Source: a virus. Taken from it: DNA of 64,000 nt. The DNA lies in the IMG/VR virus record IMGVR_UViG_3300000117_000009, positions 1-64,000 of that record, one strand, 5' to 3'. Made by a program: the position numbers and the translations under genes. The notes under the pieces were generated by a model that was not told where the DNA came from, made no database searches, and saw only the letters and a program-made list of their open reading frames with translations. Shown piece after piece: positions 1-64,000 of this stretch (position 1 is its first letter; each line of letters opens with the position of its first letter).

Positions 1-2679
1 GCATCATCTATAGATGTTTTACCAGACGAAGATGCTATTGAGTTTAAGCAATTGCAAAATATTTCTTTAGTTCATAAGCTAACTTCAGCAATTAAGATGG
101 GTGATAGAGCAGTAGTAACAAATCCAGATGGTGATAGATTAGTTGGTAATGTAGGACAGAAATCTACAGCATTTGAACAAGGTGGCGGTGCTGCTAAGCC
201 TGTAATTAGAGGTTTGTTAATGTCACCTCAAGGTGTTATTCCTGCTATGGAACAAAGTGATGCTGCTTATAACGCATTATCAACAGAAAGACATAAGCAA
301 AGAGTAACACTTAATGATACTACATTTAGAAGTTTTGGTGCAGGTGCAGCGCAAATTGCAGGTTATGAAATTGGTAGTATTGCTGCTGATCAATCGTTTA
401 CTTTAGTTTTAAACGGTTTTAATAGTGAAGAAGAACCAAGTGTTTTGGCATGCTCATTTGATCCTGAAAGCGTTAACTATTTTGCAAAAGTTTTAAATAC
501 AGATCCAGAGCAAATTGAATCTCGCGGACATTATTTATATGCACATTGGGATGTTGATGGAAGAGTTGCAACACCATCAGATGTTGGTGTTCTTAAGCAA
601 GATGGTTCTTTAGCGAATATTTCAGAAGTAGGCTTCTGTTTACACTCTTCAGGTAACCCTAGAGAATCAGCAGCTTCAAAGCCTGACTTTGAGTCATTTG
701 ATACAAGATTTAAAACAGCATGTTCACCATATATTCAATCACAAGGCTTTGGTCAAGGTGGTGCAAAAGAATTTTATGACCTGTTTAAGCTACATGCATT
801 AGATGATGGTGCAGTTGCAAATGATAGATTTAGAGTTTTAATCTCAAACATTATTGCGCCTGCAGTTGAAGGTGACTACGGTTCATTTGACTTAGCATTA
901 GAGAGTTTTTACAGTGACCCAATTCAAGGTGAAGCTTTAATTGCTTGGAAGAGATTGAGTTTAGATCCTGATAGCAAAAACTTTATTGGTCGTATTATTG
1001 GTGATAAGCACATGTATTATGACTTTGATAGAGTGACTAGTAAACAAAGACTTGTTGAAGAAGGTGACTTTGATGTAAAGAACAATTATGTTCGCGTTGA
1101 AGTTAGTGAGCTAGTTAAAAGCAAAGAAGTTCCTTCATCATCTTTACCGTGTGGGTTTAAGAGCTACAGAACGCTAAATACAGAATTAGAGGATTTATTT
1201 AACGAACAAGGTGATAATAACGGAGCTAATAAATTACTTAAGGGTAATATTCTTGACGGGCTTAAGGTTTTACCTTTACCGCTTGTAAAGACAATAACAA
1301 GAGCATCTGGTGATGCTTTTGAGGCATCTGAAGCATTAGCTTGGGGTGTTAAATTTGCTAAGAAGCAAAGTGCTGAAGATCATAAAGAAACTAGCGAGAT
1401 TCGCTTTAACGATAGCATTAGATCTTGGACAAAGTTTTATCCAGGCATGGATGGCGCTAATTCGTTTGCTAAAGATTCATCAGAAAGTTTCTCGTTGGAA
1501 AGTATTGCTGTTGATGATCCTTCAAACATTAGTTGGGGTACATCTGAGTATGTTAGAAGTGGCCAAGACTCTGACTTGCCTTTAACAGATAAAGATGATG
1601 ATGCGCAAGCTAAAAAGGCATTCATTACTTTAAGTGATGCTGCTTCAGTTGGACGTAATGTACGTTATCTTAAGTTTAGATTTATTATGCAAGGCGGCTT
1701 TGACGGCTTAGATATTTTCAATAAAGAAAAAGCAGAAATGAGTTCACTTGCAGCACATCGTGAAGCCAGTGATGAAAACAATAACAATACGTTTACAGGT
1801 GTAACAGTGCAGGCATTTAGAAGAGCAATTGATGTTTTGGCTGACAAGAGCGCGACAGAGTTACAGCTTCTTGCAATTCCTGGTATGCGTGAGCCAGTTG
1901 TAACTGACTATGCAATTACTGCTTGCGAAAGTAGATTTGACGCAATGCTTGTTATGGATATCGAAGAAGTTGATCGAGGAAGTGCGATTATTGTTGATCC
2001 AGCAGTCAAGCCAAGTGTTTCACAGATAATAAACAACTTTGAGACAAGACGTCTAGATACGTCATTTGCTGCAGCATATTTCCCAGATGTTGTTATGCGT
2101 AGAAGTTCTAATGGCTCACCTCTTCAAGTTCCGCCTTCTGTAGGTATGCTTGGTGTTATGAGTTTAAATGATACTTTAGCTGATCCTTGGTTTGCACCAG
2201 CAGGTCTAACACGTGGTCGTTTAAATGCTCTTAACTCTAAAGTTCAAATGAACAGAGATGTTTTAAATGATCTTTATGATGCTGACATTAATCCTATTTA
2301 TGAGCCAGCTGGCCGTGCAGGTGAAGTTTATGCGTTTGGACAAAAGACTTTAATGCAAAGCCAATCTGCACTTGATCGAATTAATGTTCGTAGACTTTTA
2401 ATTAACTTGCGTCGTAAAGTTAAGAATATTGCTAATACTCTCTTGTTTGAGCCAAATAGAGCATCAACTCTTGCAAGATTTAGTTCACTCGTTGAGCCAA
2501 TCATGGCAGAAGTTCAAGCAAGACAAGGTGTTGAAAGATACAAGGTTCAAATTGACACCTCAACAACAACACAGAATGATGTAGAAAACAATACTATTCG
2601 TGGTAAAATTTATCTACAACCTACTAAATCAGTTGAATTTATTTCTCTTGATTTCGTAGTAACTAACTCAATTGACTAA
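1..2679 (+). CDS. Contractile tail sheath protein (5'-truncated by window edge)
   Basis: Frame is open from base 1. C-terminal sheath motifs: PWFAPAGLTRG, LYDADINPI, FGQKTL, DRINVRRLL, LFEPN, IYLQPTKSVEFISLDF. Directly followed by the tube gene. Confidence 0.95.
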   Translation, partial: ASSIDVLPDEDAIEFKQLQNISLVHKLTSAIKMGDRAVVTNPDGDRLVGNVGQKSTAFEQGGGAAKPVIRGLLMSPQGVIPAMEQSDAAYNALSTERHKQRVTLNDTTFRSFGAGAAQIAGYEIGSIAADQSFTLVLNGFNSEEEPSVLACSFDPESVNYFAKVLNTDPEQIESRGHYLYAHWDVDGRVATPSDVGVLKQDGSLANISEVGFCLHSSGNPRESAASKPDFESFDTRFKTACSPYIQSQGFGQGGAKEFYDLFKLHALDDGAVANDRFRVLISNIIAPAVEGDYGSFDLALESFYSDPIQGEALIAWKRLSLDPDSKNFIGRIIGDKHMYYDFDRVTSKQRLVEEGDFDVKNNYVRVEVSELVKSKEVPSSSLPCGFKSYRTLNTELEDLFNEQGDNNGANKLLKGNILDGLKVLPLPLVKTITRASGDAFEASEALAWGVKFAKKQSAEDHKETSEIRFNDSIRSWTKFYPGMDGANSFAKDSSESFSLESIAVDDPSNISWGTSEYVRSGQDSDLPLTDKDDDAQAKKAFITLSDAASVGRNVRYLKFRFIMQGGFDGLDIFNKEKAEMSSLAAHREASDENNNNTFTGVTVQAFRRAIDVLADKSATELQLLAIPGMREPVVTDYAITACESRFDAMLVMDIEEVDRGSAIIVDPAVKPSVSQIINNFETRRLDTSFAAAYFPDVVMRRSSNGSPLQVPPSVGMLGVMSLNDTLADPWFAPAGLTRGRLNALNSKVQMNRDVLNDLYDADINPIYEPAGRAGEVYAFGQKTLMQSQSALDRINVRRLLINLRRKVKNIANTLLFEPNRASTLARFSSLVEPIMAEVQARQGVERYKVQIDTSTTTQNDVENNTIRGKIYLQPTKSVEFISLDFVVTNSID

Positions 2680-2716
2680 TATATAGATTATATAATAATT
2701 TTTAGGAGAAAACAAA

Positions 2717-3208
2717 ATGGCAGAGACACTTTCAGTCACGGAAATGATTCCAAATAAGTTTGAGCCGAAGAGAAAGAATCGATGGATCTTTGCGATTGAA
2801 GGTATCGATGCTTTTCTTATTAAAAGTGCTGCAAGACCGCAGTTTACAAGCTCAGCTCAAGAAATTAACTTTATTAATAGCACAAGATATGTAGCAGGTA
2901 AAATGAAGTTTGGTACACTTAGTGTTACTATGCACGATCCAATTGCACCTAGTGGTGCACAGCAAGTTATGGAGTGGGTTCGTACACACTTTGAGTCTGT
3001 TAGTGGTCGCGCAGGCTACGCAGATTTCTACAAAAGAGATTGTCAACTTAAAATGCTTGATCCAGTAGGTACTGTAGTTGAGCTTTGGGATATTAAAGGC
3101 GCACAAATTAATTCTGCAAACTTTGGAGACGTAGGCTACGATGATGAAGGAACTCCAATGGAGATTCAGCTCGAACTTCAATTTGATAACTGTGTACTGC
3201 AATACTAA
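2717..3208 (+). CDS. Tail tube protein (T4 gp19-like)
   Basis: 163 aa, directly after the sheath. FEPKRKNRW, YVAGK, LKMLDPVGTVVELWDIKGA, LQFDNC. Strong RBS AGGAG upstream. Confidence 0.92.
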   Translation: MAETLSVTEMIPNKFEPKRKNRWIFAIEGIDAFLIKSAARPQFTSSAQEINFINSTRYVAGKMKFGTLSVTMHDPIAPSGAQQVMEWVRTHFESVSGRAGYADFYKRDCQLKMLDPVGTVVELWDIKGAQINSANFGDVGYDDEGTPMEIQLELQFDNCVLQY

Positions 3209-3299
3209 ATATTAAAGCTACAAAATCTAAATTTAAGATTTTATAAATTTTTTTTAGGCCTATTTATAAATAAATTAAAAACAATAAATAGGACAGTAT

Positions 3300-6200
3300 A
3301 TGGCTAACATATCAAATGAACCATTATCAGTTAAAATATTAACGCAAAGAGTTTTTAAGACACCTGAGTTTATTAGCTTGTCAGCAGACAATATTGGACT
3401 TGCTGGTCCTTCACAAAAAGGACCAGCATTTGTGCCTCAAACTTTTACATCATTCGAAGAAAGCGAAACTATACTCAATTCTTATGAGAACGTTTTTGGT
3501 AAAATTGATGATTTGTTAGAAGTAAATCAGACTCAGTTTGCTGTCTATGAAAGTTTTAATCAAGGAGCTGAACAAGTTACTTTTGTTAGAGGTCTTGGCG
3601 CTGGTTTAACAGGTATACCAGAAGAAAGTGGCATTGTTAGCGGGAGTGGTTTTTTTGTCGGGAAACAAGTAGTTAGTGGATCATCGACAAATAATATACT
3701 TGGATCTAATAAATTTTCTAGTGGTGACTATGAAGGCAAAGTTAATTTCATATGTACAGCATATCAAAACAACAATATAACAGATATTGATAATAATGAT
3801 GTTCCCACAATATGTTCTTCAAACGATTATCTTGAGCAGATAGGTTATAATAACGATGAAGATATAGGATATCTGATTAATCATGCGATAATGTGTCCAA
3901 GTGGAAGTCGTCTTTTACTTACAGAAGAAATAAACCTAGCTGAAAGAACGAGACTAAGATTTGATGCTGAAAATATAGTTAATGACAACAATGATCTAAA
4001 AAGCTTTTCTACATTTGAAAGACCTGACATATTTGTTGCTAATTTGTTAGAAGTAGAAAGAAATCTTATTTTAGACTATAAACAAGTTACACTTACCAAT
4101 ACAGTTAGAACATATTCAGAAAGCAGCTTTAATTTTAATGTAGCAAACTTTTTGCATAAAGGGCACTTAAACTATGGTGCATTTATTAAAAACAAAAACG
4201 ACGCAAAAATATTAAATACACCTAATAGTCGAAAGCACTTTGTTGCAACAGGAAGTAATGATGCTAATACTCCAGTTTATGAAAACTTTGTAAGTTCTTA
4301 TAAAACAGCAAAAACTCCTTGGATATTATCACAACCCTTAGATAGAAACGGAATTGAAGATAATAGACAGAACATATTTAACAAATGTGTTAAATTATTT
4401 AGATTTCATTCTCTTGACGACGGAGAAGCAGGTAATCATTATAGAATTAGAGTTACACCGCAGAAGCTTGGAGATAATAAAATAAAGCTTTGGTCAAAAT
4501 TTAGTGTTAAGGTGTCTTTTTATAATTTGCAAAAAAATAAATTTAACGATCTCTTTGAATACACAAATTTAAATTTAGACCCTCAGAGTAAAGATTATAT
4601 TGGAAGAGTTTTTGGTACAAAAAGAGAATATTATAATTTTCATACAAAAAAAGTTGAAACAGAAGGCTTGTATGAAAATACAAATAATCATTTAAGAGTT
4701 GAAATAAGTGATGATGTCGAATTTGAGCTTTTAAAGAGCTATGAAGTAATACCTTCAGGATTTATGCCTTATCCTCGATTAAACACAAGCGGATTATCAA
4801 TTAATATTGATGATAATACTGAAAACAATAAAACTCCAAAACAAGTACCTCTAAGTTACAACTGTAATCTACTAAGAGATAATAGCGGTGCTTTACTTGA
4901 AGACAAGTACTGGGGTGTTTGTTTTGACAAGTATGTAAGAAAAAAATTAGACGAAACACTTGCATTAAACGGACAAAATTATGATTTGTTTTATAATCAT
5001 GTTGTAGTTAATAATGTTATTGAATTGTTTAAAAAAGAAATAAAAAATTATTATTTTTATACAAAATATTTTCAAAACACTTACTTAAATAAAGATTTAA
5101 ATTCTTGGGTTACTGATCTTGAAGACAACAACGAAGATATTACGAATGCTCTTTTTCATTTAGAAAAAATATTCTATGCAGATTCACACTTGTCTGAAGT
5201 AAATAATGGTGATGTAGATGAAAATAAAATTTGGAAATTTTCTATTTATAGAAGAGACGGTAAAAAAATCAGTGATATTTCTTCTTTAGGGACTGCTGGC
5301 AATCAATTTAGTTATGTCAATATAGATGAGTTTTTAAGGACAGAAGATGAAAATGATAGTAATCATTCACAATATCTCTCTTTTGATTTTTTTACTTATG
5401 GCGGCTTTGATGGAATAAACATTCTTGATAATGACAAAAGAAAGATGAGTCAAACTGCTTTTGTCAGAGAAAGTGAAGATGAAACAAATAGTCAAATTTA
5501 TTCTGGTCCGACAACGTTTATATACGATACTTTACATGACGTTATTACAGATGATGGTGATTGTGACATACAAGTCTTATCATTTCCAGAAATAGGTCAT
5601 CATAATTTTAACAAAAAAGTTTCTAATAAAGCAGGTGAAGAGCAAAGATATTTAACTGTTCTCAATACTCCGGAGTTTGTAGTTGAAAAAGATGAAAGCA
5701 GTAATATAACAGGCTCAGGGATTCTAAAAGATTATAACTTTTTTATTACTGAGCCTGAAGCTTTGACAATAGACGATCCAAGAAGAAATACATTAGGTAA
5801 TGAAAATATTGGCGAAGAGTTATCTGATGGGATTGCATTAACGCTTTCAGCTTCTTTATCAAAATACTATAACAACAAATTTACAGTTAGCTTTTGTAAT
5901 ACATTAAACTCTGTTATTGAAAATTCACGTAATATTTTAGATACAAAATTTGTTATGATGCCTAGCTATCTTGGAATTAAATTAATAGCTGGAAATATAA
6001 ATAGACCGTTTGACAGTATTGAATCTAGTGACTTAGTAGATAGTAGAGTTAGAATTGATAGCATATTTAATATAACATTTCAAAGTTTATTTAATAATAA
6101 TTTTTCTAGAGTAGTAAAAAATTCTATAAGCACAAATAGCTCTATAAACTATATGGTAGGTCATATTGAGTCTGAAGGTGTGGCAAATATTAAACCAAAT

Positions 6201-6626
6201 TCTTCAAATACAGCTATTTTTAATAGAAATAGTCTTAATAGGTTAAGCCACAATACTAGAATCATGTTAGATATAAAGAAAAAAATTAAATACGCTATTT
6301 TATTAAATGATATGTTATTTAATCAAAATGTAAATCAACAACCTTTAAATAGTAGACTAAATTTTTTACTAAATAATATTTTAACTCAATATAAACAAAG
6401 AAAAATAATAAGTGATTATTTTGTAAGTATAAATCCTGGAACTGATAGTCTTAGTAGAAGAAAAAGATTATTTAATATTTTAAGTACTACAGTCGCAATT
6501 TCTCTTTTTGGAATAAGAGAAGACAATAGCATTCAAGAATTCAAACTTTCAGATATTATTAGAATTGCACAAAATAGTTTAACAGAAACAAGTAATCAAG
6601 ATATAATAGAAGTAAACGTAAGATAA
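3300..6626 (+). CDS. Second, divergent tail sheath-like protein
   Basis: Collinear motifs with the first sheath: KTAKTPWILSQ/KTACSPYIQSQ, LFRFHSLDDG/LFKLHALDDG, LDPQSKDYIGRVFG/LDPDSKNFIGRIIG, GGFDGINI/GGFDGLDI. Also N-terminal sheath motif GPSQKGPAFVP. Confidence 0.85.
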   Translation: MANISNEPLSVKILTQRVFKTPEFISLSADNIGLAGPSQKGPAFVPQTFTSFEESETILNSYENVFGKIDDLLEVNQTQFAVYESFNQGAEQVTFVRGLGAGLTGIPEESGIVSGSGFFVGKQVVSGSSTNNILGSNKFSSGDYEGKVNFICTAYQNNNITDIDNNDVPTICSSNDYLEQIGYNNDEDIGYLINHAIMCPSGSRLLLTEEINLAERTRLRFDAENIVNDNNDLKSFSTFERPDIFVANLLEVERNLILDYKQVTLTNTVRTYSESSFNFNVANFLHKGHLNYGAFIKNKNDAKILNTPNSRKHFVATGSNDANTPVYENFVSSYKTAKTPWILSQPLDRNGIEDNRQNIFNKCVKLFRFHSLDDGEAGNHYRIRVTPQKLGDNKIKLWSKFSVKVSFYNLQKNKFNDLFEYTNLNLDPQSKDYIGRVFGTKREYYNFHTKKVETEGLYENTNNHLRVEISDDVEFELLKSYEVIPSGFMPYPRLNTSGLSINIDDNTENNKTPKQVPLSYNCNLLRDNSGALLEDKYWGVCFDKYVRKKLDETLALNGQNYDLFYNHVVVNNVIELFKKEIKNYYFYTKYFQNTYLNKDLNSWVTDLEDNNEDITNALFHLEKIFYADSHLSEVNNGDVDENKIWKFSIYRRDGKKISDISSLGTAGNQFSYVNIDEFLRTEDENDSNHSQYLSFDFFTYGGFDGINILDNDKRKMSQTAFVRESEDETNSQIYSGPTTFIYDTLHDVITDDGDCDIQVLSFPEIGHHNFNKKVSNKAGEEQRYLTVLNTPEFVVEKDESSNITGSGILKDYNFFITEPEALTIDDPRRNTLGNENIGEELSDGIALTLSASLSKYYNNKFTVSFCNTLNSVIENSRNILDTKFVMMPSYLGIKLIAGNINRPFDSIESSDLVDSRVRIDSIFNITFQSLFNNNFSRVVKNSISTNSSINYMVGHIESEGVANIKPNSSNTAIFNRNSLNRLSHNTRIMLDIKKKIKYAILLNDMLFNQNVNQQPLNSRLNFLLNNILTQYKQRKIISDYFVSINPGTDSLSRRKRLFNILSTTVAISLFGIREDNSIQEFKLSDIIRIAQNSLTETSNQDIIEVNVR

Positions 6627-6647
6627 ATAAATTTGGAGAATTTATAT

Positions 6648-7487
6648 ATGAACAATCTAGATCAGCCAATCGATCACAATGAAGTAACTTCCCAGGGTAT
6701 GCAAAGTTCTAATGTTGCAAAAGACGACTTTGGACTAGAAATACCTACAGAGTTAGTACCTTTGCCTTCAAAAGGCGTAATTTATCCTGTAGAAAGTTCT
6801 CTCCATGGAAAAGAGTCACTTGAAATTCGTCCTATGACAGCTAAAGAAGAAGATATTCTTATGTCGAGAGCTTACATTAAAAAAGGTATTGTAATTGAAA
6901 AATTAATTGAAAGTTGTCTTGTAGACAAGTCAATTAATGCAAACGAATTAATTGCAGGAGATAAGAATGCATTAATGGTTGCGCTAAGAATTACTGGTTA
7001 CGGTGCTGAGTATAATGTTGACATTACATGTCCAAGTTGCGGTGCACAAAATGATCATGTTTTTGACTTATCAACTTTACCAATTAAAACTTTGAGTGTA
7101 GAACCTACAGAGTTTGGTAGCAACTCTTTTGAGATAGTTTTGCCAATGACAAAAAAGCCTGTGGTTGTAAAATTTTTGAACGGCTTTGATGACAAAGAAA
7201 TTGCTACTATCACAGAAAGAAAAAAGAAAAAAGGCATTAGAACAAACTCAACAGTTACTGACCGCTTGAAGTATTCAATAATTTCTGTCGATGGCATTAA
7301 AGATAAAAACAAGATTAGCTTTTTTGTAAAAAATATGCCCGCAAGAGATTCTCTTGCATTAAGGAACTTCTTAGATAAACATGAACCAGGCGTCGAAATG
7401 TCAGGTATGTTTACATGCGATTCATGTTTTGAAGAAAGTGAGGTTAGCATACCTATCACAAGTCAGTTTTTTTGGCCTGACGCCTGA
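6648..7487 (+). CDS. Tail/baseplate assembly chaperone (T4 gp26-like), two CxxC motifs
   Basis: ELVPLPSKG, EIRPMTAKEEDIL, GDKNALMVALRITGYG, CPSC, CDSC; ends FFWP. Lies just before the tape measure. ATG 6648 has a GGAG RBS (ORF track uses TTG 6633). Confidence 0.8.
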   Translation: MNNLDQPIDHNEVTSQGMQSSNVAKDDFGLEIPTELVPLPSKGVIYPVESSLHGKESLEIRPMTAKEEDILMSRAYIKKGIVIEKLIESCLVDKSINANELIAGDKNALMVALRITGYGAEYNVDITCPSCGAQNDHVFDLSTLPIKTLSVEPTEFGSNSFEIVLPMTKKPVVVKFLNGFDDKEIATITERKKKKGIRTNSTVTDRLKYSIISVDGIKDKNKISFFVKNMPARDSLALRNFLDKHEPGVEMSGMFTCDSCFEESEVSIPITSQFFWPDA

Positions 7488-7695
7488 TTTTAGACAGTAT
7501 CAAATGGAAGAATTTTATGTTCTAATAAGACAGCTAAATTTTTCCTATAGTGACATTTACATTCTTCCTGTTTGGAAAAGACGCTGGTTTTTAAGAAAGT
7601 TTATGGATGATTTAGAAAAGCAAAGAAATAAACTAAATCAGTCTTCAGCTAAAAATATTCCTTCTCGAAATAACTCTAAAAGAATATTTAAATAA
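7468..7695 (+). CDS. C-terminal extension of the tail assembly chaperone (+1 frame; gp51/gpGT-like)
   Basis: EEFYVLIRQLNFSYSDIYILPVWKRRWFL resembles chaperone extensions. Overlaps the upstream ORF at a T7 run (7467-7473). The in-frame ATG 7504 has no clear RBS. Confidence 0.7.
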   Translation, partial: FFGLTPDFRQYQMEEFYVLIRQLNFSYSDIYILPVWKRRWFLRKFMDDLEKQRNKLNQSSAKNIPSRNNSKRIFK

Positions 7696-7717
7696 ATAGT
7701 TTACAAAGAGGTTTAAA

Positions 7718-10700
7718 ATGTCAGATCCCGATCCAAAAAGTGGAGGTCTTACCCCAGAAGAAGAAAGTAAGTTTGGAAGAAAGGCTAACGAAAGAAGAAA
7801 ACAGTCACAAAGCGAACTAAACAAGAAACTTCAAGACGGCAACGATATTTTAGAAAAGTCTAAAAGAAAAACAAACCAGTGGGCTGACAATATTGACAAT
7901 GCTATTAATAAAACTAAAAAATGGGCTTCTGAGCAAAAAGACATACTAATGGCCTTGACAGCTCTAAATGCAGCTTTGTCTGTTGGCACAAAGCTCTTTA
8001 AGGGCTTTACTTTTGTTTTAAATAAAGTAATATCTACTGCATCTGTTTTTATAAAGTCTATGACTACAATGCCTATTATTATCGGTAATATGGCGGGAAA
8101 GTTAGGGAATACAGTAAGAACAGAAATTACTGAAGTTCTTGGAAATGCTACTGAAGGTTTAAAAGAATTTTTCGACACAGCATCAAACGGAGGCGGTGCT
8201 GTATTAAATTTAGGTAGAATAGCTACGAGTTCACTTGGATCTTTTCAAAGCGTAAACAGTGAGTTAACAAAGCTTTTTGGTTATGGCGCATCAGGTGCTT
8301 CAAACATGATTCAGCAATTAGGTCAAGGTATTAACAGTATGGGAGTATTTGCTGAGCTTTTTGCTGAATCTACAACACAAAGTACACAGTCTATAATTTA
8401 CTTTCAAAAAATGACTAAAGGCTTAGGTATGTCTGCAGAAGATACTAAGTACATTACTTTAGAAGCAGCAAAAAATGGAGAACATTATTTTGATACAATG
8501 TTAAGAGTTAAAAATGCTGCAGATGATGCTAGTAAAAAATTTGGAATTAATAGAAAAAGACTTTCAATGGGATTTTTCGACCTAAGGAAAGACATTGTAA
8601 ATTTTGGGCACTTATCAGAACCCGCATTAATGGCAGTTGTAGGCAAAGCATCACAATTAGGTGTTTCTATGGAATCTCTTAAAGGCGTTTTTTCAAAGTT
8701 TGATACATTTGAAAGTGCTGCTTCTAGTGCAGCTCAATTACAACAAGCTTTTGGTATGAATGTTGACGCTTTAAAACTAATTAAAGCTGAAGATCCTACG
8801 GAAATTGTAGAGATGTTTAGACAGTCGATGTTAATGACGGGAAGATCTTTTGATGACTTAAACAGACATGAAAAATCATTAATGGCATCACATACAGGAA
8901 TGTCAGCTGAAACGCTTAAGTCTGTCATGAATTATAGAACACTAGGCAAGTCTTTTGAAGAAATTAAAAAGATCATGAATGATCAAAAGCCTGAAGAACG
9001 CCATATAAAAGCTATGAAAGATATGAACAGCTCAGTAACTGAAGTCAAAAAAACAATAGAAGGAAAAGGATTTTTTGAAAACTTTGCTGATGGTGTAAAA
9101 ACTACTATAATGTACAATTCAAAACTAGGTAAAAGTTATAGAAATGTTTCTAAAAGAATGGAGCAATTTTATGAAGAAGGCCTTAGTTTAAACAAGGCAC
9201 AGAAAAAAATGCTTAATCAAGCCTTAAGTCCTCTTACAAATATAGTTGATAGTATTATTGGTAAAAACGGCCCCTTCAGCAAAGGAACATTCACTAAATT
9301 TAAAAACCAGGCTCTAAAGCAACTTTCTGAGTTTACAAAAGATGTATTTGGTGATTCAAAAGGGAGAGGAAAAAAAGACATTAGAGACGCTCAATCTAAA
9401 TGGCAAAAAAAATTAAAAAATATTCTTTCTTTTGACAACATAATGAAAGATCAAAGTTTTTTAGGAAAAATATATAGAACGTCAGGAAAAATAATTGGTG
9501 TATTAATTAGAGGCTTAGTCGTCGCAGTACCAGCAGTTGCAAACGCTGTAGGCGAATTTTTTACTCAAGGCCTCTCACGTATTGATGATGTTTTTGACTC
9601 AAACTCAGGCATGGGTCGTAAAATTAAAAAATGGTTAGGCTTTAGCGACGAAGAGGCACCAAAAATATTTGAATCTATTAACACTGCACTTAAAGACATG
9701 AAAGAAACATTTTTAGGAAAGTCTGGCAAAGACGGCGTTATTTCTCGTGCTTTAAATTATTCTTTATCTATTTTTAGAAATTTGGGTAAGTTGATAGTTG
9801 ATGGTATCGTAGACAATAAAGACGTTTTATTTGAACTTTTTGATGATTTAACTTTAGGATTCTTTTCTAATTTTGATAAATATGCGTCTCGATCGTCATT
9901 TTTCTCGATGTTTTATGACGAAGATAAAATGTTAGGAATGGGTAAAAAAGCACTCATGGAGAAAGCAAAAAGAGAAGGTGCAGAAAATGTCATTAACGAA
10001 AAGCTTGCAGAACTAGGTGACAGAGATCAGCAAGAAAGTATAGGGGATTCTGTAGATGAAGGACAGCATTACCTTTTAGGAGAAATTTCTGGTTTAGCAA
10101 GACTAATCTCACGAGGCGACAAAGACAAGCGGCTTGATAAAGCACAAAACGATCTCTTGTTCTCCTTGCAGTCTACTGCAGAGGGCTCTGCTGGGCTGTT
10201 TATTCAAGACATGTTTGAAGGCGGAGAGGATAAATTTGACATTTCAGCAAAAAGTAAAGAAATGGATAAACTCTTTGGAGAAGGATCAGCTAAAGCAATT
10301 AATAAAATGTATAATGATCGTGTCACAGAACTTAACAAATTATTCATAGCCCAAGGAATGAGTGAAGGTGATGCGGCCAAGAGAGCTGGCGACAAAGCTA
10401 AGAATGATGGCGGTAGAATAGGAATGATGATGGAGCTTGTTCAAAAAAGACTAGGTGATATAAGAAGAGAATCTACTATGTCTGATGAACAAATACGTGT
10501 TAGAGATGATCAGAAAATGCTTGACGGCCTTTTTCAAGCAGCCAATAAAAGAGAAAGAGAAGTTGCTGAATTAAATCAAATTAGCCCAGACAATTACTAT
10601 GCAGCAAATTATGACGAAGGCTATCACGGTGAACATACAATTAAAAATGCTAAGACTGGTGAAGCTGTTAAAATGCAAGTTGGTGCTGCTACAGCTGATG

Positions 10701-11071
10701 TATTAATAGGACTTGAGGAAAGTGGAGTTTCTTTAGTAGAAGCAGATAAAAATGCTTTAGATGCTGCACCAATTATAAGAGAAATAGCAGCTTTAACAGG
10801 TCAAACTGGCGATTTAGCTAGATTAACAAAACAAGACGTTGATGCTCTAATGGCAGGACAATCGGAAAGATTTGTTGAATTGCAAGAAAGATTTGCTGAT
10901 TACTTAAGAGATCAGGCAAATGAACAAAAAGTAGTAGTAACAATTGATGGTTATGCAGTAACCGCACATTTATCACAGCTTCAAGCAGACCAGCACGCAA
11001 ATGCAGCATTCGGAAGAGGCAAAGCTACACATAAAGGCCAGAGTCACCCTGGCAGACTTGGAACAACATAA
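7718..11071 (+). CDS. Tape measure protein
   Basis: 1117 aa, helical, Ala/Gly/Lys-rich, with hydrophobic segments. Follows the chaperone and precedes baseplate genes. Confidence 0.85.
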   Translation: MSDPDPKSGGLTPEEESKFGRKANERRKQSQSELNKKLQDGNDILEKSKRKTNQWADNIDNAINKTKKWASEQKDILMALTALNAALSVGTKLFKGFTFVLNKVISTASVFIKSMTTMPIIIGNMAGKLGNTVRTEITEVLGNATEGLKEFFDTASNGGGAVLNLGRIATSSLGSFQSVNSELTKLFGYGASGASNMIQQLGQGINSMGVFAELFAESTTQSTQSIIYFQKMTKGLGMSAEDTKYITLEAAKNGEHYFDTMLRVKNAADDASKKFGINRKRLSMGFFDLRKDIVNFGHLSEPALMAVVGKASQLGVSMESLKGVFSKFDTFESAASSAAQLQQAFGMNVDALKLIKAEDPTEIVEMFRQSMLMTGRSFDDLNRHEKSLMASHTGMSAETLKSVMNYRTLGKSFEEIKKIMNDQKPEERHIKAMKDMNSSVTEVKKTIEGKGFFENFADGVKTTIMYNSKLGKSYRNVSKRMEQFYEEGLSLNKAQKKMLNQALSPLTNIVDSIIGKNGPFSKGTFTKFKNQALKQLSEFTKDVFGDSKGRGKKDIRDAQSKWQKKLKNILSFDNIMKDQSFLGKIYRTSGKIIGVLIRGLVVAVPAVANAVGEFFTQGLSRIDDVFDSNSGMGRKIKKWLGFSDEEAPKIFESINTALKDMKETFLGKSGKDGVISRALNYSLSIFRNLGKLIVDGIVDNKDVLFELFDDLTLGFFSNFDKYASRSSFFSMFYDEDKMLGMGKKALMEKAKREGAENVINEKLAELGDRDQQESIGDSVDEGQHYLLGEISGLARLISRGDKDKRLDKAQNDLLFSLQSTAEGSAGLFIQDMFEGGEDKFDISAKSKEMDKLFGEGSAKAINKMYNDRVTELNKLFIAQGMSEGDAAKRAGDKAKNDGGRIGMMMELVQKRLGDIRRESTMSDEQIRVRDDQKMLDGLFQAANKREREVAELNQISPDNYYAANYDEGYHGEHTIKNAKTGEAVKMQVGAATADVLIGLEESGVSLVEADKNALDAAPIIREIAALTGQTGDLARLTKQDVDALMAGQSERFVELQERFADYLRDQANEQKVVVTIDGYAVTAHLSQLQADQHANAAFGRGKATHKGQSHPGRLGTT

Positions 11072-11322
11072 TGTATAAACTAGATTTAAAAGACAAAGTT
11101 TTTAATGAATTAAAGTTACCAGAAATATTTGCGTTAGCAATTTCAGAAAAACTTGATAAACCATATGACGAGTGCTTAAAGTTATTAGAAACGTTAACAG
11201 AAGAAAAAATCAAAAGTGTAGAAAAAACTTTTTTTGAGTTAGGCCAGCAAAGCAACATAAGTATAGATAAACCTAAAGATATTGATGATTTTATCAAAGG
11301 TAACGATGTTATAAAAGGATAA
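11071..11322 (+). CDS. Hypothetical protein in tail module
   Basis: 83-aa ORF coupled (TAATG) to the tape measure and abutting the next gene. Confidence 0.6.
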   Translation: MYKLDLKDKVFNELKLPEIFALAISEKLDKPYDECLKLLETLTEEKIKSVEKTFFELGQQSNISIDKPKDIDDFIKGNDVIKG

Positions 11323-13965
11323 ATGATGCCTAAGTATGTTCTTTCACCAGACGGATCTATAAAAGATTTAAGTAAGCTCTTGAGCATTAAAAATGATGAA
11401 ATCGCTGAAAAGATAAGTAAACCTATAGTAGCCCAAGGCGGATCACATTATGCAGAAGAAAAAAACTTAGGAGCCATTTCAAATGCAAACTTGCCTTTCC
11501 TTACAGCTGCAGATAGCTTTTTAGAGAGTAATAATAGACTTGGAAGCATTTCTGAATCTATAGCCAGTGGTGAAAAAAAGCATATTATTGGAACTGAAAC
11601 TGTAGATGTAGGTTCTGATAACTTTGTTAGTGGGTCAAGAGACGATAACTTTCTTGCAAATCCTTCGTTTGGCGGTGATGAAAATATACAATATTATAAA
11701 AACTTTAATAACTATTTAGGAGTAAATGAAATATTTGCTTCTGAGTTAGAAATGGCAGCAGGTTTAGAGCTATCTACCTTTGGTTTTAAAGATATTACTA
11801 AACTTATATTTATGTTTGACTATATTCTTGAAGCATCTGTATATATTGCAGCAATTGAAGGCATACTTGCAGTTGAAAATTTTGCTTTTGATGCGGCTGG
11901 TCGCAAAACTACAACAAATATTGAGAATGACTATCAAATGGAGCTAGGCAATTATGGACCAATAAATTATTCAGCTTTAACAAGGTATATACACGAACAC
12001 TTAAGATATCCTAAAGACAAAAGAACAAAGATGGGTTTTGGCGGCATTGCTGAAAGACTGGGTGCTTTTTATGTTGGACTAAGTTTCTATGTTAACTCAG
12101 ATCCGCTATTGTTTATAGAAAAGTTTTCTGGGTACAATCAAGAAAAATTTGGAAACTTAGGCTTTACTAGTGGTTTACTTACAAGCAAAAATGCTTCTCT
12201 AGAGTTACTGTATAATATGGGGTATTATATTGTTGAATCGATATTGAATTTGTCAAGTATTGGGAGTAATAGACTACTTATGCTTGTTAGAAGATTTAAT
12301 CAAAAAAGCGACTGGGTGACAAATAAACTTTATAAAGCAAAATCAAATGCCTCGTTTGCATCAGGTGACAATCCTGTTGAAAAGTTCATGGTTGAATTAA
12401 ATCACTATTATGTGACGTTTATTATTGAAAGAATTAATATTGGATTAAAAGCAAAAAAATATTATAAAAATAATAAAAGCTCAAGATATAAACTTAATAG
12501 ATCAGGCCGCGCAAAAGACAGTATTACAGGTTTTTCAAAAGTCGATGTTTCATATAAAAATGGAATTGAAAAAGTAAATAATATAAAAAAAATTGACGGT
12601 GATAAAAGACTTGAAAAGAAACAGAGCATATCAATATCTGCTTTACCACAAGCTTTTATTATGCCTAAAAGCATGTACAAAAGTTCTGCTTATAACGGTC
12701 TTGGGGAAAAGTTTTTAGAAGAACACGTAAAAAATTATTTTATAAAAACAGAAAAGTCACAGCAAAGACTTTCAAATGAAACTGTTAAAAAGTTTGAAGC
12801 TTTTTATGAAAAAGAGATGGTCCCTTTTTATTTTCAAGACTTGCGAACAAATGAAATCTTAGGCTTTCATGCTTTTGTTGAGTCTTATAGCGATTCTTTT
12901 TCACCACAATATAATGAAACAGCGCCAGGTTACGGCAGAGTTGATAAAGTTTATCACTATATGAATACTTCAAGACAAATACAAGTCTCTTTTATGTTAG
13001 TATCAATGTCAAAAGAAGATCATGACTTAATGTGGTATCAAATCAACAAGCTTGTTTCTATGGTATACCCACAATGGAGTCGAGGTTTTAAAAATACTGA
13101 TTTAGATCCGAATGGAAACCTTGGGTTTGAATATCCATTTACACAAGTTCCAACTGCATCTCCGCTTATTAGAATGAGATTTGGTGATGTTTTTAAATCA
13201 AATTATACAAAACATGCTATAAACAAAATACACGGTATGGGTCAAGGCAAAGAATCTGTAAGTTTAGAAACCAATCGTGAACTTGGTGGTGCTATTGGCG
13301 GTGCTATTGGCGGTGCTATTGGCGGTGCTATTGGCGGTGCTATTGGCGGAATCTTTGACAACGTCGAAATAAAGAGCTATGTGTTACCTGGAGAATACTA
13401 CTGTTCAGAAATAACTGCTGTAACAGAAGATTCTAAAGTCGAAGTTGTTAGAAACTTAGAAGAAATAGAAATTATAGCAGAGACAGATAAAATTGTAACT
13501 TTTAAGATTATAAGTAATCCATCTGAAACTCTCAAGAAAAAGCAATATCAGGCTGATTTAAAAAGTATTGTAAAGTATCACAGTTTGCCGAATAAGATTA
13601 GAGAAGATATAGATACAATTACAGTTGACGCTGAAGCTATAACTGTAAAGAAGCACTTTGAAGACTATGTTGATGCTTTTGATGCCAATGGAAATGTAAA
13701 TAATCCTCTGACGGCAGCTTATGAAACAACGCTAGGTAAAGGTTTAGCAGGATTTATAGGTAACTTAGGAATTCAAGCAACTGATGCTTTGTGGGAAACT
13801 CAAGTTATTGGTTCAAAAGCGCCGATGTCTGTTAAGATAGATATATCGTTTAATCCGATACATGATATTGCTCCTGGCCTTGATGCAGATGGTATGATGA
13901 GAGCACCAGTTTACAATACAGGAAAAATAATTAATTCTTTATACGGCGATGTTTACGAAGATTAG
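11323..13965 (+). CDS. Baseplate / tube-initiator-like protein
   Basis: C-terminal half has tube-fold baseplate motifs (PFYFQDLRT, SYSDSFSPQY, YGRVDKVYHY, LVSMVYPQW, PLIRMRFGD, LAGFI, APMSVKIDISFNPIH). Follows the tape measure. Confidence 0.65.
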   Translation: MMPKYVLSPDGSIKDLSKLLSIKNDEIAEKISKPIVAQGGSHYAEEKNLGAISNANLPFLTAADSFLESNNRLGSISESIASGEKKHIIGTETVDVGSDNFVSGSRDDNFLANPSFGGDENIQYYKNFNNYLGVNEIFASELEMAAGLELSTFGFKDITKLIFMFDYILEASVYIAAIEGILAVENFAFDAAGRKTTTNIENDYQMELGNYGPINYSALTRYIHEHLRYPKDKRTKMGFGGIAERLGAFYVGLSFYVNSDPLLFIEKFSGYNQEKFGNLGFTSGLLTSKNASLELLYNMGYYIVESILNLSSIGSNRLLMLVRRFNQKSDWVTNKLYKAKSNASFASGDNPVEKFMVELNHYYVTFIIERINIGLKAKKYYKNNKSSRYKLNRSGRAKDSITGFSKVDVSYKNGIEKVNNIKKIDGDKRLEKKQSISISALPQAFIMPKSMYKSSAYNGLGEKFLEEHVKNYFIKTEKSQQRLSNETVKKFEAFYEKEMVPFYFQDLRTNEILGFHAFVESYSDSFSPQYNETAPGYGRVDKVYHYMNTSRQIQVSFMLVSMSKEDHDLMWYQINKLVSMVYPQWSRGFKNTDLDPNGNLGFEYPFTQVPTASPLIRMRFGDVFKSNYTKHAINKIHGMGQGKESVSLETNRELGGAIGGAIGGAIGGAIGGAIGGIFDNVEIKSYVLPGEYYCSEITAVTEDSKVEVVRNLEEIEIIAETDKIVTFKIISNPSETLKKKQYQADLKSIVKYHSLPNKIREDIDTITVDAEAITVKKHFEDYVDAFDANGNVNNPLTAAYETTLGKGLAGFIGNLGIQATDALWETQVIGSKAPMSVKIDISFNPIHDIAPGLDADGMMRAPVYNTGKIINSLYGDVYED
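13288..13347 (+). repeat. Perfect 12-bp tandem repeat (GGTGCTATTGGC)x5 encoding (GAIG)5
   Basis: Read directly from the sequence; codons are identical in all five copies. Confidence 0.97.
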
Positions 13966-13995
13966 CAAGGCATTTGCTTAGAAGAGGCTTGAAAA

Positions 13996-14283
13996 ATGGC
14001 AGAAGAAATTAGTAGATTTTATATAAAAGATGGGCAAGAAATAAGTTTAAATTCAAAAATATTTCGTGCTGTTCAAAATAAATCAATACCTTTTAAGGAG
14101 AAAATAACAAAGGTTGGTGATAGACTTGATCACATCGCGTATGAAGCATATGGTAATGCTAAACTTTGGTGGATTATTGCAGCAGCTAGTGGAATAGGCT
14201 GGTGGCTTCAAGTTTCTGATGGGATTGTCTTAAAAATTCCTCTAGATATTGAAGATATTAAAAATTTAGCGGAGAATAACTAA
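13996..14283 (+). CDS. LysM/tail-X-like baseplate wedge protein
   Basis: VGDRLDHIAYEAYGNAKLWWIIAAASG...GIVLKIP matches the P2 gpX / T4 gp53 LysM-like pattern. Confidence 0.85.
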   Translation: MAEEISRFYIKDGQEISLNSKIFRAVQNKSIPFKEKITKVGDRLDHIAYEAYGNAKLWWIIAAASGIGWWLQVSDGIVLKIPLDIEDIKNLAENN

Positions 14284-17200
14284 TGCCTCCTATAAAAAAA
14301 AGTGCTCAAGTTTATGAACAGTCACTCAATGCATTGGCAGCTGCAAATATGCATAAATATGTTGATTCACAAAACCCAGTTGATGTTTTACAAAAACTAT
14401 TAAATGTGCCAAGATTAGACACCATTGACGAAAAAAAACAAAATCAAATTATAAAAGATTTTTTTACGCTAGTAGCAAATCTATTCCAGTCAATAACAAC
14501 AAGAGGACTTTTTACTTATGAAATATTTGATTATATTGTCAAGAAAATAGAACATATTGTACAAAAAGAATTAAAGCTTAGTCCAGAAGCACAAAAAAAA
14601 CAAGGTAAATTATTAGGAGCACTAATTGCAGATTATGTTTGCATTTTTCACAAAGACTACTATTTTGATAGTAAGGCAATAGAACACTTTAAATTAGAAG
14701 AAGGTAATAAGGATACTTTAAGAGGTGCAATATCAAGAGAAGTTTTTAAATCTTTATTTCACTTTAATCAAGGAATTAATAGCACATCGGAACTTGATAG
14801 TAAAAACGAATCTAGATATGGAACGCCGTACGCGGGTGACCTTAAAGATTCAGACGTTATTGTAGGTCGACCACATTTAAGAGTATTACCTAATGTTGCA
14901 TGTTTTTTAAACTTGGAAAAAACAACAAAAAATAATTTAGAACAAAAAGTCTCTGAAATAAATGTTAATAAAAACATAGAGAACCCTACAAAATCAGAAC
15001 CTTCTTTGTCTGTTATACTATTAAATAATAGAAACATAAGATGTGGAACAAAAAATTCTTTAGAACTTTCTGCTTTTTTTAATAGCATTTCAAATTTAGA
15101 ATTTTCTAAAGCTTTTCCTTATTTTAACGTGACTTTTATTTTGCCAAACACTTCTAAACAAGATATCACAAATGTTTTTAAAACTGCAACTTTAAATCAG
15201 TTTATGTTTGGTTCAAGAACTGAAGGCGTAACAGGTAACTACAATAAGTTTGAAGGTAAAATAGTAGAAAGAAATGACAGAATAGGTGTAACAACAAATC
15301 TATCAGTATTTGCAACGCCTCAAACAGCTATTAACATGAATGAAAAAGTAGGGCATAGAGACATATATAATGAAAGTGATAAAAAGTTAAGACTTACATC
15401 TGTGCACAATAAAACTTCTCCTTTTATGACTTTAAAAAGCTTTGAAATTGATATTGCGCCAACAACAGGCCTAATGTCTTTTAAATCAGGTAGAATATCA
15501 ATGGTTCTTCATGATAGAACAAGAATGGGTGATATTGCTCCTTTTATTAAACCTGATCTATTTGGTGCTTTTGGCGCAGAAATATCTGTAGAATATGGCT
15601 GGACTCATCAAGACGCAGGAAAATTAAATGCGCAGAACAGCCCGATTAATCCGATAGGTGACTTTTTAAATTCATCTGTATGTTTAGAAAAATATATGAT
15701 TACAAATTCACAGTTTTCAATAACAGCATCTGGAGAAGTAGAAATTAATCTTTCTATTGCAATGAAAGGTCCTATTGATTTAAGACAAACTGAAGTTGTT
15801 GAATTTACACGAATTTCAATTCAAAGAAACGCGTTTGATGCAGCACAACAAAGATATCTTAGAGCTGTAGGTGATCTTCAAGAAGAATTAGGCACAAATA
15901 GAACAACTCCCTCTTATGACAGGACAATCACAGCATCTGCAAATGGGTTTAACAACTCTTTTACTGGAAGATATACAGAAAAATATAATAAACCTAAAAA
16001 AGGCAAAAAAAAGAAAACATTCACTGAAGAGTATAAAAGGGCTCAAGGTGCTATCAATAAACTTTCATTAATATCTAAAGCTTTATTGTCAATAGAAGAA
16101 GTCGCTTTTAGCGGAACAAGTCAATCCTTTCAATTAGACAGAAAGAAATTTACTAATAATAAAAGATTAAGAGATAAAAAAGCTTATATTGTTGACATAC
16201 GTGATATAGCGGGCTTAGGTGATAGGCTTAGTGAAAAAGGAGTAATAACAGCTGCTAAAACTGTTCAAAGAGCTGATCTTGATGAAAAAATACAGGCTCT
16301 ACAACAACGCGCGGATATTTTAAGAAACGCCGGCAAAGACGCAGACGCGTTTGAAGTCAATGCCCAAATTCAAACGCTGAATCAGCAAGCTTTAAATAGT
16401 GTATCAAGCATATCACGTGACACAATTATTAGCTTAGGTAACGCGATTAGTAATCTTTCTATTCAACTCCAAAAAATCATAGATGACAATGATAAGCTAA
16501 AGAAGCAAATTCAAAGTTATATAAATAATTTAATTGGAGGTTTGCAAATTACTGATCTTTTTTACGATGGTAGTCTAGGTAATGCTTATGAAAGCATACC
16601 ATCATTAAGAAGTATTAGCTTTGAGCCAAAAGATTATATTACATTTGGAAGTTTTTTAGTATCTTTAGCAAGCAGTCATATGATTACTCTTCAAAAATAT
16701 GACGAAATTCAATTTGTTTTTCACAACGTAAATGAAAAAGCTGGATTATGTTCAAGCTTTGGCGCGCCGTCACAAAATTTACTGCAGACCCAAAATCAAC
16801 AGCAAGTTACAGACGAAGAAGCCAGAAGTCAGGGTTTAAGCATAGCATCTTTATTGTTAGAAAAACAAAGGCTTGAGATTTATTTACAAGACTTATTTGA
16901 AAAAAATGCCAAAATTACTGTTGAATCTTTAATTAGTCAAATTATTACAAACTTTGTTGTAACAAAAGATAACCCATGTTATGGATTACAAGATTTCTTT
17001 GAAAGAAAAGATTTTAAGTCTCCTGTAAAGCCTAAAAAAGAAAAAAAAGATGCCAAAATATCATCTAATGCGAGCATGACTCTACGTTTAAATGAGTTTT
17101 ATTATGGTAATAAAAAAAATGCAAAGGTCTTATATGATTCTGAAGGTGTGTTTGTACCACCAACAATCCAGTTGAGTTTTGATGCATTATCAGACGTTAC

Positions 17201-20180
17201 TAATTTAGACAAGACAATTTTAAGAATTAGTGTATATGACAGAAATGATAATCCGTATCAATCAATAAGTAATTGTTTTAATCAAGGTGATGACATAAGT
17301 CATAAAGGCATAAAACAATTACTAAGAACTGCAAAAGAACTTGAAAACAATAAAAAAAGAAAAGACATACTTAAAGGCAAAAAAAAGAGAACAAAATCAC
17401 AGAAAGCTGAGCTTAATACTTTAAACAGTATAATAGATGATCAAACAAAAGTGTCAAAAAAGCTTTATGGAAAAGTAATTGGTAAAGACGGTATTTTTGA
17501 AAGAGTCACTATAGGTGACAAAGAATTATTTAGGTTTAAGTCTGGAAAAGGATTCCTTGATATAAAAAAAAGAACAAGATCTTTAATGCCAACAGCAACA
17601 TTTGCAAGTGAACATAGTGCATTAATAAGTGCATCTGCAGCAACTGTCAATGAAGCAAAGTTAAATACAGTTTATATTACTAATCAAAATAGAAACAATA
17701 CAGCAGAATTAAACGGTAATGTGATCGTTGATATGCCTCTAAGAGTTTTACCTTCGCAAGTATCTATTGAAACTTTTGGTTGTCCATGGGCAAGTTTTGG
17801 TCAATATATTTTTGTTGACTTTGAAACAGGAACAACTTTAGATAATTCTTATGCTGTTACAAGCATTAAGCATACACTTACTCCCGGAAACTTTAAAACA
17901 TCATTGTCTTTGTCTTATGGCGATGTCTTTGGTAAATATGAAGGTTTAGCAGATGGATTTAACAACCTTATTGCTGGCAAGTTTGACTCATTAGCTGATG
18001 AGAGCATAGAAGTTGAAGAACTAAAGGATCAAACTAAAAATCAGAAAGCAGCTGAAGAAACAGAAGCAGAAAGTCAAGCTTTAAAAAATCCTGTTTCTAA
18101 AAATAATCCAAGTGCAGGACAGCCAAAGACTATTACGCCAAGCAGAGCATCGCCAAAAGACAAAGCTAATTTTAAAAAAGCAAAGAAAGTTGAAAAGAAA
18201 TTAAAAAGATCTACAAAACCAACAGCATCAGTAAAAAAGACAAAAACTACAAAAAATATACAAGTATTAGACGTGACTAAAGGTGTTTATACTTTACAAA
18301 AAATATTTAATGTAAACAGCGTTGAGTCTGCTATACAATTTAGTGATAGATATAATATCTGTGTGTATGGATCAAGCGAAAACCATATATTCGATATTTA
18401 CAAAAATCCATATCTTAAAATAAAAAAAGACATTGAAAATTTAAAAAAAATAATTGACAAATTTAAAAGCACAACAGGGTTTGAAAGCGTTCAGATTAGA
18501 GAGCGTATCAGTCATGCGATTCATCTTAGTTTTGATTCTAATTACGACCGTAATTACAAAGAAATAATCAGCAAAATTCTCACACTGACTCGCGAGTCTT
18601 CTGAGCGCTTGCGAGAATTAATTAAAATTTTTCATAACATCAAAGATTTTTTTACTAAACAACATATATTTGATTTTGTTTACTTAAATGATGATAGTTT
18701 AGAGTCTGATAGACAGATAGCAGCTTATTCTATAAATACAAATCCTAAGACGTTTGAAGAAGCAATAAGTAGGCATATTATTAAAACAAAAGGCAACAAT
18801 ATTTCAAATGTTCTATTACGTCTTGGAGTAATTACATCAAGTCTTCATAAAACAATTGATTTTGATAGTTTTTATAGAATATTAAGCGTTAAAGAAAAAA
18901 TACAACCGACACCTTATAAAACTATAATACCTGACGTGGTTAAACAAACGAAAGACTTTTATAGTATATTTGGAATAGTTGTACACAATAAAACGTTGGA
19001 TCATGCATATTTTTATTATGTAAAGATACCAAACTTAGGATTAATTTATGAACTTACATTAAAAGCTGGCACTAATGAATTTTCTATTTCCGAAATTGAG
19101 CGCCTATTTCCTAATGCTCCTTTTGAATTTGTACAAAATCTAAAAAAAACGTACTTGAATTCATCAAATCTTCCTTTAAAAAGTTATATACAAACACAGT
19201 CTATAAAAGATGAAGATATTCTTTCTGAAGCATTCTTAATAAGCGATGCTACAGGAAAAAACACTAATGTTTTTCTTGATGATGGTTTTGTTCTACCCGA
19301 TAATCTAGAACCAGAAAAAGAATTTGACTATGAATTTTATATTAACAATGTTTTTAATAGTACTGAGAGTAAACTTTTTGCTAAATATAGCGACGATAAG
19401 AAGAAATTTTATAACAAAAAGTCTATAGCACATACGCTAAATGATTTTATAAAAAGCGATGAACTTGCTTTACATCTGTACGAATTAAATCTGGATAAAG
19501 CAAAATTTATTAATAACATCTCTAAAAATATAAGTTTAGATAATGAAACTTATGTGGATCCGTTTGAAATTGAAATAGAAAATTTTTATTTTCCAGGCAA
19601 AAATGCGTCGTTTCAAAATAAAAAAAATCGGCGGGACTCAGATTACGATGACAGTATATCTTCTTTGTCTAATAAATTTAGTTTAAGCGACACATTCTAT
19701 AGGGGTTATAATCTAACTGGATCTCATAAGCTTGTATTTCTTTTCAAAGCTGAATACTATAAAGATAAGGCTGATCAAACGCGCTGGGATAACCAAGTAG
19801 GTAATTTCAATTTTTTTAGATGCTATTATACAATATTTATTATTATTGTTGAATATTTTAATATAAATAGAGGAGAAGCTTCTTTAGATGATGATGAGAT
19901 ACTTCCACAATTAAAGAAAGATGAATACGTAGTCTTGAATGAAAAAATAAATGCTTCACATGCTTTGTACATTTATAATATATTATTAGAAAAATTTAAA
20001 TCTAGAATAGATTTTGGGTCCTCTTCTGAAGATGAAGATGAAAATAAGTTAAAGAAACAAACACAACTTGCGGTTAAAATTTTTAAAGAAGTTTGTTTCT
20101 TTACTGATGATAAAAAATACTCATCCGCGCCATTTGAAAACGTGTATAGCTTGATAGAGACTCCTCCGGAAAACCTATAA
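14283..20180 (+). CDS. Large baseplate hub-like protein with C-terminal accessory region
   Basis: 1965 aa after the LysM gene. Hub-type C-terminal strand motif SIETFGCPWASFGQYIFVDF...YAVTSIKHTLTPGNFKTSLSL, then a Lys-rich linker and about 600 aa of unknown function. Confidence 0.6.
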   Translation: MPPIKKSAQVYEQSLNALAAANMHKYVDSQNPVDVLQKLLNVPRLDTIDEKKQNQIIKDFFTLVANLFQSITTRGLFTYEIFDYIVKKIEHIVQKELKLSPEAQKKQGKLLGALIADYVCIFHKDYYFDSKAIEHFKLEEGNKDTLRGAISREVFKSLFHFNQGINSTSELDSKNESRYGTPYAGDLKDSDVIVGRPHLRVLPNVACFLNLEKTTKNNLEQKVSEINVNKNIENPTKSEPSLSVILLNNRNIRCGTKNSLELSAFFNSISNLEFSKAFPYFNVTFILPNTSKQDITNVFKTATLNQFMFGSRTEGVTGNYNKFEGKIVERNDRIGVTTNLSVFATPQTAINMNEKVGHRDIYNESDKKLRLTSVHNKTSPFMTLKSFEIDIAPTTGLMSFKSGRISMVLHDRTRMGDIAPFIKPDLFGAFGAEISVEYGWTHQDAGKLNAQNSPINPIGDFLNSSVCLEKYMITNSQFSITASGEVEINLSIAMKGPIDLRQTEVVEFTRISIQRNAFDAAQQRYLRAVGDLQEELGTNRTTPSYDRTITASANGFNNSFTGRYTEKYNKPKKGKKKKTFTEEYKRAQGAINKLSLISKALLSIEEVAFSGTSQSFQLDRKKFTNNKRLRDKKAYIVDIRDIAGLGDRLSEKGVITAAKTVQRADLDEKIQALQQRADILRNAGKDADAFEVNAQIQTLNQQALNSVSSISRDTIISLGNAISNLSIQLQKIIDDNDKLKKQIQSYINNLIGGLQITDLFYDGSLGNAYESIPSLRSISFEPKDYITFGSFLVSLASSHMITLQKYDEIQFVFHNVNEKAGLCSSFGAPSQNLLQTQNQQQVTDEEARSQGLSIASLLLEKQRLEIYLQDLFEKNAKITVESLISQIITNFVVTKDNPCYGLQDFFERKDFKSPVKPKKEKKDAKISSNASMTLRLNEFYYGNKKNAKVLYDSEGVFVPPTIQLSFDALSDVTNLDKTILRISVYDRNDNPYQSISNCFNQGDDISHKGIKQLLRTAKELENNKKRKDILKGKKKRTKSQKAELNTLNSIIDDQTKVSKKLYGKVIGKDGIFERVTIGDKELFRFKSGKGFLDIKKRTRSLMPTATFASEHSALISASAATVNEAKLNTVYITNQNRNNTAELNGNVIVDMPLRVLPSQVSIETFGCPWASFGQYIFVDFETGTTLDNSYAVTSIKHTLTPGNFKTSLSLSYGDVFGKYEGLADGFNNLIAGKFDSLADESIEVEELKDQTKNQKAAEETEAESQALKNPVSKNNPSAGQPKTITPSRASPKDKANFKKAKKVEKKLKRSTKPTASVKKTKTTKNIQVLDVTKGVYTLQKIFNVNSVESAIQFSDRYNICVYGSSENHIFDIYKNPYLKIKKDIENLKKIIDKFKSTTGFESVQIRERISHAIHLSFDSNYDRNYKEIISKILTLTRESSERLRELIKIFHNIKDFFTKQHIFDFVYLNDDSLESDRQIAAYSINTNPKTFEEAISRHIIKTKGNNISNVLLRLGVITSSLHKTIDFDSFYRILSVKEKIQPTPYKTIIPDVVKQTKDFYSIFGIVVHNKTLDHAYFYYVKIPNLGLIYELTLKAGTNEFSISEIERLFPNAPFEFVQNLKKTYLNSSNLPLKSYIQTQSIKDEDILSEAFLISDATGKNTNVFLDDGFVLPDNLEPEKEFDYEFYINNVFNSTESKLFAKYSDDKKKFYNKKSIAHTLNDFIKSDELALHLYELNLDKAKFINNISKNISLDNETYVDPFEIEIENFYFPGKNASFQNKKNRRDSDYDDSISSLSNKFSLSDTFYRGYNLTGSHKLVFLFKAEYYKDKADQTRWDNQVGNFNFFRCYYTIFIIIVEYFNINRGEASLDDDEILPQLKKDEYVVLNEKINASHALYIYNILLEKFKSRIDFGSSSEDEDENKLKKQTQLAVKIFKEVCFFTDDKKYSSAPFENVYSLIETPPENL

Positions 20181-20303
20181 TAGTTTGAAGGCTGGCCGAT
20201 TCCGGAGAATGATGAAAGGATACCAAAAGCTATAAATAATTCATAATTTATTAGTTTATAATATTATATGTAAATTTATATTTTATTTTATATAGTATAA
20301 TAC

Positions 20304-21377
20304 ATGAACATATTAGAAGAAAAAATATATAAAACTACTTACCTTGATAAGTATAAAAAATACTTTAATTTCATAGATACTATTACAAATTCTTATTGCT
20401 TAGAAGATATACTACCTTTACACACTAAAAGTAGATTTATTAAAGATTTAAGCTTGTTAAAAGAAAAATGTAAGACTCTAGACTTAGAAAGTAATTTTAT
20501 ATCTTTAATACGCAAAAATAATTATTTTTTAGACTCACTCGCTAAGTCTAAAGTTAATATTATAACATACAAAGCATTTTTAGAAATAGAGAAGAATGAA
20601 AGTGTAAAAAATACGCTGAGATCTTTTAAACCAATAAAAGGTTATAGTAAAAAAATTTGCTATAATACACTAAGCAATGTAACAGGAAGATTAACAGTTA
20701 AAGATGGACCTAATATATTAACATTACCTAGAAAATATAGAAGTATACTAGATTCAAGATTTTGTCAAGGCAGCATTATTAGCATTGACTTTTCTTCTCT
20801 TGAGCCTAGACTATGTTTGAAGCTAAATGGTAAAGATGTACATCAAGATTTATATCAAGAAATAAATAATATATTAGATCTAAATTTAAATAGATCTGTT
20901 ATAAAAAGAGCAACAATATCAGTTTTATATGGCGCACATTATACTTCACTAAAAGATATTAGTGAAATAAAGTCTAAAGCTTTGTTTGACTGTATAAAGA
21001 ATTACTTTTGTTTAAACAATATATTAGAAATGTCAAAAAATATTGATAAGCACGGAATAAGAAGAAACTATGAAGGCAGACCTTTATGGAATCTTAAAGA
21101 AGAAAAAGATAATATATTAATAAATAATTACATACAGTCATCTGCTGTTGATATTGCCTTAAAATATTTTAGTAGTCTACCACAAATTTTAGATTTAGAG
21201 AAAGCAGTCCCGCTTTTTGTTCTACACGATGCAATGATATTTGATATACAAAGTAGTTATCTGGAAGAATTTAGACAGATAATTAGTCAAGGTTATGAAC
21301 ACGACAAATTAGGTAATTTTCCTTTAAAGATGGAAATATTTAATAATAAGAACCAAGGACTTGAAAATGAATATTAA
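20304..21377 (+). CDS. Minimal family A DNA polymerase (polymerase core only)
   Basis: TGRL..PN, motif A IDFSSLEPR, motif B RSVIKRATISVLYG, NNYIQSSAVD, motif C VLHDA. 357 aa, no exonuclease domains. Confidence 0.8.
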   Translation: MNILEEKIYKTTYLDKYKKYFNFIDTITNSYCLEDILPLHTKSRFIKDLSLLKEKCKTLDLESNFISLIRKNNYFLDSLAKSKVNIITYKAFLEIEKNESVKNTLRSFKPIKGYSKKICYNTLSNVTGRLTVKDGPNILTLPRKYRSILDSRFCQGSIISIDFSSLEPRLCLKLNGKDVHQDLYQEINNILDLNLNRSVIKRATISVLYGAHYTSLKDISEIKSKALFDCIKNYFCLNNILEMSKNIDKHGIRRNYEGRPLWNLKEEKDNILINNYIQSSAVDIALKYFSSLPQILDLEKAVPLFVLHDAMIFDIQSSYLEEFRQIISQGYEHDKLGNFPLKMEIFNNKNQGLENEY

Positions 21378-21615
21378 ATCACACGTATTACATCAAATTG
21401 CTGCTAACTACATTATAGGTCAAAATTTAAATGTTGAGATAAAAGGTAATGAAGAGCAAAAAAAATGCTTTAAAAATCTACTCGAAACATCTAGAGAACT
21501 TAAGATTATGTTAGATACGCAAGCCAGTATTAATGAAGTAACAAATTTAATCAACAAAAAGAAAAAACTAACTGAAGAATTTCAAAACTTAACCGGTATT
21601 ACCTGGAAACTTTAA
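21361..21615 (+). CDS. Hypothetical protein
   Basis: 84-aa ORF overlapping the polA end; part of the operon. Confidence 0.6.
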   Translation: MKMNIKSHVLHQIAANYIIGQNLNVEIKGNEEQKKCFKNLLETSRELKIMLDTQASINEVTNLINKKKKLTEEFQNLTGITWKL

Positions 21616-21624
21616 AGGAAATAA

Positions 21625-22230
21625 ATGTACAAAGAACGCGACGTTGAATCTTTATGGAAAAAATATAATAACCTACTAAAAGGACTTGAAAACGAAAACG
21701 TAGATAATCTAGTTGAATCCTGGGACCAAAGAATTATTATGTCTTCTTTTTCGCAAAGAGAAAAAGAACCTTTTTGTGGCATCGGTGGTCTAGTAGAATA
21801 TTCGCTAGAACTAGCAAAAGCGTCTAACAATATATCTAAAGCACTAAATTACGATACAAATAAGTCATCTATTATTAAATGCTGCCTCCTATCAACATTA
21901 GGAAGAGTAGGAACTTTAACAGAAGACAGATACGTTGAATGTCAATCAGACTGGCACAAAGAAAAACTCGGCCAGTATTATGACTGGAACGAGTCATGCC
22001 CAAAATATCAAGTAAATGACATGACACTTTTTATTCTTCAGTCATTCAAAGTTTATCTTACTTGGGACGAGTGGCAAGCAATATCTTTAATTAAGGACAT
22101 GACTTCTGAAGACAATAAATTCTATAATATGCATAAAAGTCGTTTGTCTTTAGTTCTACAGCTTGCACATGAATCTGTTATGAAAGATGAAAAAGATAAA
22201 ATAGACGGAGTATATACATCGCCGTTTTAA
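21625..22230 (+). CDS. HD-domain (YhaM-like) fold protein lacking metal ligands
   Basis: GGLVEYSL (cf. GGLxxHSL), CLLSTLGRVG (cf. LLHDLGKVG), SDWHKEKLG, LQLAHE (cf. LHxAD). Confidence 0.6.
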   Translation: MYKERDVESLWKKYNNLLKGLENENVDNLVESWDQRIIMSSFSQREKEPFCGIGGLVEYSLELAKASNNISKALNYDTNKSSIIKCCLLSTLGRVGTLTEDRYVECQSDWHKEKLGQYYDWNESCPKYQVNDMTLFILQSFKVYLTWDEWQAISLIKDMTSEDNKFYNMHKSRLSLVLQLAHESVMKDEKDKIDGVYTSPF

Positions 22231-22260
22231 TAAATATATAATATAAAACAAGGTGGTTGT

Positions 22261-23904
22261 ATGCAAGACATATATCAAAAAGTAATCGAAAAGCTTTTAC
22301 ATGAGTTTAGTTCTATGGGCGGAGGTGCTGTTGGAGGTGTTTCTACTCCTCTTGGCACAGGACCACAAGCTGGTGTAGGTAAAAAAAGCGTGTATAAAAA
22401 GTCTACGGCAACGGATAAAAAACATAGGTCAAAAGGCAAAAAGAAAAAGACAAGAGTAAAGTCAGTCCAGTGGTATCTTAAGCGTGGCGGGGAAAAAGGT
22501 AGAAAAAGATCTTTAAAAGAAAGCTTTAATTTTCTTTTTGAAGCTAGGACACCTCAGCTAGAAAATATTTCTAAAGATCAACTTTTAGCTTTTATAGAAC
22601 ATATGTTAGGTAATGCTGTCGAAGGCTACCAAATAAGTATGACAGAAAAGTTTAGTGGTCAGCACGTTTCAGTTTTAGTAGGTCCAGAGCTTTACAAAAA
22701 AGACAAGAAAACAAATAAAATTATAAATACAGGTCCACAAGTTTTTATTGCGACAAAAAAATCTTTTGACAAAGCAAAGTCTGATAGATTAGAGAAAGGT
22801 TTATCAGTATCCAATGTTGATATTATGAAAACAAAATATAGTGACATCCTTACATACGATGAGTTTAAAACATCTAAATATCGAAGACATGCAGGATATA
22901 ACTGGTATCTATTTTTAAACAGATCAGGCGCTTCTCGTAGCATTTATAATGCATTTAAATATTCTTATCCACACAAAATGCCAAAAGGAACTTACAAATA
23001 TTTTGGAGTTGAATCACTCAAGTCAGATGATAGAAAAGGTGACTATATATCGTACAGCATACCTGGCAGAAAAGAATACGCTGTCGTATATTCAGGAGAC
23101 TTTACTGAGACTGATGCTGTAGCAATGACAAATCCAAAATATAATATTTACTTTATGGGCCCAGAACAAGCTGTAAGACTACCAGAAATTACTCAAGAAT
23201 TTATTGATACACTTTCGACTTTAAAGCAACAAATTCAAGATCATTCGTCTGGTTCATTTAAGAAATTTGTTACAGAAAATATAAAACCACAGTTGACTGA
23301 ATTAATTATGACTTCTTTAAGCGGATCTTTAATTGCACCTAATTCTCCTTTTGAAGGTCTTTTTGTTTCCATTAAAGATCAAACAGGATTTAAAATACCT
23401 AATCCGTCTTATGGTGATTTACAAAGAATTCAAGCACCATTTGCTGCAGCATTTGAGTATAAATCAGTTGATCTTAGATCAGCATCACAAAGTTTACTTG
23501 AAGTTGCTGAAGCAATTAAAATGCAAGATATAACTTTAACTACTAGTGATCAAATAAAAAAGAATTCTACAGGTTACAATATCTTAAATTATGCAGTTAC
23601 ACTTGGTAATATATCATTAAGGTCTGGTTTAAGAGTTTTCTTTACACCTGAAAGCTTTCAGTCATTTACTAACGACATAGTAAGTTTAATAAACAATCCA
23701 AATAAAGGTCTGGCTAGTAAAATTATAAAAACAATGGCATCTTCAGTTCAACGCAATTTTAGCTGGCATGTTGTTAAGTCTGACGACAATTATAACAACC
23801 CAGATATTACAACTATAACGCAAGCTTTTGATGACTTATGTTCTAAGATAGATGTATTAAAAATATATAAAAAACAAAAAGCAAAAGAAGAAATAGAGTT
23901 ATAA
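22261..23904 (+). CDS. Hypothetical protein, probable ATP-dependent ligase/nucleotidyltransferase fold with N-terminal leader
   Basis: MTEKFSG (motif I KxDG variant), FEGLFV (motif IV), GFKI (motif V), in the expected order. Confidence 0.45.
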   Translation: MQDIYQKVIEKLLHEFSSMGGGAVGGVSTPLGTGPQAGVGKKSVYKKSTATDKKHRSKGKKKKTRVKSVQWYLKRGGEKGRKRSLKESFNFLFEARTPQLENISKDQLLAFIEHMLGNAVEGYQISMTEKFSGQHVSVLVGPELYKKDKKTNKIINTGPQVFIATKKSFDKAKSDRLEKGLSVSNVDIMKTKYSDILTYDEFKTSKYRRHAGYNWYLFLNRSGASRSIYNAFKYSYPHKMPKGTYKYFGVESLKSDDRKGDYISYSIPGRKEYAVVYSGDFTETDAVAMTNPKYNIYFMGPEQAVRLPEITQEFIDTLSTLKQQIQDHSSGSFKKFVTENIKPQLTELIMTSLSGSLIAPNSPFEGLFVSIKDQTGFKIPNPSYGDLQRIQAPFAAAFEYKSVDLRSASQSLLEVAEAIKMQDITLTTSDQIKKNSTGYNILNYAVTLGNISLRSGLRVFFTPESFQSFTNDIVSLINNPNKGLASKIIKTMASSVQRNFSWHVVKSDDNYNNPDITTITQAFDDLCSKIDVLKIYKKQKAKEEIEL

Positions 23905-23924
23905 AAATAAAAAATAAATTTGAT

Positions 23925-23953
23925 GTGTAAAAATTAAAAACATATAATATAAT
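23925..23953 (+). promoter_or_regulatory. Early/middle promoter GTGTAAA-N16-TATAAT upstream of ssb-recA operon
   Basis: Same motif and spacing recur at 35500 and 37278, and with N17 at 49580 and 50615. Confidence 0.75.
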
Positions 23954-24042
23954 GGTATCACAATTGGTGATCAAAACAAATTAAAAAAATAACAAATAAC
24001 CAATTAAACATTTAAATAAATACTATGAAAGGTATTAAACAT

Positions 24043-24828
24043 ATGGCTATTGATATGAACGCTATTCGTAAGAAGCTTGGACAACTAAGTGGTCAAAATT
24101 CAAAGAAAAATACAATGTGGCGACCTGAAGAAGGTTCTGAAACAACTGTTCGCTTGCTTGCGTATCCAAACAATGACGGACAGCCTTTTAAGGAACTAAT
24201 GTTTTATTATAACATTGGCAACAACCCGGGTCTTCTTGCACCATACCAGTTTACTAAACCAGACCCTATTCAAGAACTTATTACAAAGTTACGTGATGAA
24301 GGCACTAAAGAATCTTATGAACTAGCAAAGAAGCTCTATCCAAAAATGAGATGTTATGCTCCTGTTATCGTTAGAGGTGAGGAAGAAAAAGGTGTAAGAC
24401 TTTGGGCTTTTGGAAAAACTGTATACCAGACATTACTAAACTATATGCTTGACGAAGACTATGGTGACATTACAGACCCTATTGAAGGACGTGATGTTAG
24501 AATAAGCTGTTCGAAAAATCCAGGACAACAGTGGGCAACAACAGATGTTAGGCCTCGTGGTAAAGACTCACCTCTTTCAGAAGATGCAGATCAAAGCAAG
24601 AAATGGCTTGATAATATTCCTGATGTTAATGATCTTTTTGAGTTAAAGACGTATGAAGAACTTGAAAGCATTGTTAATAACTGGCTCAATGAAGACGAAG
24701 ACGACAGTAAGATAGAAACAACCCGAGGTGGATTTAATAATAACATCAAGACAGATGATTCTCCAGATGCAATCAATGGCAAATACAAGAGTCTTGACGA
24801 TGCGTTCGCTGATTTGGATTCTCTATAA
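24043..24828 (+). CDS. Single-stranded DNA-binding protein (gp32-like)
   Basis: WRPEEG, VRLLAY, GVRLWAFGKTVYQ, DYGDITDPIEGRD, acidic tail ending DDAFADLDSL. RBS GAAAGGT before ATG 24043. Confidence 0.85.
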   Translation: MAIDMNAIRKKLGQLSGQNSKKNTMWRPEEGSETTVRLLAYPNNDGQPFKELMFYYNIGNNPGLLAPYQFTKPDPIQELITKLRDEGTKESYELAKKLYPKMRCYAPVIVRGEEEKGVRLWAFGKTVYQTLLNYMLDEDYGDITDPIEGRDVRISCSKNPGQQWATTDVRPRGKDSPLSEDADQSKKWLDNIPDVNDLFELKTYEELESIVNNWLNEDEDDSKIETTRGGFNNNIKTDDSPDAINGKYKSLDDAFADLDSL

Positions 24829-24843
24829 AGAAAGCGTGTATAA

Positions 24844-25347
24844 ATGAAATATTTGTTGTTTACACTACTTTTGTTTTTGAATGCATCATGCGGTTCTTCT
24901 AATGACACTTTAAATATGCCAAAGTGGGTAACTTCTCAGCCTGCTTTATGTGGAGTAGGTATCCATAAGAAAAGAGGCAATTTAGGATCCGACAGGACTT
25001 TTTCTGTTGCTAAAGGTAGACTTGATTTAGGAAAAAAGCTAGAAACAAAAATCATGTCTATGATAAAATTCTATGAAGAAACAGGAGAAGTCGACTCTGA
25101 AAATTTTACAGAAGAACTAGCTAGAGCAACTTCAATAAGTTTATCAAAAACAGTCGTAAATGGTTCTAATCCAGATAGCGTAACTGAAGACAGACTTTAT
25201 GTCTATTCTTTAGTATGTTTAGATGCTAAATCTTTAACAGATGCAATCAGTCAGATGAATACTTTAAGTCAAGAGCAAAAAAAAGCTTTATCAAGAAGGG
25301 CACAATCAGCTCAAAAAGAGTTATCTGAATATATCGAAAATTATTAA
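24844..25347 (+). CDS. Lipoprotein, LPP20-like
   Basis: Signal peptide II with lipobox (MKYLLFTLLLFLNASC), then PKWV, CGVG, A..GR..L pattern. Confidence 0.7.
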   Translation: MKYLLFTLLLFLNASCGSSNDTLNMPKWVTSQPALCGVGIHKKRGNLGSDRTFSVAKGRLDLGKKLETKIMSMIKFYEETGEVDSENFTEELARATSISLSKTVVNGSNPDSVTEDRLYVYSLVCLDAKSLTDAISQMNTLSQEQKKALSRRAQSAQKELSEYIENY

Positions 25348-25368
25348 TTTAGAAAGTTATTTAACGTA

Positions 25369-26568
25369 ATGGCAAAAGCTAAAAAAAAAGAAGAGCTGGA
25401 TGATTTTACATCTGACTTAATTAAGTCTTTAAACAAGGAAAGAGGCTCTAGAGTAGCTTATAACCTTAGTACAGATGAGTCTCCTACACATGTTAAAAGG
25501 TGGATAAGCACTGGGTCTAAACAGTTAGACTATATTATTTCAAATCAAAAAGATGGTGGTTTACCTGAAGGTCGAATTGTAGAAATATTTGGTCCGCCTT
25601 CTATTGGTAAATCTCACATCGCAACGCAGATTGCAAAGTCTACTCAAAAAATGGGTGGAATTGTAGTTTATATTGATACAGAAAATGCAACGTCAGTAGA
25701 AAATCTTAGAATGCTAGGAGTTGACATTACAAGGAGATTTGTATATGTTGATACACATTGCACAGAAGAAGTACTTTCTATTGCAGAGTCTACCATTATT
25801 AAAGCAAAAGCTATGGATAAAGACGTACCAGTTACCATTATATGGGATTCTGTTGCAGCAACTAGTCCTAAAGCAGAACTAGTAGGTGATTATGATAAGG
25901 AGAGTATTGGACTTCAAGCTAGAGCTATTTCAAAGGGTATGCGAAAAATCACAGGTGTTATTGCTAACGAAAAAGTACTTATGGTTTGCTTAAATCAGAT
26001 TAGGACAAAAGTTGGCGTTTTGTATGGTGATCCAACAACTACTCCAGGAGGAATGGCGATACCGTTTCACAGCTCAGTTAGAATTAAATTAGGCGCTGGC
26101 TCTCAAATTTTAAATAAAGAAAAAGAGCCGATCGGTATTAATGTGTCTGCAAAGACAATCAAAAATAAAGTATCAGCGCCCTTTAGAACATGCAACTTTG
26201 AGATTCATTTTGGTAAAGGTATTAAAGAACATGAACAAATGTTTGATTTGTTAAGAAAACACGGGCCTGAAGAAATTGACAACTATCACATTGAAGTTGC
26301 TGGTAATGGAGCATGGAAGAATTTACAAGTTTCTACGTTAGACTCTGGTGAAGTTATTGTAGATAAAAAGTTTTATAAAGCAGACTTCGATCAAATAGTT
26401 TCTCACCCAGAATTCGGTCAATATGTCAATATGCTGCTAGAAAAAGCAATGATCAGAAAAAACCAGACAGATGAACTTGATATCGATCATGAAAGTTATT
26501 CTGACATTAAAGCAGTGCATGATCATATTATAGAAGCACACTCAGAAGCATTTGAAATGTTAAAGTAA
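25369..26568 (+). CDS. recA: RecA/UvsX recombinase
   Basis: ISTGSKQLD, GGLPEGRIVEIFGPPSIGKS, IDTENA, WDSVAA, LNQIR, TTPGGMA, KNKVSAPF. Confidence 0.96.
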   Translation: MAKAKKKEELDDFTSDLIKSLNKERGSRVAYNLSTDESPTHVKRWISTGSKQLDYIISNQKDGGLPEGRIVEIFGPPSIGKSHIATQIAKSTQKMGGIVVYIDTENATSVENLRMLGVDITRRFVYVDTHCTEEVLSIAESTIIKAKAMDKDVPVTIIWDSVAATSPKAELVGDYDKESIGLQARAISKGMRKITGVIANEKVLMVCLNQIRTKVGVLYGDPTTTPGGMAIPFHSSVRIKLGAGSQILNKEKEPIGINVSAKTIKNKVSAPFRTCNFEIHFGKGIKEHEQMFDLLRKHGPEEIDNYHIEVAGNGAWKNLQVSTLDSGEVIVDKKFYKADFDQIVSHPEFGQYVNMLLEKAMIRKNQTDELDIDHESYSDIKAVHDHIIEAHSEAFEMLK

Positions 26569-26570
26569 AA

Positions 26571-27536
26571 ATGATAAACAAGCCAATAATTTATATTGAT
26601 GGCTTAAATGTTTTTATGAGACACTTTGCAGCAAACCCGACAAAGTCTTTACACGGTAATCTATGTGGAGGCATTGTCGGGTTTTTGCGTAATATAGAAC
26701 ATTTAGCAGCCAAATTTAAACCACAGAAAATTATAGTTGCTTGGGAAGCAGGAGGCTCTGCTAGGAGAAGAGCAATTGATCCAGACTACAAAGAAGGCAG
26801 AAGACCAGTAAAGCTTAATAGAAGTACATACTACAGTGATATACCAGATACAGCAGAAAACAGAGACAATCAATTAAAAATATTAATTGAAATTCTTTAT
26901 GAAACACCTGTTACACAAGTATATGTAAGTGATTGTGAAGCTGATGATGTAATTGCTTACTTAGTTAAAACACAAAAAAATAATTTTAAAAAAATAATTG
27001 TTACTTCTGATAAAGATTATTACCAATTATTAGATGAAAATACTCAAATTTGGTCGCCTAATAAAAAACAATTAATTGATGAAAAATATGTATTAGACAA
27101 ATGGAGTATTCCATCACAAAACTTTTGTCTTGTAAGATGTTTTGCAGGAGATTCTAGTGATGGAATTAAAGGAATTAAAGGTGCAGGTATAAAATCTATG
27201 CTTAAAAGATTTCCAGAGTTAACACAGAAAGAAGACCTAACAATAAGTGATATAATTAATGAATCAAACAAAAAAGTAAAATCAGGTTGTAAAATAAAGC
27301 TTATTGATAATATAATAAACAATGAAAATCTACTTAAAAAAAATTGGAAATTGATGTATCTGGACTCTGCAATGTTGAGTGCTGATCAAATTAAAAAAAT
27401 AAACTATCAAGTTCAAAACAAAGATTTAAAAACTGATAAACTTAAGCTTCTAAAAATTTTAAATAGAGAAGGCCTTAATTTTTTTAATATACATACTTTT
27501 TTAATATCAATAAAATCATGTCTAAGGAATAACTAA
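26571..27536 (+). CDS. 5'-3' exonuclease / flap endonuclease (T4 RNase H-like)
   Basis: IDGLN, YKEGR, EADDVIA, TSDKDYYQL, GDSSDGIKGIKGAG. Confidence 0.93.
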   Translation: MINKPIIYIDGLNVFMRHFAANPTKSLHGNLCGGIVGFLRNIEHLAAKFKPQKIIVAWEAGGSARRRAIDPDYKEGRRPVKLNRSTYYSDIPDTAENRDNQLKILIEILYETPVTQVYVSDCEADDVIAYLVKTQKNNFKKIIVTSDKDYYQLLDENTQIWSPNKKQLIDEKYVLDKWSIPSQNFCLVRCFAGDSSDGIKGIKGAGIKSMLKRFPELTQKEDLTISDIINESNKKVKSGCKIKLIDNIINNENLLKKNWKLMYLDSAMLSADQIKKINYQVQNKDLKTDKLKLLKILNREGLNFFNIHTFLISIKSCLRNN

Positions 27537-27539
27537 TAA

Positions 27540-28916
27540 ATGAGTCAAGATAGAAATTTTTCTAAATTTGGAAAGCCTTTTCAAGAAAAAGTTTTTCAAA
27601 GTATGCTAACTGATATTAACTGGTCAGCTCAAATGATTGAGGTTGTAAGCCCAGATTATTTTGATCTAAAGTACCTTTCTTTTTTGTGTGGAAAGTATTT
27701 TTCTTATTATCAAAAATATAAGACGTTTCCTACTTTAGCAATTCTTATTACTATTATTAAAGAAGATCTCTCAAGGTCAAAAGATGCTGTTTTAAGAGAT
27801 CAAATTATAGAATATTTACACAGAATGAAAACAAACCCAGATGTTGGTGATCTTCAATATGTAAAAGATAAGTCTCTAGAGTTTTGTAAGCGTCAAGCCT
27901 TTAGGGACGCACTTGAGCAAAGTGTTGAACTAATTCAAACAGAAAAATATGAGTCTGTAATTAAAATTATGAAAGAAGCAATATCAGTAGGAATGCCAAA
28001 TACTGCAGGCCACAATTTCTTTGATGATATTGAAGCAAGATTTGTACAGATTAATCGACAAGTTTGTCCGACAGGACTAGATAGGATTGATGCTCCGGAT
28101 ATTCTTCGAGGAGGACTTGGCCGAGGAGAGTTAGGTGTAGTTGCAGCAAATACAGGTGTAGGCAAATCTCACTTTTTAGTTGCAATGGGCTGTGCAGCAA
28201 TGAGAGCAGGCAAAAACGTAATCCACTATACATTTGAGCTTTCAGAACATGAAACAGGTAAAAGATATGATTCTCATCTTTGTCATATTCCTTCAAACGA
28301 AGTTATTGAAAGAAAAAGTGAAGTTATTAACAAATACAAAGAAATGGATCTTGGGAAGCTTATTATTAAAGAATACGCAACAGGTTCAGCTTCTGTAATG
28401 ACTTTAAGAAACCATATTGAAAAATTAACCTTAAAAGGTTTTAAGCCAAGCCTAGTAACAGTCGACTACGCTGATGTAATGAAGTCGTCAAAAGCATATG
28501 ATTCTTTAAGGCACGAGCTAAAATTAATCTACACAGAACTTAGAAATCTTGCTGTTGATTTGCAAATACCAATTTGGACAGCTTCACAAGCGAACAAAGA
28601 TTCGTCAAAATCTGATATTGTAGGATTAGAAAATTTAGGTGAGTCTTACGGTAAAGCACAAGTTGCTGATGTTGTTTTGTCAATTAGTAGAAAGCCAATG
28701 GAGAAGTCAACTGGCGGAGGCAGAATATTTGTTGCAAAAAATCGTGCAGGTAGAGATGGTTTGCTATTTCCAATAAATATTGACACAGCACGTTCCAAAT
28801 TTGAAATTCTTGATGACACAGAGCTTAGCTTAAATGAAGCTGTGTCACAAGATAATCATACAATGAAAGAAAAGTTAAGAGAAAAATGGAAAGAGGTAAA
28901 TAAAAAAGATGATTGA
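27540..28916 (+). CDS. Replicative helicase (DnaB/gp41-like)
   Basis: Walker A AANTGVGKS, VDYAD, WTASQAN, AKNRAG. Confidence 0.93.
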   Translation: MSQDRNFSKFGKPFQEKVFQSMLTDINWSAQMIEVVSPDYFDLKYLSFLCGKYFSYYQKYKTFPTLAILITIIKEDLSRSKDAVLRDQIIEYLHRMKTNPDVGDLQYVKDKSLEFCKRQAFRDALEQSVELIQTEKYESVIKIMKEAISVGMPNTAGHNFFDDIEARFVQINRQVCPTGLDRIDAPDILRGGLGRGELGVVAANTGVGKSHFLVAMGCAAMRAGKNVIHYTFELSEHETGKRYDSHLCHIPSNEVIERKSEVINKYKEMDLGKLIIKEYATGSASVMTLRNHIEKLTLKGFKPSLVTVDYADVMKSSKAYDSLRHELKLIYTELRNLAVDLQIPIWTASQANKDSSKSDIVGLENLGESYGKAQVADVVLSISRKPMEKSTGGGRIFVAKNRAGRDGLLFPINIDTARSKFEILDDTELSLNEAVSQDNHTMKEKLREKWKEVNKKDD

Positions 28917-29394
28917 CATTTGTTTAATGGAGAGTTTAAGGTTTTCTTTAAAAGTAAATAATATCAATGTAAAAGATTACATTCCTGCATATAATGGAGA
29001 GAGTGCTGGTCTTGATTTGTTTAACGCCGGTGATAGAATAGTGATTTTACCACAATCAGTTGTTCCTAAAAATAATAAAATTCTTATTGGGACAGGATTG
29101 AAAATGAAAGTTCCAAAAGGATATGTAGCTTTAGTGCAAGAAAGAGGATCAATTACAAAAACCCCTCTAAAAGTAAGAGCAGGAGTTATTGACAGTGGTT
29201 ATACAGGTGAAGTTTTTGTTAATTTAATTAACACGGGCTCTGAAGAATATACACTTGATTCTAATGTCAAACTACCAGTCCAGGTTGTAGTTGTTAAATG
29301 TGATAACGAGTTTGAAATTGTTAGCGAAGAAGAATATTTAAACTTGTCTCGAAATTCTTCAAGAAAAGATGGAAAAGTCGGTAGTTCAGACTAA
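28909..29394 (+). CDS. dut: Trimeric dUTPase
   Basis: SAGLDL, ERGS, AGVIDSGYTGE, RKDGKVGSS. Confidence 0.9.
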   Translation: MIDICLMESLRFSLKVNNINVKDYIPAYNGESAGLDLFNAGDRIVILPQSVVPKNNKILIGTGLKMKVPKGYVALVQERGSITKTPLKVRAGVIDSGYTGEVFVNLINTGSEEYTLDSNVKLPVQVVVVKCDNEFEIVSEEEYLNLSRNSSRKDGKVGSSD

Positions 29395-29409
29395 AACAAG
29401 GAAATTAAT

Positions 29410-31215
29410 ATGAAAAAAGAATGCTGTGGCATTACTATAGATTTAGGTTACGATAATAATTTAACAGACTTTTCAAAGAAACTTCTTCATGACTACTATA
29501 TGCAAGATCATGAGGAGTCTCCACAAGAAAGTTTTGCTCGTGCTGCAGTAGCATTTTCTTATAACAGCGTAGATCAATCATACGACTTGAGCTTAGCACA
29601 AAGAATATATGATTATGCAGCTAAAGGCTGGTTCATGTTTAGCTCACCAATTTTATCTAATGCCCCTTCACCAGGAGAAACAGAACTTGGTTTACCTATA
29701 TCTTGCTTTTTAACATATGTTGACGATTCCCTAGAAGGATTAATATCCCATTCAGATGAATTGAGATGGATGAGTGTTAAAGGTGGCGGTGTAGGTGGTC
29801 ACTGGAGTTCCATTAGATCAAATAGTAGTATTTCTCCAGGTCCTGTGCCTTTTCTTAAAACAGTTGACAGTGATATGACTGCATATCGTCAAGGTAAAAC
29901 TAGAAAAGGATCATATGCAGCTTATATGGATGTTTCTCATCCTGACATTGTAGAGTTTCTAAGCATCAGACTACCAACAGGTGGTGATGTTAATCGTAAG
30001 TGTTTTAACATTAACAATGCAGTAAATGTTACAGACGAATTTATGGAAGCAGTATCTAAAGGCGATGTCTGGAATTTAATTGATCCTAATGACGGATCTA
30101 TAAGAGATACAATTAGTGCTAGAGAACTGTGGCAAAGAATATTAAAAATAAGATTTAGGACAGGTGAGCCTTACATTAATTTCATTGATGAAGCAAATAG
30201 ACATCTACCACAGTTTCAAAAAGATTTAAATCTTAAAATACACGGATCAAATCTTTGCAACGAAATTCATTTGGCAACATCGCCAGATAGAAGTGCTGTT
30301 TGTTGTTTAAGTTCTTTAAACATTGAAAAGTTTGACGAATGGGAAAATACAGCTATTGTAGAAGACTTAATAGAATACCTTGACAATGTTTTACAGTTTT
30401 TTATAGACAAAGCTCCTGTTCATTTAAATAGAGCAATTAAGTCTGCAAAGCTAGAAAGAAGTCTTGGATTGGGTGCTATGGGTTTCCACGCTTATCTTCA
30501 ATCAAAGAATATCCCGTTTGAATCTGGGATTGCTAAAGCTGCAAATATGAATATATTCTCACTTATACAAGAAAGAGCAAAACAGAAAACAGTGGAGTTG
30601 GCCAGATTAAAAGGAGAATGCCCAGATGCTAACGGGTATGGTGTTAGAAATTCTCATCTTTTGGCAATCGCGCCAAATGCAAATTCTTCAATTATTGCAG
30701 GCACTTCACCCTCTATTGAACCTTGGAAATCAAATGCGTATACTCATAGAACAAGAGTCGGCTCTTATCTTGTTAAAAATCCTCACTTAGAAAAAGTTTT
30801 GTTAGCATACTGTAATGATATTCCAGATGTTAAAAAGAGTGACTGGATTTCTGCACAGTGGAAATCAATCATTTTAACAGAAGGATCTGTTCAACATCTT
30901 GACTATATGTCAGATTGGCACAAACAAGTTTTCAAGACAGCGTTCGAGCTAGATCAGCGATGGATAGTTGATCACGCAGGAGATAGACAAGAGTTTATTT
31001 GTCAAGGTCAGAGTGTTAACTTGTTTTTTCCTGCAGGAACAGAAAAATCTTATGTTAATGCAGTTCATTTAAGAGCTTGGAAAAAGAAGCTAAAAGGTTT
31101 ATACTATCTTAGAACAAATTCAGGTGCTTCAGCAGAAAAAGTAAGTCAAAAAGTAGAGCAGAATAAGCTACAAGACTTCACTGATCCTGATGAGTGTTTG
31201 AGCTGTCAAGGATAA
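29410..31215 (+). CDS. nrdA: Ribonucleotide reductase class I alpha subunit
   Basis: LPISCF, GGGVG, SNLCNEI, AVCCLSS, APNANSS, KGLYYLR, C-terminal CLSCQG. Confidence 0.96.
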   Translation: MKKECCGITIDLGYDNNLTDFSKKLLHDYYMQDHEESPQESFARAAVAFSYNSVDQSYDLSLAQRIYDYAAKGWFMFSSPILSNAPSPGETELGLPISCFLTYVDDSLEGLISHSDELRWMSVKGGGVGGHWSSIRSNSSISPGPVPFLKTVDSDMTAYRQGKTRKGSYAAYMDVSHPDIVEFLSIRLPTGGDVNRKCFNINNAVNVTDEFMEAVSKGDVWNLIDPNDGSIRDTISARELWQRILKIRFRTGEPYINFIDEANRHLPQFQKDLNLKIHGSNLCNEIHLATSPDRSAVCCLSSLNIEKFDEWENTAIVEDLIEYLDNVLQFFIDKAPVHLNRAIKSAKLERSLGLGAMGFHAYLQSKNIPFESGIAKAANMNIFSLIQERAKQKTVELARLKGECPDANGYGVRNSHLLAIAPNANSSIIAGTSPSIEPWKSNAYTHRTRVGSYLVKNPHLEKVLLAYCNDIPDVKKSDWISAQWKSIILTEGSVQHLDYMSDWHKQVFKTAFELDQRWIVDHAGDRQEFICQGQSVNLFFPAGTEKSYVNAVHLRAWKKKLKGLYYLRTNSGASAEKVSQKVEQNKLQDFTDPDECLSCQG

Positions 31216-31247
31216 TTATTATACAAGGATTATACAAAGGTTAAACA

Positions 31248-32216
31248 ATGTCTTTATTAAAATACAATACAACTTATAAGCCCTTTAAATACGCATGGGC
31301 AATGGAAATAGCTGAATCTCACGAAAAGATTCACTGGGGTAGCTGGGAAGCAAAACTACAAGAAGACGTAAATCAGTGGAAAGGTGGAAAAATCCCTGTT
31401 AAAGAGAAGAATCACATTACACAAATTCTTCGATTATTTACACAAAGTGATGTTCAAGTAGGCGGCAACTATTGTGATTTGTTTATTCCTAAGTTTAAGA
31501 ATAATGAAATTAGGAGTATGCTATTAAGCTTTGCAAATCGTGAAGGTACACATCAACGTAGTTATGCGCTTCTTAATGATACACTAGGATTACCTGAAGA
31601 AGAGTACAGTGCTTTTCTAGAGTATAAAGAAATGTCTGACAAGATTGAATTTATGCAAAAAAACGATGTATCAACAAGAAAAGGCTTAGGTTTAGCGTTA
31701 GCACAATCTGCGTGTAACGAAGGAATGAGTCTATTTTCAGCTTTTGTTATGCTACTTAATTACCAACGATACGGAAAGATGAAAGGAATGTGTGAGATTG
31801 TTGAATGGTCAATTAGAGACGAGACAATGCACGTTCAGGGTATGACACAATTGTTTAGAGAATATCTCAAAGAACACCCAAGAGTTGTTAATGATGATTT
31901 TAAAAAATCAATATACAAAATGTATAGAGAAGCTGTTAAACTTGAAGACAAAGTTATTGACTTAGCATACGAAATGGGTGACATTGAAGGCCTAGACAAG
32001 AAAGAAGTCAAACAATATATAAGATATTTAGCTGATAGGCGACTAATACAGCTTGGTTTAAAACCTAATTTTAAAGTTAAACATAATCCGCTAGACTGGT
32101 TAGACTGGATTATTAATGGAGACAGTTTTAAAAACTTCTTCGAAGGTACTGTCACAGACTACAATGCTGATGGCATGAGTGGCGACAGTTGGGGTTGGGA
32201 AAATATTAAAGATTAA
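31248..32216 (+). CDS. nrdB: Ribonucleotide reductase class I beta subunit
   Basis: FTQSD, EGTHQRSY, EGMSLFSAF, RDETMH, NFFEGTVTDY. Confidence 0.96.
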   Translation: MSLLKYNTTYKPFKYAWAMEIAESHEKIHWGSWEAKLQEDVNQWKGGKIPVKEKNHITQILRLFTQSDVQVGGNYCDLFIPKFKNNEIRSMLLSFANREGTHQRSYALLNDTLGLPEEEYSAFLEYKEMSDKIEFMQKNDVSTRKGLGLALAQSACNEGMSLFSAFVMLLNYQRYGKMKGMCEIVEWSIRDETMHVQGMTQLFREYLKEHPRVVNDDFKKSIYKMYREAVKLEDKVIDLAYEMGDIEGLDKKEVKQYIRYLADRRLIQLGLKPNFKVKHNPLDWLDWIINGDSFKNFFEGTVTDYNADGMSGDSWGWENIKD

Positions 32217-32224
32217 GGAGATTT

Positions 32225-32467
32225 ATGAAAACAGAACTATTATTTTTTAGTGCACCTTGGTGCAGTCCTTGCAAACAAATGAAGAGTATGATTAACGAAA
32301 GCATACAGAATGAATTAAATATAAAAATAATCGATATATCAGAAGATATGGAAACAGCTGCAAAATATCAAGTTATGAATGTACCTACTTTTGTTAAAAT
32401 TCAAGATGGTAAAGTTATTTCTAGAAAAATTGGATCAACAACAATAGATAGATTAAAATTATTGTAA
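32225..32467 (+). CDS. Thioredoxin
   Basis: APWCSPCK, VPTF; directly after nrdB. Confidence 0.92.
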   Translation: MKTELLFFSAPWCSPCKQMKSMINESIQNELNIKIIDISEDMETAAKYQVMNVPTFVKIQDGKVISRKIGSTTIDRLKLL

Positions 32468-32515
32468 TAATATTAAAAGTTTATATAATAAAAAAAACAA
32501 AAGAAAGATTAACTA

Positions 32516-33118
32516 ATGAATTTTTTAACTGAGGTTTCTCCACTGATTAAAACTCTAGAGCTCAAGCAAGAACCTGTTATTATCACTATAAATAACTTTG
32601 ACGAAGAATCAGCTTCTGCTTTTTCTGAAGCTGTTAGCATTGCACATAATACAGGACAAAAAGTTATTCCTGTTATTATTGACTCTTACGGCGGTCAAGC
32701 TTACTCTTTACTCTCGATGATTTCAACTATTAAGTCTTCAACGATTCCTGTTGCAACGATCATTAGAGGTAAAGCTATGTCTTGTGGATCAATCTTAGCA
32801 TGTTTTGGTGACGACGGCCTTAGATTTATGGATAAAGACGCAACACTTATGATTCACGATGTTGCATCAACAGCTTTTGGAAAAGTTGAAGAGCTTAAAG
32901 CAGATGCAAGAGAAGCTGATCGACTTAATAAAAAAGTCTATAAAATGATGGCAAGAAATTGCGGCAAAGCAGATGACTACTTTTTAAATCTTATTCACGA
33001 TAAAGGTCACGCAGATTGGTTTTTAGATGCTGAAGAAGCAAAAGAACATAATTTGGTACAACATTTAAGAGTACCCAATCTAAAAGGAAAAGTTACAGTT
33101 ACAATCGATTTAGAATAA
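32516..33118 (+). CDS. clpP: ClpP-family protease subunit
   Basis: IDSYGG, GKAMSCGS (catalytic Ser), LMIHD, DWFLDAEEA. Confidence 0.88.
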   Translation: MNFLTEVSPLIKTLELKQEPVIITINNFDEESASAFSEAVSIAHNTGQKVIPVIIDSYGGQAYSLLSMISTIKSSTIPVATIIRGKAMSCGSILACFGDDGLRFMDKDATLMIHDVASTAFGKVEELKADAREADRLNKKVYKMMARNCGKADDYFLNLIHDKGHADWFLDAEEAKEHNLVQHLRVPNLKGKVTVTIDLE

Positions 33119-33150
33119 TATTTATCTATATAAAAAAGAAAGATAAACGC

Positions 33151-33630
33151 ATGACAGATCGTCTATTAAAAAAATACATTAAAAATCACATTTACTTTCA
33201 CAATAAATCAAAAAACTTATTTGAGACATTCTTTCGCAGACATAATAACTTAAACAACAGAAGTCTAATGGAAATTAGTGAAAAAACAATTTCTCAAGAC
33301 TTCCAAATCGCGAAAGAATTTATCAGTAAAGCTGTAAAAACAGAGAAGTCAGCTTTTTATTGTTTAAACTTATTAATAGAAAATCTTTCTTCCTATACAG
33401 CGTACTTAGAAATTCCTAGCAAATCATCAAATAACAACATAGAATTTGCTCTTAAAAAAAGCTTTTCAAACAAAGGAGAAGAAGAACTAACTGATGATAA
33501 TGTAAGATCTTTTATTACATTTACTCTTCAATGCCTTGAACTTCTTTTAAAGACTAAGCCAAGTATTACATCTGATTATAAGTCCCGAGAAGAAAAAATT
33601 ATTAAAAAAATAAAGCAAGAAAATACATGA
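33151..33630 (+). CDS. Hypothetical protein with LLKKYIK leader
   Basis: 159-aa ORF. Leader shared with 44560..46743. ATATTTA at 33118. Confidence 0.6.
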   Translation: MTDRLLKKYIKNHIYFHNKSKNLFETFFRRHNNLNNRSLMEISEKTISQDFQIAKEFISKAVKTEKSAFYCLNLLIENLSSYTAYLEIPSKSSNNNIEFALKKSFSNKGEEELTDDNVRSFITFTLQCLELLLKTKPSITSDYKSREEKIIKKIKQENT

Positions 33631-33682
33631 CATAATTTTATATTCTTAATAATATATATTTTTATAATAAAAGAGGTTAACT

Positions 33683-34654
33683 TTGAAAAATAAATTAGAA
33701 AATTATATATACGAGCAGATTTTGATACTAGAGCAACGCCAGCTTATTAATGAAAATAAAGTATTAAAAGGACTAACTGCAGCCGGCCTATCAGCTGCAA
33801 TTTATTTTGCAACTATTTTTTTACAGAATAATGATGTCATACCAGATGAAGTTGCAGACAAAGCTGAGCAAAGCGCAACTTTGACACAAAGTCAATTAGA
33901 TCAAATTCAAAAAGGTGCTGAAGAAGCCCAGCGATTAATAGATCAAGGTACTGATCCTAAAAACATAATTATACATCAAAAAGAACCTGGTGTAGCCATA
34001 GCTTTTAAAACTTTGTTTATGAATTCTGATCAACCAACAGACGCTGAACTAGAAAACTTAGCGCCCGGCGAAAAAATACCTATTGCAAGTGTAGAAGAAG
34101 TTACGCAAGAACACATAGAACATGTGTTCAAGTATACACCAGAACAAATAAAAGAATATTTGAATACAGAGTCTGCAAGAGATGCTTTAACTATAGACTT
34201 CGGTGAAGAAGAAATTTGTCTTTTAGATATCGGTCAAAGTGAATTATCAGAAATAATGAATAATCCAAACAGTAAAGCTTTTAAGCATGTCTCAAAAGAA
34301 GTTCTTTCTAGAAGAATACAAGCCCGCGATGCAACATGGGATGCAATTGAAGCTTTTAGTGAAGACTATGAAAATACTTGGGATCAAAACGAAGCTGTCA
34401 AAAATATTAAGAGCGGATCAAGAGATAGCATTGGTGTAGGTAAAGCAATTGAAGCTTATATGAAAAATAAAAATGCAGATGCTTATCTCGATATTGTTAT
34501 TGATGCGTTTAACAACGGTAAAGTTCAAGATCAAAGTCAAGTTGACCAGTTTATTGATAATACAGACTTAGATGACTTTTCTAGTGAAGATTCTGAAGAC
34601 GATCGTGATATTTATAGAGACACAGAAGAAGTAATAGACTTTTTGGCAAACTAA
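33683..34654 (+). CDS. Hypothetical acidic protein with leader and one hydrophobic helix
   Basis: LENYI...ILE...LINE followed by GLTAAGLSAAIYFATIFL. RBS GAGG, TTG start. Confidence 0.6.
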   Translation: MKNKLENYIYEQILILEQRQLINENKVLKGLTAAGLSAAIYFATIFLQNNDVIPDEVADKAEQSATLTQSQLDQIQKGAEEAQRLIDQGTDPKNIIIHQKEPGVAIAFKTLFMNSDQPTDAELENLAPGEKIPIASVEEVTQEHIEHVFKYTPEQIKEYLNTESARDALTIDFGEEEICLLDIGQSELSEIMNNPNSKAFKHVSKEVLSRRIQARDATWDAIEAFSEDYENTWDQNEAVKNIKSGSRDSIGVGKAIEAYMKNKNADAYLDIVIDAFNNGKVQDQSQVDQFIDNTDLDDFSSEDSEDDRDIYRDTEEVIDFLAN

Positions 34655-34676
34655 TTTTATACTATAGGATTTTATA

Positions 34677-35471
34677 ATGGAACAGTTTACAACATTAAAC
34701 AAAAACAAAGACTACGTTATCTCACTGCAACAAGAAGTTGGTGTTAAAGCTGATGGCGTTTATGGACCTAACACACATAAAGCTGTAAAAAACTATTTTG
34801 GCATGCCAATTATCATGCATATGGGTAAAGTTATTCCTATTGACTCTCCTTTAGAAATCGACTGGTCAGCACCTCTTTATGAATTAGACGACGGTACAAA
34901 AAATTGGTATAAAAGAAAAACTGATCCTTCTACTATATGTGTTCACTGGGGAGGACTTAATAGCAGACACTGTTATAATGTATTTAACATGGCAAGAGGG
35001 CGTCACGTTTCTTCTCACTTTTTAATTGGTAAAAATCATAAAACAGGCGAGTTTGAAATTTTACAGTGCCTAGATACAGGTCTGGCTGCTTATCATGCTG
35101 GCAAATTTAATAAATATTCAATAGGCATTGATATATGCATGCACCCAGATTTACGTTATTGGGACAAGACGCGAAAGTGGTACCCAGATGCTTACAGAGA
35201 AGTAATGGAAAATATTGACCCAAGAGTAGATGGTAAAGAGATAGCTATGATTGGCGACGACTTTTCAGATCTATGTCGCCAATTTTTACAATCTTTAAGA
35301 GAAGCAACTAACTTAGATGAAAAGCCTGTATGTGAATCTTTTGATGTAATGTCTGTCAAGGAAGCTTCGAAATATAGCATAGTAGGACACCACAACATAT
35401 CAGCTAAAAAATGGGATGTTATACCTTGGGCAGAAAAGCTTTATTACGGATTAGATGAAGATATTGTTTAA
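34677..35471 (+). CDS. N-acetylmuramoyl-L-alanine amidase with peptidoglycan-binding segment (candidate endolysin)
   Basis: LQQEVGVKADGVYGPNT; Amidase_2 motifs CVHW, SSHFLI, AYHAG, SIGIDI, GHHNIS..KWD. Confidence 0.82.
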   Translation: MEQFTTLNKNKDYVISLQQEVGVKADGVYGPNTHKAVKNYFGMPIIMHMGKVIPIDSPLEIDWSAPLYELDDGTKNWYKRKTDPSTICVHWGGLNSRHCYNVFNMARGRHVSSHFLIGKNHKTGEFEILQCLDTGLAAYHAGKFNKYSIGIDICMHPDLRYWDKTRKWYPDAYREVMENIDPRVDGKEIAMIGDDFSDLCRQFLQSLREATNLDEKPVCESFDVMSVKEASKYSIVGHHNISAKKWDVIPWAEKLYYGLDEDIV

Positions 35472-35499
35472 TTAATCTTTAAAATTATATTTATTGTAT

Positions 35500-35528
35500 G
35501 TGTAAATTTCATATATTTGTCATATAAT
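35500..35528 (+). promoter_or_regulatory. Promoter GTGTAAA-N16-TATAAT upstream of thyX
   Basis: Exact motif in the intergenic gap, 24 nt before the ATG. Confidence 0.75.
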
Positions 35529-35552
35529 CTTAATATAAAAAAAAGGTTTTAA

Positions 35553-36266
35553 ATGACAAATATACACTATCTTTATGACGACAATATAGGTAAAGTTGAA
35601 TTGGTCCAACATATGGGCGAAGACATAACAGTTGTTAACTCTGCTAGAGTATCTTTTGGAGTGCAAAAAGACAATCTAGATATAAAAGATCAGAAACTAA
35701 TTAACTATTTAATTAAGCATAGACACACTTCTACGTTAGAACATAATATTGCAACATTTAGAATTAAAGTGCCGCTATTCGTAAGGTCACAACATCATAG
35801 ACACAGAACATGGTCTTATAATGAAATAAGTAGAAGATATACTGATTCTGATATTAAGTTTTATGAGCCCGTTAGATTTAGAACACAACATAAAAGTAAC
35901 AGACAGGCTTCAAATCTAGAAGACACAATTAATCCTTTAATTAACTATAAAACAGACTATAGCTCACAACTTTATAAAAAAACAGCTTCAGACGCTATTT
36001 GTGATCACCATAAAATCTCACTCAAGCTTTTTGATGACCTATTAGCTTCAGGTATTTGTAGAGAGCAAGCTAGAGGCATTTTACCACAGAATCTCTATAC
36101 AGAATATTATGCAACGGCTAATTTAAATAATATACTAAAGTTTATTAATTTAAGATCACATGAAGGTGCACAGTGGGAAATACAAAGACTATCTGATAGC
36201 ATGTTATCTATTGTAAAAGAACTTTGGCCTGTAACTGTTAATAGTTTTATTAATAACCATAAATAG
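35553..36266 (+). CDS. thyX: FAD-dependent thymidylate synthase (canonical)
   Basis: SARVSF, HRHTSTLEH, RHRTWSYNEISRRY, EQARGILP, LRSHEGAQWEI. Confidence 0.95.
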   Translation: MTNIHYLYDDNIGKVELVQHMGEDITVVNSARVSFGVQKDNLDIKDQKLINYLIKHRHTSTLEHNIATFRIKVPLFVRSQHHRHRTWSYNEISRRYTDSDIKFYEPVRFRTQHKSNRQASNLEDTINPLINYKTDYSSQLYKKTASDAICDHHKISLKLFDDLLASGICREQARGILPQNLYTEYYATANLNNILKFINLRSHEGAQWEIQRLSDSMLSIVKELWPVTVNSFINNHK

Positions 36267-36297
36267 ACAATAATTACTATGTTTAGAAGGAGTCAAC

Positions 36298-36660
36298 ATG
36301 AAAACAAAAATTCTCTTAGAAAGACATAATGATTTAGTTAATACTCTTATAAGATGTCGTATAAAAATTGAAGATCGAGAAGATCCAACCGTCTTAGATA
36401 TAATGACAGATATGAGAGCATTACCAGGAGTTGTAACTGTTAGACAGACAAGACCCATATCAGACACGGTTACGTCTTACGGACACAGACTAATAGAGCT
36501 TAATGTGTCTTATATTCCTGCTTTTATTGAAGATAGTGATCCTTTTATGACAATGATCAGATCTTTAAAAAAAGTTGAAGGTATTGATATGATTAAGGTA
36601 ATGGAACACGACGAACAATCAATTAATGTAAAAATACAGAAAACACCACTAATTATTTGA
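36298..36660 (+). CDS. Hypothetical protein (possible ACT/ferredoxin-like fold) with ILLE leader
   Basis: 120 aa; two helix-GV-strand units (MRALPGVVTV, LKKVEGIDMI). RBS AGGAG. Confidence 0.55.
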   Translation: MKTKILLERHNDLVNTLIRCRIKIEDREDPTVLDIMTDMRALPGVVTVRQTRPISDTVTSYGHRLIELNVSYIPAFIEDSDPFMTMIRSLKKVEGIDMIKVMEHDEQSINVKIQKTPLII

Positions 36661-36670
36661 AAGGAAAAAA

Positions 36671-36895
36671 ATGAATTTAAACGATACAACAATTGCGCAA
36701 ATTGTTAGACTGATACAGATGGCACTTCTTACTGGAACTGATATTGTTGATCACTTAAGAATGTTAATGCTAGAAGTAGATGAAAACCAAAAGCTAGTAA
36801 TTAATAGTGAGTACGAAAGAGTCTTTAATGAGTCACTTGAAAAAATGATGTCTAATATAAGTGAAAGAGAAAGTGAACCTGTTGCAAAAGACTAG
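36671..36895 (+). CDS. Hypothetical protein
   Basis: 74-aa ORF with RBS AAGGA. Confidence 0.6.
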   Translation: MNLNDTTIAQIVRLIQMALLTGTDIVDHLRMLMLEVDENQKLVINSEYERVFNESLEKMMSNISERESEPVAKD

Positions 36896-37268
36896 CTTAG
36901 ATAAACTTGATATTCTCTTTGATAAAAGAGAGACTTTTATGGAACTTATCAAGAAAAAATACCCAGACTCATACAAAGATTGGCCTTTAGACATTTCAGA
37001 GAAAAGTAGTCAAGTTTTACTTAGAGACACTGCGCTCAAAGGCGTCGAAGAAATGTTTGAAGCACTAGGACATTTAAAGAACTGGAAGCCTCATAGAGAT
37101 ACTGATATGCCTGAGATTGATAGAGAAGAATTCTTAGAAGAAATAGTTGATGCCTTTAATTACTTCTTTTCTTTAATAATTTTAATGGGTGTTGATGTTA
37201 ATGAATTTTATAATGCTTTTAATAAAAAAGACGAGATAATAAGAAATAGAATTAAAAGCAACTATTGA
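36861..37268 (+). CDS. All-alpha NTP pyrophosphatase (dimeric dUTPase / T4 gp56 dCTPase / MazG superfamily)
   Basis: EEMFEA...NWKPH...EEIVDAFNY...K..IIRNR..NY. Confidence 0.82.
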   Translation: MKEKVNLLQKTSLDKLDILFDKRETFMELIKKKYPDSYKDWPLDISEKSSQVLLRDTALKGVEEMFEALGHLKNWKPHRDTDMPEIDREEFLEEIVDAFNYFFSLIILMGVDVNEFYNAFNKKDEIIRNRIKSNY

Positions 37269-37277
37269 TTTATTTAC

Positions 37278-37306
37278 GTGTAAATATTAAATTTATAAAT
37301 TATAAT
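37278..37306 (+). promoter_or_regulatory. Promoter GTGTAAA-N16-TATAAT upstream of the ThyX paralog
   Basis: Exact motif, followed by RBS AAGGAG and a TTG start. Confidence 0.75.
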
Positions 37307-37334
37307 AAATTGGTAATAATAAAGGAGATAAATT

Positions 37335-38306
37335 TTGCCAATTAATAATGATCTTAAACAAGTCACTCTTCCAATGGAACTTAAGTTTGACCAAGTTCCT
37401 GTAACTAACTACATTAACAATCTAGAATCACTTAACATTGAACTAATTGATGGCCCTACTAGAGAACAAGCACAAAAAATTGCTTGGCACATGACAAAAG
37501 CAACATGGGCTGATACGCCTGCAGAAACTGCATTTGAAAACTCTACACCTGAAGAGGCTTCTCTTAATCTTCAAGATGTTCTTAATTTTAGAGCTCTTCC
37601 GACGCCGATGGAATGTTTAGGTTTTACTTTTAAAATTAGCGGAATTGATACACAAACAGTAACACATTTAATTAGACATAGAGCAGGTTCTTTTGCAGCA
37701 CAATGTACTGGCGATAGAGACCTTAGAAACGATAATGTTTTAGTTCCTGAGTCTGTTGAAAATTCAGACTTTCATCATCGATTTATTGAAGTTGCTGCTG
37801 CAGCAAAACAACTTTATTCTGATATGGTTGACTCACGTGCTGTATCACTTATGGACGCAAGAGTTATTCTACCTAAAGCATTAGAAACTTTTTATGTTGC
37901 AAGATTTAATCTTAAAGACTTAATTGGTTTTATTCGTCAACGTCAAGATGTACAAATTCAGCCAGAAGTAGACAATATTATTGCAACTCGTATTGCAAAA
38001 ATTGTTTGTACATCAATTCCTGAAGTTTCTACTTGCTTAAACTTTGAAAAACCAGACATGCATTATGTTCGAACTTTCCGTGTTGAATTACCTGACGGTA
38101 CATTTACATCTCGTGGAACAAATCTTTATTATCCAGAGCCTAAAAACGACTTGTTTGAGTTTAACGAAAAAGACGCTATTTATTCATGTCGTCGTGAAGA
38201 AATTAATGGAAACAAGAAAGGTGAAGAAAAAATCTTTACTAGAATGTGGAACGATGATGTTAAAGCTGTAAGACAAATTAGACAAAATTTAGACAGCGAG
38301 TTTTAA
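37335..38306 (+). CDS. Divergent ThyX-family flavoprotein
   Basis: TPMEC.GFTFKISG, HLIRHRAGSF, DARVILP, FIRQRQD..IQPE. Signature altered to RHRAGSFAAQCTGD; C-terminal extension. Confidence 0.8.
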   Translation: MPINNDLKQVTLPMELKFDQVPVTNYINNLESLNIELIDGPTREQAQKIAWHMTKATWADTPAETAFENSTPEEASLNLQDVLNFRALPTPMECLGFTFKISGIDTQTVTHLIRHRAGSFAAQCTGDRDLRNDNVLVPESVENSDFHHRFIEVAAAAKQLYSDMVDSRAVSLMDARVILPKALETFYVARFNLKDLIGFIRQRQDVQIQPEVDNIIATRIAKIVCTSIPEVSTCLNFEKPDMHYVRTFRVELPDGTFTSRGTNLYYPEPKNDLFEFNEKDAIYSCRREEINGNKKGEEKIFTRMWNDDVKAVRQIRQNLDSEF

Positions 38307-38385
38307 TATAAAACTGTTACAGAAAACAAACTTCTGTGTAAAACAATTAAAAACATGGTAATTTATTTATAAAAGGAACAATTTA

Positions 38386-38835
38386 ATGAAAAAGATTTAT
38401 CTTGCAAGTGGTTGGTTTAATCCAGTTCAAGCAGAAGAACTTACTAATTTAGAGAATATTTTTGATGCAAGATCTGATCATTTTGATCTTGCATCACCTA
38501 GAAGAATTTTTGTTTGTCCTCCTAATGCGCCAAAGGAAGTTCAGGATGAAACTTTTACTGGTAACTTGCACCATATTGAAACAGCAGACTTTTTACTAGT
38601 TAATACTCGCGACAAAGATATTGGCACAATTTGGGAGGCTGGCTATGCATTTGCATTTAAAAAGCCAATTATCTATTTTTGCGCAGGTCTTCCAGAAGGT
38701 GCTAAATTTAATCTTATGTTAGCAAGAAGTGGTATTAAGGTCTGCACATCTTTTGAGCAGCTTGAAGAATACTTGGATAGAGTAATATCTACAGGCGAGC
38801 TACCTAATGAACCTTATGCAGCCGCAATTGAATAA
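38386..38835 (+). CDS. Nucleoside 2-deoxyribosyltransferase / nucleotide N-hydrolase (NDT, DNPH1/MilB family)
   Basis: KIYLASGWF, IETADF, DIGTIWEAGYA (catalytic Glu), FNLML. Confidence 0.88.
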   Translation: MKKIYLASGWFNPVQAEELTNLENIFDARSDHFDLASPRRIFVCPPNAPKEVQDETFTGNLHHIETADFLLVNTRDKDIGTIWEAGYAFAFKKPIIYFCAGLPEGAKFNLMLARSGIKVCTSFEQLEEYLDRVISTGELPNEPYAAAIE

Positions 38836-39094
38836 AAAGTTTTGGTCTTTCAAAGACACAAAAACTCACAAAAGAGTAAAAGAAAAATACTTAATTAAGC
38901 AAGTAATAAGGCTTTTTATTTTTGACAAAAGTTTTTTATTGCAAGTAAAGTGCAAAGAAGACAGAAATAAATTACAATATGTAATACCTTATAAGTTTAT
39001 GTCAAACATATGGCCACGAGGTTTTTACTCCGGCATTTCAGACAGTGGCATTGTTCATTTTACTGACAGTGACATTATACGAGTAATAGGATAA
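38807..39094 (+). CDS. Hypothetical protein
   Basis: 95-aa ORF in operon. Confidence 0.5.
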   Translation: MNLMQPQLNKKFWSFKDTKTHKRVKEKYLIKQVIRLFIFDKSFLLQVKCKEDRNKLQYVIPYKFMSNIWPRGFYSGISDSGIVHFTDSDIIRVIG

Positions 39095-39099
39095 TATAA

Positions 39100-39315
39100 A
39101 TGGCAAAATATAAAAAAATATTTAGAACATACTTCTTTCATAACATGTTTGGACATCCAATTATGGAAATTCTAAACAGTATAGGCAAAAGAGACTGGGC
39201 AGATTATGTTCACGATTATACTTTACCTAAAGAAGGTATTGATAAAAAAAGTACAGCAAATACAAAAGATGACGCGCCAGAAGTAAATAGAACAATTCGA
39301 CCAACAAAGGATTAA
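39100..39315 (+). CDS. Hypothetical protein (His-rich HNMFGHP...VHD)
   Basis: 71-aa ORF with RBS AGGA. Confidence 0.55.
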   Translation: MAKYKKIFRTYFFHNMFGHPIMEILNSIGKRDWADYVHDYTLPKEGIDKKSTANTKDDAPEVNRTIRPTKD

Positions 39316-39319
39316 CGTT

Positions 39320-40138
39320 TTGCCAGAAGGACCTGAAGTAAAACTTTTTACTGAAAGACTTAATCAAAATTTTCGATATTACATGATTAAGTCTGTTGAA
39401 GTGCTAAGTGGTAGATACATTAAAAAGCCAATACAAAATCTAGAAGCACTAAACGGAAAAGAAATCAAAAGCTTTAATTGTAAAGGAAAGTTTATCTGGT
39501 TTGATTTAGACGATGTAATTGTTTTTAATACTTTAGGAATGACAGGCAGCTGGTCTAGACACAAAACAAAACATTCAAGAATAGCAATTAAATTTTACGA
39601 AAATGATACCGTATACTTTAACGATACAAGAAGCTTTGGTACGTTTCAGATTAAGTCTAGACAAGAACTTTCAAAAAAGTTAAAAAGCTTAGGCCCCGAT
39701 ATGTTGTCTAAGCCACCTGATACTGCAGAATTTATTCCTATATTTAGAAAGAAAAACAACAAAGACATATGCAGTGTTTTAATGAATCAAAACATTATTT
39801 CTGGAGTTGGCAATTATATCAAGGCTGAGTCTTTGTGGTATTCTAAAATTAATCCTCATGCTTTGATAAAAGATTTAACAGACGAAAATTTAGAAACTCT
39901 TAGGAAAGCAATATTGTTTGTTGTAAATAAGTCGTATCAAGAACAAGGTGCTTCAATAAAAGACTATTATACGTTTGATGAAGAAGAAGGCACAGCGACT
40001 GCTGGCTTTGTTGTGTACGGTAAGTCTAAAGATTACAACGGCCACAATGTAATAAAAGAGGAAACACTTGATAAGAGAGCAACTCATTGGGTTAAAGAAA
40101 GACAGATTTATGGAGTTAATCGACCTAAAACCAGGTGA
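39320..40138 (+). CDS. Fpg/Nei-family DNA glycosylase/AP lyase (zincless finger)
   Basis: N-terminal PEGPEV, KGKF, LGMTG, DTRSFG, LGPD, MNQ..ISGVGNY. Confidence 0.93.
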   Translation: MPEGPEVKLFTERLNQNFRYYMIKSVEVLSGRYIKKPIQNLEALNGKEIKSFNCKGKFIWFDLDDVIVFNTLGMTGSWSRHKTKHSRIAIKFYENDTVYFNDTRSFGTFQIKSRQELSKKLKSLGPDMLSKPPDTAEFIPIFRKKNNKDICSVLMNQNIISGVGNYIKAESLWYSKINPHALIKDLTDENLETLRKAILFVVNKSYQEQGASIKDYYTFDEEEGTATAGFVVYGKSKDYNGHNVIKEETLDKRATHWVKERQIYGVNRPKTR

Positions 40139-40301
40139 CTGCATTAAATACAATTTTTTGTATTCTAATGAAGAAGAGAAAATTGGATTAGTTACAAAAA
40201 TTAAAAAAGATAATAACTTTGCTTTCATGATCTATTTAGTTGACAATAAAGGTGCTATTGATGTTATACCGTTCAATATCATGGAGTATGAAAAAATATG
40301 A
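40110..40301 (+). CDS. Small hypothetical protein (KOW/SH3-like)
   Basis: MELIDLKPGDCI...IGLVTKI; ATG 40110 preferred to the ORF-track start. Confidence 0.5.
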   Translation: MELIDLKPGDCIKYNFLYSNEEEKIGLVTKIKKDNNFAFMIYLVDNKGAIDVIPFNIMEYEKI

Positions 40302-40846
40302 ATATATTTGTATTGGATAAATCTGCTAAAAAGGCAGCTGAGTATCATTGCGACAAGCATGTAGTCAAAATGATTCTTGAGTCTGCACAAATGAAGTCGA
40401 CTGCACACTGGCTGCACTTGTTGTGGAGCAATAATAAGAATTTAAAAGATTTTAAAAGAGTTAGAGACGCTAAATTGTGGTTGCTGGAAAATACTAATCC
40501 GGCACTTCATCCGCCATACTCAATGACACACGTTAGACATCCATGCACTATATGGGTTTCTTCAACAGTACAAAATTATATGTGGCATTATGATTTGCTG
40601 TTTTATCTTTGCAAAGAGTATACGAAAAGATATGGTAAAATACATAAAACAGCAAATTATTTAAGCTGGTTTAAAAACAATATCCCGCAAGGTATGAAAA
40701 GCAGTAGTCTGGAAGACTTTGCAATTTGCATGAGAGAAGACTTTAAAATAAACAAAGATGCTGTTGCTTCTTATAGAAACTATTACAAAAAAGATAAAGT
40801 AAGGTTTGCTAAGTGGAAACTAAACAATACACCTATATGGTTTTAA
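40298..40846 (+). CDS. Pyrimidine-dimer DNA glycosylase / endonuclease V-like family protein
   Basis: MNIFVLD, HCDKHVVKMILESAQM, THVRHPCTIWV, LCKEYTKRYGKIH, SYRNYY...AKW. Confidence 0.82.
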   Translation: MNIFVLDKSAKKAAEYHCDKHVVKMILESAQMKSTAHWLHLLWSNNKNLKDFKRVRDAKLWLLENTNPALHPPYSMTHVRHPCTIWVSSTVQNYMWHYDLLFYLCKEYTKRYGKIHKTANYLSWFKNNIPQGMKSSSLEDFAICMREDFKINKDAVASYRNYYKKDKVRFAKWKLNNTPIWF

Positions 40847-41095
40847 ATGTCTTATGTAAAAGTAAATCATAACTATTTTTTAGATGATGAAGATATAGGA
40901 AAACTTATAAGTGTAAAATTTATGAATTACTATTATAATACTAAAGAAGAAATAAAATACTCTTTAATATTATCTTTTAAATATAAAAAAAACATTAGGC
41001 CTACACATATGATAATTCTTAAACCTGACTGTAGTCTTAAAAAAATACGTTTAGACTATAGCAGTCTTAATATTGAAATAAACTTTTTAAGTTAA
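40847..41095 (+). CDS. Small hypothetical protein
   Basis: 82-aa ORF abutting the upstream stop. Confidence 0.5.
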   Translation: MSYVKVNHNYFLDDEDIGKLISVKFMNYYYNTKEEIKYSLILSFKYKKNIRPTHMIILKPDCSLKKIRLDYSSLNIEINFLS

Positions 41096-41104
41096 GGAAT
41101 TTAA

Positions 41105-41353
41105 ATGTCATCTTACTCAAAAGGATTAGAAGTTTCTGATCTCGTAACATTTATGCACAAAATTTTTAATAACCAATTTTCAGGCCCACGCACTGCGCTA
41201 GTCTTAAATAGAGAATATCTTTTTGAAAACAAAACAGAATATGGCATTAAAAAGTTTTTTGACTATAAAATGCTAGATACACAAAGTAACAAAGTATATA
41301 ACGTTAAAACAAGAGACATAAAAGTCGTTAAAATTTTAAAAGGAAGCAATTAA
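41105..41353 (+). CDS. Small hypothetical protein (KOW/SH3-like)
   Basis: LEVSDLVTF...TALVL; RBS AAGGA. Confidence 0.5.
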   Translation: MSSYSKGLEVSDLVTFMHKIFNNQFSGPRTALVLNREYLFENKTEYGIKKFFDYKMLDTQSNKVYNVKTRDIKVVKILKGSN

Positions 41354-42339
41354 TGAGAATAGGCATCACTGGTGAAAAAGGTTTTATTGCAACTAACTTG
41401 TCGAAAGAAATTATCAATCAAGGGCATGAATTTGTATCTATTGATAAGTCAGATTACGCTAAGACTCTGATGATATACACAGAAACTGATGAAGTCTGCG
41501 TATATTCTAATAATGCTGAATCCTGGATTCAATTGTTTAAAAGCCTAAATCTTGACTGCATTGTGCATAATGCAGCTGTTGTGGGAACTGATGTTGTTGC
41601 TTTAAATCCTGAGCATTCTATCAACACGAATATTTTAGGCACACAGACAATTGTTGAAGCTGCAAATAGTTGTGACATGCTAATTGTATACACAGGCACA
41701 ACAGTTATTTATGACACGTATAAGTATCAAGAATTTGATATTTTTGAAAATAGTGAAATATTCCCCAGGACAAATTATGCTGTCCAGAAATACGCTGGTG
41801 AGATGCTAGTAAGGAATAATGCAAAAGAGTGGCTTGTTACACGACCTTTATTTGCTTACGGCGGCATTGGTGATATGAACTCTTTAATTGCGAAGTCTTT
41901 ATTTGGCGTTAAAAATGGAATAGAAAACATTGACATATTTTTAGATCCACAAAAAATTAAAGATTATATGCATGTAGAGGACTTTTGTAATAGTGTTGTA
42001 AGGCTAATCGACTCTAGTGTTAGAAATGAAGACTTTAACATTACAGCTAGCAATCCACATAATACTTTAGAAATAGTTTCTATTATAGAAGAAGTTACCG
42101 GTTCAACCTTGGAAATTGTAGTTAAGTGGCACCCAGAAACAGACTATCTAGGAAATCATAGACTGTCTAATCAAAAGTTTGTTGACTTTATGGGCTTTGC
42201 AAATGTTCGAACACTCAGGGAAGGCATTAATCAGTCATGGCAGTCAATAAAAGATGCGAGTGAAAGTTACAATCCCTTAAAATACTTAGATCAAGCTAAG
42301 GCTCAAGATGTCGACTTAAAACAATTTTTTCCTAAGTAG
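41353..42339 (+). CDS. NAD-dependent epimerase/dehydratase (extended SDR, NDP-sugar)
   Basis: GITGEKGFIA, HNAAVVG, NILGT, YAVQK (YxxxK), KDYMHVEDF. Confidence 0.9.
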   Translation: MRIGITGEKGFIATNLSKEIINQGHEFVSIDKSDYAKTLMIYTETDEVCVYSNNAESWIQLFKSLNLDCIVHNAAVVGTDVVALNPEHSINTNILGTQTIVEAANSCDMLIVYTGTTVIYDTYKYQEFDIFENSEIFPRTNYAVQKYAGEMLVRNNAKEWLVTRPLFAYGGIGDMNSLIAKSLFGVKNGIENIDIFLDPQKIKDYMHVEDFCNSVVRLIDSSVRNEDFNITASNPHNTLEIVSIIEEVTGSTLEIVVKWHPETDYLGNHRLSNQKFVDFMGFANVRTLREGINQSWQSIKDASESYNPLKYLDQAKAQDVDLKQFFPK

Positions 42340-42362
42340 TTTACTCAGGGTTTCAACCCTAA

Positions 42363-42394
42363 GGCATACTTATTTAAAAAGGAGTAAGTATGCC
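42363..42394 (+). promoter_or_regulatory. RNA hairpin sequestering RBS and start codon of the endonuclease; contains candidate late promoter ATACTTA
   Basis: GGCATACTTA (42363-42372) is the exact reverse complement of TAAGTATGCC (42385-42394). AGGAG and ATG 42390 lie within the structure. Confidence 0.75.
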
Positions 42395-43160
42395 AAGAAC
42401 ATCAACCCAAGTGACATTAGTTTGTGAAACCTGCAACGCTGAATATAAAAAGCCTCAATCGAGAGCAAAGACTTCAAAGTATTGTTCAAAAGAATGTAAA
42501 AACAAAGCAAGCGCCAAATATGAAATTAAAAAGTGCGAAGTTTGTGGAATTGAGTTTAAGTCTAAAAGAGGAAAATCTTATTGTTCTAGAGAATGCTATT
42601 TGAAAAAGAACAAGCGCGAAAGAGTTACTCTTAAATGTGAATATTGCGGTATAGAGTATCAAAAGCCCAAAGGCAGAGAAACAAAGTATTGTAGTAAAGA
42701 CTGCCAGAATAAAGCGCAGAGTAGTGGCTTGCACGAAATACCTTCTAACGGTAGGATGGGATTTCGATATGATTTGCCTAATAACTACTTTTTTAAGTCT
42801 TCACTTGAAGCTGACTATGCTAGATGGTGTGAAGCAACAAACAAGTCATATGTATATGAGCACAAAACATTTACAGTCCAGTATGACGGAAGAGACAAGC
42901 AATACACACCTGACTTTTACCATCCTGATGAAAACAAATATGTAGAGCTTAAAGCAATACGTAGAGATAGAAAATTTAATTCAAATCTTTTAGCTGCAGA
43001 TCTTTTAAAACAACAGGGCGTCAACATCGATGTTTTGTTAATGCATGAGTTTTATACTCAGATTAAACAAAGTAATCACTATTGGAATATAGACAATATA
43101 GAAAATAAAAACTACAATGGAACAAAACATCTTATATACCTTAAAAAATCAGAAAAGTAA
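42390..43160 (+). CDS. Free-standing homing-type endonuclease: three Zn-ribbon repeats plus PD-(D/E)xK domain
   Basis: (CxxC...YCSxxC)x3, then KSSLEA, YTPDFY, YVELKA. Confidence 0.8.
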   Translation: MPRTSTQVTLVCETCNAEYKKPQSRAKTSKYCSKECKNKASAKYEIKKCEVCGIEFKSKRGKSYCSRECYLKKNKRERVTLKCEYCGIEYQKPKGRETKYCSKDCQNKAQSSGLHEIPSNGRMGFRYDLPNNYFFKSSLEADYARWCEATNKSYVYEHKTFTVQYDGRDKQYTPDFYHPDENKYVELKAIRRDRKFNSNLLAADLLKQQGVNIDVLLMHEFYTQIKQSNHYWNIDNIENKNYNGTKHLIYLKKSEK

Positions 43161-44328
43161 AGGATTTGCAGCGCTGACAGTTGTTTTATTAGCAGGAGTT
43201 TTGGCTAGCATTTCCTTTATAGTAATTCAATACGGCAGAATATCTTTAAACGTAATGTATGAAAAACAACTTCTTGATACGTGTAGTATTAATGCAGGCA
43301 ATGGCATAAACTATACAAATGATATTAATACTATTTGTTCAAGCAACTATTTAAATCAATGCGGTTTGGAACTTGATTCCCCGGAGCCTAGCTTTTCTTG
43401 TGAAGACTTAGGACTCGAATGCAATGCAGAAAATCAGTGCAAGAGGAAATTTAAAATTACATCTACCTACGATCCAGGCAGAGGCCACGTTTCAAAAGAA
43501 AACTTTGTCGAAGTAAACGAGGAAGTTCATGACATACAACTTGTTGATACTGCTGTTATACTTCTGCTTGACTTTAGTGGTTCTATGCAAGGTAATAGAA
43601 TAAATCAATTAAAAACAACTGTAAGACAATTTGTAAATGCTGATTATAATCTAAGCTATTCTGTCATTCTTTACAATGATAGTGTAATAACAGAGACATC
43701 TATCGATAAAGGTCCGCAACATAAACAAAACGTTTTGTCTATTTTAAACACTCATAATGCAGGAGGAGGAACTAACTTTCTTTCTCCTCTGAGAAGTTCG
43801 CTCTCTAAGATTACGAGTTCTGACTATGAATCTTATTATATTGTTTTAATTAGCGATGGCTCGCCGAATGAAGGCATTGAACCTTCGAGAAACTTTGTTG
43901 AAAATAATATATTTAACATTAATCCAAACAACTGCAGACAAACAACTAGCCAGAATCCTTGTATAACGACTTATACATTAGGAGTAGATAATGCAAACGT
44001 AGCAGCTTTGCAAAGTGTTAGTGGTAACGTATTAAATCAAAACTCTATTGATTACAACTATATTGTTAATACACAACAAGTTAATGGTGCATTTAATGCA
44101 ATAATTGAAGAGATAATGTGCAAGATTGGTCCAGTTTTAGCAGAATATCCGGCAAACATATTTAATGGTTTAGACCTCCTTGAGGAAAACGTTGATTACA
44201 CTTACAATGATGAAGAAAAAATATTTAAGTTCTACGATGCTGCACCTTTATATGCTTGCACTGAAATGTTAAATAGTAATGCACAAATTACTTTACGTTG
44301 GGGAAAGACTAAAATAAATGTCCAGTAA
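43117..44328 (+). CDS. Minor-pilin-like (TadG/PilX-type) protein with vWA domain
   Basis: Basic leader KNQKSKG|FAALTVVLLAGVLASISFIVI. MIDAS residues DFSGS, GGTN, ISDG. Multiple Cys. Confidence 0.75.
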   Translation: MEQNILYTLKNQKSKGFAALTVVLLAGVLASISFIVIQYGRISLNVMYEKQLLDTCSINAGNGINYTNDINTICSSNYLNQCGLELDSPEPSFSCEDLGLECNAENQCKRKFKITSTYDPGRGHVSKENFVEVNEEVHDIQLVDTAVILLLDFSGSMQGNRINQLKTTVRQFVNADYNLSYSVILYNDSVITETSIDKGPQHKQNVLSILNTHNAGGGTNFLSPLRSSLSKITSSDYESYYIVLISDGSPNEGIEPSRNFVENNIFNINPNNCRQTTSQNPCITTYTLGVDNANVAALQSVSGNVLNQNSIDYNYIVNTQQVNGAFNAIIEEIMCKIGPVLAEYPANIFNGLDLLEENVDYTYNDEEKIFKFYDAAPLYACTEMLNSNAQITLRWGKTKINVQ

Positions 44329-44548
44329 GCATGAAAAAGAAATAAGACTAGTTTCACAGTTAAAAGAAGGTGACATGATTGACATGTTTTATTATGGTAA
44401 AAAAATAAAGAATAACTGCTTAATTGTAGAGATTATTCAAGATCATTATTTTGTAAAAGGTTTAATCGTCTATTTAAACGGCACTTCTAGAGAAACAATA
44501 GATTTAGAAAACAATGAGGGGCTTTGGGTTGAAAAGTCTAAAACTTAG
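44318..44548 (+). CDS. Small hypothetical protein (KOW/SH3-like)
   Basis: LKEGDMIDM...CLIVEI. Confidence 0.5.
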   Translation: MSSKHEKEIRLVSQLKEGDMIDMFYYGKKIKNNCLIVEIIQDHYFVKGLIVYLNGTSRETIDLENNEGLWVEKSKT

Positions 44549-44559
44549 TATATTCCATG

Positions 44560-46743
44560 TTACTTTCCTGCGACAACATAATTGTATGCTCTAGATAAAT
44601 TCTTTTTTATTATATCACTCTTTGGGTGATGATTTTCTAAATAAGGCAAGCCGACTTTTATTAAATCAAACTCTTGCTCATCTTGATCTTCATCCCAGTC
44701 TTCCTCGTTCTCGCTATCCCAAGAATCTTCTATTAGATATTGAAAAATATTTACTTCTTTTTCTAATGTAACGCCTAAAACATCAAATATTTCGCGACTA
44801 AAGTTTACATTGTATACTAAACTTTTTATCGCCAATTTTGCGTAAAAACTAGACCGGCTATTATCTTCATAAGAGTTCAGGCCAAAATTAGCTAACTTAA
44901 GAACTGGTTTGATTAGTCGACAAAGCTCAATAAGTTCATCTTTACTAACAGTTCTATTATTAAAAAATTGAATTGATGAAATTATAATATTCTGAATTTC
45001 TTTCTTATCTTTCTGAAGTATGTCTTCATCGCCCAAAGAGCTTTTGATTTTCTCATGCATAATTTCACTAACAGGTGCATATACATTGTTTTTTATTTGT
45101 ATGTTTTCGTAGCCAAACTTATCAATCATTCTGTCACAAATATCTTTATCCAAAAACTTAGAGCCTGCTAGGTATAAGATTGCATTGCTGGTACCTGTCG
45201 AGATTTTTGGAACTTTAGTGTTATCTATAATGTCTAGCATTATTGATTTTGGCAAAGATGAGCTTTTTAAAAAATATGATATATTATTGTCTAAAGCAGA
45301 ATAAGTGTCAGCAAATTTTGATCCTCTCAATATCTCAGGCTTAATATTCTTTTCATAAAAACTTTCTATATATTCTTCACTGACTGTTTTGTTTTTATTA
45401 GATAACAACAAAGAAAAAATGGTACTCGAAAAGAAAGGTTTGTTTTCTAGATTGTTAAAGTTTTTGCATATAAACAAAGCTACATCTTTATTTTTAGTGC
45501 CAACAGCAGTATCTCTTACAAAACGAAGTAATTTATTGTTGTCCTTTATTTGATTTACTATAGACTTAAATGACTTTAGACTTAAGTTTTTAAAATCATA
45601 GCTATATGCTTCACTACCATATTCTGGTTGCCAATTAACTAAATCATTATCTACTAATCCTTTTAGTATTTCGTTAAATTTAGTTTTATGTTTACCTGTT
45701 TTATTCTTAAAGACATTTACGAAAGTCCCAATAGGTTTTATTGTATTACCTGAAAAGTCAAACGATACAGCCTGCTCAGGCTCGTTCCCATGAATAGTTG
45801 ACGTACCCGCGTCAGCAATACCTTGAATACCTACAGCTTTTAACAATATTGAATAATACTGTCCTCTACTTGTTTTATTTATTTCTGCGATAGCAGAAGA
45901 TATATTTCCTGCCGCTTCTTTTAAAATAACAAAAAACGAATATTGTTTGCTAACGTTTTTCGTGTGACGACCAAATCTTTTAAAACTCAATTTCATGTAT
46001 TCATACATTGCATCAGCAATTTCAAACTTATAAATATTAACTAAACTTTGTTTTTCATCAATTTTTTCTTCATCAACTTTACCGACTAAATGACTATATT
46101 TTTTAAAGATTGAGGTGAAATAATAATTGTCATATGAGGCATTGCTTTTAAGACTTTTAATGTCTTTTTCTAAGTCTTTATAGTCTTGCAAAACAGCATC
46201 TTCAGATTCTCTATGCGTAATTAAACCTGTTGAAAGTCGTATGCATTCTGCTATGTCATCAATTACAGCCTGCTTGCTTGTGTATTTGCCTGAAATTAAT
46301 TTTTGTTCTTCATTGTCTTTTGTAACATTGGCTGTTTTTGACTTGTCAATTCTGTATAAATGAAAAAAACTAGCATTAGTTGCAAAACTAGCGCTTGTTG
46401 GTGATCCAGAATTAACAAGATTTTCTAAGTTTGTCTGGTCTAAAGGGTAACCGTATATTCCATGAGGTGTATGGTATTTTACTTTTGGACTTACTTCAAA
46501 CTTTGGTATTTCAATATCACCAAACTTCTCTACGAATCTAATATATGTCGATGAATCTGCCGAAAGTATTAGCTCTTCTAAGACTCCTTCTAACGAAAGA
46601 CTTGTTTTATCTATTGTTTCAATCTTTGTCAATTCTCTTTGCTGATCAGCTGCTGATCCTTTGCGCGAGAGTCTTTCTGGCGAAGACATAATTTCTCTGC
46701 CTAGAGACTCTTTAATGTATTTTTTAAGTAGTCTAATTTTCAT
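44560..46743 (-). CDS. Large protein with N-terminal ADP-ribosyltransferase-like domain
   Basis: TYIRF, KYHTPHGIYGYPL, GIADAG..IHGNEPEQAVSF strand pattern; helical C-terminus; LLKKYIKE leader. Confidence 0.5.
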   Translation of the reverse strand: MKIRLLKKYIKESLGREIMSSPERLSRKGSAADQQRELTKIETIDKTSLSLEGVLEELILSADSSTYIRFVEKFGDIEIPKFEVSPKVKYHTPHGIYGYPLDQTNLENLVNSGSPTSASFATNASFFHLYRIDKSKTANVTKDNEEQKLISGKYTSKQAVIDDIAECIRLSTGLITHRESEDAVLQDYKDLEKDIKSLKSNASYDNYYFTSIFKKYSHLVGKVDEEKIDEKQSLVNIYKFEIADAMYEYMKLSFKRFGRHTKNVSKQYSFFVILKEAAGNISSAIAEINKTSRGQYYSILLKAVGIQGIADAGTSTIHGNEPEQAVSFDFSGNTIKPIGTFVNVFKNKTGKHKTKFNEILKGLVDNDLVNWQPEYGSEAYSYDFKNLSLKSFKSIVNQIKDNNKLLRFVRDTAVGTKNKDVALFICKNFNNLENKPFFSSTIFSLLLSNKNKTVSEEYIESFYEKNIKPEILRGSKFADTYSALDNNISYFLKSSSLPKSIMLDIIDNTKVPKISTGTSNAILYLAGSKFLDKDICDRMIDKFGYENIQIKNNVYAPVSEIMHEKIKSSLGDEDILQKDKKEIQNIIISSIQFFNNRTVSKDELIELCRLIKPVLKLANFGLNSYEDNSRSSFYAKLAIKSLVYNVNFSREIFDVLGVTLEKEVNIFQYLIEDSWDSENEEDWDEDQDEQEFDLIKVGLPYLENHHPKSDIIKKNLSRAYNYVVAGK

Positions 46744-46789
46744 TATAAACCTTGTTTGTTTTAATAAATATTTTAATCACATCTAGATT

Positions 46790-49555
46790 TTAAGAAAGCA
46801 TTAAAGAAATGTATTTTTTAATTAGCGATTCATTTGATTCTTGCGGAGATTGAGGGTTTTGTTTTTGTTGAAGTAATTGTCTAGTATCACTAATTAATTT
46901 AAGCATAGATCCTTTACTGAACATTTTTTCTATATAATCTATTACAATTTCAATACCTTCTTCGGGTAAATATAAATTGGCGTCAGGTGCAAGTGTTACT
47001 GCATAATTGACGCTTTGATGTATTCCCTTAACAATTTTAAGAACTTGCATCTGACTCATCCCACTAAAAAACAATGATAGCTGACTAGAATTATTTGCAA
47101 CCTGTTCAAATAATTCGTTGTCACCTTCTGTATAATGTATTCTACCTAGATCTAAACTATTCATGTGAGATTCTGGTATTGTTTTTAGCAGAGCAATAGT
47201 CTCAAGATATTGTTCTACACCTTTCGTAGATCTTAACAAAAGCATTAAAAGATCATTAAAATGTTTTTTGTTGTTTGGCTTAATATCAATATAGCTAAAA
47301 CAAGCTTTACATAAAGAGATGAGAGACTGGAATGGTATCTTTATGTCATAACTAATCCGTCTTAAATACATATGGAGATTGCTAATATCTGGAGGAATAT
47401 CACCTGAAATTATTCCTGAAACCAATGCTTCAGCGTACTCTTTATTTTTTGTATCAATTTTTCTATTGTTTTTTAGTATTAATCGAGTTTCTGCAGGTGT
47501 CTGAGATTGTTTGAGTTCATCAATTAAAGGACTCCAGTTGTTTGCGACTTCAAACCTTTGATTAACAAACTGATGATATTTTTGGTTTGTAATTTGACTT
47601 TTAATGTTTTCATCGTTAATGTTTAATAAATTTTGTTCAACATTCTTTCTAGCTTTTGCGCCTAATCTATCGATGTCTTCAAAAATTATATCAATTATTT
47701 TATTTAAAAGATCAATTCTAACACTACTTATTGTTTGCGGCTGAAATAAGGAAAAAACACCGCGAGACATATTATCAATAGAACCAGCAATTTGTGCTGA
47801 AGAAATCGTATCAAGCTCTTTAAACAGAAACTGCTGAATTTCAGGTAATTCTGTAAAGTATTCTCTTTCCCAAGGAAGCATGCAAATAGTTGTTTTATAG
47901 TCTCTGTTTTTTGTTGGAAAGTAAAAAGAAAGCATTTTTACTAAAACATTGAGTATATCTTGGCCAGTAAGATTATCTAAGCGACTTCGATACCTTGCTA
48001 ATTGAGAAATTTGAGTTAATCCTACATTCATCATTAAGCGGTTATTGTCAAGCCTGTTTAGCTTATCTAGAGACTTTCTAGAAAATAACATATCATTTAC
48101 AGATGAGCTGCCGCTATATTGTATGTTACCAAAAACCAGCATGCCATAACTGACTTTGTCTGCGTTTTCTATGTAAATATCAACAAACTTTTCAAAGTCT
48201 TCTTTTGTTACACTTTGTTTGTTTATTGGAGAAGTTAGTATATCCAAAAATTTTGGAAAATAATAATTGACGTCATTGTCTGCAAAATAGTTTATTTTTT
48301 TGCAAAGTTCTGTTATTAAGTCTAAACATTCTAAGTGAATATTTTCTATATTACTCTTGTCAACCCTTAAAGCAAACATTGGATTGCCAGATGCACCAAC
48401 AGCTTTATTTATTTTGTTTTTTGTATTTGAAAACAAAACGTGGTTGATAAACATATTTTCTATTTGTAAGTTATCATTAACAACTAGATCATAGACCTTC
48501 TGTACAGTTTCGTATGTTAAATCAGCAGAATCAGCAACTTTATTGATTTCATTACACCAATAAAGTGTAGGTAAAAGTCCTTCTACTTTTTGAAGTTGAT
48601 CTTGCTTGAAGTCTTCTTCGTCAACATCGTTTTCTTGTGCAATATCGTTTAATGTTTCAAAGTCTATGTCTAATGCTAACTTTTGGTCTGGAAAAAAGCT
48701 TGCAATATTTGAATGCCATTCTACATCTTTGCCTACGACTCTTCCTAGTTCTACGACTTTTGCTTTTCTCTGCGGATTGTAAACAACACAAACCGGTCCA
48801 TCATGGTCACCTCTAAATATGATACCGTCTATAACAGAAGTTAAATATTTGTGTGTATAATTCCCCATGACATATCTAGTAAAATCAAAAGCAGAACCAG
48901 AAGTTAGTTGTTTATTGCTAGGATCATCGACTAAATAACTAGTCCCAGATATTCGTTGTGTCAATGAAGTGCAATGTTGTTTTAAGTCTTCTTTTGTTTT
49001 TGCAAACAATTCGTCTTTTACAAGAGAAGAAAACTTTTCATCAAACAACTTTTCTATCTGGTCTTCTATTTTCCATTTATCACCGTGAATTTGTTTAGCC
49101 AGATCTTCAAAAAATATAATATAGTTGCTGATGTCAACTTCAAATTTAAAACATATATCCCCATACAAATGAACAATAGAAGGGTTAAAGTCATAACATG
49201 TATATAATCCTGGGCCGTACATATCTCCGTGACCAGGTGTAAACCCAGTTCCCACTGTATATGGGTCTGATAGTAGTTCTGTAATTCCTTGAAGCTCTAT
49301 GTCACTTTTACTTTGCGTGGTTGTACCACTCCTGGCTTTGTCGTAAGTAACTCTATTGATAATGTTTCTAGCACGATCTTTGACTTTTCTTGGTTTACTA
49401 GGCTTAAAGGGCTTTTCTGTATCTTTTACATAAGATGAATAATCTTTAAACTTTTTTGAACCTGTTAAGTGATAAACTGAAAGTTTGTTTCCTTTTAGTT
49501 CTATTCCTTTATTTTCTTTAATGAGAAAATTTTCTTTTAAACTATACTTCGCCAT
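46790..49555 (-). CDS. Large protein with PARP-like (H-Y-x) ADP-ribosyltransferase domain
   Basis: VYHLT, GFTPGHGDMYGPGLYT, YGDICFKFEV, DGIIF...DGPVCVVYN. Start ATG 49555 with RBS AAGG. Confidence 0.7.
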   Translation of the reverse strand: MAKYSLKENFLIKENKGIELKGNKLSVYHLTGSKKFKDYSSYVKDTEKPFKPSKPRKVKDRARNIINRVTYDKARSGTTTQSKSDIELQGITELLSDPYTVGTGFTPGHGDMYGPGLYTCYDFNPSIVHLYGDICFKFEVDISNYIIFFEDLAKQIHGDKWKIEDQIEKLFDEKFSSLVKDELFAKTKEDLKQHCTSLTQRISGTSYLVDDPSNKQLTSGSAFDFTRYVMGNYTHKYLTSVIDGIIFRGDHDGPVCVVYNPQRKAKVVELGRVVGKDVEWHSNIASFFPDQKLALDIDFETLNDIAQENDVDEEDFKQDQLQKVEGLLPTLYWCNEINKVADSADLTYETVQKVYDLVVNDNLQIENMFINHVLFSNTKNKINKAVGASGNPMFALRVDKSNIENIHLECLDLITELCKKINYFADNDVNYYFPKFLDILTSPINKQSVTKEDFEKFVDIYIENADKVSYGMLVFGNIQYSGSSSVNDMLFSRKSLDKLNRLDNNRLMMNVGLTQISQLARYRSRLDNLTGQDILNVLVKMLSFYFPTKNRDYKTTICMLPWEREYFTELPEIQQFLFKELDTISSAQIAGSIDNMSRGVFSLFQPQTISSVRIDLLNKIIDIIFEDIDRLGAKARKNVEQNLLNINDENIKSQITNQKYHQFVNQRFEVANNWSPLIDELKQSQTPAETRLILKNNRKIDTKNKEYAEALVSGIISGDIPPDISNLHMYLRRISYDIKIPFQSLISLCKACFSYIDIKPNNKKHFNDLLMLLLRSTKGVEQYLETIALLKTIPESHMNSLDLGRIHYTEGDNELFEQVANNSSQLSLFFSGMSQMQVLKIVKGIHQSVNYAVTLAPDANLYLPEEGIEIVIDYIEKMFSKGSMLKLISDTRQLLQQKQNPQSPQESNESLIKKYISLMLS

Positions 49556-49576
49556 TATAAACCTTGTTGTATCTTT

Positions 49577-49642
49577 TATGTGTAAATATAAATATAATGT
49601 TGATATAATAAATAAAAACAAGAAAGGTATATAATTTGTCTA
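49577..49642 (+). repeat. 66-bp direct repeat, copy 1 (duplicate of dnaE promoter/RBS/start)
   Basis: 64/66 identical to 50612-50677. Confidence 0.95.
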
Positions 49643-49683
49643 AATGTCTGATTATTATAAGATCACAGATTTAGAAAAAATAA

Positions 49684-50589
49684 TTACACTATTCCTAATG
49701 TAATTGTTTTATTTTTGCTTAAAATCTTTTTTGTCAAGATATTACAAATATGTTTGTTGATTTGCTTTATTAGTGTTACAAGACTTTCAATATTAATAAA
49801 AGTCTCTTCTTTTAAGTAGTATGGATATTCATCTTTGGTTATAAAGTCTGCTAAATTAAAATTTTGTAAATCAATTTTTAATTTTTCAATATTCTGGTTT
49901 GATTTTTCAATATCGAAGACCTTGGTTTTTTCATCAAACTCTATAATAAAAAGATATAAAAACGCAAAAAGAGAAGGCTCGCTATCTTCAAAATCAAAAT
50001 AGTGTGGGTAATCTTTTGAAGAAAGAGCTTGCATTATAAATTCATGAAATAAATAAATATCGTTTTGTTCAAATTTAGTCTGTATGTTAAATTGTATTTC
50101 TTCTTCTAAATATACATGATATAGGTCGTGTATTGACCATATTGTATTACCAACGTGATCTTTGTTTATTTTTGATGATACATCTCCGAATTCTGGTACA
50201 ATAACAATATCTACTTCTGAAGATAATACAATCTGATTGTATTTTTTACTGTCAATAAGATCTACATCATTTAACGCGTTAGCAACTTTAGCTCTATTTT
50301 CTTTGTTGTTTTGTAAAACTATCTTTAAATTGTTGTTTTTATTTTTGTTTATACTTTTCATTATGTCTTTAAATAACGTGTTTTCTTTGTTACTTTTAGT
50401 TATAACATACGTAATAGGAAAGATAACGGGTCTTCTATCTCTCAGAGAATTAAAATCTACTCTTTTAGATTTGATATGTTTGCTAATTTTTTCACTAGGC
50501 AATCCTCTTTCTAAGATTGCTTTTTTAATAAAGTTTTGTTTCCACTCGATTAATAACTCTTTAAATTCTCTTCTACGCAACTTGCTCAT
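49684..50589 (-). CDS. Hypothetical protein, possible zincin-like HDxxH motif
   Basis: WSIHDLYH; leader LLIE/ILE; ATG 50589 with RBS AAAGGA. Lies between the two 66-bp repeats. Confidence 0.55.
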   Translation of the reverse strand: MSKLRRREFKELLIEWKQNFIKKAILERGLPSEKISKHIKSKRVDFNSLRDRRPVIFPITYVITKSNKENTLFKDIMKSINKNKNNNLKIVLQNNKENRAKVANALNDVDLIDSKKYNQIVLSSEVDIVIVPEFGDVSSKINKDHVGNTIWSIHDLYHVYLEEEIQFNIQTKFEQNDIYLFHEFIMQALSSKDYPHYFDFEDSEPSLFAFLYLFIIEFDEKTKVFDIEKSNQNIEKLKIDLQNFNLADFITKDEYPYYLKEETFINIESLVTLIKQINKHICNILTKKILSKNKTITLGIV

Positions 50590-50611
50590 TTGCAATCCTT
50601 TGTAATATTAA

Positions 50612-50677
50612 TATGTGTAAATATAAATATAATATTGTTATAATAAATAAAAACAAGAAAGGTATATAATTTGTCTA
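50612..50677 (+). repeat. 66-bp direct repeat, copy 2 (dnaE promoter GTGTAAA-N17-TATAAT, RBS GAAAGGT, TTG start)
   Basis: 64/66 identical to 49577-49642. Confidence 0.95.
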
Positions 50678-53600
50678 TTGATTTAATAACTCCACCAGAC
50701 AGGTTTGTTTCTCTTCATTCACACTCAACTTTTAGCACTTTTGATGGATTAGGATACCCATCAGATCATATAGACTTTGTTCTTTCTGAATCTCAAGGAA
50801 TGGATGCCTGGGGACTAACAGATCATGGCAATGGTAACGGTCTTGCTCATGCACATTCTCATGCTGTTAAAATGCAAAAGGCAGGCAAAAACTTTCGTCA
50901 AGTTTACGGTGTAGAGTTTTATTTTGTCCCCTCACTAGATCAATGGACTGATGATTATGCTGCACATCGTCAAGCTATTAAAGACGCAAAGACAGCTGCT
51001 GCTGCTGAAAAGAAAGGCAAAGAAAATATTGTCATTGACGCTGATGATGAAAGTGGCGGACTAGTTATAGAGGACGAAGATGAATCTAAAAAAATCGACA
51101 TTCTCAAAGACGAGTGGAAACGCCGATACCACTTAGTCATCACAGCAAGAAACAGAAAAGGCCTTAATAATCTATTTACACTTGTAAAGAAGTCGTATAA
51201 AGACGGATTCTATAGATACCCACGTGTTGACTTTAAAATGATTAAAGAACATGGAGAAGGCCTTCATATATCAACTGCATGTTTAGGCGGCATCTACAGC
51301 AACCGTATTCTTCGCGGTGTTGCACATGACAAATCACGTGACGAAATTCAAAAAGATCTACAAAACCTATCAGACAGATTTACAGACGCTGTTGGTATTG
51401 AAAACTTTAAATTAGAACTACAATTCAATAAGCTTAATAAACAGCATGTTGTTAATGACTACCTCATAGAACATCACAAACTAACTGGCATTCCTCTTAT
51501 TTCAACAGCAGATTCTCACTACCCGAGTAATGATAAGTGGCAAGCGAGAGAGTTGTATAAGAAGCTTGGATGGTTAGGCAAGAAGGATGGCATGACGCTA
51601 CCTGCTTTTGAAGATCTTAAGTGTGAGTTGTATCCTAAGAATGCTCAACAAATGTGGGATGAATTCTTAGAAGGCTATAAAGAACACGACTTCTACAAAG
51701 GGAATGAGCAACTTGTTAAAGAGTCGATAGAAAGAACACACGACATTGTCTGGAATGACTTTGAAGATACTTGGATAGATGTAAGTGCTAAACTCCCAAC
51801 AATATCAATACCTAACAAGACACCTTTCAAACACCTGTCAGATCTAGTTAAGAATGCTTTGGTTAGCGAAGGGTTGCATACTAATAAAGAGTATGTAGAT
51901 AGAGCTAAGTATGAATTGTCTGACATTAAGTATCTTGGGCACGAAGCTTACTTCATTACAATGTATGAGATCTTTAAAAAAGCAGAAACAAAGACATTAT
52001 TTGGGCCTGCGCGCGGGAGTGGCGGAGGCTCGTTAGTTAACTACTTATTAGGCATTACACAGCTTGACCCTATTCCTTATAACTTGCTTTGGAGTAGATT
52101 TTTAGGTAGGCATCGTGTTTCTTGGCCTGATATTGACACAGACGCTGGTGATCGAGATGAACTCATCAATGCAGCAAAGGAATTGTATGGCGATGATGCT
52201 GTTATTCCAGTATCAAACTTTAATACGCTTAAACTTAAATCACTTGTAAAAGACATTGCAAAGTTTTATGATATTCCGTTTGACGAAGTAAACAAAGTAA
52301 CTGGGCCTCTTCAAGATCAAGTTATGCAAAAAGCAATGGACAAGAATCAAGAAAAGTCTGTATTCGTTCTTAAACATGAAGACTGTATGAAATACTCACC
52401 AGAGTATAATGAATTTATGACAGAATATCCTGAGGTCGCTGAACATGTTGAGACTTTGTTTATGCAGAATAGAGCTATCGGTAGACACGCAGGCGGTGTA
52501 ATAATAGCTGATGCTGATTCTCTTGCAGAGTCAATGCCAATTGTTGGTGTTCGTGGAGAACTACAAACTCCCTGGACAGAAGGCATGAACTTTAGAAATC
52601 TTGAAGATAATGGTTTTCTTAAGTTTGATTTCTTAGGCTTAACATTGCTTAAAGACGTAGAAAACTGCATCTATAGGATTCTCAAAAAGCAAGGAAATAA
52701 TAATCCTACATTCACAGATGCAAGAGCATTCTTTGATAAACATTTAAACTGTAGGTTTGTTAAACAAAATGATCCTAAAGTTTGGGAACATGTATACAAA
52801 GACGGAAAGTTTTGTGGAATATTTCAATTTACAGCGCCTGGTGCTAGAAACTTTGCAAAGGAAGCAGAACCTGATTCTATTGAAGAACTAGCAGCTTTAA
52901 CAGCTATATACAGACCCGGTCCACTTAAAGCAAATGTGCATAAGAAGTATGTTAAAGCAAAAAGAAACGCTTCAGAAATTAAGTATGATCACCCTATTAT
53001 TGAAAAGATATTAGGGCCTACGTTTAACTACGTAGTTTTTCAAGAGCAGTTTATGCTACTAGCACAGGAGCTAAGTGGATTTGACCCAGGCGAAGCTGAT
53101 AAGCTTAGAAAAACTCTGGTTAAGAAGTCACTAGATACACTTCATTCTAAAGGTTCAGAAAAAGCAATTGCTAGAGAAAAGTTTATCAAGGGTGCTAAAG
53201 AATTAAACGATGTTCCGGAGTCAGTATCATCTAAGTTATGGGAAGACATAGAAAATTTTGCTGTTTACGGCTTTAACAAGTCTCACGCAGTTGCATATGC
53301 TATTGGTTCATATTACGCAGCTTGGTTGCATACGCATCACGAGACTGAGTGGCTGGCTGCAATATTACAGTCTGAAAATGGTAATCCTAAAGGCATGTCA
53401 AAAGCCATTTCAGAGATTAAGTCGTTTGGGTATGAGATTGCTGCAATAGATATAAATCACTCTGAAGCAGAATGGGAATATTCTGAAGTGTTGAAAGCTT
53501 TTGTTCCGCCACTAACATCGCTCAAAGGAGTAGGAGATAAAGCTGTTGAAGAAGTATTTGCGAATAGACCATACAAAAATTTAAATACTCTATTTTATGA

Positions 53601-54246
53601 TGCAGAAGGAGTATGGAAACATTCCAAGTTAAACAAGACAGCTTTTTCTTCGCTAGCGAAGATGGAAGCATTTAAGTCTCTTGACGAGTTTAAAACTGAC
53701 GAATTGGATAATCACAAGCAACTCCATGATTTAATACTTGATAACTATACTACTCTCAAGAAAGGTTATTGGGGAATGACAAAAACTGCAGTAAAAAGAG
53801 CAAAAAAGAATCAAGAAGAAATTGTTCCAATTGTTGAAGATTTATTGACAAAGTATCGAGTTGTTTCTGACTGGAATAGATCAGAAAAAATTAGGAATTA
53901 TTTTGATCTCAGCAATGATGCAAGTGACGACCTCCTGTTTCCACCAAGTTTAATTAAAAAGTTAAACGACAAGCAAATCAACAGCGTCTTTGATATACCT
54001 GCAGGTGAAAGAGGAATTGGCTGGTTTACAGTGACAGAAGTTATTCATAAGACAACAAAAAACAACAAGGCGTTTATGCGATGGAAGTGTGTTGACTCAG
54101 ATAATCGTAGCGGATGGTTAAGAGTTTGGGGTAGTGTTGAAGATGGTGTTGAGTTTAGTACATGGCTTGCTGACGTAAAGAATGATGCTGGATGGGGTAT
54201 GTCATCTACACTTGCTAAACTTAAAAAGATTAATGCGTTTGATTAA
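50671..54246 (+). CDS. dnaE: DNA polymerase III alpha subunit (family C)
   Basis: PHP motifs LHSHS..DG, TDHG, ADSHY; GPARGSGGGSLV, PDIDTD, GRHAGG, KFDFLGL, YRPGP, YGFNKSHA. Confidence 0.97.
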   Translation: MSIDLITPPDRFVSLHSHSTFSTFDGLGYPSDHIDFVLSESQGMDAWGLTDHGNGNGLAHAHSHAVKMQKAGKNFRQVYGVEFYFVPSLDQWTDDYAAHRQAIKDAKTAAAAEKKGKENIVIDADDESGGLVIEDEDESKKIDILKDEWKRRYHLVITARNRKGLNNLFTLVKKSYKDGFYRYPRVDFKMIKEHGEGLHISTACLGGIYSNRILRGVAHDKSRDEIQKDLQNLSDRFTDAVGIENFKLELQFNKLNKQHVVNDYLIEHHKLTGIPLISTADSHYPSNDKWQARELYKKLGWLGKKDGMTLPAFEDLKCELYPKNAQQMWDEFLEGYKEHDFYKGNEQLVKESIERTHDIVWNDFEDTWIDVSAKLPTISIPNKTPFKHLSDLVKNALVSEGLHTNKEYVDRAKYELSDIKYLGHEAYFITMYEIFKKAETKTLFGPARGSGGGSLVNYLLGITQLDPIPYNLLWSRFLGRHRVSWPDIDTDAGDRDELINAAKELYGDDAVIPVSNFNTLKLKSLVKDIAKFYDIPFDEVNKVTGPLQDQVMQKAMDKNQEKSVFVLKHEDCMKYSPEYNEFMTEYPEVAEHVETLFMQNRAIGRHAGGVIIADADSLAESMPIVGVRGELQTPWTEGMNFRNLEDNGFLKFDFLGLTLLKDVENCIYRILKKQGNNNPTFTDARAFFDKHLNCRFVKQNDPKVWEHVYKDGKFCGIFQFTAPGARNFAKEAEPDSIEELAALTAIYRPGPLKANVHKKYVKAKRNASEIKYDHPIIEKILGPTFNYVVFQEQFMLLAQELSGFDPGEADKLRKTLVKKSLDTLHSKGSEKAIAREKFIKGAKELNDVPESVSSKLWEDIENFAVYGFNKSHAVAYAIGSYYAAWLHTHHETEWLAAILQSENGNPKGMSKAISEIKSFGYEIAAIDINHSEAEWEYSEVLKAFVPPLTSLKGVGDKAVEEVFANRPYKNLNTLFYDAEGVWKHSKLNKTAFSSLAKMEAFKSLDEFKTDELDNHKQLHDLILDNYTTLKKGYWGMTKTAVKRAKKNQEEIVPIVEDLLTKYRVVSDWNRSEKIRNYFDLSNDASDDLLFPPSLIKKLNDKQINSVFDIPAGERGIGWFTVTEVIHKTTKNNKAFMRWKCVDSDNRSGWLRVWGSVEDGVEFSTWLADVKNDAGWGMSSTLAKLKKINAFD

Positions 54247-54258
54247 ACGTATTAGATG

Positions 54259-54570
54259 CTAGAATGACATCATTTCTATAGGTGTTACTCCAAGCTTTAA
54301 TAGCTTTTCTTTATACATCGATTTAAATTTTAATTTCATCTCATGTCTTAGTTTATTGTCGTTTATTTCGTCTGCTTTTTGCATATTCAACCTGTACATT
54401 GCTAGTAAAGTTTCTTTATCTGCAGTTTCACTATTATTAGGTCCAGGCCCTAAAGCTTGAATAGGATCTGAACCCATGTGTCCATGACCACCTGACAGGT
54501 CGTCGCTATAGTGAGATTCTTTTATAGCACTTCTAATGATTGAGCGTAAACGTCTTTCTGTGATTTTCAT
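54259..54570 (-). CDS. Small protein with KITERRLRSIIRSAIKE leader (candidate internal head protein)
   Basis: 103 aa. RBS region TTTTAGGAGAAAACAAA is identical to that of the tail tube gene. Confidence 0.65.
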   Translation of the reverse strand: MKITERRLRSIIRSAIKESHYSDDLSGGHGHMGSDPIQALGPGPNNSETADKETLLAMYRLNMQKADEINDNKLRHEMKLKFKSMYKEKLLKLGVTPIEMMSF

Positions 54571-54652
54571 ATTTGTTTTCTCCTAAAATATGTTTTTAAA
54601 TATGATAAAATTTTATATTTTTATTTATAATATAAAATAAAAAAGGTTTTAA

Positions 54653-55543
54653 ATGAGATTTTTCAATATTAATATCGAAGGCCCTGATTGCAGTGGCAAA
54701 ACAACTTTATACAGTCAGCTGCACAAAGAAACTAATTTTAAATATAACATTCAAGACAGAAGTTGTATGTCTATGTTTGTTTATGCAAAGATGTATGGAA
54801 GAGAAGATGCATCACTTTGGTTTGATAAAATTTTAGACGACCTTAAGCGACTAGACACACTTTACATACTTCTTTTACCTTCAGAAAAAACAATTCTTAA
54901 TAGACTACAAAAAAGAGGCGATGATTTTCAAGATAAAGACAGCATTTTAAAAGTAAGAAGTTATTTTAGAAATATTGCAAAAATGGGTTTTGGTTCCTAT
55001 CCTAACGTTTTAGTTTTAGAAGAAGATGATTTAGAAACAAATATAAACAAAACATTACAGTTTATAAACGCTCTAAACGAAATGCCTGGTCAAGAACTAA
55101 TCAAGTCTTTAGTGTTTAGCAGTGGTAGAAATGAATTGATTGATGTACAATGTAAAGAAGAAGTTAATAGAAATCATTTGGATTTAACTGTATTAGACTT
55201 TCCTCAAGAAAAAGAGTATTACGAAAAAATTGAGTTTGAGTTTTTTAATAAAATTTTTAGAGAGTTTGTTGGACTAAACGAACGCAATCAAGCACAAAAG
55301 CATGATAGCAGAAGATTTATCTATACTAGTGATAGTTGTATATCAATGATTCACGTTTTATGGCGCCAAAATAAATTAAATGTATTGGCAACCCTAAGAT
55401 CTTCAAACGTATCAAAAACTTTATGGGCTGATTATGAATTTCTTAAGATACTTAGTGTTAAAACTGCCAAAGAAATGTCTTTACCTGAAGATTGTGTTAT
55501 AAAACTTACAGTTGATATTCGATCGGCACATATAGTACCTTAG
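54653..55543 (+). CDS. dNMP kinase fused to a minimal thymidylate-synthase-fold (dCMP hydroxymethylase-like) domain
   Basis: N-terminus: IEGPDCSGKTT, IQDRS, RLQKRGDD. C-terminus: DSRR, SCISMIH, LRSSNV..LWADY, SAHI. Confidence 0.75.
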   Translation: MRFFNINIEGPDCSGKTTLYSQLHKETNFKYNIQDRSCMSMFVYAKMYGREDASLWFDKILDDLKRLDTLYILLLPSEKTILNRLQKRGDDFQDKDSILKVRSYFRNIAKMGFGSYPNVLVLEEDDLETNINKTLQFINALNEMPGQELIKSLVFSSGRNELIDVQCKEEVNRNHLDLTVLDFPQEKEYYEKIEFEFFNKIFREFVGLNERNQAQKHDSRRFIYTSDSCISMIHVLWRQNKLNVLATLRSSNVSKTLWADYEFLKILSVKTAKEMSLPEDCVIKLTVDIRSAHIVP

Positions 55544-55552
55544 AGAATTTTT

Positions 55553-56125
55553 ATGAACCCACAATTTATAATTTATACTGGCCCGATGTTTGGGTCAAAA
55601 ACAACAAGATTAATGTCTGATATCGATCGATCCTTATATAAAGGTCGTAAAGTAATAGCTTTCAAAGCTAAAAAAGACAATAGATATACAAAAGAAACAA
55701 TTAGTACACATACTGGTGCAACATATCCAGCATTTTGCATAAACCATGCTGAAGAGATATTGTGTTATGTAAACGAAGACATACATAATTCAAACACAAT
55801 AGTCGCTGTTGACGAAGCTTTTATGATTCAGGATATTGACTCTGTTTTGATTTCTTTATATCGTAAAGGTGTTAATATAATTGTGTCATCAATTCAATTA
55901 GACGCAAACGAGATACCTTTTGAGAACATAAAAAACATGATGCCTTGGGCGACAAAAATCGAAATTTGTCCAGCTGTCTGTACGATCTGTGACCAGGATG
56001 CATATTTTACAGAAGCTATGTTTGATATTAACAGTGCAACACAAGAAGAAAGAATTGGCTCGTTTGGAATGTATGAGCCAAGATGTGCAACCCACTACAC
56101 TAGTTTTAGAGAGACTAAAGATTGA
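55553..56125 (+). CDS. tdk: Thymidine kinase (type II)
   Basis: YTGPMFGSKTT, DNRY, VAVDEA, AVCTIC, YEPRCATH. Confidence 0.9.
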   Translation: MNPQFIIYTGPMFGSKTTRLMSDIDRSLYKGRKVIAFKAKKDNRYTKETISTHTGATYPAFCINHAEEILCYVNEDIHNSNTIVAVDEAFMIQDIDSVLISLYRKGVNIIVSSIQLDANEIPFENIKNMMPWATKIEICPAVCTICDQDAYFTEAMFDINSATQEERIGSFGMYEPRCATHYTSFRETKD

Positions 56126-57015
56126 AAAAAATTAATGTACCAATTATTCCGAAAGATTTAGGCACAAGGTTCAAGTCGTCAGATATCTGGTTTGTTTGTC
56201 AAACAAACAAATTTGTAAAATCAATTAGACCGCCAAAGTATTCTAGCTTATATAACGGTAAAGCTCATCAAAGATTTGAAGAAGCTTATAGAAAGCATAT
56301 TAAAAATTATCCTGACAATATGTCATTTGTAAAAGCAAGCCTCTTTAATGCGACTAACATTGTAACGCCTAAGCAGATCTTGTTAAATCAAGGTTACACT
56401 TACTATTTTAAACTTTTACCTGAGCAAATCGAAAAATGCCTATTTTCAGTCACTATAGATGGTGAAAATGCTTTAGTAAAAGGTATTCAGGGTTTTGCAG
56501 GAGTATATAAGGTATGGAATGAGAGAAAAGACACATGTACTGAAGTAACATCTTATAGTGACAAGCCAAGTGATAATATTGAAGTTATTATTCCATTTAA
56601 AGTTAAACCTCAATATTACATACCAGAAGTCAAAAAAAGGACTTTTTATCACGGAAGTTTACAAAGATTTAGTTCTTTAAACAAGTTTTCTTACGTAACA
56701 CCTTACAAAGAAGACGCGATTAAATTTGCAATACCTTGGTCATCAGACGAGTTGCTTATAAAAGACAGAGAAATGTCAGATTTAGGTCGGCCGCCTAAGT
56801 GCCTTTACTTTAAAAGAGATATAGAAATAGAAGATAGTAAAGTTTATTTATACGCTATAAAAGGTATTGACACAATTAGCTCTGGAACAAATACAGGAAA
56901 AATCTTTCCTTGGAATAGAATAACATTAAAAGAAGCGTCTGAAGAAGATAAAAGTCTTAAACTTGAAAAGAAGATTATGTCTTGGAAAAAAGTGTTATCA
57001 GCTATTAACATTTAA
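56122..57015 (+). CDS. Two-domain protein with C-terminal ADP-ribosyltransferase-like (Arr-type) domain
   Basis: TFYHGS...L...YVTPYKEDAIKFA...VYLYAI. Confidence 0.5.
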   Translation: MKKINVPIIPKDLGTRFKSSDIWFVCQTNKFVKSIRPPKYSSLYNGKAHQRFEEAYRKHIKNYPDNMSFVKASLFNATNIVTPKQILLNQGYTYYFKLLPEQIEKCLFSVTIDGENALVKGIQGFAGVYKVWNERKDTCTEVTSYSDKPSDNIEVIIPFKVKPQYYIPEVKKRTFYHGSLQRFSSLNKFSYVTPYKEDAIKFAIPWSSDELLIKDREMSDLGRPPKCLYFKRDIEIEDSKVYLYAIKGIDTISSGTNTGKIFPWNRITLKEASEEDKSLKLEKKIMSWKKVLSAINI

Positions 57016-57469
57016 CAGGCGTATATTCTATATTACTGTCATGTTTTTTTAGATCAATTCTAACTTGCTCTAACGTATCTTCCCTGTCATCCCAAAACTT
57101 AACGTAAGTTATATTATCATTTGCACATATTTCATCTAATATTACATGAGACTTATAAATTGGTGCTCTTTCTTTTCTGTAAGCAGACTTAAAGTAACAT
57201 TGATCAAAATCGTTTAAAGACATATTGTTTTGATTTAAAAGCTCTTCTGTTGACATTATATATTCAGATTTATTTGTTCTTGCTGTGCAAAGTATTACTC
57301 TTGTTTGAGAATTACCTAGAGAGTTTTGAAGTTCAGCAACAATATTTTCTATCCAATCTTCTTTTTTATGATCGTATAACGTCATATCAAAGTCATAAAT
57401 ATGTAATGTATTTATTGGTTCTTTTTTTATAATATACTTTATGTAGTTTTCCAGTAGTAAATTAGACAT
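57005..57469 (-). CDS. HAD-superfamily phosphatase (PNKP / RNA-repair-type)
   Basis: IYDFDMTL (DxD), LCTAR, YKS, FWDDR. ATG 57469 with RBS GAGG; LLENYIK leader. Confidence 0.78.
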   Translation of the reverse strand: MSNLLLENYIKYIIKKEPINTLHIYDFDMTLYDHKKEDWIENIVAELQNSLGNSQTRVILCTARTNKSEYIMSTEELLNQNNMSLNDFDQCYFKSAYRKERAPIYKSHVILDEICANDNITYVKFWDDREDTLEQVRIDLKKHDSNIEYTPVKC

Positions 57470-57488
57470 AAAACCTCGGAGTAATTTA

Positions 57489-57908
57489 ATGGTAGATATA
57501 AATAGGCCTTCATGGGACAAAATTTGGATGCAAATGGCAGAAACTATTGCTCAACGTAGCCATCACCCAACTTTTAAAGTAGGTGCACTTATAGTAACGT
57601 CAGATAATACGCAAGTTCTTTCCTTAGGATATAATGGTCGCGCAGCAGGAATGTCAAACGTACCTCAATCTGATGAACCTGGGTGTAGTGGTTTATTGCA
57701 TGCTGAAATTAATGCGTTGCTTAAACTTGACTATAATAATCCTAAAGATAAGGTAATGTACATTACACTAAGCCCTTGCGAAAATTGTGCAATGGCAATT
57801 ATAAATAGCGGCATAAAAAAAGTAGTGTACAAAGATGAGTATAGAGACATGTCAGGTGTAGATTTATTGAGAAAAGCAAATATTACTGTTAATAATATAT
57901 ATTTATAG
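57489..57908 (+). CDS. dCMP deaminase
   Basis: KVGA, GYNG, HAEINA, TLSPCENC, SGIKKVVY...YR. Confidence 0.92.
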   Translation: MVDINRPSWDKIWMQMAETIAQRSHHPTFKVGALIVTSDNTQVLSLGYNGRAAGMSNVPQSDEPGCSGLLHAEINALLKLDYNNPKDKVMYITLSPCENCAMAIINSGIKKVVYKDEYRDMSGVDLLRKANITVNNIYL

Positions 57909-57933
57909 TAAAACAATATATAAAGAGGAAAGT

Positions 57934-60900
57934 ATGCAACATAGTTTATCAAAAATGCTTTTTGAAGATCAAGATCCTGCAAAAGATCTTATGGTTGATA
58001 TTACTAAAGCACGTGCCGTTTTAAAAGAAAATCGTCATATATTAAAAGAAAACTACGATTATTCAGATGAAGAAATTAATTGTCTAATTGAATCAGGAAG
58101 GCTTGATGAGATTGTGCCTCTTTTGGCTGCAATTCCTGGCGCGTTAGCTACTGCAGGTAGAGTAGCAGGTGCTGCTGCAAACACTGGTATTAAAATTGCA
58201 GCCAATGCAGCAAAATCAACAGCACAAGCTGCAGCTACTGGTGTTAGAATTGCTGCTCAAACTACAGTAAAAGCTGCTAAAGAAGTAGGAAAGCAGGCAG
58301 GCAAAACAATTATAAAAAAAGGTAAAAATATGGCGGTTGATGCAGCATCTAATTTAAAAGATAAAATCTCTTCTGAAGAAGAAGAAGAAGAATCAACTAG
58401 TGAGGCTATAGAAGAAGCGTTAAAAACTTTTAGTTTAAAAGGTGTAAATATTTTAAATGAAGAAAATATTTCTTCTTCTGCAAGTCAAGGTGACAAAGAA
58501 GGTGATCAAAAAGATGCTGAAGAAGGTGATCAAAAAGATGCTGAAGAAACAAAAAAGTCTGACGAAGAGAAAAAGTCTGACGAAGAGAAAAAGTCTGACG
58601 AAGAGAAAAAAGTTGGTGATACATTAGACATTAGCGATTTAATAGCAGAAAAATCCATTTCACATGCAAATATAATTAAAATAGCTAAAAGATCATTGGA
58701 AAATATTAAAAATCAACAAAACATTGTTAATATGAGAAAAGAATTTTCTCGTTATGATATTGAAAATCTAAGTGAAGAGGAAACAGAAAAACTTAAAGAA
58801 TATATTGAAAAGCTACAAGACGATCATCCAGAAGGAATGATAGATAGATCAAACTTTAAAAGCTTTTTAACTAAGCCACACCCTCAACCTGTTATTGGAA
58901 AAGCCATTATTAATCCTTTACAAATGAGATCAGGAGCAGATCAAAAAATAGCAGTTGATCCAGCAGATATTAAATTTTATCAAAAAAATAAAATTATACC
59001 TTTCATGATTAATTATCAAACGCAAGAGGGTCTGCAGACATTATCAGGACACTCACAAAAAAATGATTATGTTGTTGTTTTTATTGCACCAGCATTTGGT
59101 GCTTTATTAAATGAAAAAGATGTAGAAACATATAAAGCTTTTTTCCCAAACTATTCAGCTGAAGTTAATTTAGGTGAAGGACATGTAGTAATAGACTGTG
59201 ATGAAATTGCTTTTATGTATGTTGATCCAGTAAAAGAATTGCCAAAGCTTCAAACTTCTTTTATGTCTAAAGCACAAGAAATATTAAATAGAACTGAGAC
59301 TAGGAAAAGTGATGGTAAACCTAGTGAACAAGCCGTTAGTCAAGAAACACAAGATTCTTCTAGCGGAAAAACAAACGAAAGTATTTATAACAAGTTTATC
59401 TATCAAGGTGGAATATCACAGCTTTTAAATGAAAAAAATTCTTCGCTAGATGTTTTAAAATTTGTAAACGTAGCTAAGAACGAAAAGCCTCAGGATTTTG
59501 ATGAAGCAAGCTATCAATCTAGCTGGGAAAATTCAATGCTTGCCGAAAAATCAATTAATGTTATAAGAGACAGTTATTCTTCTTATTTACAAGTTCAAAA
59601 AGAAGAATACGAAGAAAAACAAGATAAAGACTCTCAAGAAAAAGCTGGTATGATTGGTAACTTTATACAAGCAGGCGGGAATATAACAAAAGGTTCAACA
59701 CAAGCATTTGGTTTATATGCTACAATTGGTAGCATTCCAGGTATTGGCGCTATAGGTGCAGGTGCTGCAGGTACAGCAGCACTGACTATGCTGCCTTATG
59801 TTATAGGTCTTTCTGTAGCAATGCCTGCCTTAACTAAAGGTGCATCTCTAGGTGCAAAAGCTTACACTTCATTTACATCAAGAAAAAGAGAAAAAGAGTT
59901 AAACAAATCAGAGCTAGATGATCAAATAAAAATAGTTCTTAAGCAACAAACGCAAGACGTTGGTTTCAACAGTATAGGGGACGAAGTTCAGAAGCTTGAT
60001 ACAGTTTTTAGTAGTATAAAACAAAAATTTACTAATGAAAAATATTACGCTGAAGATGGAAAAGGCGTTGACTCTGACTCTGAAGACTATCATAAGATCT
60101 CGACACGAGACTTTATGAAAGTATGTAACAAAAAACAATTATCATTTACTGAAATTAGCGACTTTTCAGGGTCAGAAAAAAAACAATCGGTGTTTACTGA
60201 CTTTTTAATTGGTTGTAACAAAGCTTTAAATGTAATTGATATTGAAATTGACGAAGTTGCAGGTATGGAAATTCAGACAAAAACAGGTAAAGATAATTTA
60301 TTGCAACGCGAAATTGATTTTGATAACAAACCTATTTTGAAAGAAGTAGTTGAGACAATGATGAAAGAGGTTGAAAAATTTCCAGCAGTTACTTTTAGAG
60401 ATCGAATGATGAAATCAGGTATTATTGCTAGACTTAAGTTAGGCGAGCTAGAGGCAGCTCAAAAAATGATAGAAGATCTTCAATCGTCTAGGTGGTCTGC
60501 AAGGTCCGAAAAGGTTTTAAAACCAAAAGAAAACGAAACAGAAGAAGAAGTATTGTCAGATATGTCTGAATTTTTAAATATACCAAAAGAAAATATTGCA
60601 AACGAATTTGAGTCTTCAAGAATAATGCCTATTACAAGCAGTATGATTGAAGCAATAATTGCTCTTCAAAGTGTTGTTTATAAAAATATGCGTTTAAGCC
60701 TTTCCAAACCCTTAGACGAACAAAATTTTAAAATTGATCAAGATATAAAGATTGTTGACTCCATTGAAAAAGAAAAGCAAAATACAGTTATGTGGAATGG
60801 TGCTGAAAAAATTGCATATATGATTTTACCTAAAAATGATTTTGAAATTCCTAAAGGTTTGAATCTCAAAGGTGATAACGCTCAATCGTTTCAAGATTTA

Positions 60901-61179
60901 TATTACGTAATGCTGCATAATGTAATCATATGTACTTTTTCTGATGGTGATCCAGATGAATTTGAAACTGTTTTAAATTTTATCATCAATGACATTGATG
61001 ATAAAACAAATTTAAAAGCAATGGAAGCATTTGTTATGAACAATTATAAAACATTAATGACTGCAGCAGCAAACGTTAAGAGTAAACTTAAAATTGAAAA
61101 TAAAGAAGTTTTTTATAAAAATAGTCTAGCAAGACTTTTGTTTGAAATGTCATGCAGTGAACTAAACTTTAATAATTAA
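57934..61179 (+). CDS. Large hypothetical protein with repeated [LI]xE sites and Gly/Ala-rich hydrophobic segments (candidate ejection protein)
   Basis: 1081 aa; LFE, LKE, LIE, LDE, LNE sites; IVPLLAAIPGALATAG and IPGIGAIGAGAAGTAALTMLPYVIGL segments. Confidence 0.55.
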   Translation: MQHSLSKMLFEDQDPAKDLMVDITKARAVLKENRHILKENYDYSDEEINCLIESGRLDEIVPLLAAIPGALATAGRVAGAAANTGIKIAANAAKSTAQAAATGVRIAAQTTVKAAKEVGKQAGKTIIKKGKNMAVDAASNLKDKISSEEEEEESTSEAIEEALKTFSLKGVNILNEENISSSASQGDKEGDQKDAEEGDQKDAEETKKSDEEKKSDEEKKSDEEKKVGDTLDISDLIAEKSISHANIIKIAKRSLENIKNQQNIVNMRKEFSRYDIENLSEEETEKLKEYIEKLQDDHPEGMIDRSNFKSFLTKPHPQPVIGKAIINPLQMRSGADQKIAVDPADIKFYQKNKIIPFMINYQTQEGLQTLSGHSQKNDYVVVFIAPAFGALLNEKDVETYKAFFPNYSAEVNLGEGHVVIDCDEIAFMYVDPVKELPKLQTSFMSKAQEILNRTETRKSDGKPSEQAVSQETQDSSSGKTNESIYNKFIYQGGISQLLNEKNSSLDVLKFVNVAKNEKPQDFDEASYQSSWENSMLAEKSINVIRDSYSSYLQVQKEEYEEKQDKDSQEKAGMIGNFIQAGGNITKGSTQAFGLYATIGSIPGIGAIGAGAAGTAALTMLPYVIGLSVAMPALTKGASLGAKAYTSFTSRKREKELNKSELDDQIKIVLKQQTQDVGFNSIGDEVQKLDTVFSSIKQKFTNEKYYAEDGKGVDSDSEDYHKISTRDFMKVCNKKQLSFTEISDFSGSEKKQSVFTDFLIGCNKALNVIDIEIDEVAGMEIQTKTGKDNLLQREIDFDNKPILKEVVETMMKEVEKFPAVTFRDRMMKSGIIARLKLGELEAAQKMIEDLQSSRWSARSEKVLKPKENETEEEVLSDMSEFLNIPKENIANEFESSRIMPITSSMIEAIIALQSVVYKNMRLSLSKPLDEQNFKIDQDIKIVDSIEKEKQNTVMWNGAEKIAYMILPKNDFEIPKGLNLKGDNAQSFQDLYYVMLHNVIICTFSDGDPDEFETVLNFIINDIDDKTNLKAMEAFVMNNYKTLMTAAANVKSKLKIENKEVFYKNSLARLLFEMSCSELNFNN
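58501..58605 (+). repeat. Coding tandem repeats: 24 bp x2 (GDQKDAEE) and 18 bp x3 (KKSDEE)
   Basis: GGTGATCAAAAAGATGCTGAAGAA at 58501 and 58525; AAAAAGTCTGACGAAGAG at 58552, 58570 and 58588. Confidence 0.95.
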
Positions 61180-61222
61180 ACAGTACTTCTATAATTAGTG
61201 TGTATATTAGGAGATTAAAATT

Positions 61223-61771
61223 ATGAAACTTGACAGCAAGTTAATGCTAAAGCTTTTAAAAGAAGAATACGACAAAAGAATAAACTACTATCTTGGTGAA
61301 GTTGAAACTAGAGCTAAACATAGTCAAGAAGACGGTGAATTGGTGCAAAATGCGAGTGGCTTAAAAGTTAAAGATAGAGCAGGAAACGTGTTTGTAATTG
61401 ATAGACTTGAAGAGCCAGAAGGAGGTGAAATATTAGTTTATTTAATTCCTCCAGGTAGAGAAGATTCAAACTTAAAAATACAAACACCTTCAGCGCCTAT
61501 GAATGATGTTAGAGAGGATAATCTAAGCCAAACTTATAGCTCATTAGAAGTTAATGAAAAAGAAGAAAACGAAAAAGAAGGCAAAAGAAAAATCGATGAT
61601 AAAAAGCCCGATCCTATGAAAAGCGGAGAAATAATCAAGCCAAACCCAAAAGCTAAGACTAAAAAAAGCTTTGACATAAAATCAAATGTTGAAAGCATAG
61701 ACTCTTATGAAGAGGTTAACGGGAGAATAGTTATAACATTAAAACAACTAGATAAGGACTTTACACTATGA
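61223..61771 (+). CDS. Hypothetical protein with LLKE leader
   Basis: 182 aa; RBS AGGAG; ATAATTA at 61191. Confidence 0.6.
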   Translation: MKLDSKLMLKLLKEEYDKRINYYLGEVETRAKHSQEDGELVQNASGLKVKDRAGNVFVIDRLEEPEGGEILVYLIPPGREDSNLKIQTPSAPMNDVREDNLSQTYSSLEVNEKEENEKEGKRKIDDKKPDPMKSGEIIKPNPKAKTKKSFDIKSNVESIDSYEEVNGRIVITLKQLDKDFTL

Positions 61772-62484
61772 ATAAACTAGAAGATATAATCAGTAAAGCT
61801 GTGAGTGATACTTTGCAAGAAAAAGGTGTTAACAATCATCATAATAAAAAGATAGAAAACCTTAATGAATCATATGTAACGCAAGTTGGAAGCTTTAATT
61901 TGCAAACTGAACTTCTTTCTTCAAAAACTAAAAAAGCACATCAACAACTTTTAAAAGGCTATGTAGAAACATTAAACAAAATTTCAGCAAGTTTAGACGG
62001 TGTTGACAAGTCTTCAGCAAACTTAAACATGTCTGCTTTTCGATCTCTTAAGATAGATGAAACATACAATCATAATGCTGCTTTTCTTCATGGTTTGTAT
62101 TTTGAAAACATTAGCGACTTAAGCAGTAATATTTCTGTTGACTCTTTGGCTTATATGCGACTTTCAAGAGACTTTGGCAGCTTTGATGCTTGGCAAGAAG
62201 ATTTTGTTGCTTGTTGCTTGTCAGCTAGAAACGGTTGGGCAATAACTGCATATAATACTCATTTGCAAAGATTTGTTAATACAGTTGTTGACTTACATAG
62301 TTTAAATGTAATGACTGGTATTTATCCAGTTATTATTATGGATTGTTGGGAACATAGCTATTATAGAGACTATTTAAAAGATAGAAAATCATATGTTTTT
62401 GGTATGATGAAAGAATTAAACTGGGAAGTAATAGAAAATAGAATTAAAAAAGCTGATGCGATAGCAAAAATAATTAAAGGTTAA
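61768..62484 (+). CDS. Fe/Mn superoxide dismutase-family protein with N-terminal extension
   Basis: AHQQLLKGYVETLN, LHGLYFENI, DFGSFDAW, NGWA, DCWEHSYYRDY; all four metal ligands are present. Confidence 0.88.
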   Translation: MNKLEDIISKAVSDTLQEKGVNNHHNKKIENLNESYVTQVGSFNLQTELLSSKTKKAHQQLLKGYVETLNKISASLDGVDKSSANLNMSAFRSLKIDETYNHNAAFLHGLYFENISDLSSNISVDSLAYMRLSRDFGSFDAWQEDFVACCLSARNGWAITAYNTHLQRFVNTVVDLHSLNVMTGIYPVIIMDCWEHSYYRDYLKDRKSYVFGMMKELNWEVIENRIKKADAIAKIIKG

Positions 62485-62487
62485 AAA

Positions 62488-63315
62488 ATGAAGAAGTCAT
62501 ATAGTAATAAAGTAACGCAAGGACTTAGAAAAAATAAAATTAATTTATCAATTTTATTCGAAGAAGATGACAAAGACGAAAAAAAAGGTGATGACACAGG
62601 TGATCTTTTTAGTGACGACAGCTTTAAAGATGATGAAAACAAAGAAGATAGTGCTGATGATGTCTCTAAAGATGATGCTGATCCTAAAGAAAAGCCTGAA
62701 GGTGATGAAAAAGATCCAGAGCAGGATACTGCAGAGCTGGATGAAGAAAATTTAAACAATCTTAGCGATCAAGTTTCTTATATGAAAAACTTTTTTGAAA
62801 AAATAAAAAAAGACGACGGCACGTCTTCAGTTGAAAACTATATTTCTTCAGCAGTTGCTTCAAACATTAATGCATCAGCACTAGCAAAATTAACAGCAAG
62901 TTTTTTACGTAAAGGAAAAAGCATTTCAAGTTTCTTAATGTTTGAAGAAAAAGCAGACAAAGAATTAGAAAAAGTTGAAGCTGAGCTGGATGATATTGAT
63001 CGAGTCCTTACTAAGGGTAGCGAAATTGTTGATAAATTCAAAAAGGGCAAAGATATTGACATACAAGGTTATGTTGACGCTGCTGTTAATGCTTATAAAA
63101 ACTTTGACAGCTTATTTGCAAAAGAATTAATTGTCAAACAAGCAACAATCAATGTTTTAATATTGAATAGTGGCGCAAAAGCTGAAATGAACATTAGAGA
63201 ATTTGAAGAGCTTTTTCATGAGGAGTTACATAAGCAATTCAATATTGAATACGAAGAGCATGCTTTAATAACACAAAAAAATGACACAGCTGCAGGAGCC
63301 AAGTCACAATCTTAA
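62488..63315 (+). CDS. Acidic hypothetical protein with ILFE sites
   Basis: 275 aa, D/E-rich tract after NLSILFE. Confidence 0.6.
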   Translation: MKKSYSNKVTQGLRKNKINLSILFEEDDKDEKKGDDTGDLFSDDSFKDDENKEDSADDVSKDDADPKEKPEGDEKDPEQDTAELDEENLNNLSDQVSYMKNFFEKIKKDDGTSSVENYISSAVASNINASALAKLTASFLRKGKSISSFLMFEEKADKELEKVEAELDDIDRVLTKGSEIVDKFKKGKDIDIQGYVDAAVNAYKNFDSLFAKELIVKQATINVLILNSGAKAEMNIREFEELFHEELHKQFNIEYEEHALITQKNDTAAGAKSQS

Positions 63316-63330
63316 TTTAGAAACTATTTT

Positions 63331-63627
63331 ATGAGAAAAAACAATAAACAAGTAAATAAAATTGTCAACAATAAAACTGTCCATGTCGAGCTACCTGGGC
63401 AAGTTCATAAAAAACTCAGAGCACTATTATTTTTAAATGAGTTGTCAATGCAGAAATTTTTTACTTTAATGGCAGAAAAATATGTTTTAAACGACAATTA
63501 TTTACATGATTTAGTCAATAAAAGAGTTGATGAAATCAAAGAAAATAATTTAAATAAACTTAGAAATATAGACGAGAAAGACTTGTATGATGCTATTGAA
63601 GAAAATTCTCCCTTTAAAAGCAATTAA
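63331..63627 (+). CDS. Possible ribbon-helix-helix DNA-binding protein
   Basis: KTVHVELPGQVHKKLRALL...SMQKFF strand-helix-helix pattern. Confidence 0.5.
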   Translation: MRKNNKQVNKIVNNKTVHVELPGQVHKKLRALLFLNELSMQKFFTLMAEKYVLNDNYLHDLVNKRVDEIKENNLNKLRNIDEKDLYDAIEENSPFKSN

Positions 63628-63874
63628 AAAAATAATAAATCAAAATATTGTTTTTAAAGACCAGATTGATAAACTTGAAGATGATCAAGTAAGAAGCAAT
63701 GTAGAAATTATTAATTTAAAAGAAAAAATTTTACTTCTTGAAAATCATAACAAACATGTTGTTGCAGATACTTTAATACTAGCACAAAATTTAGCAACAA
63801 TATATTCAGTACTTAACGAGCATAATGAAATCATAAAAGACACTGAAATAGTAAAAAAGATAACATATCACTAG
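63587..63874 (+). CDS. Hypothetical coiled-coil protein
   Basis: 95-aa ORF with a heptad pattern. Confidence 0.5.
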   Translation: MMLLKKILPLKAIKKIINQNIVFKDQIDKLEDDQVRSNVEIINLKEKILLLENHNKHVVADTLILAQNLATIYSVLNEHNEIIKDTEIVKKITYH

Positions 63875-63922
63875 CTTAATTGCATTCAATATAATATTTA
63901 TAAATAAAACGTAGGCGCAATT

Positions 63923-64000
63923 ATGAAATTAGTTAAAAAAGACGATCTTAGAAGATTAGCAAAGTATTCTTTGTTTGAAAACAATATTAATGAATTAAGA
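63923..64000 (+). CDS. Hypothetical protein, 3'-truncated (MKLVKKDDLRRLAKYSLFENNINELR...)
   Basis: Open to the window end; preceded by ATATTTA (63894); carries the shared leader. Confidence 0.6.
   Translation, partial: MKLVKKDDLRRLAKYSLFENNINELR

Follow-up and report, generated by a model that had tools for sequence, protein, structure and literature searches.

Why do so many unrelated genes of one phage begin alike? We addressed this question in a window of 64,000 nucleotides (positions 1 to 64,000 of IMG/VR record IMGVR_UViG_3300000117_000009), which is part of a 107-kb contig of an uncultured marine giant phage for which no cultured relative was found. A first-pass annotation had proposed that 14 genes of this window share an [LI]-x-E leader which, together with an upstream promoter motif, serves as a portable tag for packaging into the head. 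The analysis shows a leader of this kind, specific to N-termini and with conservation at the level of the protein, which unrelated bodies share and exchange. By analogy with phage T4, it most likely marks proteins for loading into the capsid and for injection with the DNA, which would be a known trick of T4, here at far larger scale.

On the contig, 46 of 107 proteins carry [LI]-x-E within residues 1-20, where internal windows predict 22.9 (P 4e-7, binomial), and the density of the motif is highest at residues 5-15, at about three times background. This bare rule alone is too weak, since 21% of any 20-residue windows contain it. The true signal is a longer amphipathic leader with fixed spacing from Met1, namely a helix of 10-25 residues with one or more hydrophobic-x-Glu (h-x-E) sites at its end. 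The specific patterns, L-L-E/K-x-Y/F-I-K/R-E-h-h-h-E or M-K-I-T-E-x-x-L-R-x-I-I-R-x-x-I-x-E, are nearly confined to N-termini. A 7-residue pattern (h-h-charged-polar-Y/F/W-I/V/L-K/R...) is N-terminal in 6 of its 10 matches on the contig (0.37 expected); for G001, a complete relative, the figure is 10 of 23 (1.07 expected). When a leader matrix trained on G001 only was applied to the contig, 12 N-terminal genes scored at least 10 bits, compared with one internal site in 32,720 residues. Among the 17 N-terminal cases of the class B motif, which come from four genomes, it always begins at residue 8. The matrix scan found no leader in ten Pfam-confirmed replication, nucleotide-metabolism and lysis enzymes. 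The common leader is thus real and stronger than the first-pass annotation had claimed, and all 14 N-termini which it quoted are in place, including those of the five minus-strand genes (44560 to 57520), all of which bear the leader. Its [LI]-x-E rule proved insufficient, however, and four of its 14 members (36298, 57934, 61768, 62488) are weak, as they rest solely on a short h-h-x-E (Table 1). The C-terminal copies of the tag that it had pointed out are not enriched (3 matches, 3.4 expected).

Table 1. Tagged genes of the window, the ClpP-family gene and the copies of the 66-nt cassette.
Position	Strand	Length	Leader	Membership	Further features
22261..23904	+	547 aa	15 residues to L-H-E, then Gly-rich linker F-S-S-M-G-G-G and basic stretch	strong	
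32516..33118	+				ClpP-family serine protease (Pfam CLP_protease, 83.5 bits)
33151..33630	+	159 aa	class A, M-T-D-R-L-L-K-K-Y-I-K-N; first h-x-E is L-F-E-25; 18.2 bits with G001-trained matrix		TATTTAT 32 nt upstream; no family match in Pfam or PHROG
33683..34654	+	323 aa	class A, 20.2 bits; three h-x-E sites at residues 11, 17, 24		acidic; TTG start with good ribosome-binding site; hydrophobic segment behind leader, by its sequence probably membrane-spanning
36298..36660	+	120 aa	M-K-T-K-I-L-L-E	weak	
44560..46743	-	727 aa	class A, M-K-I-R-L-L-K-K-Y-I-K-E; retained in L004 orthologue (54% identical)		partial paralogue of 86491
46790..49555	-	921 aa	M-A-K-Y-S-L-K-E-N-F-L-I-K-E		N-domain common to two paralogues beyond the window, both starting M-K-N-S-I-R-W-L-L-T-E
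49577..49642		66 nt			cassette copy 1, divergent regulatory, upstream of 46790; 97% identical to copy 2
49684..50589	-	301 aa	M-S-K-L-R-R-R-E-F-K-E-L-L-I-E	moderate	
50612..50677		66 nt			cassette copy 2, between 49684 and DnaE gene
54259..54570	-	103 aa	class B, M-K-I-T-E-R-R-L-R-S-I-I-R-S-A-I-K-E; 11 bits with matrix		
57005..57469	-	154 aa	class A, 17 residues before D-F-D-M-T motif; 19 bits with matrix; retained in G001 orthologue		HAD-family phosphatase (Pfam HAD_SAK_1, 28.5 bits, above cut-off)
57934..61179	+	1081 aa	M-Q-H-S-L-S-K-M-L-F-E	weak to moderate	opens plus-strand cluster; TATTTAT 34 nt upstream; no homologue in three relatives examined
61223..61771	+	182 aa	L-L-K-E-E-Y; I-L-K-E-E-Y at same position in G001 orthologue	moderate	
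61768..62484	+	238 aa	N-terminal extension, low leader score; I-I-K-E in G001 orthologue	weak	Fe/Mn superoxide-dismutase-like (Pfam Sod_Fe_C, 71 bits, residues 131-225)
62488..63315	+	275 aa	L-S-I-L-F-E-E at residue 25; L-S-K-L-I-L-E in G001 orthologue	weak	acidic; no protein family found
63923..64000	+	138 aa	to S-L-F-E	moderate	start of gene only, ends 64339 on contig; TATTTAT 28 nt upstream

The functional labels given earlier to the tagged proteins held in part. Pfam confirms the HAD phosphatase and the C-terminal domain of the superoxide dismutase (SOD), while the label 'ligase-fold' is unconfirmed. Protein 46790 is possibly an ADP-ribosyltransferase (ART), a lead that comes from its ART-PolyVal/RES neighbours in a protein atlas (0.92); Pfam, a PDB profile search and AlphaFold2 gave no identification. 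For 36298, the L-L-E-R-H is kept in the orthologues of G001 and of a further relative, G002, along with the entire N-terminus, and its leader may consequently be merely the first helix of the fold.

Relatives retain the leader, and the synonymous codons used differ from leader to leader, so that conservation acts at the protein level. Of 80 homologues of 22261, with identities as low as 29%, 76 retain the leader; in these, position P3 is L/V/I/M throughout, P2 varies freely, and P1 has the Glu that the alignment pattern demands. Homologous bodies carry different leader classes in families 231, 109, 41 and 42. Similar leaders stand before bodies for which comparison gave no link: gene 227468 of G001 starts M-G-K-L-N-R-R-E-F-K-E-L-L-T-E, nearly identical to the leader of 49684, and gene 38815 of G001, at the corresponding locus beside the 64346 orthologue, shows D-I-L-F-E where 63923 has its motif.

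The promoter half of the earlier proposal fared worse. An ATAnTTA-type motif or a variant of it had been reported upstream of 12 of the 14 members, while the strict TATTTA[TA] precedes eight. Across the contig this late-promoter-like motif is associated with a set of leaders curated by hand (10 of 22 genes, compared with 9 of 85; P 6e-4), and no association was found with a looser automatic set. The association hence varies with the definition of the set, which counts against the T4-type reading. Gene 49684 is flanked on both sides by the cassette repeat (Table 1), and L004 has the same cassette upstream of its 44560 orthologue and lacks both 46790 and 49684. Both copies of the repeat end 22 nt short of a start codon and so exclude the leader codons, and the two leaders behind them differ. 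Promoter and tag are therefore not one portable module.

What, then, is the leader for? Judged from sequence, the leaders are probably T4-type capsid-targeting propeptides, an expanded and divergent version of the capsid-targeting sequence of T4. The leader helix would dock the protein on the scaffolding core of the prohead during head assembly, a gp21-family prohead protease (Peptidase_S77) from the missing part of the genome would cut after the Glu, and the mature protein would stay within the head and exit at infection together with the DNA. At 42% completeness, the contig holds neither the head module nor the S77 protease, which counts against this reading, since the link to protease and head is drawn from relatives (sheath 37-65% identical). 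All five large relatives encode a gp21-type protease (Peptidase_S77, 99.9 bits in G001) starting M-G-A-Q-R-L-I-T-E, in which I-T-E-9 is a self-cleavage motif by its likeness to T4 gp21, which starts M-N-E-P-Q-L-L-I-E and has its site at LIE-9 (PMC9026906). The initial 65 residues of their Gp23-type capsid protein contain 3-5 h-x-E sites, compared with 0.6-0.7 per 65 residues elsewhere, and three such sites of the propeptide are conserved as far as the relative G003. Core or scaffold-like head proteins exceed shuffles of their own composition in [LI]-x-E (13 compared with 5.9, 6 with 1.4, 24 with 11.7), an excess also seen in T4 gp22, gp21 and gp68, while portal, terminase and sheath show none. 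Small proteins that adjoin the protease in relatives bear the same kind of leader, which is conserved in G001, G002 and G003. On the contig, the small tagged proteins 85762, 86129, 88263 and 85121 have a mature pI of 10-11.3 and resemble T4 internal proteins (PMC9026906). All indirect tests that were run agree with a T4-like tag for capsid targeting and the prohead protease, and this part of the first-pass annotation is supported, without its promoter module. Further observations count against it: 33151 has Asn at the position of the class A Glu, the consensus differs from that of T4 leaders, which score negative with the matrix of this clade, and some tagged proteins (HAD phosphatase, SOD-like, nucleotidyltransferase-like) are enzymes that, to our knowledge, have never been reported as head cargo.

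Ordinary-looking enzymes among the tagged proteins would also fit the next most probable explanation, although we consider it unlikely: the leader might be a docking helix for another common partner, be it a ClpP-family protease (as a tag for timed degradation or processing), a chaperonin or another assembly hub. The ClpP-family gene lies directly upstream of the tagged genes 33151 and 33683, matches PHROG 'head maturation protease' families and is conserved in G001 and G002. In G001, a ClpP-like gene is likewise followed by a 287-aa gene with a similar tag, the body of which gave no link to 33683. From its sequence, this protease is a possible second processing enzyme, and it, not S77, could be the relevant one, which counts against the T4-type reading. 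A putative GroEL-like protein on the contig, judged by eye, would provide a chaperonin. However, gp21-type proteases are documented to be specific for hydrophobic-x-Glu, a motif that recurs in the capsid propeptide, the scaffold and the S77 N-terminus of relatives. Head-module proteins bear the same leaders, and a partner unfoldase for ClpP is lacking here.

It is very unlikely that the leaders have no common function and reflect paralogy together with the tendency of AT-rich genomes toward Lys/Leu/Ile/Glu-rich N-terminal helices. The frequency of the bare motif points to chance similarity, some tagged proteins are indeed paralogous, and N-termini are somewhat enriched in Leu and Lys. Yet 22 pairs of N-termini have strong common 8-mers (score at least 28), compared with 2-8 in controls from internal windows or shuffled N-termini, and with 4-8 in the shuffled ones, which keep the composition. 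Among pairs of non-homologous proteins in G002, 23 strong N-terminal pairs face 7-8 in controls, and G003, with 50% GC, still has the motif. Together with the single internal match and the fixed register from Met1, these controls largely refute this reading.

We regard it as highly improbable that the leader is an amphipathic helix that binds the inner membrane, at a membrane-bound site of prohead assembly or in a lysis or envelope role. The leaders are amphipathic, 33683 has its hydrophobic segment directly after the leader, and T4 proheads are assembled on the membrane (PMC9958956). Nevertheless, neither the small, strongly basic proteins nor the soluble enzymes are evidently membrane proteins, the amidase as sole Pfam-confirmed lysis enzyme has no leader, and membrane binding leaves the terminal Glu (the anchor of the 22261-family alignment) with its free P2 unexplained. 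The chance that the leader is a RiPP-like recognition sequence for a modifying enzyme is close to negligible, since a search for Radical_SAM family genes gave none in the contig, G001, G002 or G003, while 14 of 14 control genomes match, and no other candidate maturase co-occurs with the leaders.

Among known systems, the mobile regulatory cassettes of T4-type genomes (PMC2839356) resemble the promoter-like 66-nt block, which is duplicated around an inserted gene and which a relative lacking the insert has at the corresponding position; the cassette here contains no part of the leader. At the polymorphic ip loci of T-even phages (cited in PMC12373910, PMC9026906), new internal-protein genes were recognised by their common leader. 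Here as well, unrelated bodies follow a conserved leader, gene content is hypervariable (L004 is without two tagged genes) and regulatory cassettes are repeated at insertion points, whereas the several interchangeable leader classes, which also occur on proteins of 500-1000 residues, differ from what is described there. The phiKZ-like phages SPN3US, phiKZ and 201phi2-1 possess ejection or inner-body proteins with propeptides (PMC5694885). They too are giant myoviruses with paralogues of identical N-termini, and a diverged homologue of gp21 processes many of their head-internal proteins after Glu, as would be the case here. However, their propeptides mostly span 100-130 residues and end in S/A/G-x-E, while those described here are short with a large hydrophobic P3, as in T4. 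The closest model is T4 itself, in which the capsid targeting sequence (CTS) of IPI, IPII, IPIII, Alt and gp24 is removed by prohead protease gp21 (PMC9026906, PMC9958956, PMC12373910) and the internal proteins have only this packaging-directing leader in common (PMC12373910, PMC9958956). Both systems share a short N-terminal leader with a hydrophobic-x-Glu end as the sole feature common to unrelated proteins, a gp21-family protease with a self-cleavage motif at residue 9, a capsid protein of gp23 type whose propeptide has several sites, a motif-rich scaffold, and small, very basic cargo; the possible ART would parallel Alt. In contrast to T4, the consensus here is of another kind and spans more residues (12-18, in two or three classes), so that leaders of T4 go unscored by it. 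The tagged genes are dispersed, often on the opposite strand, and the proposed cargo includes HAD phosphatase, SOD-like, nucleotidyltransferase-like and EF-hand proteins. With about 22 of 107 genes on the contig, roughly a fifth of its proteins, the tag is also far more widespread than in T4, where about 5-10 of roughly 280 genes bear it.

The phage studied here is a myovirus. Its IMG/VR contig comprises 107,300 bases with about 32% GC, is estimated to be 42% complete and begins with the 64 kb of the window. Genes for the tail sheath, which is truncated by the end of the contig, for the tail tube and for the baseplate occupy the first 20 kb. They are followed by replication and nucleotide-metabolism genes, namely those for a gp32-like protein, RecA/UvsX, a 5'-3' exonuclease, a DnaB-type helicase, dUTPase, RNR, ThyX, TK, dCMP deaminase and DnaE. 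No head genes were found on this partial contig, and contig L007, which overlaps it at 100% identity and reaches 10 kb further upstream, ends before them. Three sheath-like proteins are encoded on the contig and L007 (see table): the complete main sheath has about 1,630 residues, a further sheath-like protein of 1,053 residues lies upstream, and a third one of 1,108 residues, at 3300, is 27% identical to the sheath across 470 residues. The phage collection contained no cultured close relative, and tblastn of 46790 and 54259, two of the proteins discussed below, gave no match to cultured phages. Among related viral genomes, G001 is complete (239,550 bases, terminal repeats), while G003 has 50% GC and a sheath only 37% identical to that of the contig. 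The relatives possess a capsid protein of the Gp23 type, the nearest named phages being distant T4-type ones such as Rhodothermus RM378 and XacN1.

The first-pass annotation had proposed that 14 unrelated proteins share an amphipathic N-terminal leader ending in [LI]-x-E, and all 14 quoted N-termini were found in the sequence. The bare [LI]-x-E rule held up in part: it is twofold enriched at N-termini (46 of 107 genes near the start, 22.9 expected, P 4e-7, peak at residues 5-15), but weak if taken alone, as it is also fulfilled by 21% of the 20-residue windows from protein interiors. A pairwise test that assumes no motif and takes the best ungapped 8-mer score of all pairs of N-termini delivered 22 pairs scoring at least 28 on the contig, compared to 2-8 in internal windows or shuffled N-termini. 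From the top-scoring pairs a longer consensus emerges. Class A leaders, which begin at residues 2-6, read L-L-[EK]-x-[YF]-I-[KR]-E, then three hydrophobic residues and Glu; class B leaders read M-K-I-T-E-x-x-L-R-x-I-I-R-x-x-I-x-E, with the motif always starting at residue 8 (17 of 17 N-terminal cases in four genomes). Shorter forms ending in h-h-x-E (h, hydrophobic) occur besides, and the terminal h-x-E is located at residues 7-25. Of the 10 matches to a 7-residue class A pattern on the contig, 6 are N-terminal, where 0.37 would be expected; in G001, N-termini account for 10 of 23 matches, with an expectation of 1.07. A matrix trained on G001 only, applied to the contig at 10 bits or more, found 12 N-terminal genes versus one internal site. 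One of these 12, 76120, is probably an artefact of a mis-called start codon, because its G001 orthologue opens with a lipoprotein signal peptide.

Altogether, about 22 contig genes can be counted as credible members, as the rest of the contig contributes many more. Of the original 14, 36298, 57934, 61768 and 62488 are weak. The main group outside the window is a minus-strand cluster of eight genes, all with at least a short h-x-E leader; only four of them score with the matrix. C-terminal copies of the motif, which had been proposed as well, occur at chance level (3 versus 3.4 expected) and were dropped. An equal frequency of the motif in early enzymes had been named as an observation that would speak against the leader; the comparison turned out in its favor, since ten Pfam-confirmed replication, nucleotide-metabolism and lysis enzymes lack it and their domains begin within the first 40 residues, in 7 of 10 within the first 20. 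A loose automatic leader rule has a false-positive rate of 8%, with the RNR small subunit, a dehydrogenase-like enzyme, DNA ligase and 76120 as evident cases. Our own ZOOPS expectation-maximisation was discarded, since it overfitted the N-termini and assigned a leader to 73-102 of 107 genes.

Coordinates of features discussed in the text (contig numbering unless another record is named)
Feature	Position	Strand	Remark
Sheath-like protein	1-2679		window
Sheath-like protein	3300-6626		window
Sheath-like protein	L007 4588-7749
ClpP-family protease gene 32516	32516-33118
Acidic protein 33683	33683-34654		323 residues
66-nt divergent regulatory cassette, first copy	49577-49642		flanks 49684; copies 97% identical
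66-nt divergent regulatory cassette, second copy	50612-50677		flanks 49684 on the other side
Repeat of the first DnaE bases within the cassette	49636-49642		TTGTCTA
Cassette in L004	L004 1388-1467		single copy, upstream of the 44560 orthologue
SOD-like protein 61768	61768-62484
Gene 76120	76120-77967 (L001 13120-14967)
Eight-gene cluster	85121-94371 (L002 5121-14371)	minus
285-residue head-module protein	G001 119929-120786		spans L099/L100
Six dispersed paralogues of 400-520 residues	G003 18251, 19531, 46499, 69174, 100575, 86412

Judged from the sequences, the leaders are likely to represent propeptides of the T4 type, that is, capsid-targeting sequences cut by the prohead protease, and their carriers would accordingly be packaged, cleaved and injected. 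Peptidase_S77, the family of the T4 protease gp21, was not found on the 107-kb contig, which is only 42% complete and without the whole head module, and is present in 5 of 5 large relatives (E 3e-14 to 4e-30, over the Pfam cut-off). In G001 the head module opens with terminase and portal. Next in order come a protein of 277 residues, the protease, three small proteins (132, 138 and 96 residues), two proteins with 193 and 285 residues, an acidic scaffold-like protein of 513 residues and the Gp23-type capsid protein. The protease itself begins with M-G-A-Q-R-L-I-T-E, compared to M-N-E-P-Q-L-L-I-E in T4 gp21. The LIE-9 site of the latter agrees with the cleavage logo of gp21, and loss of the first nine residues has been tied to activation (PMC9026906, PMC9958956). 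The capsid protein comprises 3-5 h-x-E sites in its first 65 residues versus 0.6-0.7 per 65 residues elsewhere; three sites of this propeptide are kept as far as G003, and the T4 gp23 propeptide, used as positive control, shows the same layout. If compared to shuffles of their own composition, an excess of [LI]-x-E was found in the 277-residue core protein (13 versus 5.9, P 0.002), the 138-residue head protein (6 versus 1.4) and the scaffold-like protein of the relative G002 (24 versus 11.7), as well as in the positive controls T4 gp22, gp21 and gp68, while portal, terminase and sheath revealed none. The same motif is found on the capsid propeptide, the scaffold/core proteins and the protease N-terminus in G001, G002 and G003. 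In addition, the 138-residue protein opens with a leader that is conserved from G001 to G003, and leaders of this kind occur on several more small genes within or close to the head module. At residue 150 of the 285-residue protein there is a strong class A motif scoring 17.5 bits, D-L-K-D-Y-I-K-E-V-I-L-S-E, which may be an internal processing site.

Another enzyme could process or recognise the leaders, namely the ClpP-family protease 32516, whose gene lies directly upstream of two tagged genes. However, the leader motif matches the specificity of gp21-type proteases and recurs in head substrates. The ClpP-family gene is situated amid nucleotide-metabolism genes, and in G001, too, a tagged gene comes after a ClpP-like one. 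The ClpP-family product may act as a second protease of the head or as a processing enzyme, or it may be unrelated. A role of the leader as RiPP-like recognition sequence for a radical-SAM maturase is disfavoured, as the family PF04055 was detected in 14 of 14 controls and in none of the contig, the complete G001, G002 and G003.

Processing by the prohead protease, as preferred here, agrees with how the leader is conserved in the family of 22261, for which 80 homologues with identities down to 29% were collected. The leader is kept in 76 of these 80. Among 59 distinct N-termini, P3 (the third-last leader residue) is L, V, I or M without exception, while P2 is N, S, R, Q, K, E or H. The P1 Glu is found in the same 76 of 80, but was used as alignment anchor, so that its invariance is partly by construction. 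A hydrophobic P3, a free P2 and a Glu at P1 form the conservation pattern of a protease site. A Gly-rich linker follows the leader, and the N-terminal 60 residues are far more conserved than the body. Membrane targeting, as another conceivable role of an amphipathic helix, leaves a conserved Glu with a free P2 unexplained.

Beyond this family, the leader is kept in at least 60% of the members in 18 families of two or more members. Homologous bodies bear different leader classes across genomes or paralogues, and thus the leader is modular; such swapping demonstrates modularity only. Mere composition or paralogy is largely excluded as the source of the similarity: shuffling the N-termini abolished the signal in the 8-mer test, all-against-all BLAST of the bodies revealed only few paralogue pairs, and in G002 the excess persists among non-homologous pairs (23 strong N-terminus pairs versus 7-8 in controls). 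The leaders are encoded by differing synonymous codons, which speaks against a signal at the RNA level. In G003, despite its 50% GC, class B leaders occur on at least five families, and the case for this genome rests on the register-specific class B pattern, while the unbiased pairwise test was noisy (16 strong pairs versus 2-13 in controls). The same genome possesses six dispersed paralogues with divergent bodies, the first 30 residues of which are near-identical (M-K-I-V-L-G-T-L-R-R-L-I-R-E-V-L-L-L-E-D-R...).

An upstream motif, TATTTA[TA], is common to the tail genes of the contig and to both head and tail genes of G001, and may be a late promoter. It is linked to the curated leader set (10 of 22 versus 9 of 85 genes, P 6e-4), while no significant link was obtained with the loose automatic set. 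According to the first-pass annotation, promoter and tag travel together as one portable module. This part has to be given up, because the regulatory cassette repeated around 49684 stops 22 nt before the start codons, omitting the leader codons, and the two leaders differ. One cassette copy repeats the first 7 bases of the DnaE gene. In L004, a relative with a 44560 orthologue, the cassette is present once and the genes 46790 and 49684 are absent. From the sequence, the 49684 locus looks like a site of cassette-mediated gene turnover, with gain or loss by recombination between the copies.

The tagged cargo is diverse. Four proteins of 73-214 residues (85762, 86129, 88263 and 85121), with a mature-part pI of 10-11.3, resemble the small basic internal proteins known from T4 (PMC9026906). 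The eight-gene cluster resembles an internal-protein locus; besides a protein of 591 residues, it encodes two paralogues with about 930 residues each and several small proteins that are very basic (pI 10-11.3). Protein 46790 and its two paralogues outside the window have about 930 residues each and a common N-domain. The label of ADP-ribosyltransferase (ART) given to them is kept as a lead: in a protein atlas the N-domain has ART-PolyVal/RES cluster neighbours at 0.92, while Pfam and PDB profile searches for an ART gave no match and the AlphaFold2 model from a 3-sequence alignment was unusable (pLDDT 33). If they are ARTs, they would parallel Alt of T4. Further tagged proteins are a HAD phosphatase, a nucleotidyltransferase-like, an EF-hand and a SOD-like protein. 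Of the latter, Pfam matches the C-terminal Fe/Mn SOD domain only, with the N-terminal half extended and divergent, and 61768 may be inactive as dismutase. The acidic protein 33683 carries a hydrophobic, probably membrane-spanning segment directly after its leader, which recalls the ejection protein gp47 of SPN3US, whose mature form begins with a transmembrane segment (PMC5694885).

Taken together, we tentatively propose that uncultured marine jumbo phages of a T4-related clade load at least 20 different proteins per genome into the head by means of a few interchangeable leader tags, the cargo including enzymes (HAD phosphatase, SOD-like, nucleotidyltransferase-like and three possibly ART-like paralogues of the 900-residue class) and small basic proteins. 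If this is true, the injected effector repertoire of unculturable phages could be read from sequence by a tag scan. New proteins for anti-defence and host takeover would become directly accessible in this way, and the longer leaders would serve as new targeting tags where phage capsids are used to deliver proteins. If the leaders act as in T4, about one in five genes of an abundant clade of uncultured marine giant phages would encode injected cargo.

The T4 capsid-targeting sequence (CTS) is the textbook case of pre-loading proteins that act before phage gene expression, among them internal proteins that counter restriction and Alt, an ADP-ribosyltransferase. In T4, a leader of 10-19 residues sends unrelated proteins to the prohead core and is removed by gp21; new internal-protein genes of T-even phages were recognised through it, and it has already been suggested that the CTS serves in evolution as a means to package proteins of various kinds (PMC9026906, PMC12373910, PMC9958956). 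In contrast, the phiKZ-like phages, including SPN3US, employ far longer propeptides, which have about 100 residues or more and the motif S/A/G-x-E (PMC5694885), while the leaders described here comprise 7-25 residues with L, I, V, M or F at P3. With T4 they have in common a short N-terminal leader (about 7-20 residues) that ends in [LI]-x-E and occurs on proteins whose mature parts are unrelated. The principle is established in T4, and what differs here is the divergent and longer consensus, with two or three classes that are interchangeable, the larger scale of about a fifth of the contig genes, the wider range of cargo and the setting in a clade of uncultured marine jumbo phages.

Follow-up and report, generated by a model that had tools for sequence, protein, structure and literature searches.

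The window analysed here spans positions 1 to 64,000 of an IMG/VR virus record that is 107.3 kb long (42% complete by CheckV, GC ~31%) and derives from an uncultured marine jumbo phage, whose genome was assembled out of standard shotgun metagenomes from eight studies. All window features given with coordinates below lie on the plus strand. Ordinary dTTP supply is covered by a trimeric dUTPase (28909..29394; PF00692, 3e-13), a canonical flavin-dependent thymidylate synthase (ThyX1, 35553..36266; PF02511, 2.8e-46), a thymidine kinase (55553..56125; PF00265, 3.8e-32) and a dCMP deaminase (57489..57908; PF00383, 7.8e-25). ThyX1 has the complete RHRxxSxNExSxRY motif and matches solved ThyX structures at 1e-37 to 1e-39, and further nucleotide genes of the source phage include RNR and GuaC-PurA-PurB. 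A second set of genes had been proposed to remove dCTP and to replace cytosine in DNA. All nine genes named in that original prediction, from both sets, are present with the folds assigned to them, as judged by Pfam, profile or structure matches, and within the second set the genes for the pyrophosphatase, the ThyX paralog and NDT lie next to one another as claimed (36861-37268, 37335-38306 and 38386-38835).

The first of these (36861..37268) encodes an all-alpha, MazG/gp56-like dNTP pyrophosphatase and candidate dCTPase (phrog_12184, 1.4e-16) with the conserved acidic motifs VEEMFEA and EEIVDAFNY and with weak matches to dUTPase_2 and PRA-PH. Its alignment with the RB69 gp56 dCTPase runs end to end over 125 columns, reaching a shared C-terminal GY (hhalign, probability 83%, E 9e-6), which confirms the expected homology to gp56. 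Directly upstream, a small conserved protein (36671..36895) precedes the pyrophosphatase in 65 related loci, those of the most distant subgroup among them, and is present in nearly all related loci extending that far; family searches with this ORF gave no match.

The ThyX paralog (ThyX2, 37335..38306; PF02511, 2e-19) combines a ThyX core and an altered nucleotide loop with extensions of ~45 N-terminal and ~90 C-terminal residues. With its AF2 model (pLDDT 96.1), the top Foldseek matches were the ThyX enzymes of Mtb, C. glutamicum and T. maritima together with PolB (1e-11 to 1e-9; PolB 4p5b 3.6e-10). The RHRxxS half-motif is kept, C-T-G-D-R stands in place of SxRY, and H53 (the folate-stacking His), Q75 and E86 are all replaced; as far as is known, characterised ThyX enzymes conserve the motif residues that are altered here. 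ThyX2 retains counterparts of R147 and R174 (uracil-type contacts, R174 being the uracil-O4 Arg) as well as the phosphate Arg. The loop, RHRAGSFAAQCTGDR, is invariant across 16 relatives and the mean column identity is 72%, which suggests that ThyX2 is under purifying selection. The family numbers at least 66 clusters at E<=1e-30, and one member carries a fused GT-A-like domain. Two complete genomes (Geobacillus phage GR1 and G008) have ThyX2 as their sole TS-family enzyme, and ThyX2 is still conserved where the mini-TS domain described below has decayed (G001, G002) or where none was found (L109-L111). Given the retained R174 equivalent, the persistence without a working mini-TS and the two complete phages, the proposal that ThyX2, and jointly the NDT protein, act on cytosine found no support. 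This NDT protein, a nucleoside 2-deoxyribosyltransferase-family transferase or N-glycosidase (38386..38835; PF05014, 3.8e-12; phrog_7995, 1.6e-27), neighbours ThyX2 in 79 of 81 loci and in all 6 independent contexts. Its catalytic-type Glu (GT.WE.G) and its FNLM motif are invariant, and its motifs (AS/GGWF, FNLM, GT.WE.G) presumably resemble those of true deoxyribosyltransferases.

A further gene (54653-55543; AF2 model, pLDDT 93.6) encodes a fusion of two domains. Residues 1 to ~147 (54653..55093) form a YorR/thymidylate-kinase-like kinase (VIA Z 14.4 to YorR 3kb2, rmsd 2.8 over 139 residues; profile match to YorR 1e-9), and residues ~150-296 (55100..55543) form a minimal thymidylate-synthase fold, or mini-TS, identified by Foldseek and residue mapping. 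At ~150 residues, the mini-TS lacks most of the N-terminal half of the fold and is not detected by the Pfam TS model. Its best Foldseek match is the HY126 dCMP hydroxylase AfhB with dCMP (9iqu, E 2e-6), followed by a second entry for the HY126 dCMP hydroxylase, 9iqc, and, lower down, by E. coli TS and T4 dCMP hydroxymethylase; profile comparisons gave E 2.5e-4 with RB69 gp48 (hhalign) and E 0.011 with residues 147-198 of T4 dCH (gp42). The motifs are SRR, the catalytic Cys (SCIS), RSSNV (D169N), ADY (N177D) and SAH. With the register checked, the Cys corresponds to C146, an Asn to D169 and an Asp to N177, the Asp standing eight residues past the Asn with the same spacing as in E. coli TS, T4 gp42 and RB69 gp48. 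Residue mapping thus upheld the cytosine-type Asp claimed for this domain, and the catalytic Cys is kept in 17/18 relatives. The proven 5hodCMP synthases of RB69, DLP3, HY126 and RL38JI, which have 217-238 residues, are flavin/O2-dependent and need reduced flavin; N177D and D169N occur together in every one tested, and a YorR/TMPK-like kinase adjoins them, that of DLP3 being structurally matched to YorR (PMC13326640). In the distant subgroup of the mini-TS family, the D169 position is Asp or Glu. Because D169N is therefore not family-wide, the product may differ by lineage and the published signature may not hold as a diagnostic in this family.

Also in the block is an extended SDR of the NDP-sugar epimerase/dehydratase family (41353..42339; PF01370, 1e-27), which among solved structures is closest to dTDP-glucose dehydratase, UDP-glucose epimerase and UDP-glucuronate decarboxylase; it keeps YxxxK, and the Asp-Glu pair typical of 4,6-dehydratases is absent. 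The inclusion of an NDP-sugar gene in the set is supported by phyletic patterns, as lineages whose mini-TS active site or whole mini-TS domain is gone are without the SDR too. In G001 (a complete genome) and G002 the mini-TS Cys, Arg-Ser and His are lost and there is no PF01370 gene; in the L060 lineage the fusion gene is reduced to the kinase alone by deletion of the mini-TS, and the syntenic site is without the SDR. Every checked record with an intact mini-TS (G003, G005, G011, G015, G016) has an SDR, and in the distant subgroup a GalE-like SDR lies directly 3' of the fusion gene. The earlier failure to see a glycosyltransferase in the window was repeated in the ORFs checked across 107 kb, and these ORFs yielded no arabinose-5-phosphate or nucleotidyltransferase genes either. 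The relatives G002, G003 and G004 carry GT-B genes, which G002 has retained though its mini-TS has decayed.

A promoter-like site found by motif search (GTGTAAAT...TATAAT, 37278..37306) lies ahead of ThyX2. The pattern GTGTAAAW-N12-24-TAWAAT has 6 matches in the window vs 0.25 expected, so the shared promoter invoked by the original prediction is real; however, it does not discriminate, because the motif also precedes ThyX1, DnaE and a gp32-like gene and is a general replication-gene promoter type of the source phage rather than one specific to the second set. The NDT and fusion genes have variants of it only. The DnaE-type replicative polymerase is itself enclosed by the block (50671..54246; tblastn to phage DnaE-like polymerases, ~28% identity across 85% of length) and is syntenic in related loci. 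An Fpg/Nei-family DNA glycosylase (39320..40138; PF01149, 1e-19; PF06831, 1.5e-14), with an N-terminal PEGPEV containing the catalytic Pro and Glu and with the Cys4 zinc finger absent, is tied to the block by association.

The genes co-occur across phage genomes and make up a genuine, conserved functional set. Their order is repeated in 80 related viral loci, with ThyX-paralog identity as low as 58%, this synteny inside the jumbo family being inherited and not independent. In six unrelated small-phage contexts members of the module adjoin one another: ThyX2 and NDT are accompanied, except in the shortest locus, by a gene that was either shown to be YfbR-like or annotated as encoding an HD domain, and kinase and mini-TS are often present as separate genes beside ThyX2. 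In GR1 and the IMG/VR loci L107 and L108, these separate genes flank ThyX2, with NDT, HD and pyrophosphatase alongside; together with the homology of the pyrophosphatase to gp56, this indicates that all parts belong to one module. ThyX2 and mini-TS overlap stop-to-start in GR1 (12969/12969) and are adjacent in L108. GR1 further encodes an NAD(P)H nitroreductase directly ahead of ThyX2, a glycosyltransferase, an amidoligase and a gamma-glutamylcyclotransferase. Loci L109-L111 contain an NDT-HD-ThyX2 core in which the mini-TS was not found, and a dCMP deaminase is nearby in L108 and L111.

From these folds, conserved residues, gene linkages and phyletic patterns we infer every substrate, every product and the DNA modification itself. 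Judged from sequence, one of the normal pyrimidines of the DNA is probably replaced through this gene set, the likeliest case being cytosine by a 5-hydroxycytosine route. We give an even chance to the specific proposal that the block is a two-branch pre-replicative pathway making a non-canonical pyrimidine nucleotide for the phage DnaE. The first branch (dCTPase, mini-TS, kinase and SDR) is moderately supported. In it, the gp56-like pyrophosphatase would take dCTP down to dCMP, the mini-TS Cys would attack C6 of dCMP for modification at C5, most likely to 5-hydroxy-dCMP as with RB69 gp48 and HY126 AfhB, and the fused YorR-like kinase would then phosphorylate this product directly. Once the nucleotide is in DNA, its hydroxyl would probably receive a sugar prepared by the SDR, through a transferase encoded beyond the available fragment. 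In the second branch, ThyX2 would be a flavoenzyme without the SxRY half-motif and the folate-stacking His, whose partners would be the NDT-family protein and, in phages other than this one, also a YfbR-like 5'-deoxynucleotidase. Our best guess is that ThyX2 hydroxylates or hydroxymethylates C5 of a pyrimidine deoxynucleotide in a flavin-dependent reaction, and that NDT, the HD enzyme and the pyrophosphatase may clear the corresponding canonical or deaminated nucleotide. The original cytosine reading thus keeps its conserved set, its Asp, the gp56 homology and the SDR co-loss, and gives up the roles assigned to ThyX2 and NDT, the promoter argument and the novelty.

Several observations count against this explanation. 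Canonical ThyX, TK and dCMP deaminase are all present, the ORFs checked across 107 kb showed no glycosyltransferase, G002 keeps its GT-B genes, the mini-TS is short, Pfam-invisible and variable at position 169, ThyX2 has uracil-type contacts and stays conserved in phages whose mini-TS has decayed or is missing, and the synteny inside the jumbo family is shared by descent. Of three alternatives, the first is a modification directed at uracil or thymine, which we regard as unlikely. ThyX2 would then be the key enzyme, converting dUMP to 5-hydroxymethyl- or 5-hydroxy-dUMP as a flavin-based counterpart of the dUMP hydroxymethylase of SPO1 type, with dCMP deaminase feeding dUMP, the pyrophosphatase serving as dTTPase/dUTPase, HD as dTMP nucleotidase, the kinase acting on the product and the mini-TS accessory or separate. 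The uracil-O4 and phosphate Arg kept in ThyX2, the phages with ThyX2 as sole TS-family gene, the cores without mini-TS and the neighbouring deaminases agree with it, as does the GR1 gene content, since glycosyltransferase, amidoligase and gamma-glutamylcyclotransferase-type enzymes go with thymidine hypermodification. Yet canonical ThyX and thymidine kinase would be pointless in the window phage were T replaced, the mini-TS has the cytosine-type Asp, literature searches found no ThyX reported to yield a hydroxymethyl or hydroxy product, and the closest characterised relative of the pyrophosphatase is a dCTPase, although gp56 hydrolyses dUTP too.

About equally improbable is that the genes serve normal nucleotide metabolism and the DNA has no modified base: ThyX2 would be a diverged enzyme of dTMP synthesis, NDT, HD, TK and the kinase salvage enzymes, the pyrophosphatase a MazG-type house-cleaning enzyme, the SDR a source of host-surface or virion sugars and the mini-TS a dCMP/dUMP-binding or regulatory domain. 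All the families are known from phages with unmodified DNA, the toolkit of this phage is rich, and both the assembly from standard shotgun metagenomes and the checked ORFs without a glycosyltransferase are compatible with it. This alternative leaves a second dTMP synthase redundant beside the canonical one, with normally conserved motif residues changed and the replacement loop itself invariant, and must accommodate a near-universal mini-TS Cys, a specificity pair like that of a proven modification enzyme and the coincident loss of the SDR. A two-component hydroxylase is more doubtful still: ThyX2 would be a flavin reductase or carrier for the pared-down mini-TS, which is without its own cofactor-binding half, and the two would jointly produce 5-hydroxy-dCMP. 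ThyX enzymes reduce FAD using NAD(P)H. The stop-to-start overlap in GR1, the adjacency in L108 and the nitroreductase in GR1 point the same way. So does the reduced flavin required by proven 5hodCMP synthases (PMC13326640). However, ThyX2 is highly conserved in G001 and G002 despite the decayed mini-TS active site, it is also conserved in L109-L111, where no mini-TS was found, and the two genes are 16 kb apart in the window.

The 5-hydroxycytosine route remains our preferred reading, and its closest known counterpart is the glycosylated 5-hydroxycytosine pathway of phages RB69, DLP3, HY126 and RL38JI, published in 2025-2026 (PMC13326640; PDB 9iqu, 9iqc). That pathway consists of a synthase (gp48/gp80/AfhB), an adjacent TMPK/YorR-like kinase, the gp56 dCTPase, NDP-sugar genes and DNA glycosyltransferases (PMC13326640), and its layout of kinase, TS-fold enzyme with N177D/D169N, dCTPase and NDP-sugar genes has overtaken the claim that the combination resembles no described pathway. 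The window shares with it the TS-fold with catalytic Cys and both substitutions, AfhB as best structural match, a YorR-like kinase, a gp56-homologous pyrophosphatase and an SDR linked by phyletic pattern. It differs in that the TS part is kinase-fused and ~150 residues long rather than stand-alone, position 169 is N, D or E across the mini-TS family, and the module includes a ThyX paralog and NDT, absent from the known pathway. The scheme also parallels T4 (gp56, gp42, gp1), where dCTP is cleared, dCMP is C5-modified by a TS-fold enzyme with Asp at the N177 position and the product is phosphorylated; unlike in T4, the window enzyme has Asn rather than Asp at 169, its folate-binding part is missing and its kinase is YorR/TMPK-like, not gp1-like. 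ThyX2 shares its fold, RHRxxS and the R147/R174 equivalents with ThyX and with PolB, a ThyX-type UMP/dUMP methylase, and is set apart by the C-T-G-D-R loop, the replaced H53/Q75/E86, the terminal extensions and the NDT-family partner. As in MilA/MilB and DNPH1/Rcl, a TS-fold C5-modifying enzyme and an NDT-fold protein meet in one module, and MilA matches the mini-TS with a structural Z of 12.3; unlike the window module, MilA/MilB, a TS-fold CMP hydroxymethylase and an NDT-fold nucleotide N-glycosidase, work on ribonucleotides in antibiotic synthesis.

The 107.3-kb record IMGVR_UViG_3300000117_000009, whose first 64 kb form the window, comes from an uncultured marine jumbo phage; it is 42% complete (CheckV), has a GC content of about 31%, and its related records are 211-284 kb long, one of them with terminal repeats. 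Near-identical DNA occurs in marine metagenomes of 8 studies; the 20 DNA data sets listed for it are all contigs, and no RNA data set was listed. The gene block had no match among 50,697 phage records by megablast, nor did the fusion protein described below match phages by tblastn; a close relative in culture does not exist. One sequencing run (X5), filed under a named organism and not under a metagenome, contains 60% of the block's words. A host culture or a single-cell genome may be its source, which makes it a possible lead to the host.

All genes named in the original prediction were found, with the folds assigned to them there. Ordinary dTTP supply is represented by a trimeric dUTPase, a canonical ThyX with the full motif (35553-36266), a thymidine kinase (TK) and a dCMP deaminase. 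The extra set comprises an all-alpha pyrophosphatase (36861-37268), a ThyX paralog (ThyX2, 37335-38306), a nucleoside 2-deoxyribosyltransferase-family gene (NDT, 38386-38835), an NDP-sugar epimerase/dehydratase-family gene (SDR, 41353-42339) and a gene fusing a kinase to a short thymidylate-synthase (TS) fold, the mini-TS (54653-55543). NCBIfam offered no name for any of the odd proteins. The promoter proposed to be shared by part of this set is real as a motif (GTGTAAAW-N12-24-TAWAAT, six sites against 0.25 expected) but not pathway-specific: it stands also before the canonical ThyX, DnaE and a gp32-like gene, and is a mark of replication-phase genes generally, not of a modified-pyrimidine pathway. 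The main polymerase is of the DnaE type, and a 357-aa fragment of a family-A DNA polymerase is also present at 20304-21377 (PF00476, 9e-12).

The fusion protein was modelled confidently by AF2 (pLDDT 93.6). Residues 4-146 form a YorR/thymidylate-kinase-like kinase (structure Z 14.4; profile 1e-9), and the remainder adopts the thymidylate-synthase fold. In Foldseek the mini-TS is closest to 9iqu, the HY126 dCMP hydroxylase AfhB with dCMP, and next to 9iqc, an enzyme of that kind carrying both dCMP and FAD; E. coli TS and T4 dCMP hydroxymethylase rank after these, and MilA aligns over 136 residues (Z 12.3). Conserved features in 18 relatives are SRR, the Cys in SCIS, RS, an invariant Asp and SAH. 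The catalytic Cys (E. coli C146) corresponds to C229 in SCIS, is kept in 17 of the 18 relatives and aligns with the Cys of T4 gp42 and RB69 gp48. The dCMP-specificity Asp at the N177 position is D260, invariant in all 18 and present also in the stand-alone mini-TS of Geobacillus phage GR1 and of the IMG/VR loci L107 and L108. As this Asp lies eight residues past the D169 position in E. coli TS, T4 gp42 and RB69 gp48 alike, the window enzyme carries D169N (within RSSNV) together with N177D. The window shares RSSNV with its subgroup, with GR1 and with L108. Asn is not family-wide, since RS[ST]D or RSSE stands there in the distant jumbo subgroup. A further, nearly invariant Asp, D227, lies two and not three residues before the Cys, and the loop register relative to the L143 position, where 5-hydroxy-dCMP (5hodCMP) synthases (RB69 gp48, DLP3 gp80, HY126 AfhB) have an acidic residue, is uncertain. 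The mini-TS profile aligns to T4 gp42 residues 147-198, and by hhalign it pairs with RB69 gp48 from residue 132 of gp48 onward. With only about 150 residues, the domain lacks the full, flavin-holding TS core of about 217-240 residues; the Pfam TS model PF00303 detected nothing in the record, and a search for shorter mini-TS homologues returned fragments only.

Co-occurrence of these genes in other phage genomes, on which the original prediction partly depended, was observed in 80 related loci and in six contexts outside the jumbo family, with the parts varying. In the 80 viral loci the order is small protein, pyrophosphatase, ThyX2, NDT, (Fpg), SDR, HNH and, further on, DnaE, fusion, TK and dCMP deaminase, and it is kept down to 58% ThyX2 identity; this pattern is inherited synteny. 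The six independent contexts are GR1 and the IMG/VR loci L107-L111. In every one of them NDT is found no more than a few kb from ThyX2. A YfbR-like HD 5'-deoxynucleotidase follows NDT in L107, L108 and L109 (Pfam), the same spot being occupied by an annotated HD-domain gene in GR1 and by a same-sized ORF in L110 and L111; no YfbR-like HD gene was found in the 107-kb record. A small kinase homologous to the N-terminal domain of the fusion occurs in four contexts, a stand-alone mini-TS of about 150 residues in three (overlapping the ThyX2 stop codon in GR1), and a pyrophosphatase homologue in three, weak in two of them. This recurrence in independent contexts indicates that kinase, mini-TS, ThyX2, NDT and pyrophosphatase constitute one module, and the window fusion joins two of its genes.

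In GR1 (L001, OK896991; host G. stearothermophilus ATCC 10149), positions 7158-13424 carry NDT, thioredoxin, HD, a 464-aa glycosyltransferase, the small kinase, RNase H, an NAD(P)H nitroreductase, ThyX2 and an unannotated mini-TS, and positions 23306-24538 an amidoligase and a gamma-glutamylcyclotransferase. GR1 is a strong candidate for having DNA hypermodification not yet described. Because this cultured phage carries ThyX2, NDT, HD, kinase and mini-TS, the pathway is open to direct test.

The SDR (PF01370, 1e-27) has a Rossmann fold and keeps the catalytic YxxxK, with Y and K aligned to those of 2hun, and lacks the Asp-Glu pair of 4,6-dehydratases. Its distribution follows that of the mini-TS. 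In the related records G001 (complete) and G002, the Cys, the Arg-Ser pair and the His of the mini-TS are gone, and no PF01370 gene was found in either; in the L060 lineage only a kinase gene is left, directly followed by TK, and the SDR is absent from the syntenic site of L059/L060. An SDR is present in each of the five checked records whose mini-TS is intact, and a GalE-like SDR lies directly after the fusion gene in the distant subgroup. Absence where the mini-TS is decayed or deleted and presence in every checked record where it is intact tie the SDR to mini-TS activity, as would be expected if the C5 hydroxyl were glycosylated. No glycosyltransferase was detected in the 107 kb, either among scanned ORFs or by tblastn with the relatives' glycosyltransferase genes; GT-B genes are present in the relatives G002, G003 and G004. 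Retention of glycosyltransferase genes beside the dead mini-TS of G002 is a misfit with strict coupling. G003 (284 kb, complete) has a large sugar cluster at 124-143 kb, with two or three GT-B and five SDR epimerase/dehydratase genes (L113, L116, L122, L125, L128, L129), far exceeding anything in the window's record.

ThyX2 (PF02511, 2e-19) has the ThyX fold (AF2 model, Foldseek matches to ThyX structures) and the half-motif RHRxxS (RHRAGS). By the numbering of T. maritima ThyX, which rests on a HMMER alignment to that protein, the equivalents of R147 and R174 are kept, S-x-R-Y (S88, R90, Y91) has become C-T-G-D-R, Q75 and E86 are replaced, and the folate-stacking H53 is Leu. The substituted loop does not vary across the family, which shares T-H-L-[IL]-R-H-R-x-x-S-F-S-A-Q-C-[TS]-G-D-[RK] and comprises 66 clusters at E<=1e-30 and 196 at E<=1e-10 by profile search. 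One member, P0017, has an N-terminal GT-A-like domain (Pfam 1.6e-4; Atlas 0.97); it was sought in viral contigs and genome contigs and not found. Some ThyX2 genes (P0031 and P0135) have been invaded by an HNH homing endonuclease or intein (Hint domains). Invasion of this kind is characteristic of phage genes that are essential and highly conserved.

ThyX2, NDT and pyrophosphatase are well conserved in lineages whose mini-TS is decayed or lost, and L109-L111 have ThyX2, NDT and HD (HD shown for L109) with no mini-TS detectable in the DNA examined. ThyX2 must accordingly have a job of its own. It may be a flavin-dependent hydroxylase or hydroxymethylase acting on dUMP or dCMP, or a dTMP synthase that has diverged, or it may supply flavin to the mini-TS. 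GR1 has no thymidylate synthase other than ThyX2, which is the sole TS-family enzyme in the complete phage genomes GR1 and G008. A complex prediction of ThyX2 with the mini-TS domain scored 0.00, which speaks neither for nor against binding. NDT exceeds the PF05014 cut-off (46.8 bits against 28.8) and has an invariant catalytic-type E84 in GT.WE.G; it is a nucleoside 2-deoxyribosyltransferase-family protein with putative base-exchange or nucleotide N-glycosidase activity. The ThyX2-NDT branch is conserved and widespread, and our literature search found no ThyX homologue in phage DNA modification. It is conceivable, though we would not favour it at present, that ThyX2 represents a new flavin-dependent class modifying C5 of pyrimidine deoxynucleotides not by methylation but by hydroxylation or hydroxymethylation. 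Together with its constant partners NDT and HD it would then make up a ThyX-based route to non-canonical bases in DNA, widespread among phages whose genomes range from siphovirus size (40 kb) to those of marine jumbo phages. Two different modified pyrimidines could then arise in the jumbo family, where it stands beside the miniaturised 5-hydroxy-dCMP synthase.

A 2-aminoadenine (Z) genome, with the pyrophosphatase acting as MazZ, was considered and rejected: the PurA-like gene (record 96502-97728, between GuaC and PurB) has a far stronger match to cellular PurA (1e-62) than to PurZ (1e-9 to 1e-12). This adenylosuccinate synthetase, a true PurA and not PurZ, stands outside the window in a row with a GMP reductase/IMPDH-family gene and adenylosuccinate lyase (record 95441-98916; L105:11441-14916), which would turn GMP into IMP and then AMP and suits a genome of 31% GC. 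Inside the block, an Fpg/Nei-family DNA glycosylase (39320-40138) has the catalytic N-terminal Pro-Glu and no Cys4 zinc finger. Since 5-hydroxycytosine and 5-hydroxyuracil are bases that Nei-type enzymes remove, the location of this gene beside a candidate pathway for 5-hydroxy-pyrimidines may be more than coincidence. A superoxide dismutase C-terminal domain of the Fe/Mn type is encoded at 61768-62484 (PF02777, 7e-20) and could be relevant should flavin/O2 reactions generate reactive oxygen in infected cells.

New here are the separate genes for mini-TS and kinase on either side of ThyX2 in small phages and in GR1, a cultured phage, as well as the HD partner, the natural loss events coupling SDR to mini-TS, the variability of position 169 and the GT-ThyX2 fusion. 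Modified bases decide phage escape from restriction and CRISPR and bias sequencing-based marine virome surveys. If the reading holds, 5-hydroxycytosine chemistry reaches from T4-like and Rhizobium phages to abundant uncultured marine giant phages, its marine form being a stripped-down, kinase-fused enzyme that Pfam-based screens miss, and a conserved ThyX-like family (at least 66 clusters at 50% identity) is tied for the first time to DNA base modification.

Lee et al. (PMC13326640) showed that TS homologues bearing both N177D and the diagnostic D169N make 5-hydroxy-dCMP in a reaction that needs flavin and O2, and that the 5-hydroxycytosine in those phages is afterwards arabinosylated or hexosylated on DNA. 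The same phages encode gp56 dCTPase, NDP-sugar genes, glycosyltransferases and, beside the synthase, a TMPK/YorR-like 'nucleotide kinase', the DLP3 gp78 kinase matching the YorR structure 3kb2 (PMC13326640). The window fusion gene matches the kinase-plus-synthase part of this layout, and for the pyrophosphatase, a candidate dCTPase, the alignment with RB69 gp56 (E 9e-6) spans the full length. Of the sugar part, the SDR is present, and no glycosyltransferase was found among the scanned ORFs of a record that is 42% complete. The proven synthases have 217-238 residues, compared with about 150 in the window domain; being short, invisible to Pfam and variable at position 169, the mini-TS is not filed in the 5hodCMP synthase family. 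In the window phage it most likely works like a 5hodCMP synthase. The enzyme combination, originally not recognised from described pathways, is thus in part a variant of one described in 2025-2026. Of the proposed cytosine-modification pathway, what stands is that a modified-pyrimidine pathway is likely encoded, with a cytosine branch predicted to be a new, miniaturised, kinase-fused variant of the known 5-hydroxycytosine route.

Follow-up and report, generated by a model that had tools for sequence, protein, structure and literature searches.

The locus described here raises the question of what a second, strongly altered ThyX protein does in a phage genome that also encodes a canonical one. 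To our knowledge, ThyX proteins catalyze a single reaction, in which flavin and folate serve to methylate dUMP (UMP in the case of PolB). We lean toward the view that the second copy is an active, neofunctionalized flavoenzyme, distinct from the phage's thymidylate synthase, that would carry out one step in the supply of an altered pyrimidine before replication.

The window is the whole 64,000-nucleotide stretch analyzed, positions 1 to 64,000 of IMG/VR record IMGVR_UViG_3300000117_000009, a 107-kb record that is about 42% complete and derives from an uncultured marine giant phage. The stretch is present as assembled contigs in 20 marine or seawater metagenome runs from 8 studies, and no RNA run is among the listed sequencing runs that hold it.

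Two ThyX-fold proteins in one genome

The two copies and the signals around the second are located as follows.

35553..36266, +: canonical ThyX, 237 aa (PF02511 158 bits; TIGR02170 169.6 bits, above the cut-off of 87.9)
37278..37306, +: promoter-like motif GTGTAAA-N16-19-WATAAT ahead of the paralog, from the motif count
37322..37327, +: Shine-Dalgarno sequence AAGGAG, read directly from the sequence
37335..38306, +: ThyX-like paralog, 323 aa
38052..38303, +: family-specific C-terminal insertion/extension, residues 240-323, with a conserved Y-x-P267 and a terminal helix (300-322)

All of the protein strings that the initial annotation quoted for the two copies are present in these open reading frames. 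The paralog begins with TTG, a start supported by the AAGGAG located 7 nt upstream and by the conserved N-terminus of its homologs (MP.NN.L). It carries a Thy1 domain (PF02511, 70.6 bits against a Pfam cut-off of 24.8), and its score against the NCBI thyX equivalog model TIGR02170, 53.4 bits, lies under the 87.9 cut-off. The AF2 model has a pLDDT of 95.2 and matches solved ThyX structures with Z scores of 15-17 (best 17.0) over about 190-216 aligned residues; 3gwc is also a Foldseek match (1.7e-12). BLASTP gave no significant alignment between the paralog and the canonical copy (best E 5.9), and the kinship of the two is visible solely through profiles and fold.

Relative to canonical ThyX, the paralog is longer by about 25-45 aa at the N-terminus and about 60-85 aa near the C-terminus, with family-specific residues W58 and P267 in the added segments. 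An earlier description gave a C-terminal extension of about 85 aa. In structural alignments, the last helix of the paralog (about 300-312) often pairs with the terminal helix of canonical ThyX, so that the "extension" may in part be an insertion.

The proximity of a normal ThyX, remarked on when the locus was first annotated, is not peculiar to this partial genome. Both genes occur together in the window's record, in two complete jumbo-phage records and in a further genome (G010), and five metagenome-assembled genomes (MAGs) of 0.4-1.1 Mb, mostly labeled Patescibacteria, also have matches to canonical ThyX or ThyA. Such coexistence argues against simple redundancy. In contrast, four small phage records, complete or nearly so, and Geobacillus phage GR1 have no thymidylate-synthase-like gene other than the ThyX-like one, and these cases weigh against a role in pyrimidine modification.

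A rebuilt active site

Residues were mapped by HMMER alignment to PDB chain 3g4c, and T. maritima ThyX numbering is used for the canonical enzyme. Five segments of the paralog are informative.

37587..37616, +: F85-C94 segment, with Leu88 for the folate-stacking His53, the FAD contacts T90 and E93 kept, and C94 for His59
37674..37682, +: RHR flavin motif R114-H115-R116 (3g4c alignment and relatives)
37689..37721, +: rebuilt catalytic loop S119-D129 (S-F-A-A-Q-C-T-G-D-R-D), in place of S83...E86-x-S88-x-R90-Y91
37854..37874, +: D-A-R-x-I-L-P motif with R176, equivalent to the dUMP phosphate ligand R147 (3g4c and family alignments)
37938..37967, +: Q-R-Q-D-x-Q-I-Q-P-E motif with R203, equivalent to R174 (3g4c and family alignments)

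The annotation of a ThyX-fold protein that retains the flavin motif holds up at this level. R114-H115-R116 corresponds to RHR78-80, and T90, E93, R176 and R203 to T55, E58, R147 and R174. Of the positions that bind FAD in ThyX (RHR, T55/S71, E58, R165), the paralog thus keeps RHR, T55 and E58 and has K194 in place of R165. The folate-stacking histidine is indeed gone (L88 for His53), C94 stands for His59, H111 for Gln75 and A122 for E86. The ThyX motif RHRxxSxxxxSxR(Y) is no longer matched: RHR and the first serine (S119, equivalent to S83) persist, and C124, G126 and D127 occupy the positions of S88, R90 and Y91, giving Cys-x-Gly-Asp-Arg in place of Ser88-x-Arg90-Tyr91. The loop also gains an arginine, Arg128, two positions past the lost one, and the equivalent of M. 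tuberculosis R87 is threonine in the paralog's clade. The Ser/Arg/Tyr residues replaced here are critical for methylene transfer in ThyX (PMC11940539).

Selection on the new loop and the wider clade

It had been proposed that the SxRY loop was lost and a cysteine had appeared there. The replacements and the cysteine are real, but the loop was not simply lost; a different loop has taken its place. Among 177 unique close relatives (58-96% identity), every residue of S119-D129 is invariant, as are 79 residues in total, and L88 (Leu in 176 of the 177), E93 and C94 vary little or not at all. The dN/dS is 0.04-0.12, a sign of strong purifying selection, and in one relative (P0266) the R174 motif, Q-R-Q-D-x-Q-I-Q-P-E, is interrupted by an intein. 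Because of these three observations, the new loop is best read from the sequences as a selected active site rather than as decay. The flavin motif is kept, the folate histidine and the Ser/Arg/Tyr set are lost, a normal ThyX coexists and selection is purifying; a reaction other than that of normal ThyX is therefore likely. The initial annotation went further and suggested a folate-independent hydroxylation or reduction of a different nucleotide. Such a reaction is a conjecture, as the new Cys, Asp and Arg might fill the roles of Ser, Tyr and Arg, and three of the arginines that hold dUMP are still there. This viral branch has exchanged exactly the residues that carry the ThyX reaction, with the new ones held under strong selection.

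In the tree, the rewired proteins form a clade of 100 members that is free of canonical sequences (support 0.88). Its hallmarks, all present in the paralog, are His53 to Leu, S88/R90/Y91 to C/G/D, an N-terminal A-T-W, a C-terminal Y-x-P and a length of about 300-350 aa. The clade is large and almost wholly viral, with 718 clusters at 50% identity at E values up to 1e-3 and 140 at E values up to 1e-10, and no description of a ThyX-like clade with a C-x-G-D/E loop was found in the literature searched. Longer fused ThyX-like forms of 567-2000 aa were not found, and locus scans with two relatives gave no locus (P0153) and a single locus (P0164).

The wider family is less uniform. The first arginine of RHR is alone invariant, the histidine is often Y, T, Q, N or S, and the T55 and R165 positions vary; flavin binding is thus not assured throughout the family. 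The C/G/D loop pattern is found in 56 of 109 family representatives, and Cys124 is replaced by S, T, A or G in some clades, which excludes it as a nucleophile that every member needs.

A conserved nucleotide cassette

Other genes of interest in the window are as follows.

28909..29394, +: trimeric dUTPase (PF00692 46.6 bits)
36861..37268, +: all-alpha MazG/dUTPase_2-type NTP pyrophosphatase, directly upstream of the paralog (phrog_12184, 1.4e-16)
38386..38835, +: nucleoside 2-deoxyribosyltransferase-family (NDT) gene, directly downstream of the paralog (PF05014 46.8 bits)
39320..40138, +: Fpg/Nei-family DNA glycosylase (PF01149 and PF06831)
41353..42339, +: SDR NDP-sugar epimerase/dehydratase (PF01370 97.6 bits)
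54653..55543, +: thymidylate-kinase-like kinase fused to a half-size ThyA-like domain, here called miniTS (phrog_761, 5.8e-18)
55553..56125, +: thymidine kinase (PF00265 112 bits)

If the MazG-type enzyme were merely a dUTPase, it would be redundant with the trimeric dUTPase in the window. The NDT protein has as its best PDB match a true transferase, 6evs, and keeps the glutamate of W-E-x-G. The miniTS is of the cytosine type, with the aligned motifs SRR / C-I-S / R-S-S-N / D / H. Neither glycosyltransferase PF00535 (GT2) nor UDG PF03167 was found in the 107-kb record, itself about 42% complete, which also has no match to PF00303. Three further open reading frames (36298-36660, 36671-36895 and 38807-39094) match nothing in PHROGs or Pfam. 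The promoter-like motif ahead of the paralog occurs 6 times in the window, against 0.08 copies expected, and other copies precede the canonical thyX, a gp32-like gene and dnaE.

Among 81 related loci of the window's lineage, NDT is found in 79, MazG in 68, the SDR epimerase/dehydratase in 65 and Fpg/Nei in 43. The MazG-type pyrophosphatase is directly upstream of the ThyX-like gene in distant clades as well, in some relatives as a MazG-nucleotidase (MazG-NT5C) fusion adjoining it. Frequent extra members are a deoxyribosyltransferase, a thymidine kinase, a UDG-like gene, and a sugar epimerase or glycosyltransferases. In clade b, where the Mtb R87 equivalent is kept, MazG is followed by the ThyX-like gene and then by the kinase or miniTS; NDT is absent from many clade-b and MAG cassettes, which have a dNMP kinase instead. 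Phage GR1 has the order nitroreductase, ThyX-like, miniTS, with the miniTS start overlapping the ThyX-like stop, and has a kinase, two NDT genes, a glycosyltransferase and a thymidine kinase in the vicinity; the GR1 paper states nothing on DNA modification. Contigs in Patescibacteria-labeled MAGs read GT1, APH-like, kinase, MazG, ThyX-like, kinase, miniTS, UDG, GT2 and NUDIX. Some of these contigs may be phage. In relatives with open reading frames of about 216 and 130 aa between MazG and the ThyX-like gene, these match nothing in PHROGs or Pfam.

The informative context of the paralog is thus a conserved cassette of MazG-type, kinase, mini-ThyA, NDT and thymidine kinase genes, spread over marine jumbo phages, small freshwater or soil phages, Patescibacteria-labeled MAG contigs and a cultured thermophilic phage. 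Since the same cassette recurs in such different phages, the product that the paralog helps to form is probably an altered DNA pyrimidine and not ordinary thymidylate.

Comparison with known systems

The closest relatives by fold are the ThyX/FDTS enzymes themselves (EC 2.1.1.148; T. maritima TM0449 and M. tuberculosis ThyX; PF02511, TIGR02170), with which the paralog shares the fold and the RHR, T55, E58, R147 and R174 equivalents. It differs from them by the rebuilt loop, the His53 to Leu change, the extra segments with W58 and P267, the sub-cut-off score and the canonical copy beside it. Recruitment of a ThyX paralog for a modified pyrimidine nucleotide is known from PolB of polyoxin biosynthesis (PMC5954106), a UMP/dUMP C5-methylase (4p5a, 4p5b) that the paralog matches structurally with Z 16.3 and rmsd 2.2. 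The likeness is one of fold and recruitment, as PolB still methylates with folate and flavin and acts in bacterial secondary metabolism rather than in a phage DNA pathway.

T4 replaces cytosine by means of the gp56 dCTPase, the gp42 dCMP hydroxymethylase, the gp1 dNMP kinase and glucosyltransferases. The architecture resembles the one seen here (pyrophosphatase, C5-modifying thymidylate-synthase-like enzyme, kinase and optional glycosylation), whereas the putative modifying enzyme of the present cassettes has the ThyX fold, and these cassettes add NDT, thymidine kinase, nucleotidase fusion and UDG-like genes. In the nucleoside-antibiotic pathways of MilA/MilB and BcmA/BcmB, a thymidylate-synthase-like hydroxymethylase is likewise paired with an NDT-family member, an N-glycosidase. 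Those enzymes have the ThyA fold, take CMP as substrate and yield a free base that goes into an antibiotic, unlike the phage replication setting here, in which NDT is nearest to a true transferase.

A precedent for oxidative chemistry comes from RB69 gp48 and DLP3 gp80, in which a ThyA-superfamily scaffold serves as a flavin/O2-dependent 5-hydroxy-dCMP synthase (PMC13326640). By analogy, this lends support to a hydroxylase-like reading of the paralog. The cassettes follow the same logic (a dedicated dNMP kinase together with NDP-sugar enzymes and DNA glycosyltransferases), but the synthases are full-size ThyA proteins, whereas here the fold is ThyX and the ThyA-type member is half-size. Their signature (Cys146, N177D, D169N) sits in the miniTS at 54653-55543, not in the ThyX-fold paralog.

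Alternative explanations

The paralog could instead be a genuine, divergent thymidylate synthase that converts dUMP to dTMP, with Cys, Asp and Arg doing the jobs of Ser88, Tyr91 and Arg90 in a route of dUTPase, synthase and thymidylate kinase. The Thy1 fold and the retained R78, R147 and R174, three arginines that hold dUMP, would suit this. An ordinary dTTP-supply or uracil-exclusion set would also show a thymidylate-kinase-type kinase, a dUTPase_2-type pyrophosphatase and a UDG, and these are represented by the phrog_761 match, the gene upstream and some of the cassettes. The genomes in which the ThyX-like gene stands alone (GR1, G006, G007, G009) point the same way, and S88A and S88C mutants of T. 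maritima ThyX reportedly retain some activity, which we count against our preferred reading. Nevertheless, we consider such a synthase unlikely, given the canonical ThyX or ThyA that complete jumbo-phage records and MAGs smaller than 1.1 Mb have alongside it, the additional trimeric dUTPase, the sub-equivalog score and the replacement of the folate histidine together with all methylene-transfer residues. Moreover, the adjoining MazG-nucleotidase fusions would destroy dUMP or dTMP, and glycosyltransferases and a cytosine-type miniTS belong to the cassette. A non-catalytic relic, or a nucleotide-binding protein with a regulatory role, would explain the missing canonical catalytic residues, but is very improbable in view of the 79 invariant residues with the whole new loop among them, the low dN/dS, the intein in an active-site motif and the synteny kept across unrelated phages.

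Two other readings take the cassette into account. The paralog might be the flavin-bearing partner of the miniTS, which would activate dCMP through its cysteine while lacking the cofactor half, the pair making up a hydroxylase or one-carbon transferase split into two components. In GR1, clade b and MAG cassettes, the miniTS directly follows the ThyX-like gene or is translationally coupled to it, and both genes are present in 4 of 5 large records; the remaining record is only 61% complete. Most of 42 kinase-miniTS loci have a ThyX-like gene inside the 10-kb flank (nearly all also have a thymidine kinase homolog, mostly just downstream of the kinase-miniTS gene), and in these cassettes the half-size miniTS is always alongside the ThyX-like protein or replaced by it. 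The miniTS of the window and of GR1 carry R-S-S-N, that is, D169N, a mark of the flavin-dependent 5-hydroxy-dCMP synthases, whose full-size ThyA-type relatives bind FMN loosely (PMC13326640), and a nitroreductase-type putative flavin reductase is just upstream in GR1. However, position 169 is still Asp or Glu in many miniTS, the ThyX-like protein keeps nucleotide-binding arginines in its own site, and no ThyX-like/miniTS fusion was found among 150 representatives or among the 567-2000 aa forms. A role as a mere partner is further weakened by four complete genomes that carry the ThyX-like gene and in which, with a positive control run, no miniTS was detectable, and we regard it as a minor possibility. 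Alternatively, the substrate could be a deoxynucleoside or free base, with NDT, the nucleotidase fusion and thymidine kinase taking part in a base-swap salvage. Three of four phosphate ligands are lost in the clade (Mtb R87 to Thr, S88 to Cys, R90 to Gly), NDT adjoins in nearly every locus of the window's lineage, MazG-NT5C fusions occur in relatives, and both the module and GR1 retain a thymidine kinase. This seems quite improbable to us, since R176 is kept and Arg128 is new in the loop, clade b retains the R87 equivalent, and many clade-b and MAG cassettes have a dNMP kinase and no NDT.

Proposed pathway

The fold and cofactor residues, the selected loop, the coexisting canonical copies, the cross-clade cassette, the shared promoter motif and the hydroxylase precedent together tip the balance modestly toward a flavoenzyme for altered pyrimidine supply. 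If the paralog does make a new DNA pyrimidine, phage anti-restriction chemistry would gain an enzyme class, the puzzling half-size ThyA domains would have an explanation, and a new flavoenzyme could become available for the production of modified nucleotides. As GR1 is in culture, the function is open to direct bench test.

Judging from gene families and gene order, the upstream MazG-type pyrophosphatase would convert a dNTP to the dNMP, and in relatives the nucleotidase fusion would continue to the nucleoside. The paralog would then hold FAD through R114/H115/R116, T90 and E93, with a pyrimidine nucleotide, of the U or the C type, stacked on the flavin and bound by R114, R176 and R203. Lacking the folate-stacking histidine and the Ser88/Arg90/Tyr91 set that activates the flavin carbinolamine, it would not carry out normal reductive methylation and might use the reduced flavin with the new Cys124/Asp127/Arg128 loop. 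The reaction that we would guess first is hydroxylation at C5 by way of a flavin hydroperoxide; the alternative is a one-carbon transfer that ends in hydration. The half-size cytosine-type ThyA domain would act with or next to the paralog. It is possible, and we suggest it tentatively, that the two form a two-protein flavin system or work as parallel enzymes that hydroxylate (or hydroxymethylate) one pyrimidine deoxynucleotide or both. Non-canonical pyrimidines open to glycosylation would then be expected in DNA from abundant marine jumbo phages, from GR1 and from phages or prophages in Patescibacteria-labeled MAG contigs, and the ThyX fold would have its first case in DNA metabolism of a chemistry other than thymidylate synthesis. 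Finally, the thymidylate-kinase-like kinase would phosphorylate the product for incorporation by the phage DnaE, a step again suggested by gene families and order, and glycosyltransferases may decorate it in some lineages. One relative of the paralog is a fusion of GT2 with a ThyX-like protein.

Two ThyX-type genes in one phage

The window comes from a 107-kb IMG/VR virus record that is approximately 42% complete, and its source is an uncultured marine myophage encoding a tail sheath, a UvsX-like recombinase, a DnaB-type helicase, a class I ribonucleotide reductase and a DnaE-type polymerase. Two genes are of the ThyX type:

35553-36266 (+): canonical ThyX, 237 aa; PF02511 158 bits, TIGR02170 169.6 bits
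37335-38306 (+): Thy1-domain paralog, 323 aa; PF02511 70.6 bits, TIGR02170 53.4 bits

The first is a textbook ThyX. The second matches far more weakly, with a TIGR02170 score below the equivalog cut-off of 87.9 bits, and BLASTP returned no significant alignment between the two copies, which are too diverged. The paralog begins at a TTG codon with AAGGAG 7 nt upstream, and its N-terminus is common to homologues. This phage also encodes a protein with an Fe/Mn superoxide dismutase C-terminal domain (61768-62484) and a ClpP-family protease (32516-33118).

Active site of the paralog

Aligned by HMMER with the ThyX chains of T. maritima, the paralog bears out the residue mapping of the initial annotation, which held that the flavin motif is kept and that the folate histidine and SxRY loop are lost, with a cysteine appearing there. 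The RHR motif is R114-H115-R116; His53 has become Leu88, and Ser88, Arg90 and Tyr91 have become Cys124, Gly126 and Asp127, the last followed directly by an additional Arg128. Further replacements affect His59 (Cys94), Gln75 (His111) and Glu86 (Ala122), and the retained residues include T90, E93, S119, R176 and R203 (T55, E58, S83, R147 and R174 in T. maritima). In ThyX, the strictly conserved and critical Ser88 and Tyr91 adjoin the flavin carbinolamine hydroxyl, and Tyr91 is tuned by Arg90 (PMC11940539). The replaced residues are thus those that carry the methylene-transfer step.

An AlphaFold model derived from 42 family members has very high confidence (pLDDT 95.2) and matches ThyX-family structures only (Foldseek 1e-12 to 1e-10). 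Structural alignments (Z 15-17) span ~190-216 residues, leaving the first 25-30 residues and most of the 240-300 segment unaligned, while the final helix is frequently matched to the terminal helix of canonical ThyX. Across 177 unique relatives (58-96% identity), 79 positions never vary, among them the whole loop S119-D129 as well as H111, E93, C94, W58, K194 and R203. Values of dN/dS against six relatives are 0.04-0.12, and one family member (P0266, 700 aa) carries an intein inside its R174 motif. The invariant loop, the low dN/dS and the intein position indicate a working active site rather than a decaying copy.

The ThyX-like family

A word-indexed search yielded 1059 clusters at 90% identity, and HMMER, run exhaustively against 1.8 billion representatives, gave 718 matches at E <=1e-3 and 140 at E <=1e-10; full-length members among the best-scoring 150 matches are mostly ~280-350 aa. 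The closest ESM Atlas clusters are 86-97% viral. In a tree of 109 representatives rooted on the window's own canonical ThyX, 100 fall in a clade without canonical sequences (support 0.88), which is undescribed in the literature searched. Cys at position 88 together with Asp or Glu at 91 (T. maritima numbering) occurs in 56 of the 109, and a hydrophobic residue replaces His53 in all of these. The window sub-clade has His instead of Gln75, a second retains T-H-Q with the loop S-Q-Q-C-S/T-G-D/E, and a third reads G-G-R-D-N. Across the family the cysteine is at times S, T, A or G, and the first Arg is the sole invariant residue of RHR. In one member (P0134, 551 aa) a GT2-like domain is fused to the N-terminus (PF00535 22.1 bits, marginally below the 23.3 cut-off); the C-terminal region of another (P0152, 515 aa) resembles an HNH-type endonuclease by eye.

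Gene neighbourhood in the window lineage

We surveyed 81 loci, comprising 80 from IMG/VR and Geobacillus phage GR1. A nucleoside 2-deoxyribosyltransferase-family (NDT) gene lies downstream of the paralog in 79, a MazG-type pyrophosphatase is present in 68 and an SDR epimerase in 65, and canonical ThyX lies <=10 kb away in 42. Many relatives carry, between MazG and the ThyX-like gene, a fusion of dUTPase_2 (MazG-like) to an NT5C/HAD 5'-deoxynucleotidase that the window lacks. Examples just upstream of the ThyX-like gene are:

L010:8998-9906
L067:8860-9762
L074:9020-9958
L119:1426-2379

A half-size cytosine-type ThyA-like domain (miniTS) fused to a thymidylate-kinase-like kinase is encoded at 54653-55543 (+) and in four of five large records. 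At 42 miniTS-retrieved loci the usual order is MazG, MazG, ThyX-like, NDT, SDR, DnaE, kinase-miniTS, SDR. Directly after the fusion in the window is a thymidine kinase (55553-56125; PF00265 112 bits), with homologues at nearly all 42 loci, mostly in the same position; a trimeric dUTPase is also encoded. The miniTS retains the ThyA S-R-R, catalytic Cys, R-S and His, and has Asp at the N177 position, a mark of cytosine specificity. Copies from the window and GR1 read R-S-S-N, the D169N mark diagnostic of flavin/O2-dependent 5-hydroxy-dCMP synthases (PMC13326640); other members retain Asp or Glu at position 169.

The motif GTGTAAA-N16-19-WATAAT occurs six times in the window versus 0.08 expected, preceding thyX, the paralog, a gp32-like gene and dnaE:

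23925, 35500, 37278, 40911, 49580 and 50615 (+): promoter-like motif

The motif probably represents a class of early/middle phage promoters, and its sharing fits co-expression of the paralog with replication genes. In several relatives (L168, L173, L069 and others) dnaE is two to four consecutive ORFs, a pattern suggestive of inteins, endonuclease gene insertions or split polymerase genes.

Cassettes in distant phages and MAG contigs

In phage contigs of 35-95 kb from a distant clade of the family, MazG and the ThyX-like gene are followed by a kinase, by a kinase whose C-terminal half is weakly UDG-like, or by a miniTS standing alone. Coordinates for these and other cassettes are:

L087:10734-11813, L088:4564-5547, L091:11130-12017, L098:10897-11772: P-loop kinase after the ThyX-like gene in small phages, C-terminal half with weak, sub-threshold UDG-superfamily matches
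L122:10817-11410: stand-alone UDG-family gene after the ThyX-like gene, 43.8 bits
L001:9969-10424 (record 29720-30175): GR1 151-aa unannotated ORF ("hypothetical protein"), start overlapping the ThyX-like stop
L210:3864-11811, L212:6461-10754, also L215, L214, L209, L213: translationally coupled operon in MAG contigs

Among cultured phages, GR1 alone has a full-length close relative of the paralog (42.6% identity). The genes there run kinase, RNase H, nitroreductase, ThyX-like, 151-aa ORF; the nitroreductase immediately precedes the ThyX-like gene, and the ORF aligns with the miniTS motifs R-Q, C-I-S, R-S-S-N, D and H; this operon with its hidden miniTS is a cultured test system. GR1 further encodes two NDT genes, a glycosyltransferase, an HD protein and a thymidine kinase, and its annotations include no other thymidylate synthase. 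The Geobacillus host has a G+C content near 52%. GR1, called temperate, has 32.3% (GR1 paper; OK896991.1); for such a phage the difference in composition would be large.

Among GTDB genomes, the same operon is found on contigs of MAGs that mostly bear the label Patescibacteria, some of these contigs being 135, 159 and 453 kb long, in the order GT1, APH-like phosphotransferase, kinase, MazG fusion, ThyX-like, kinase, miniTS, UDG-superfamily, GT2, NUDIX. Since IMG/VR classifies one related record as a provirus, these copies may be prophages, mis-binned phage contigs, or derived from phage of these bacteria.

Possible function of the ThyX-like protein

Canonical ThyX and the paralog occur together in the window's own record, in G010 and in complete jumbo-phage records of 239 kb (G001) and 284 kb (G003). 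Canonical ThyX or ThyA matches likewise accompany the ThyX-like gene in five MAGs of 0.4-1.1 Mb and unstated completeness, whose cassette contigs may be of phage origin. Such coexistence argues that the paralog does something other than the canonical synthase. In the complete small phages G006, G007 and G009, the 80%-complete G008 and, by annotation, GR1, the ThyX-like gene is the sole thymidylate-synthase-like gene. There, with neither ThyA nor canonical ThyX, the protein is possibly a divergent thymidylate synthase. A search with a positive control detected neither ThyA nor miniTS in G006, G007, G009 and G008, so the paralog can function without miniTS.

The cassette resembles T4- or RB69-type pre-replicative pathways in having a pyrophosphatase, a C5-modifying enzyme, a dedicated kinase and optional sugar enzymes and glycosyltransferases. 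Of its thymidylate-synthase-like members, only the ThyX-like protein is constant.

Since the flavin contacts and three nucleotide-holding arginines are kept and the folate His and carbinolamine-activating triad are lost, the residue pattern fits a polarised pyrimidine stacked on reduced flavin with no need for folate. The simplest candidate for such a folate-free enzyme would be C5 hydroxylation via a flavin hydroperoxide, and flavin-based C5 hydroxylation has precedent in the ThyA superfamily. Possible alternatives are one-carbon transfer in which Cys, Asp and Arg stand in for the lost residues, oxidation of dTMP in a reverse-type reaction, or a reduction. The initial proposal of a folate-independent flavin redox reaction on a different nucleotide is a hypothesis with partial support. 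As to the substrate base, NT5C, dUTPase_2, UDG and the thymidine kinase speak for the U/T type, and the miniTS Asp for the C type.
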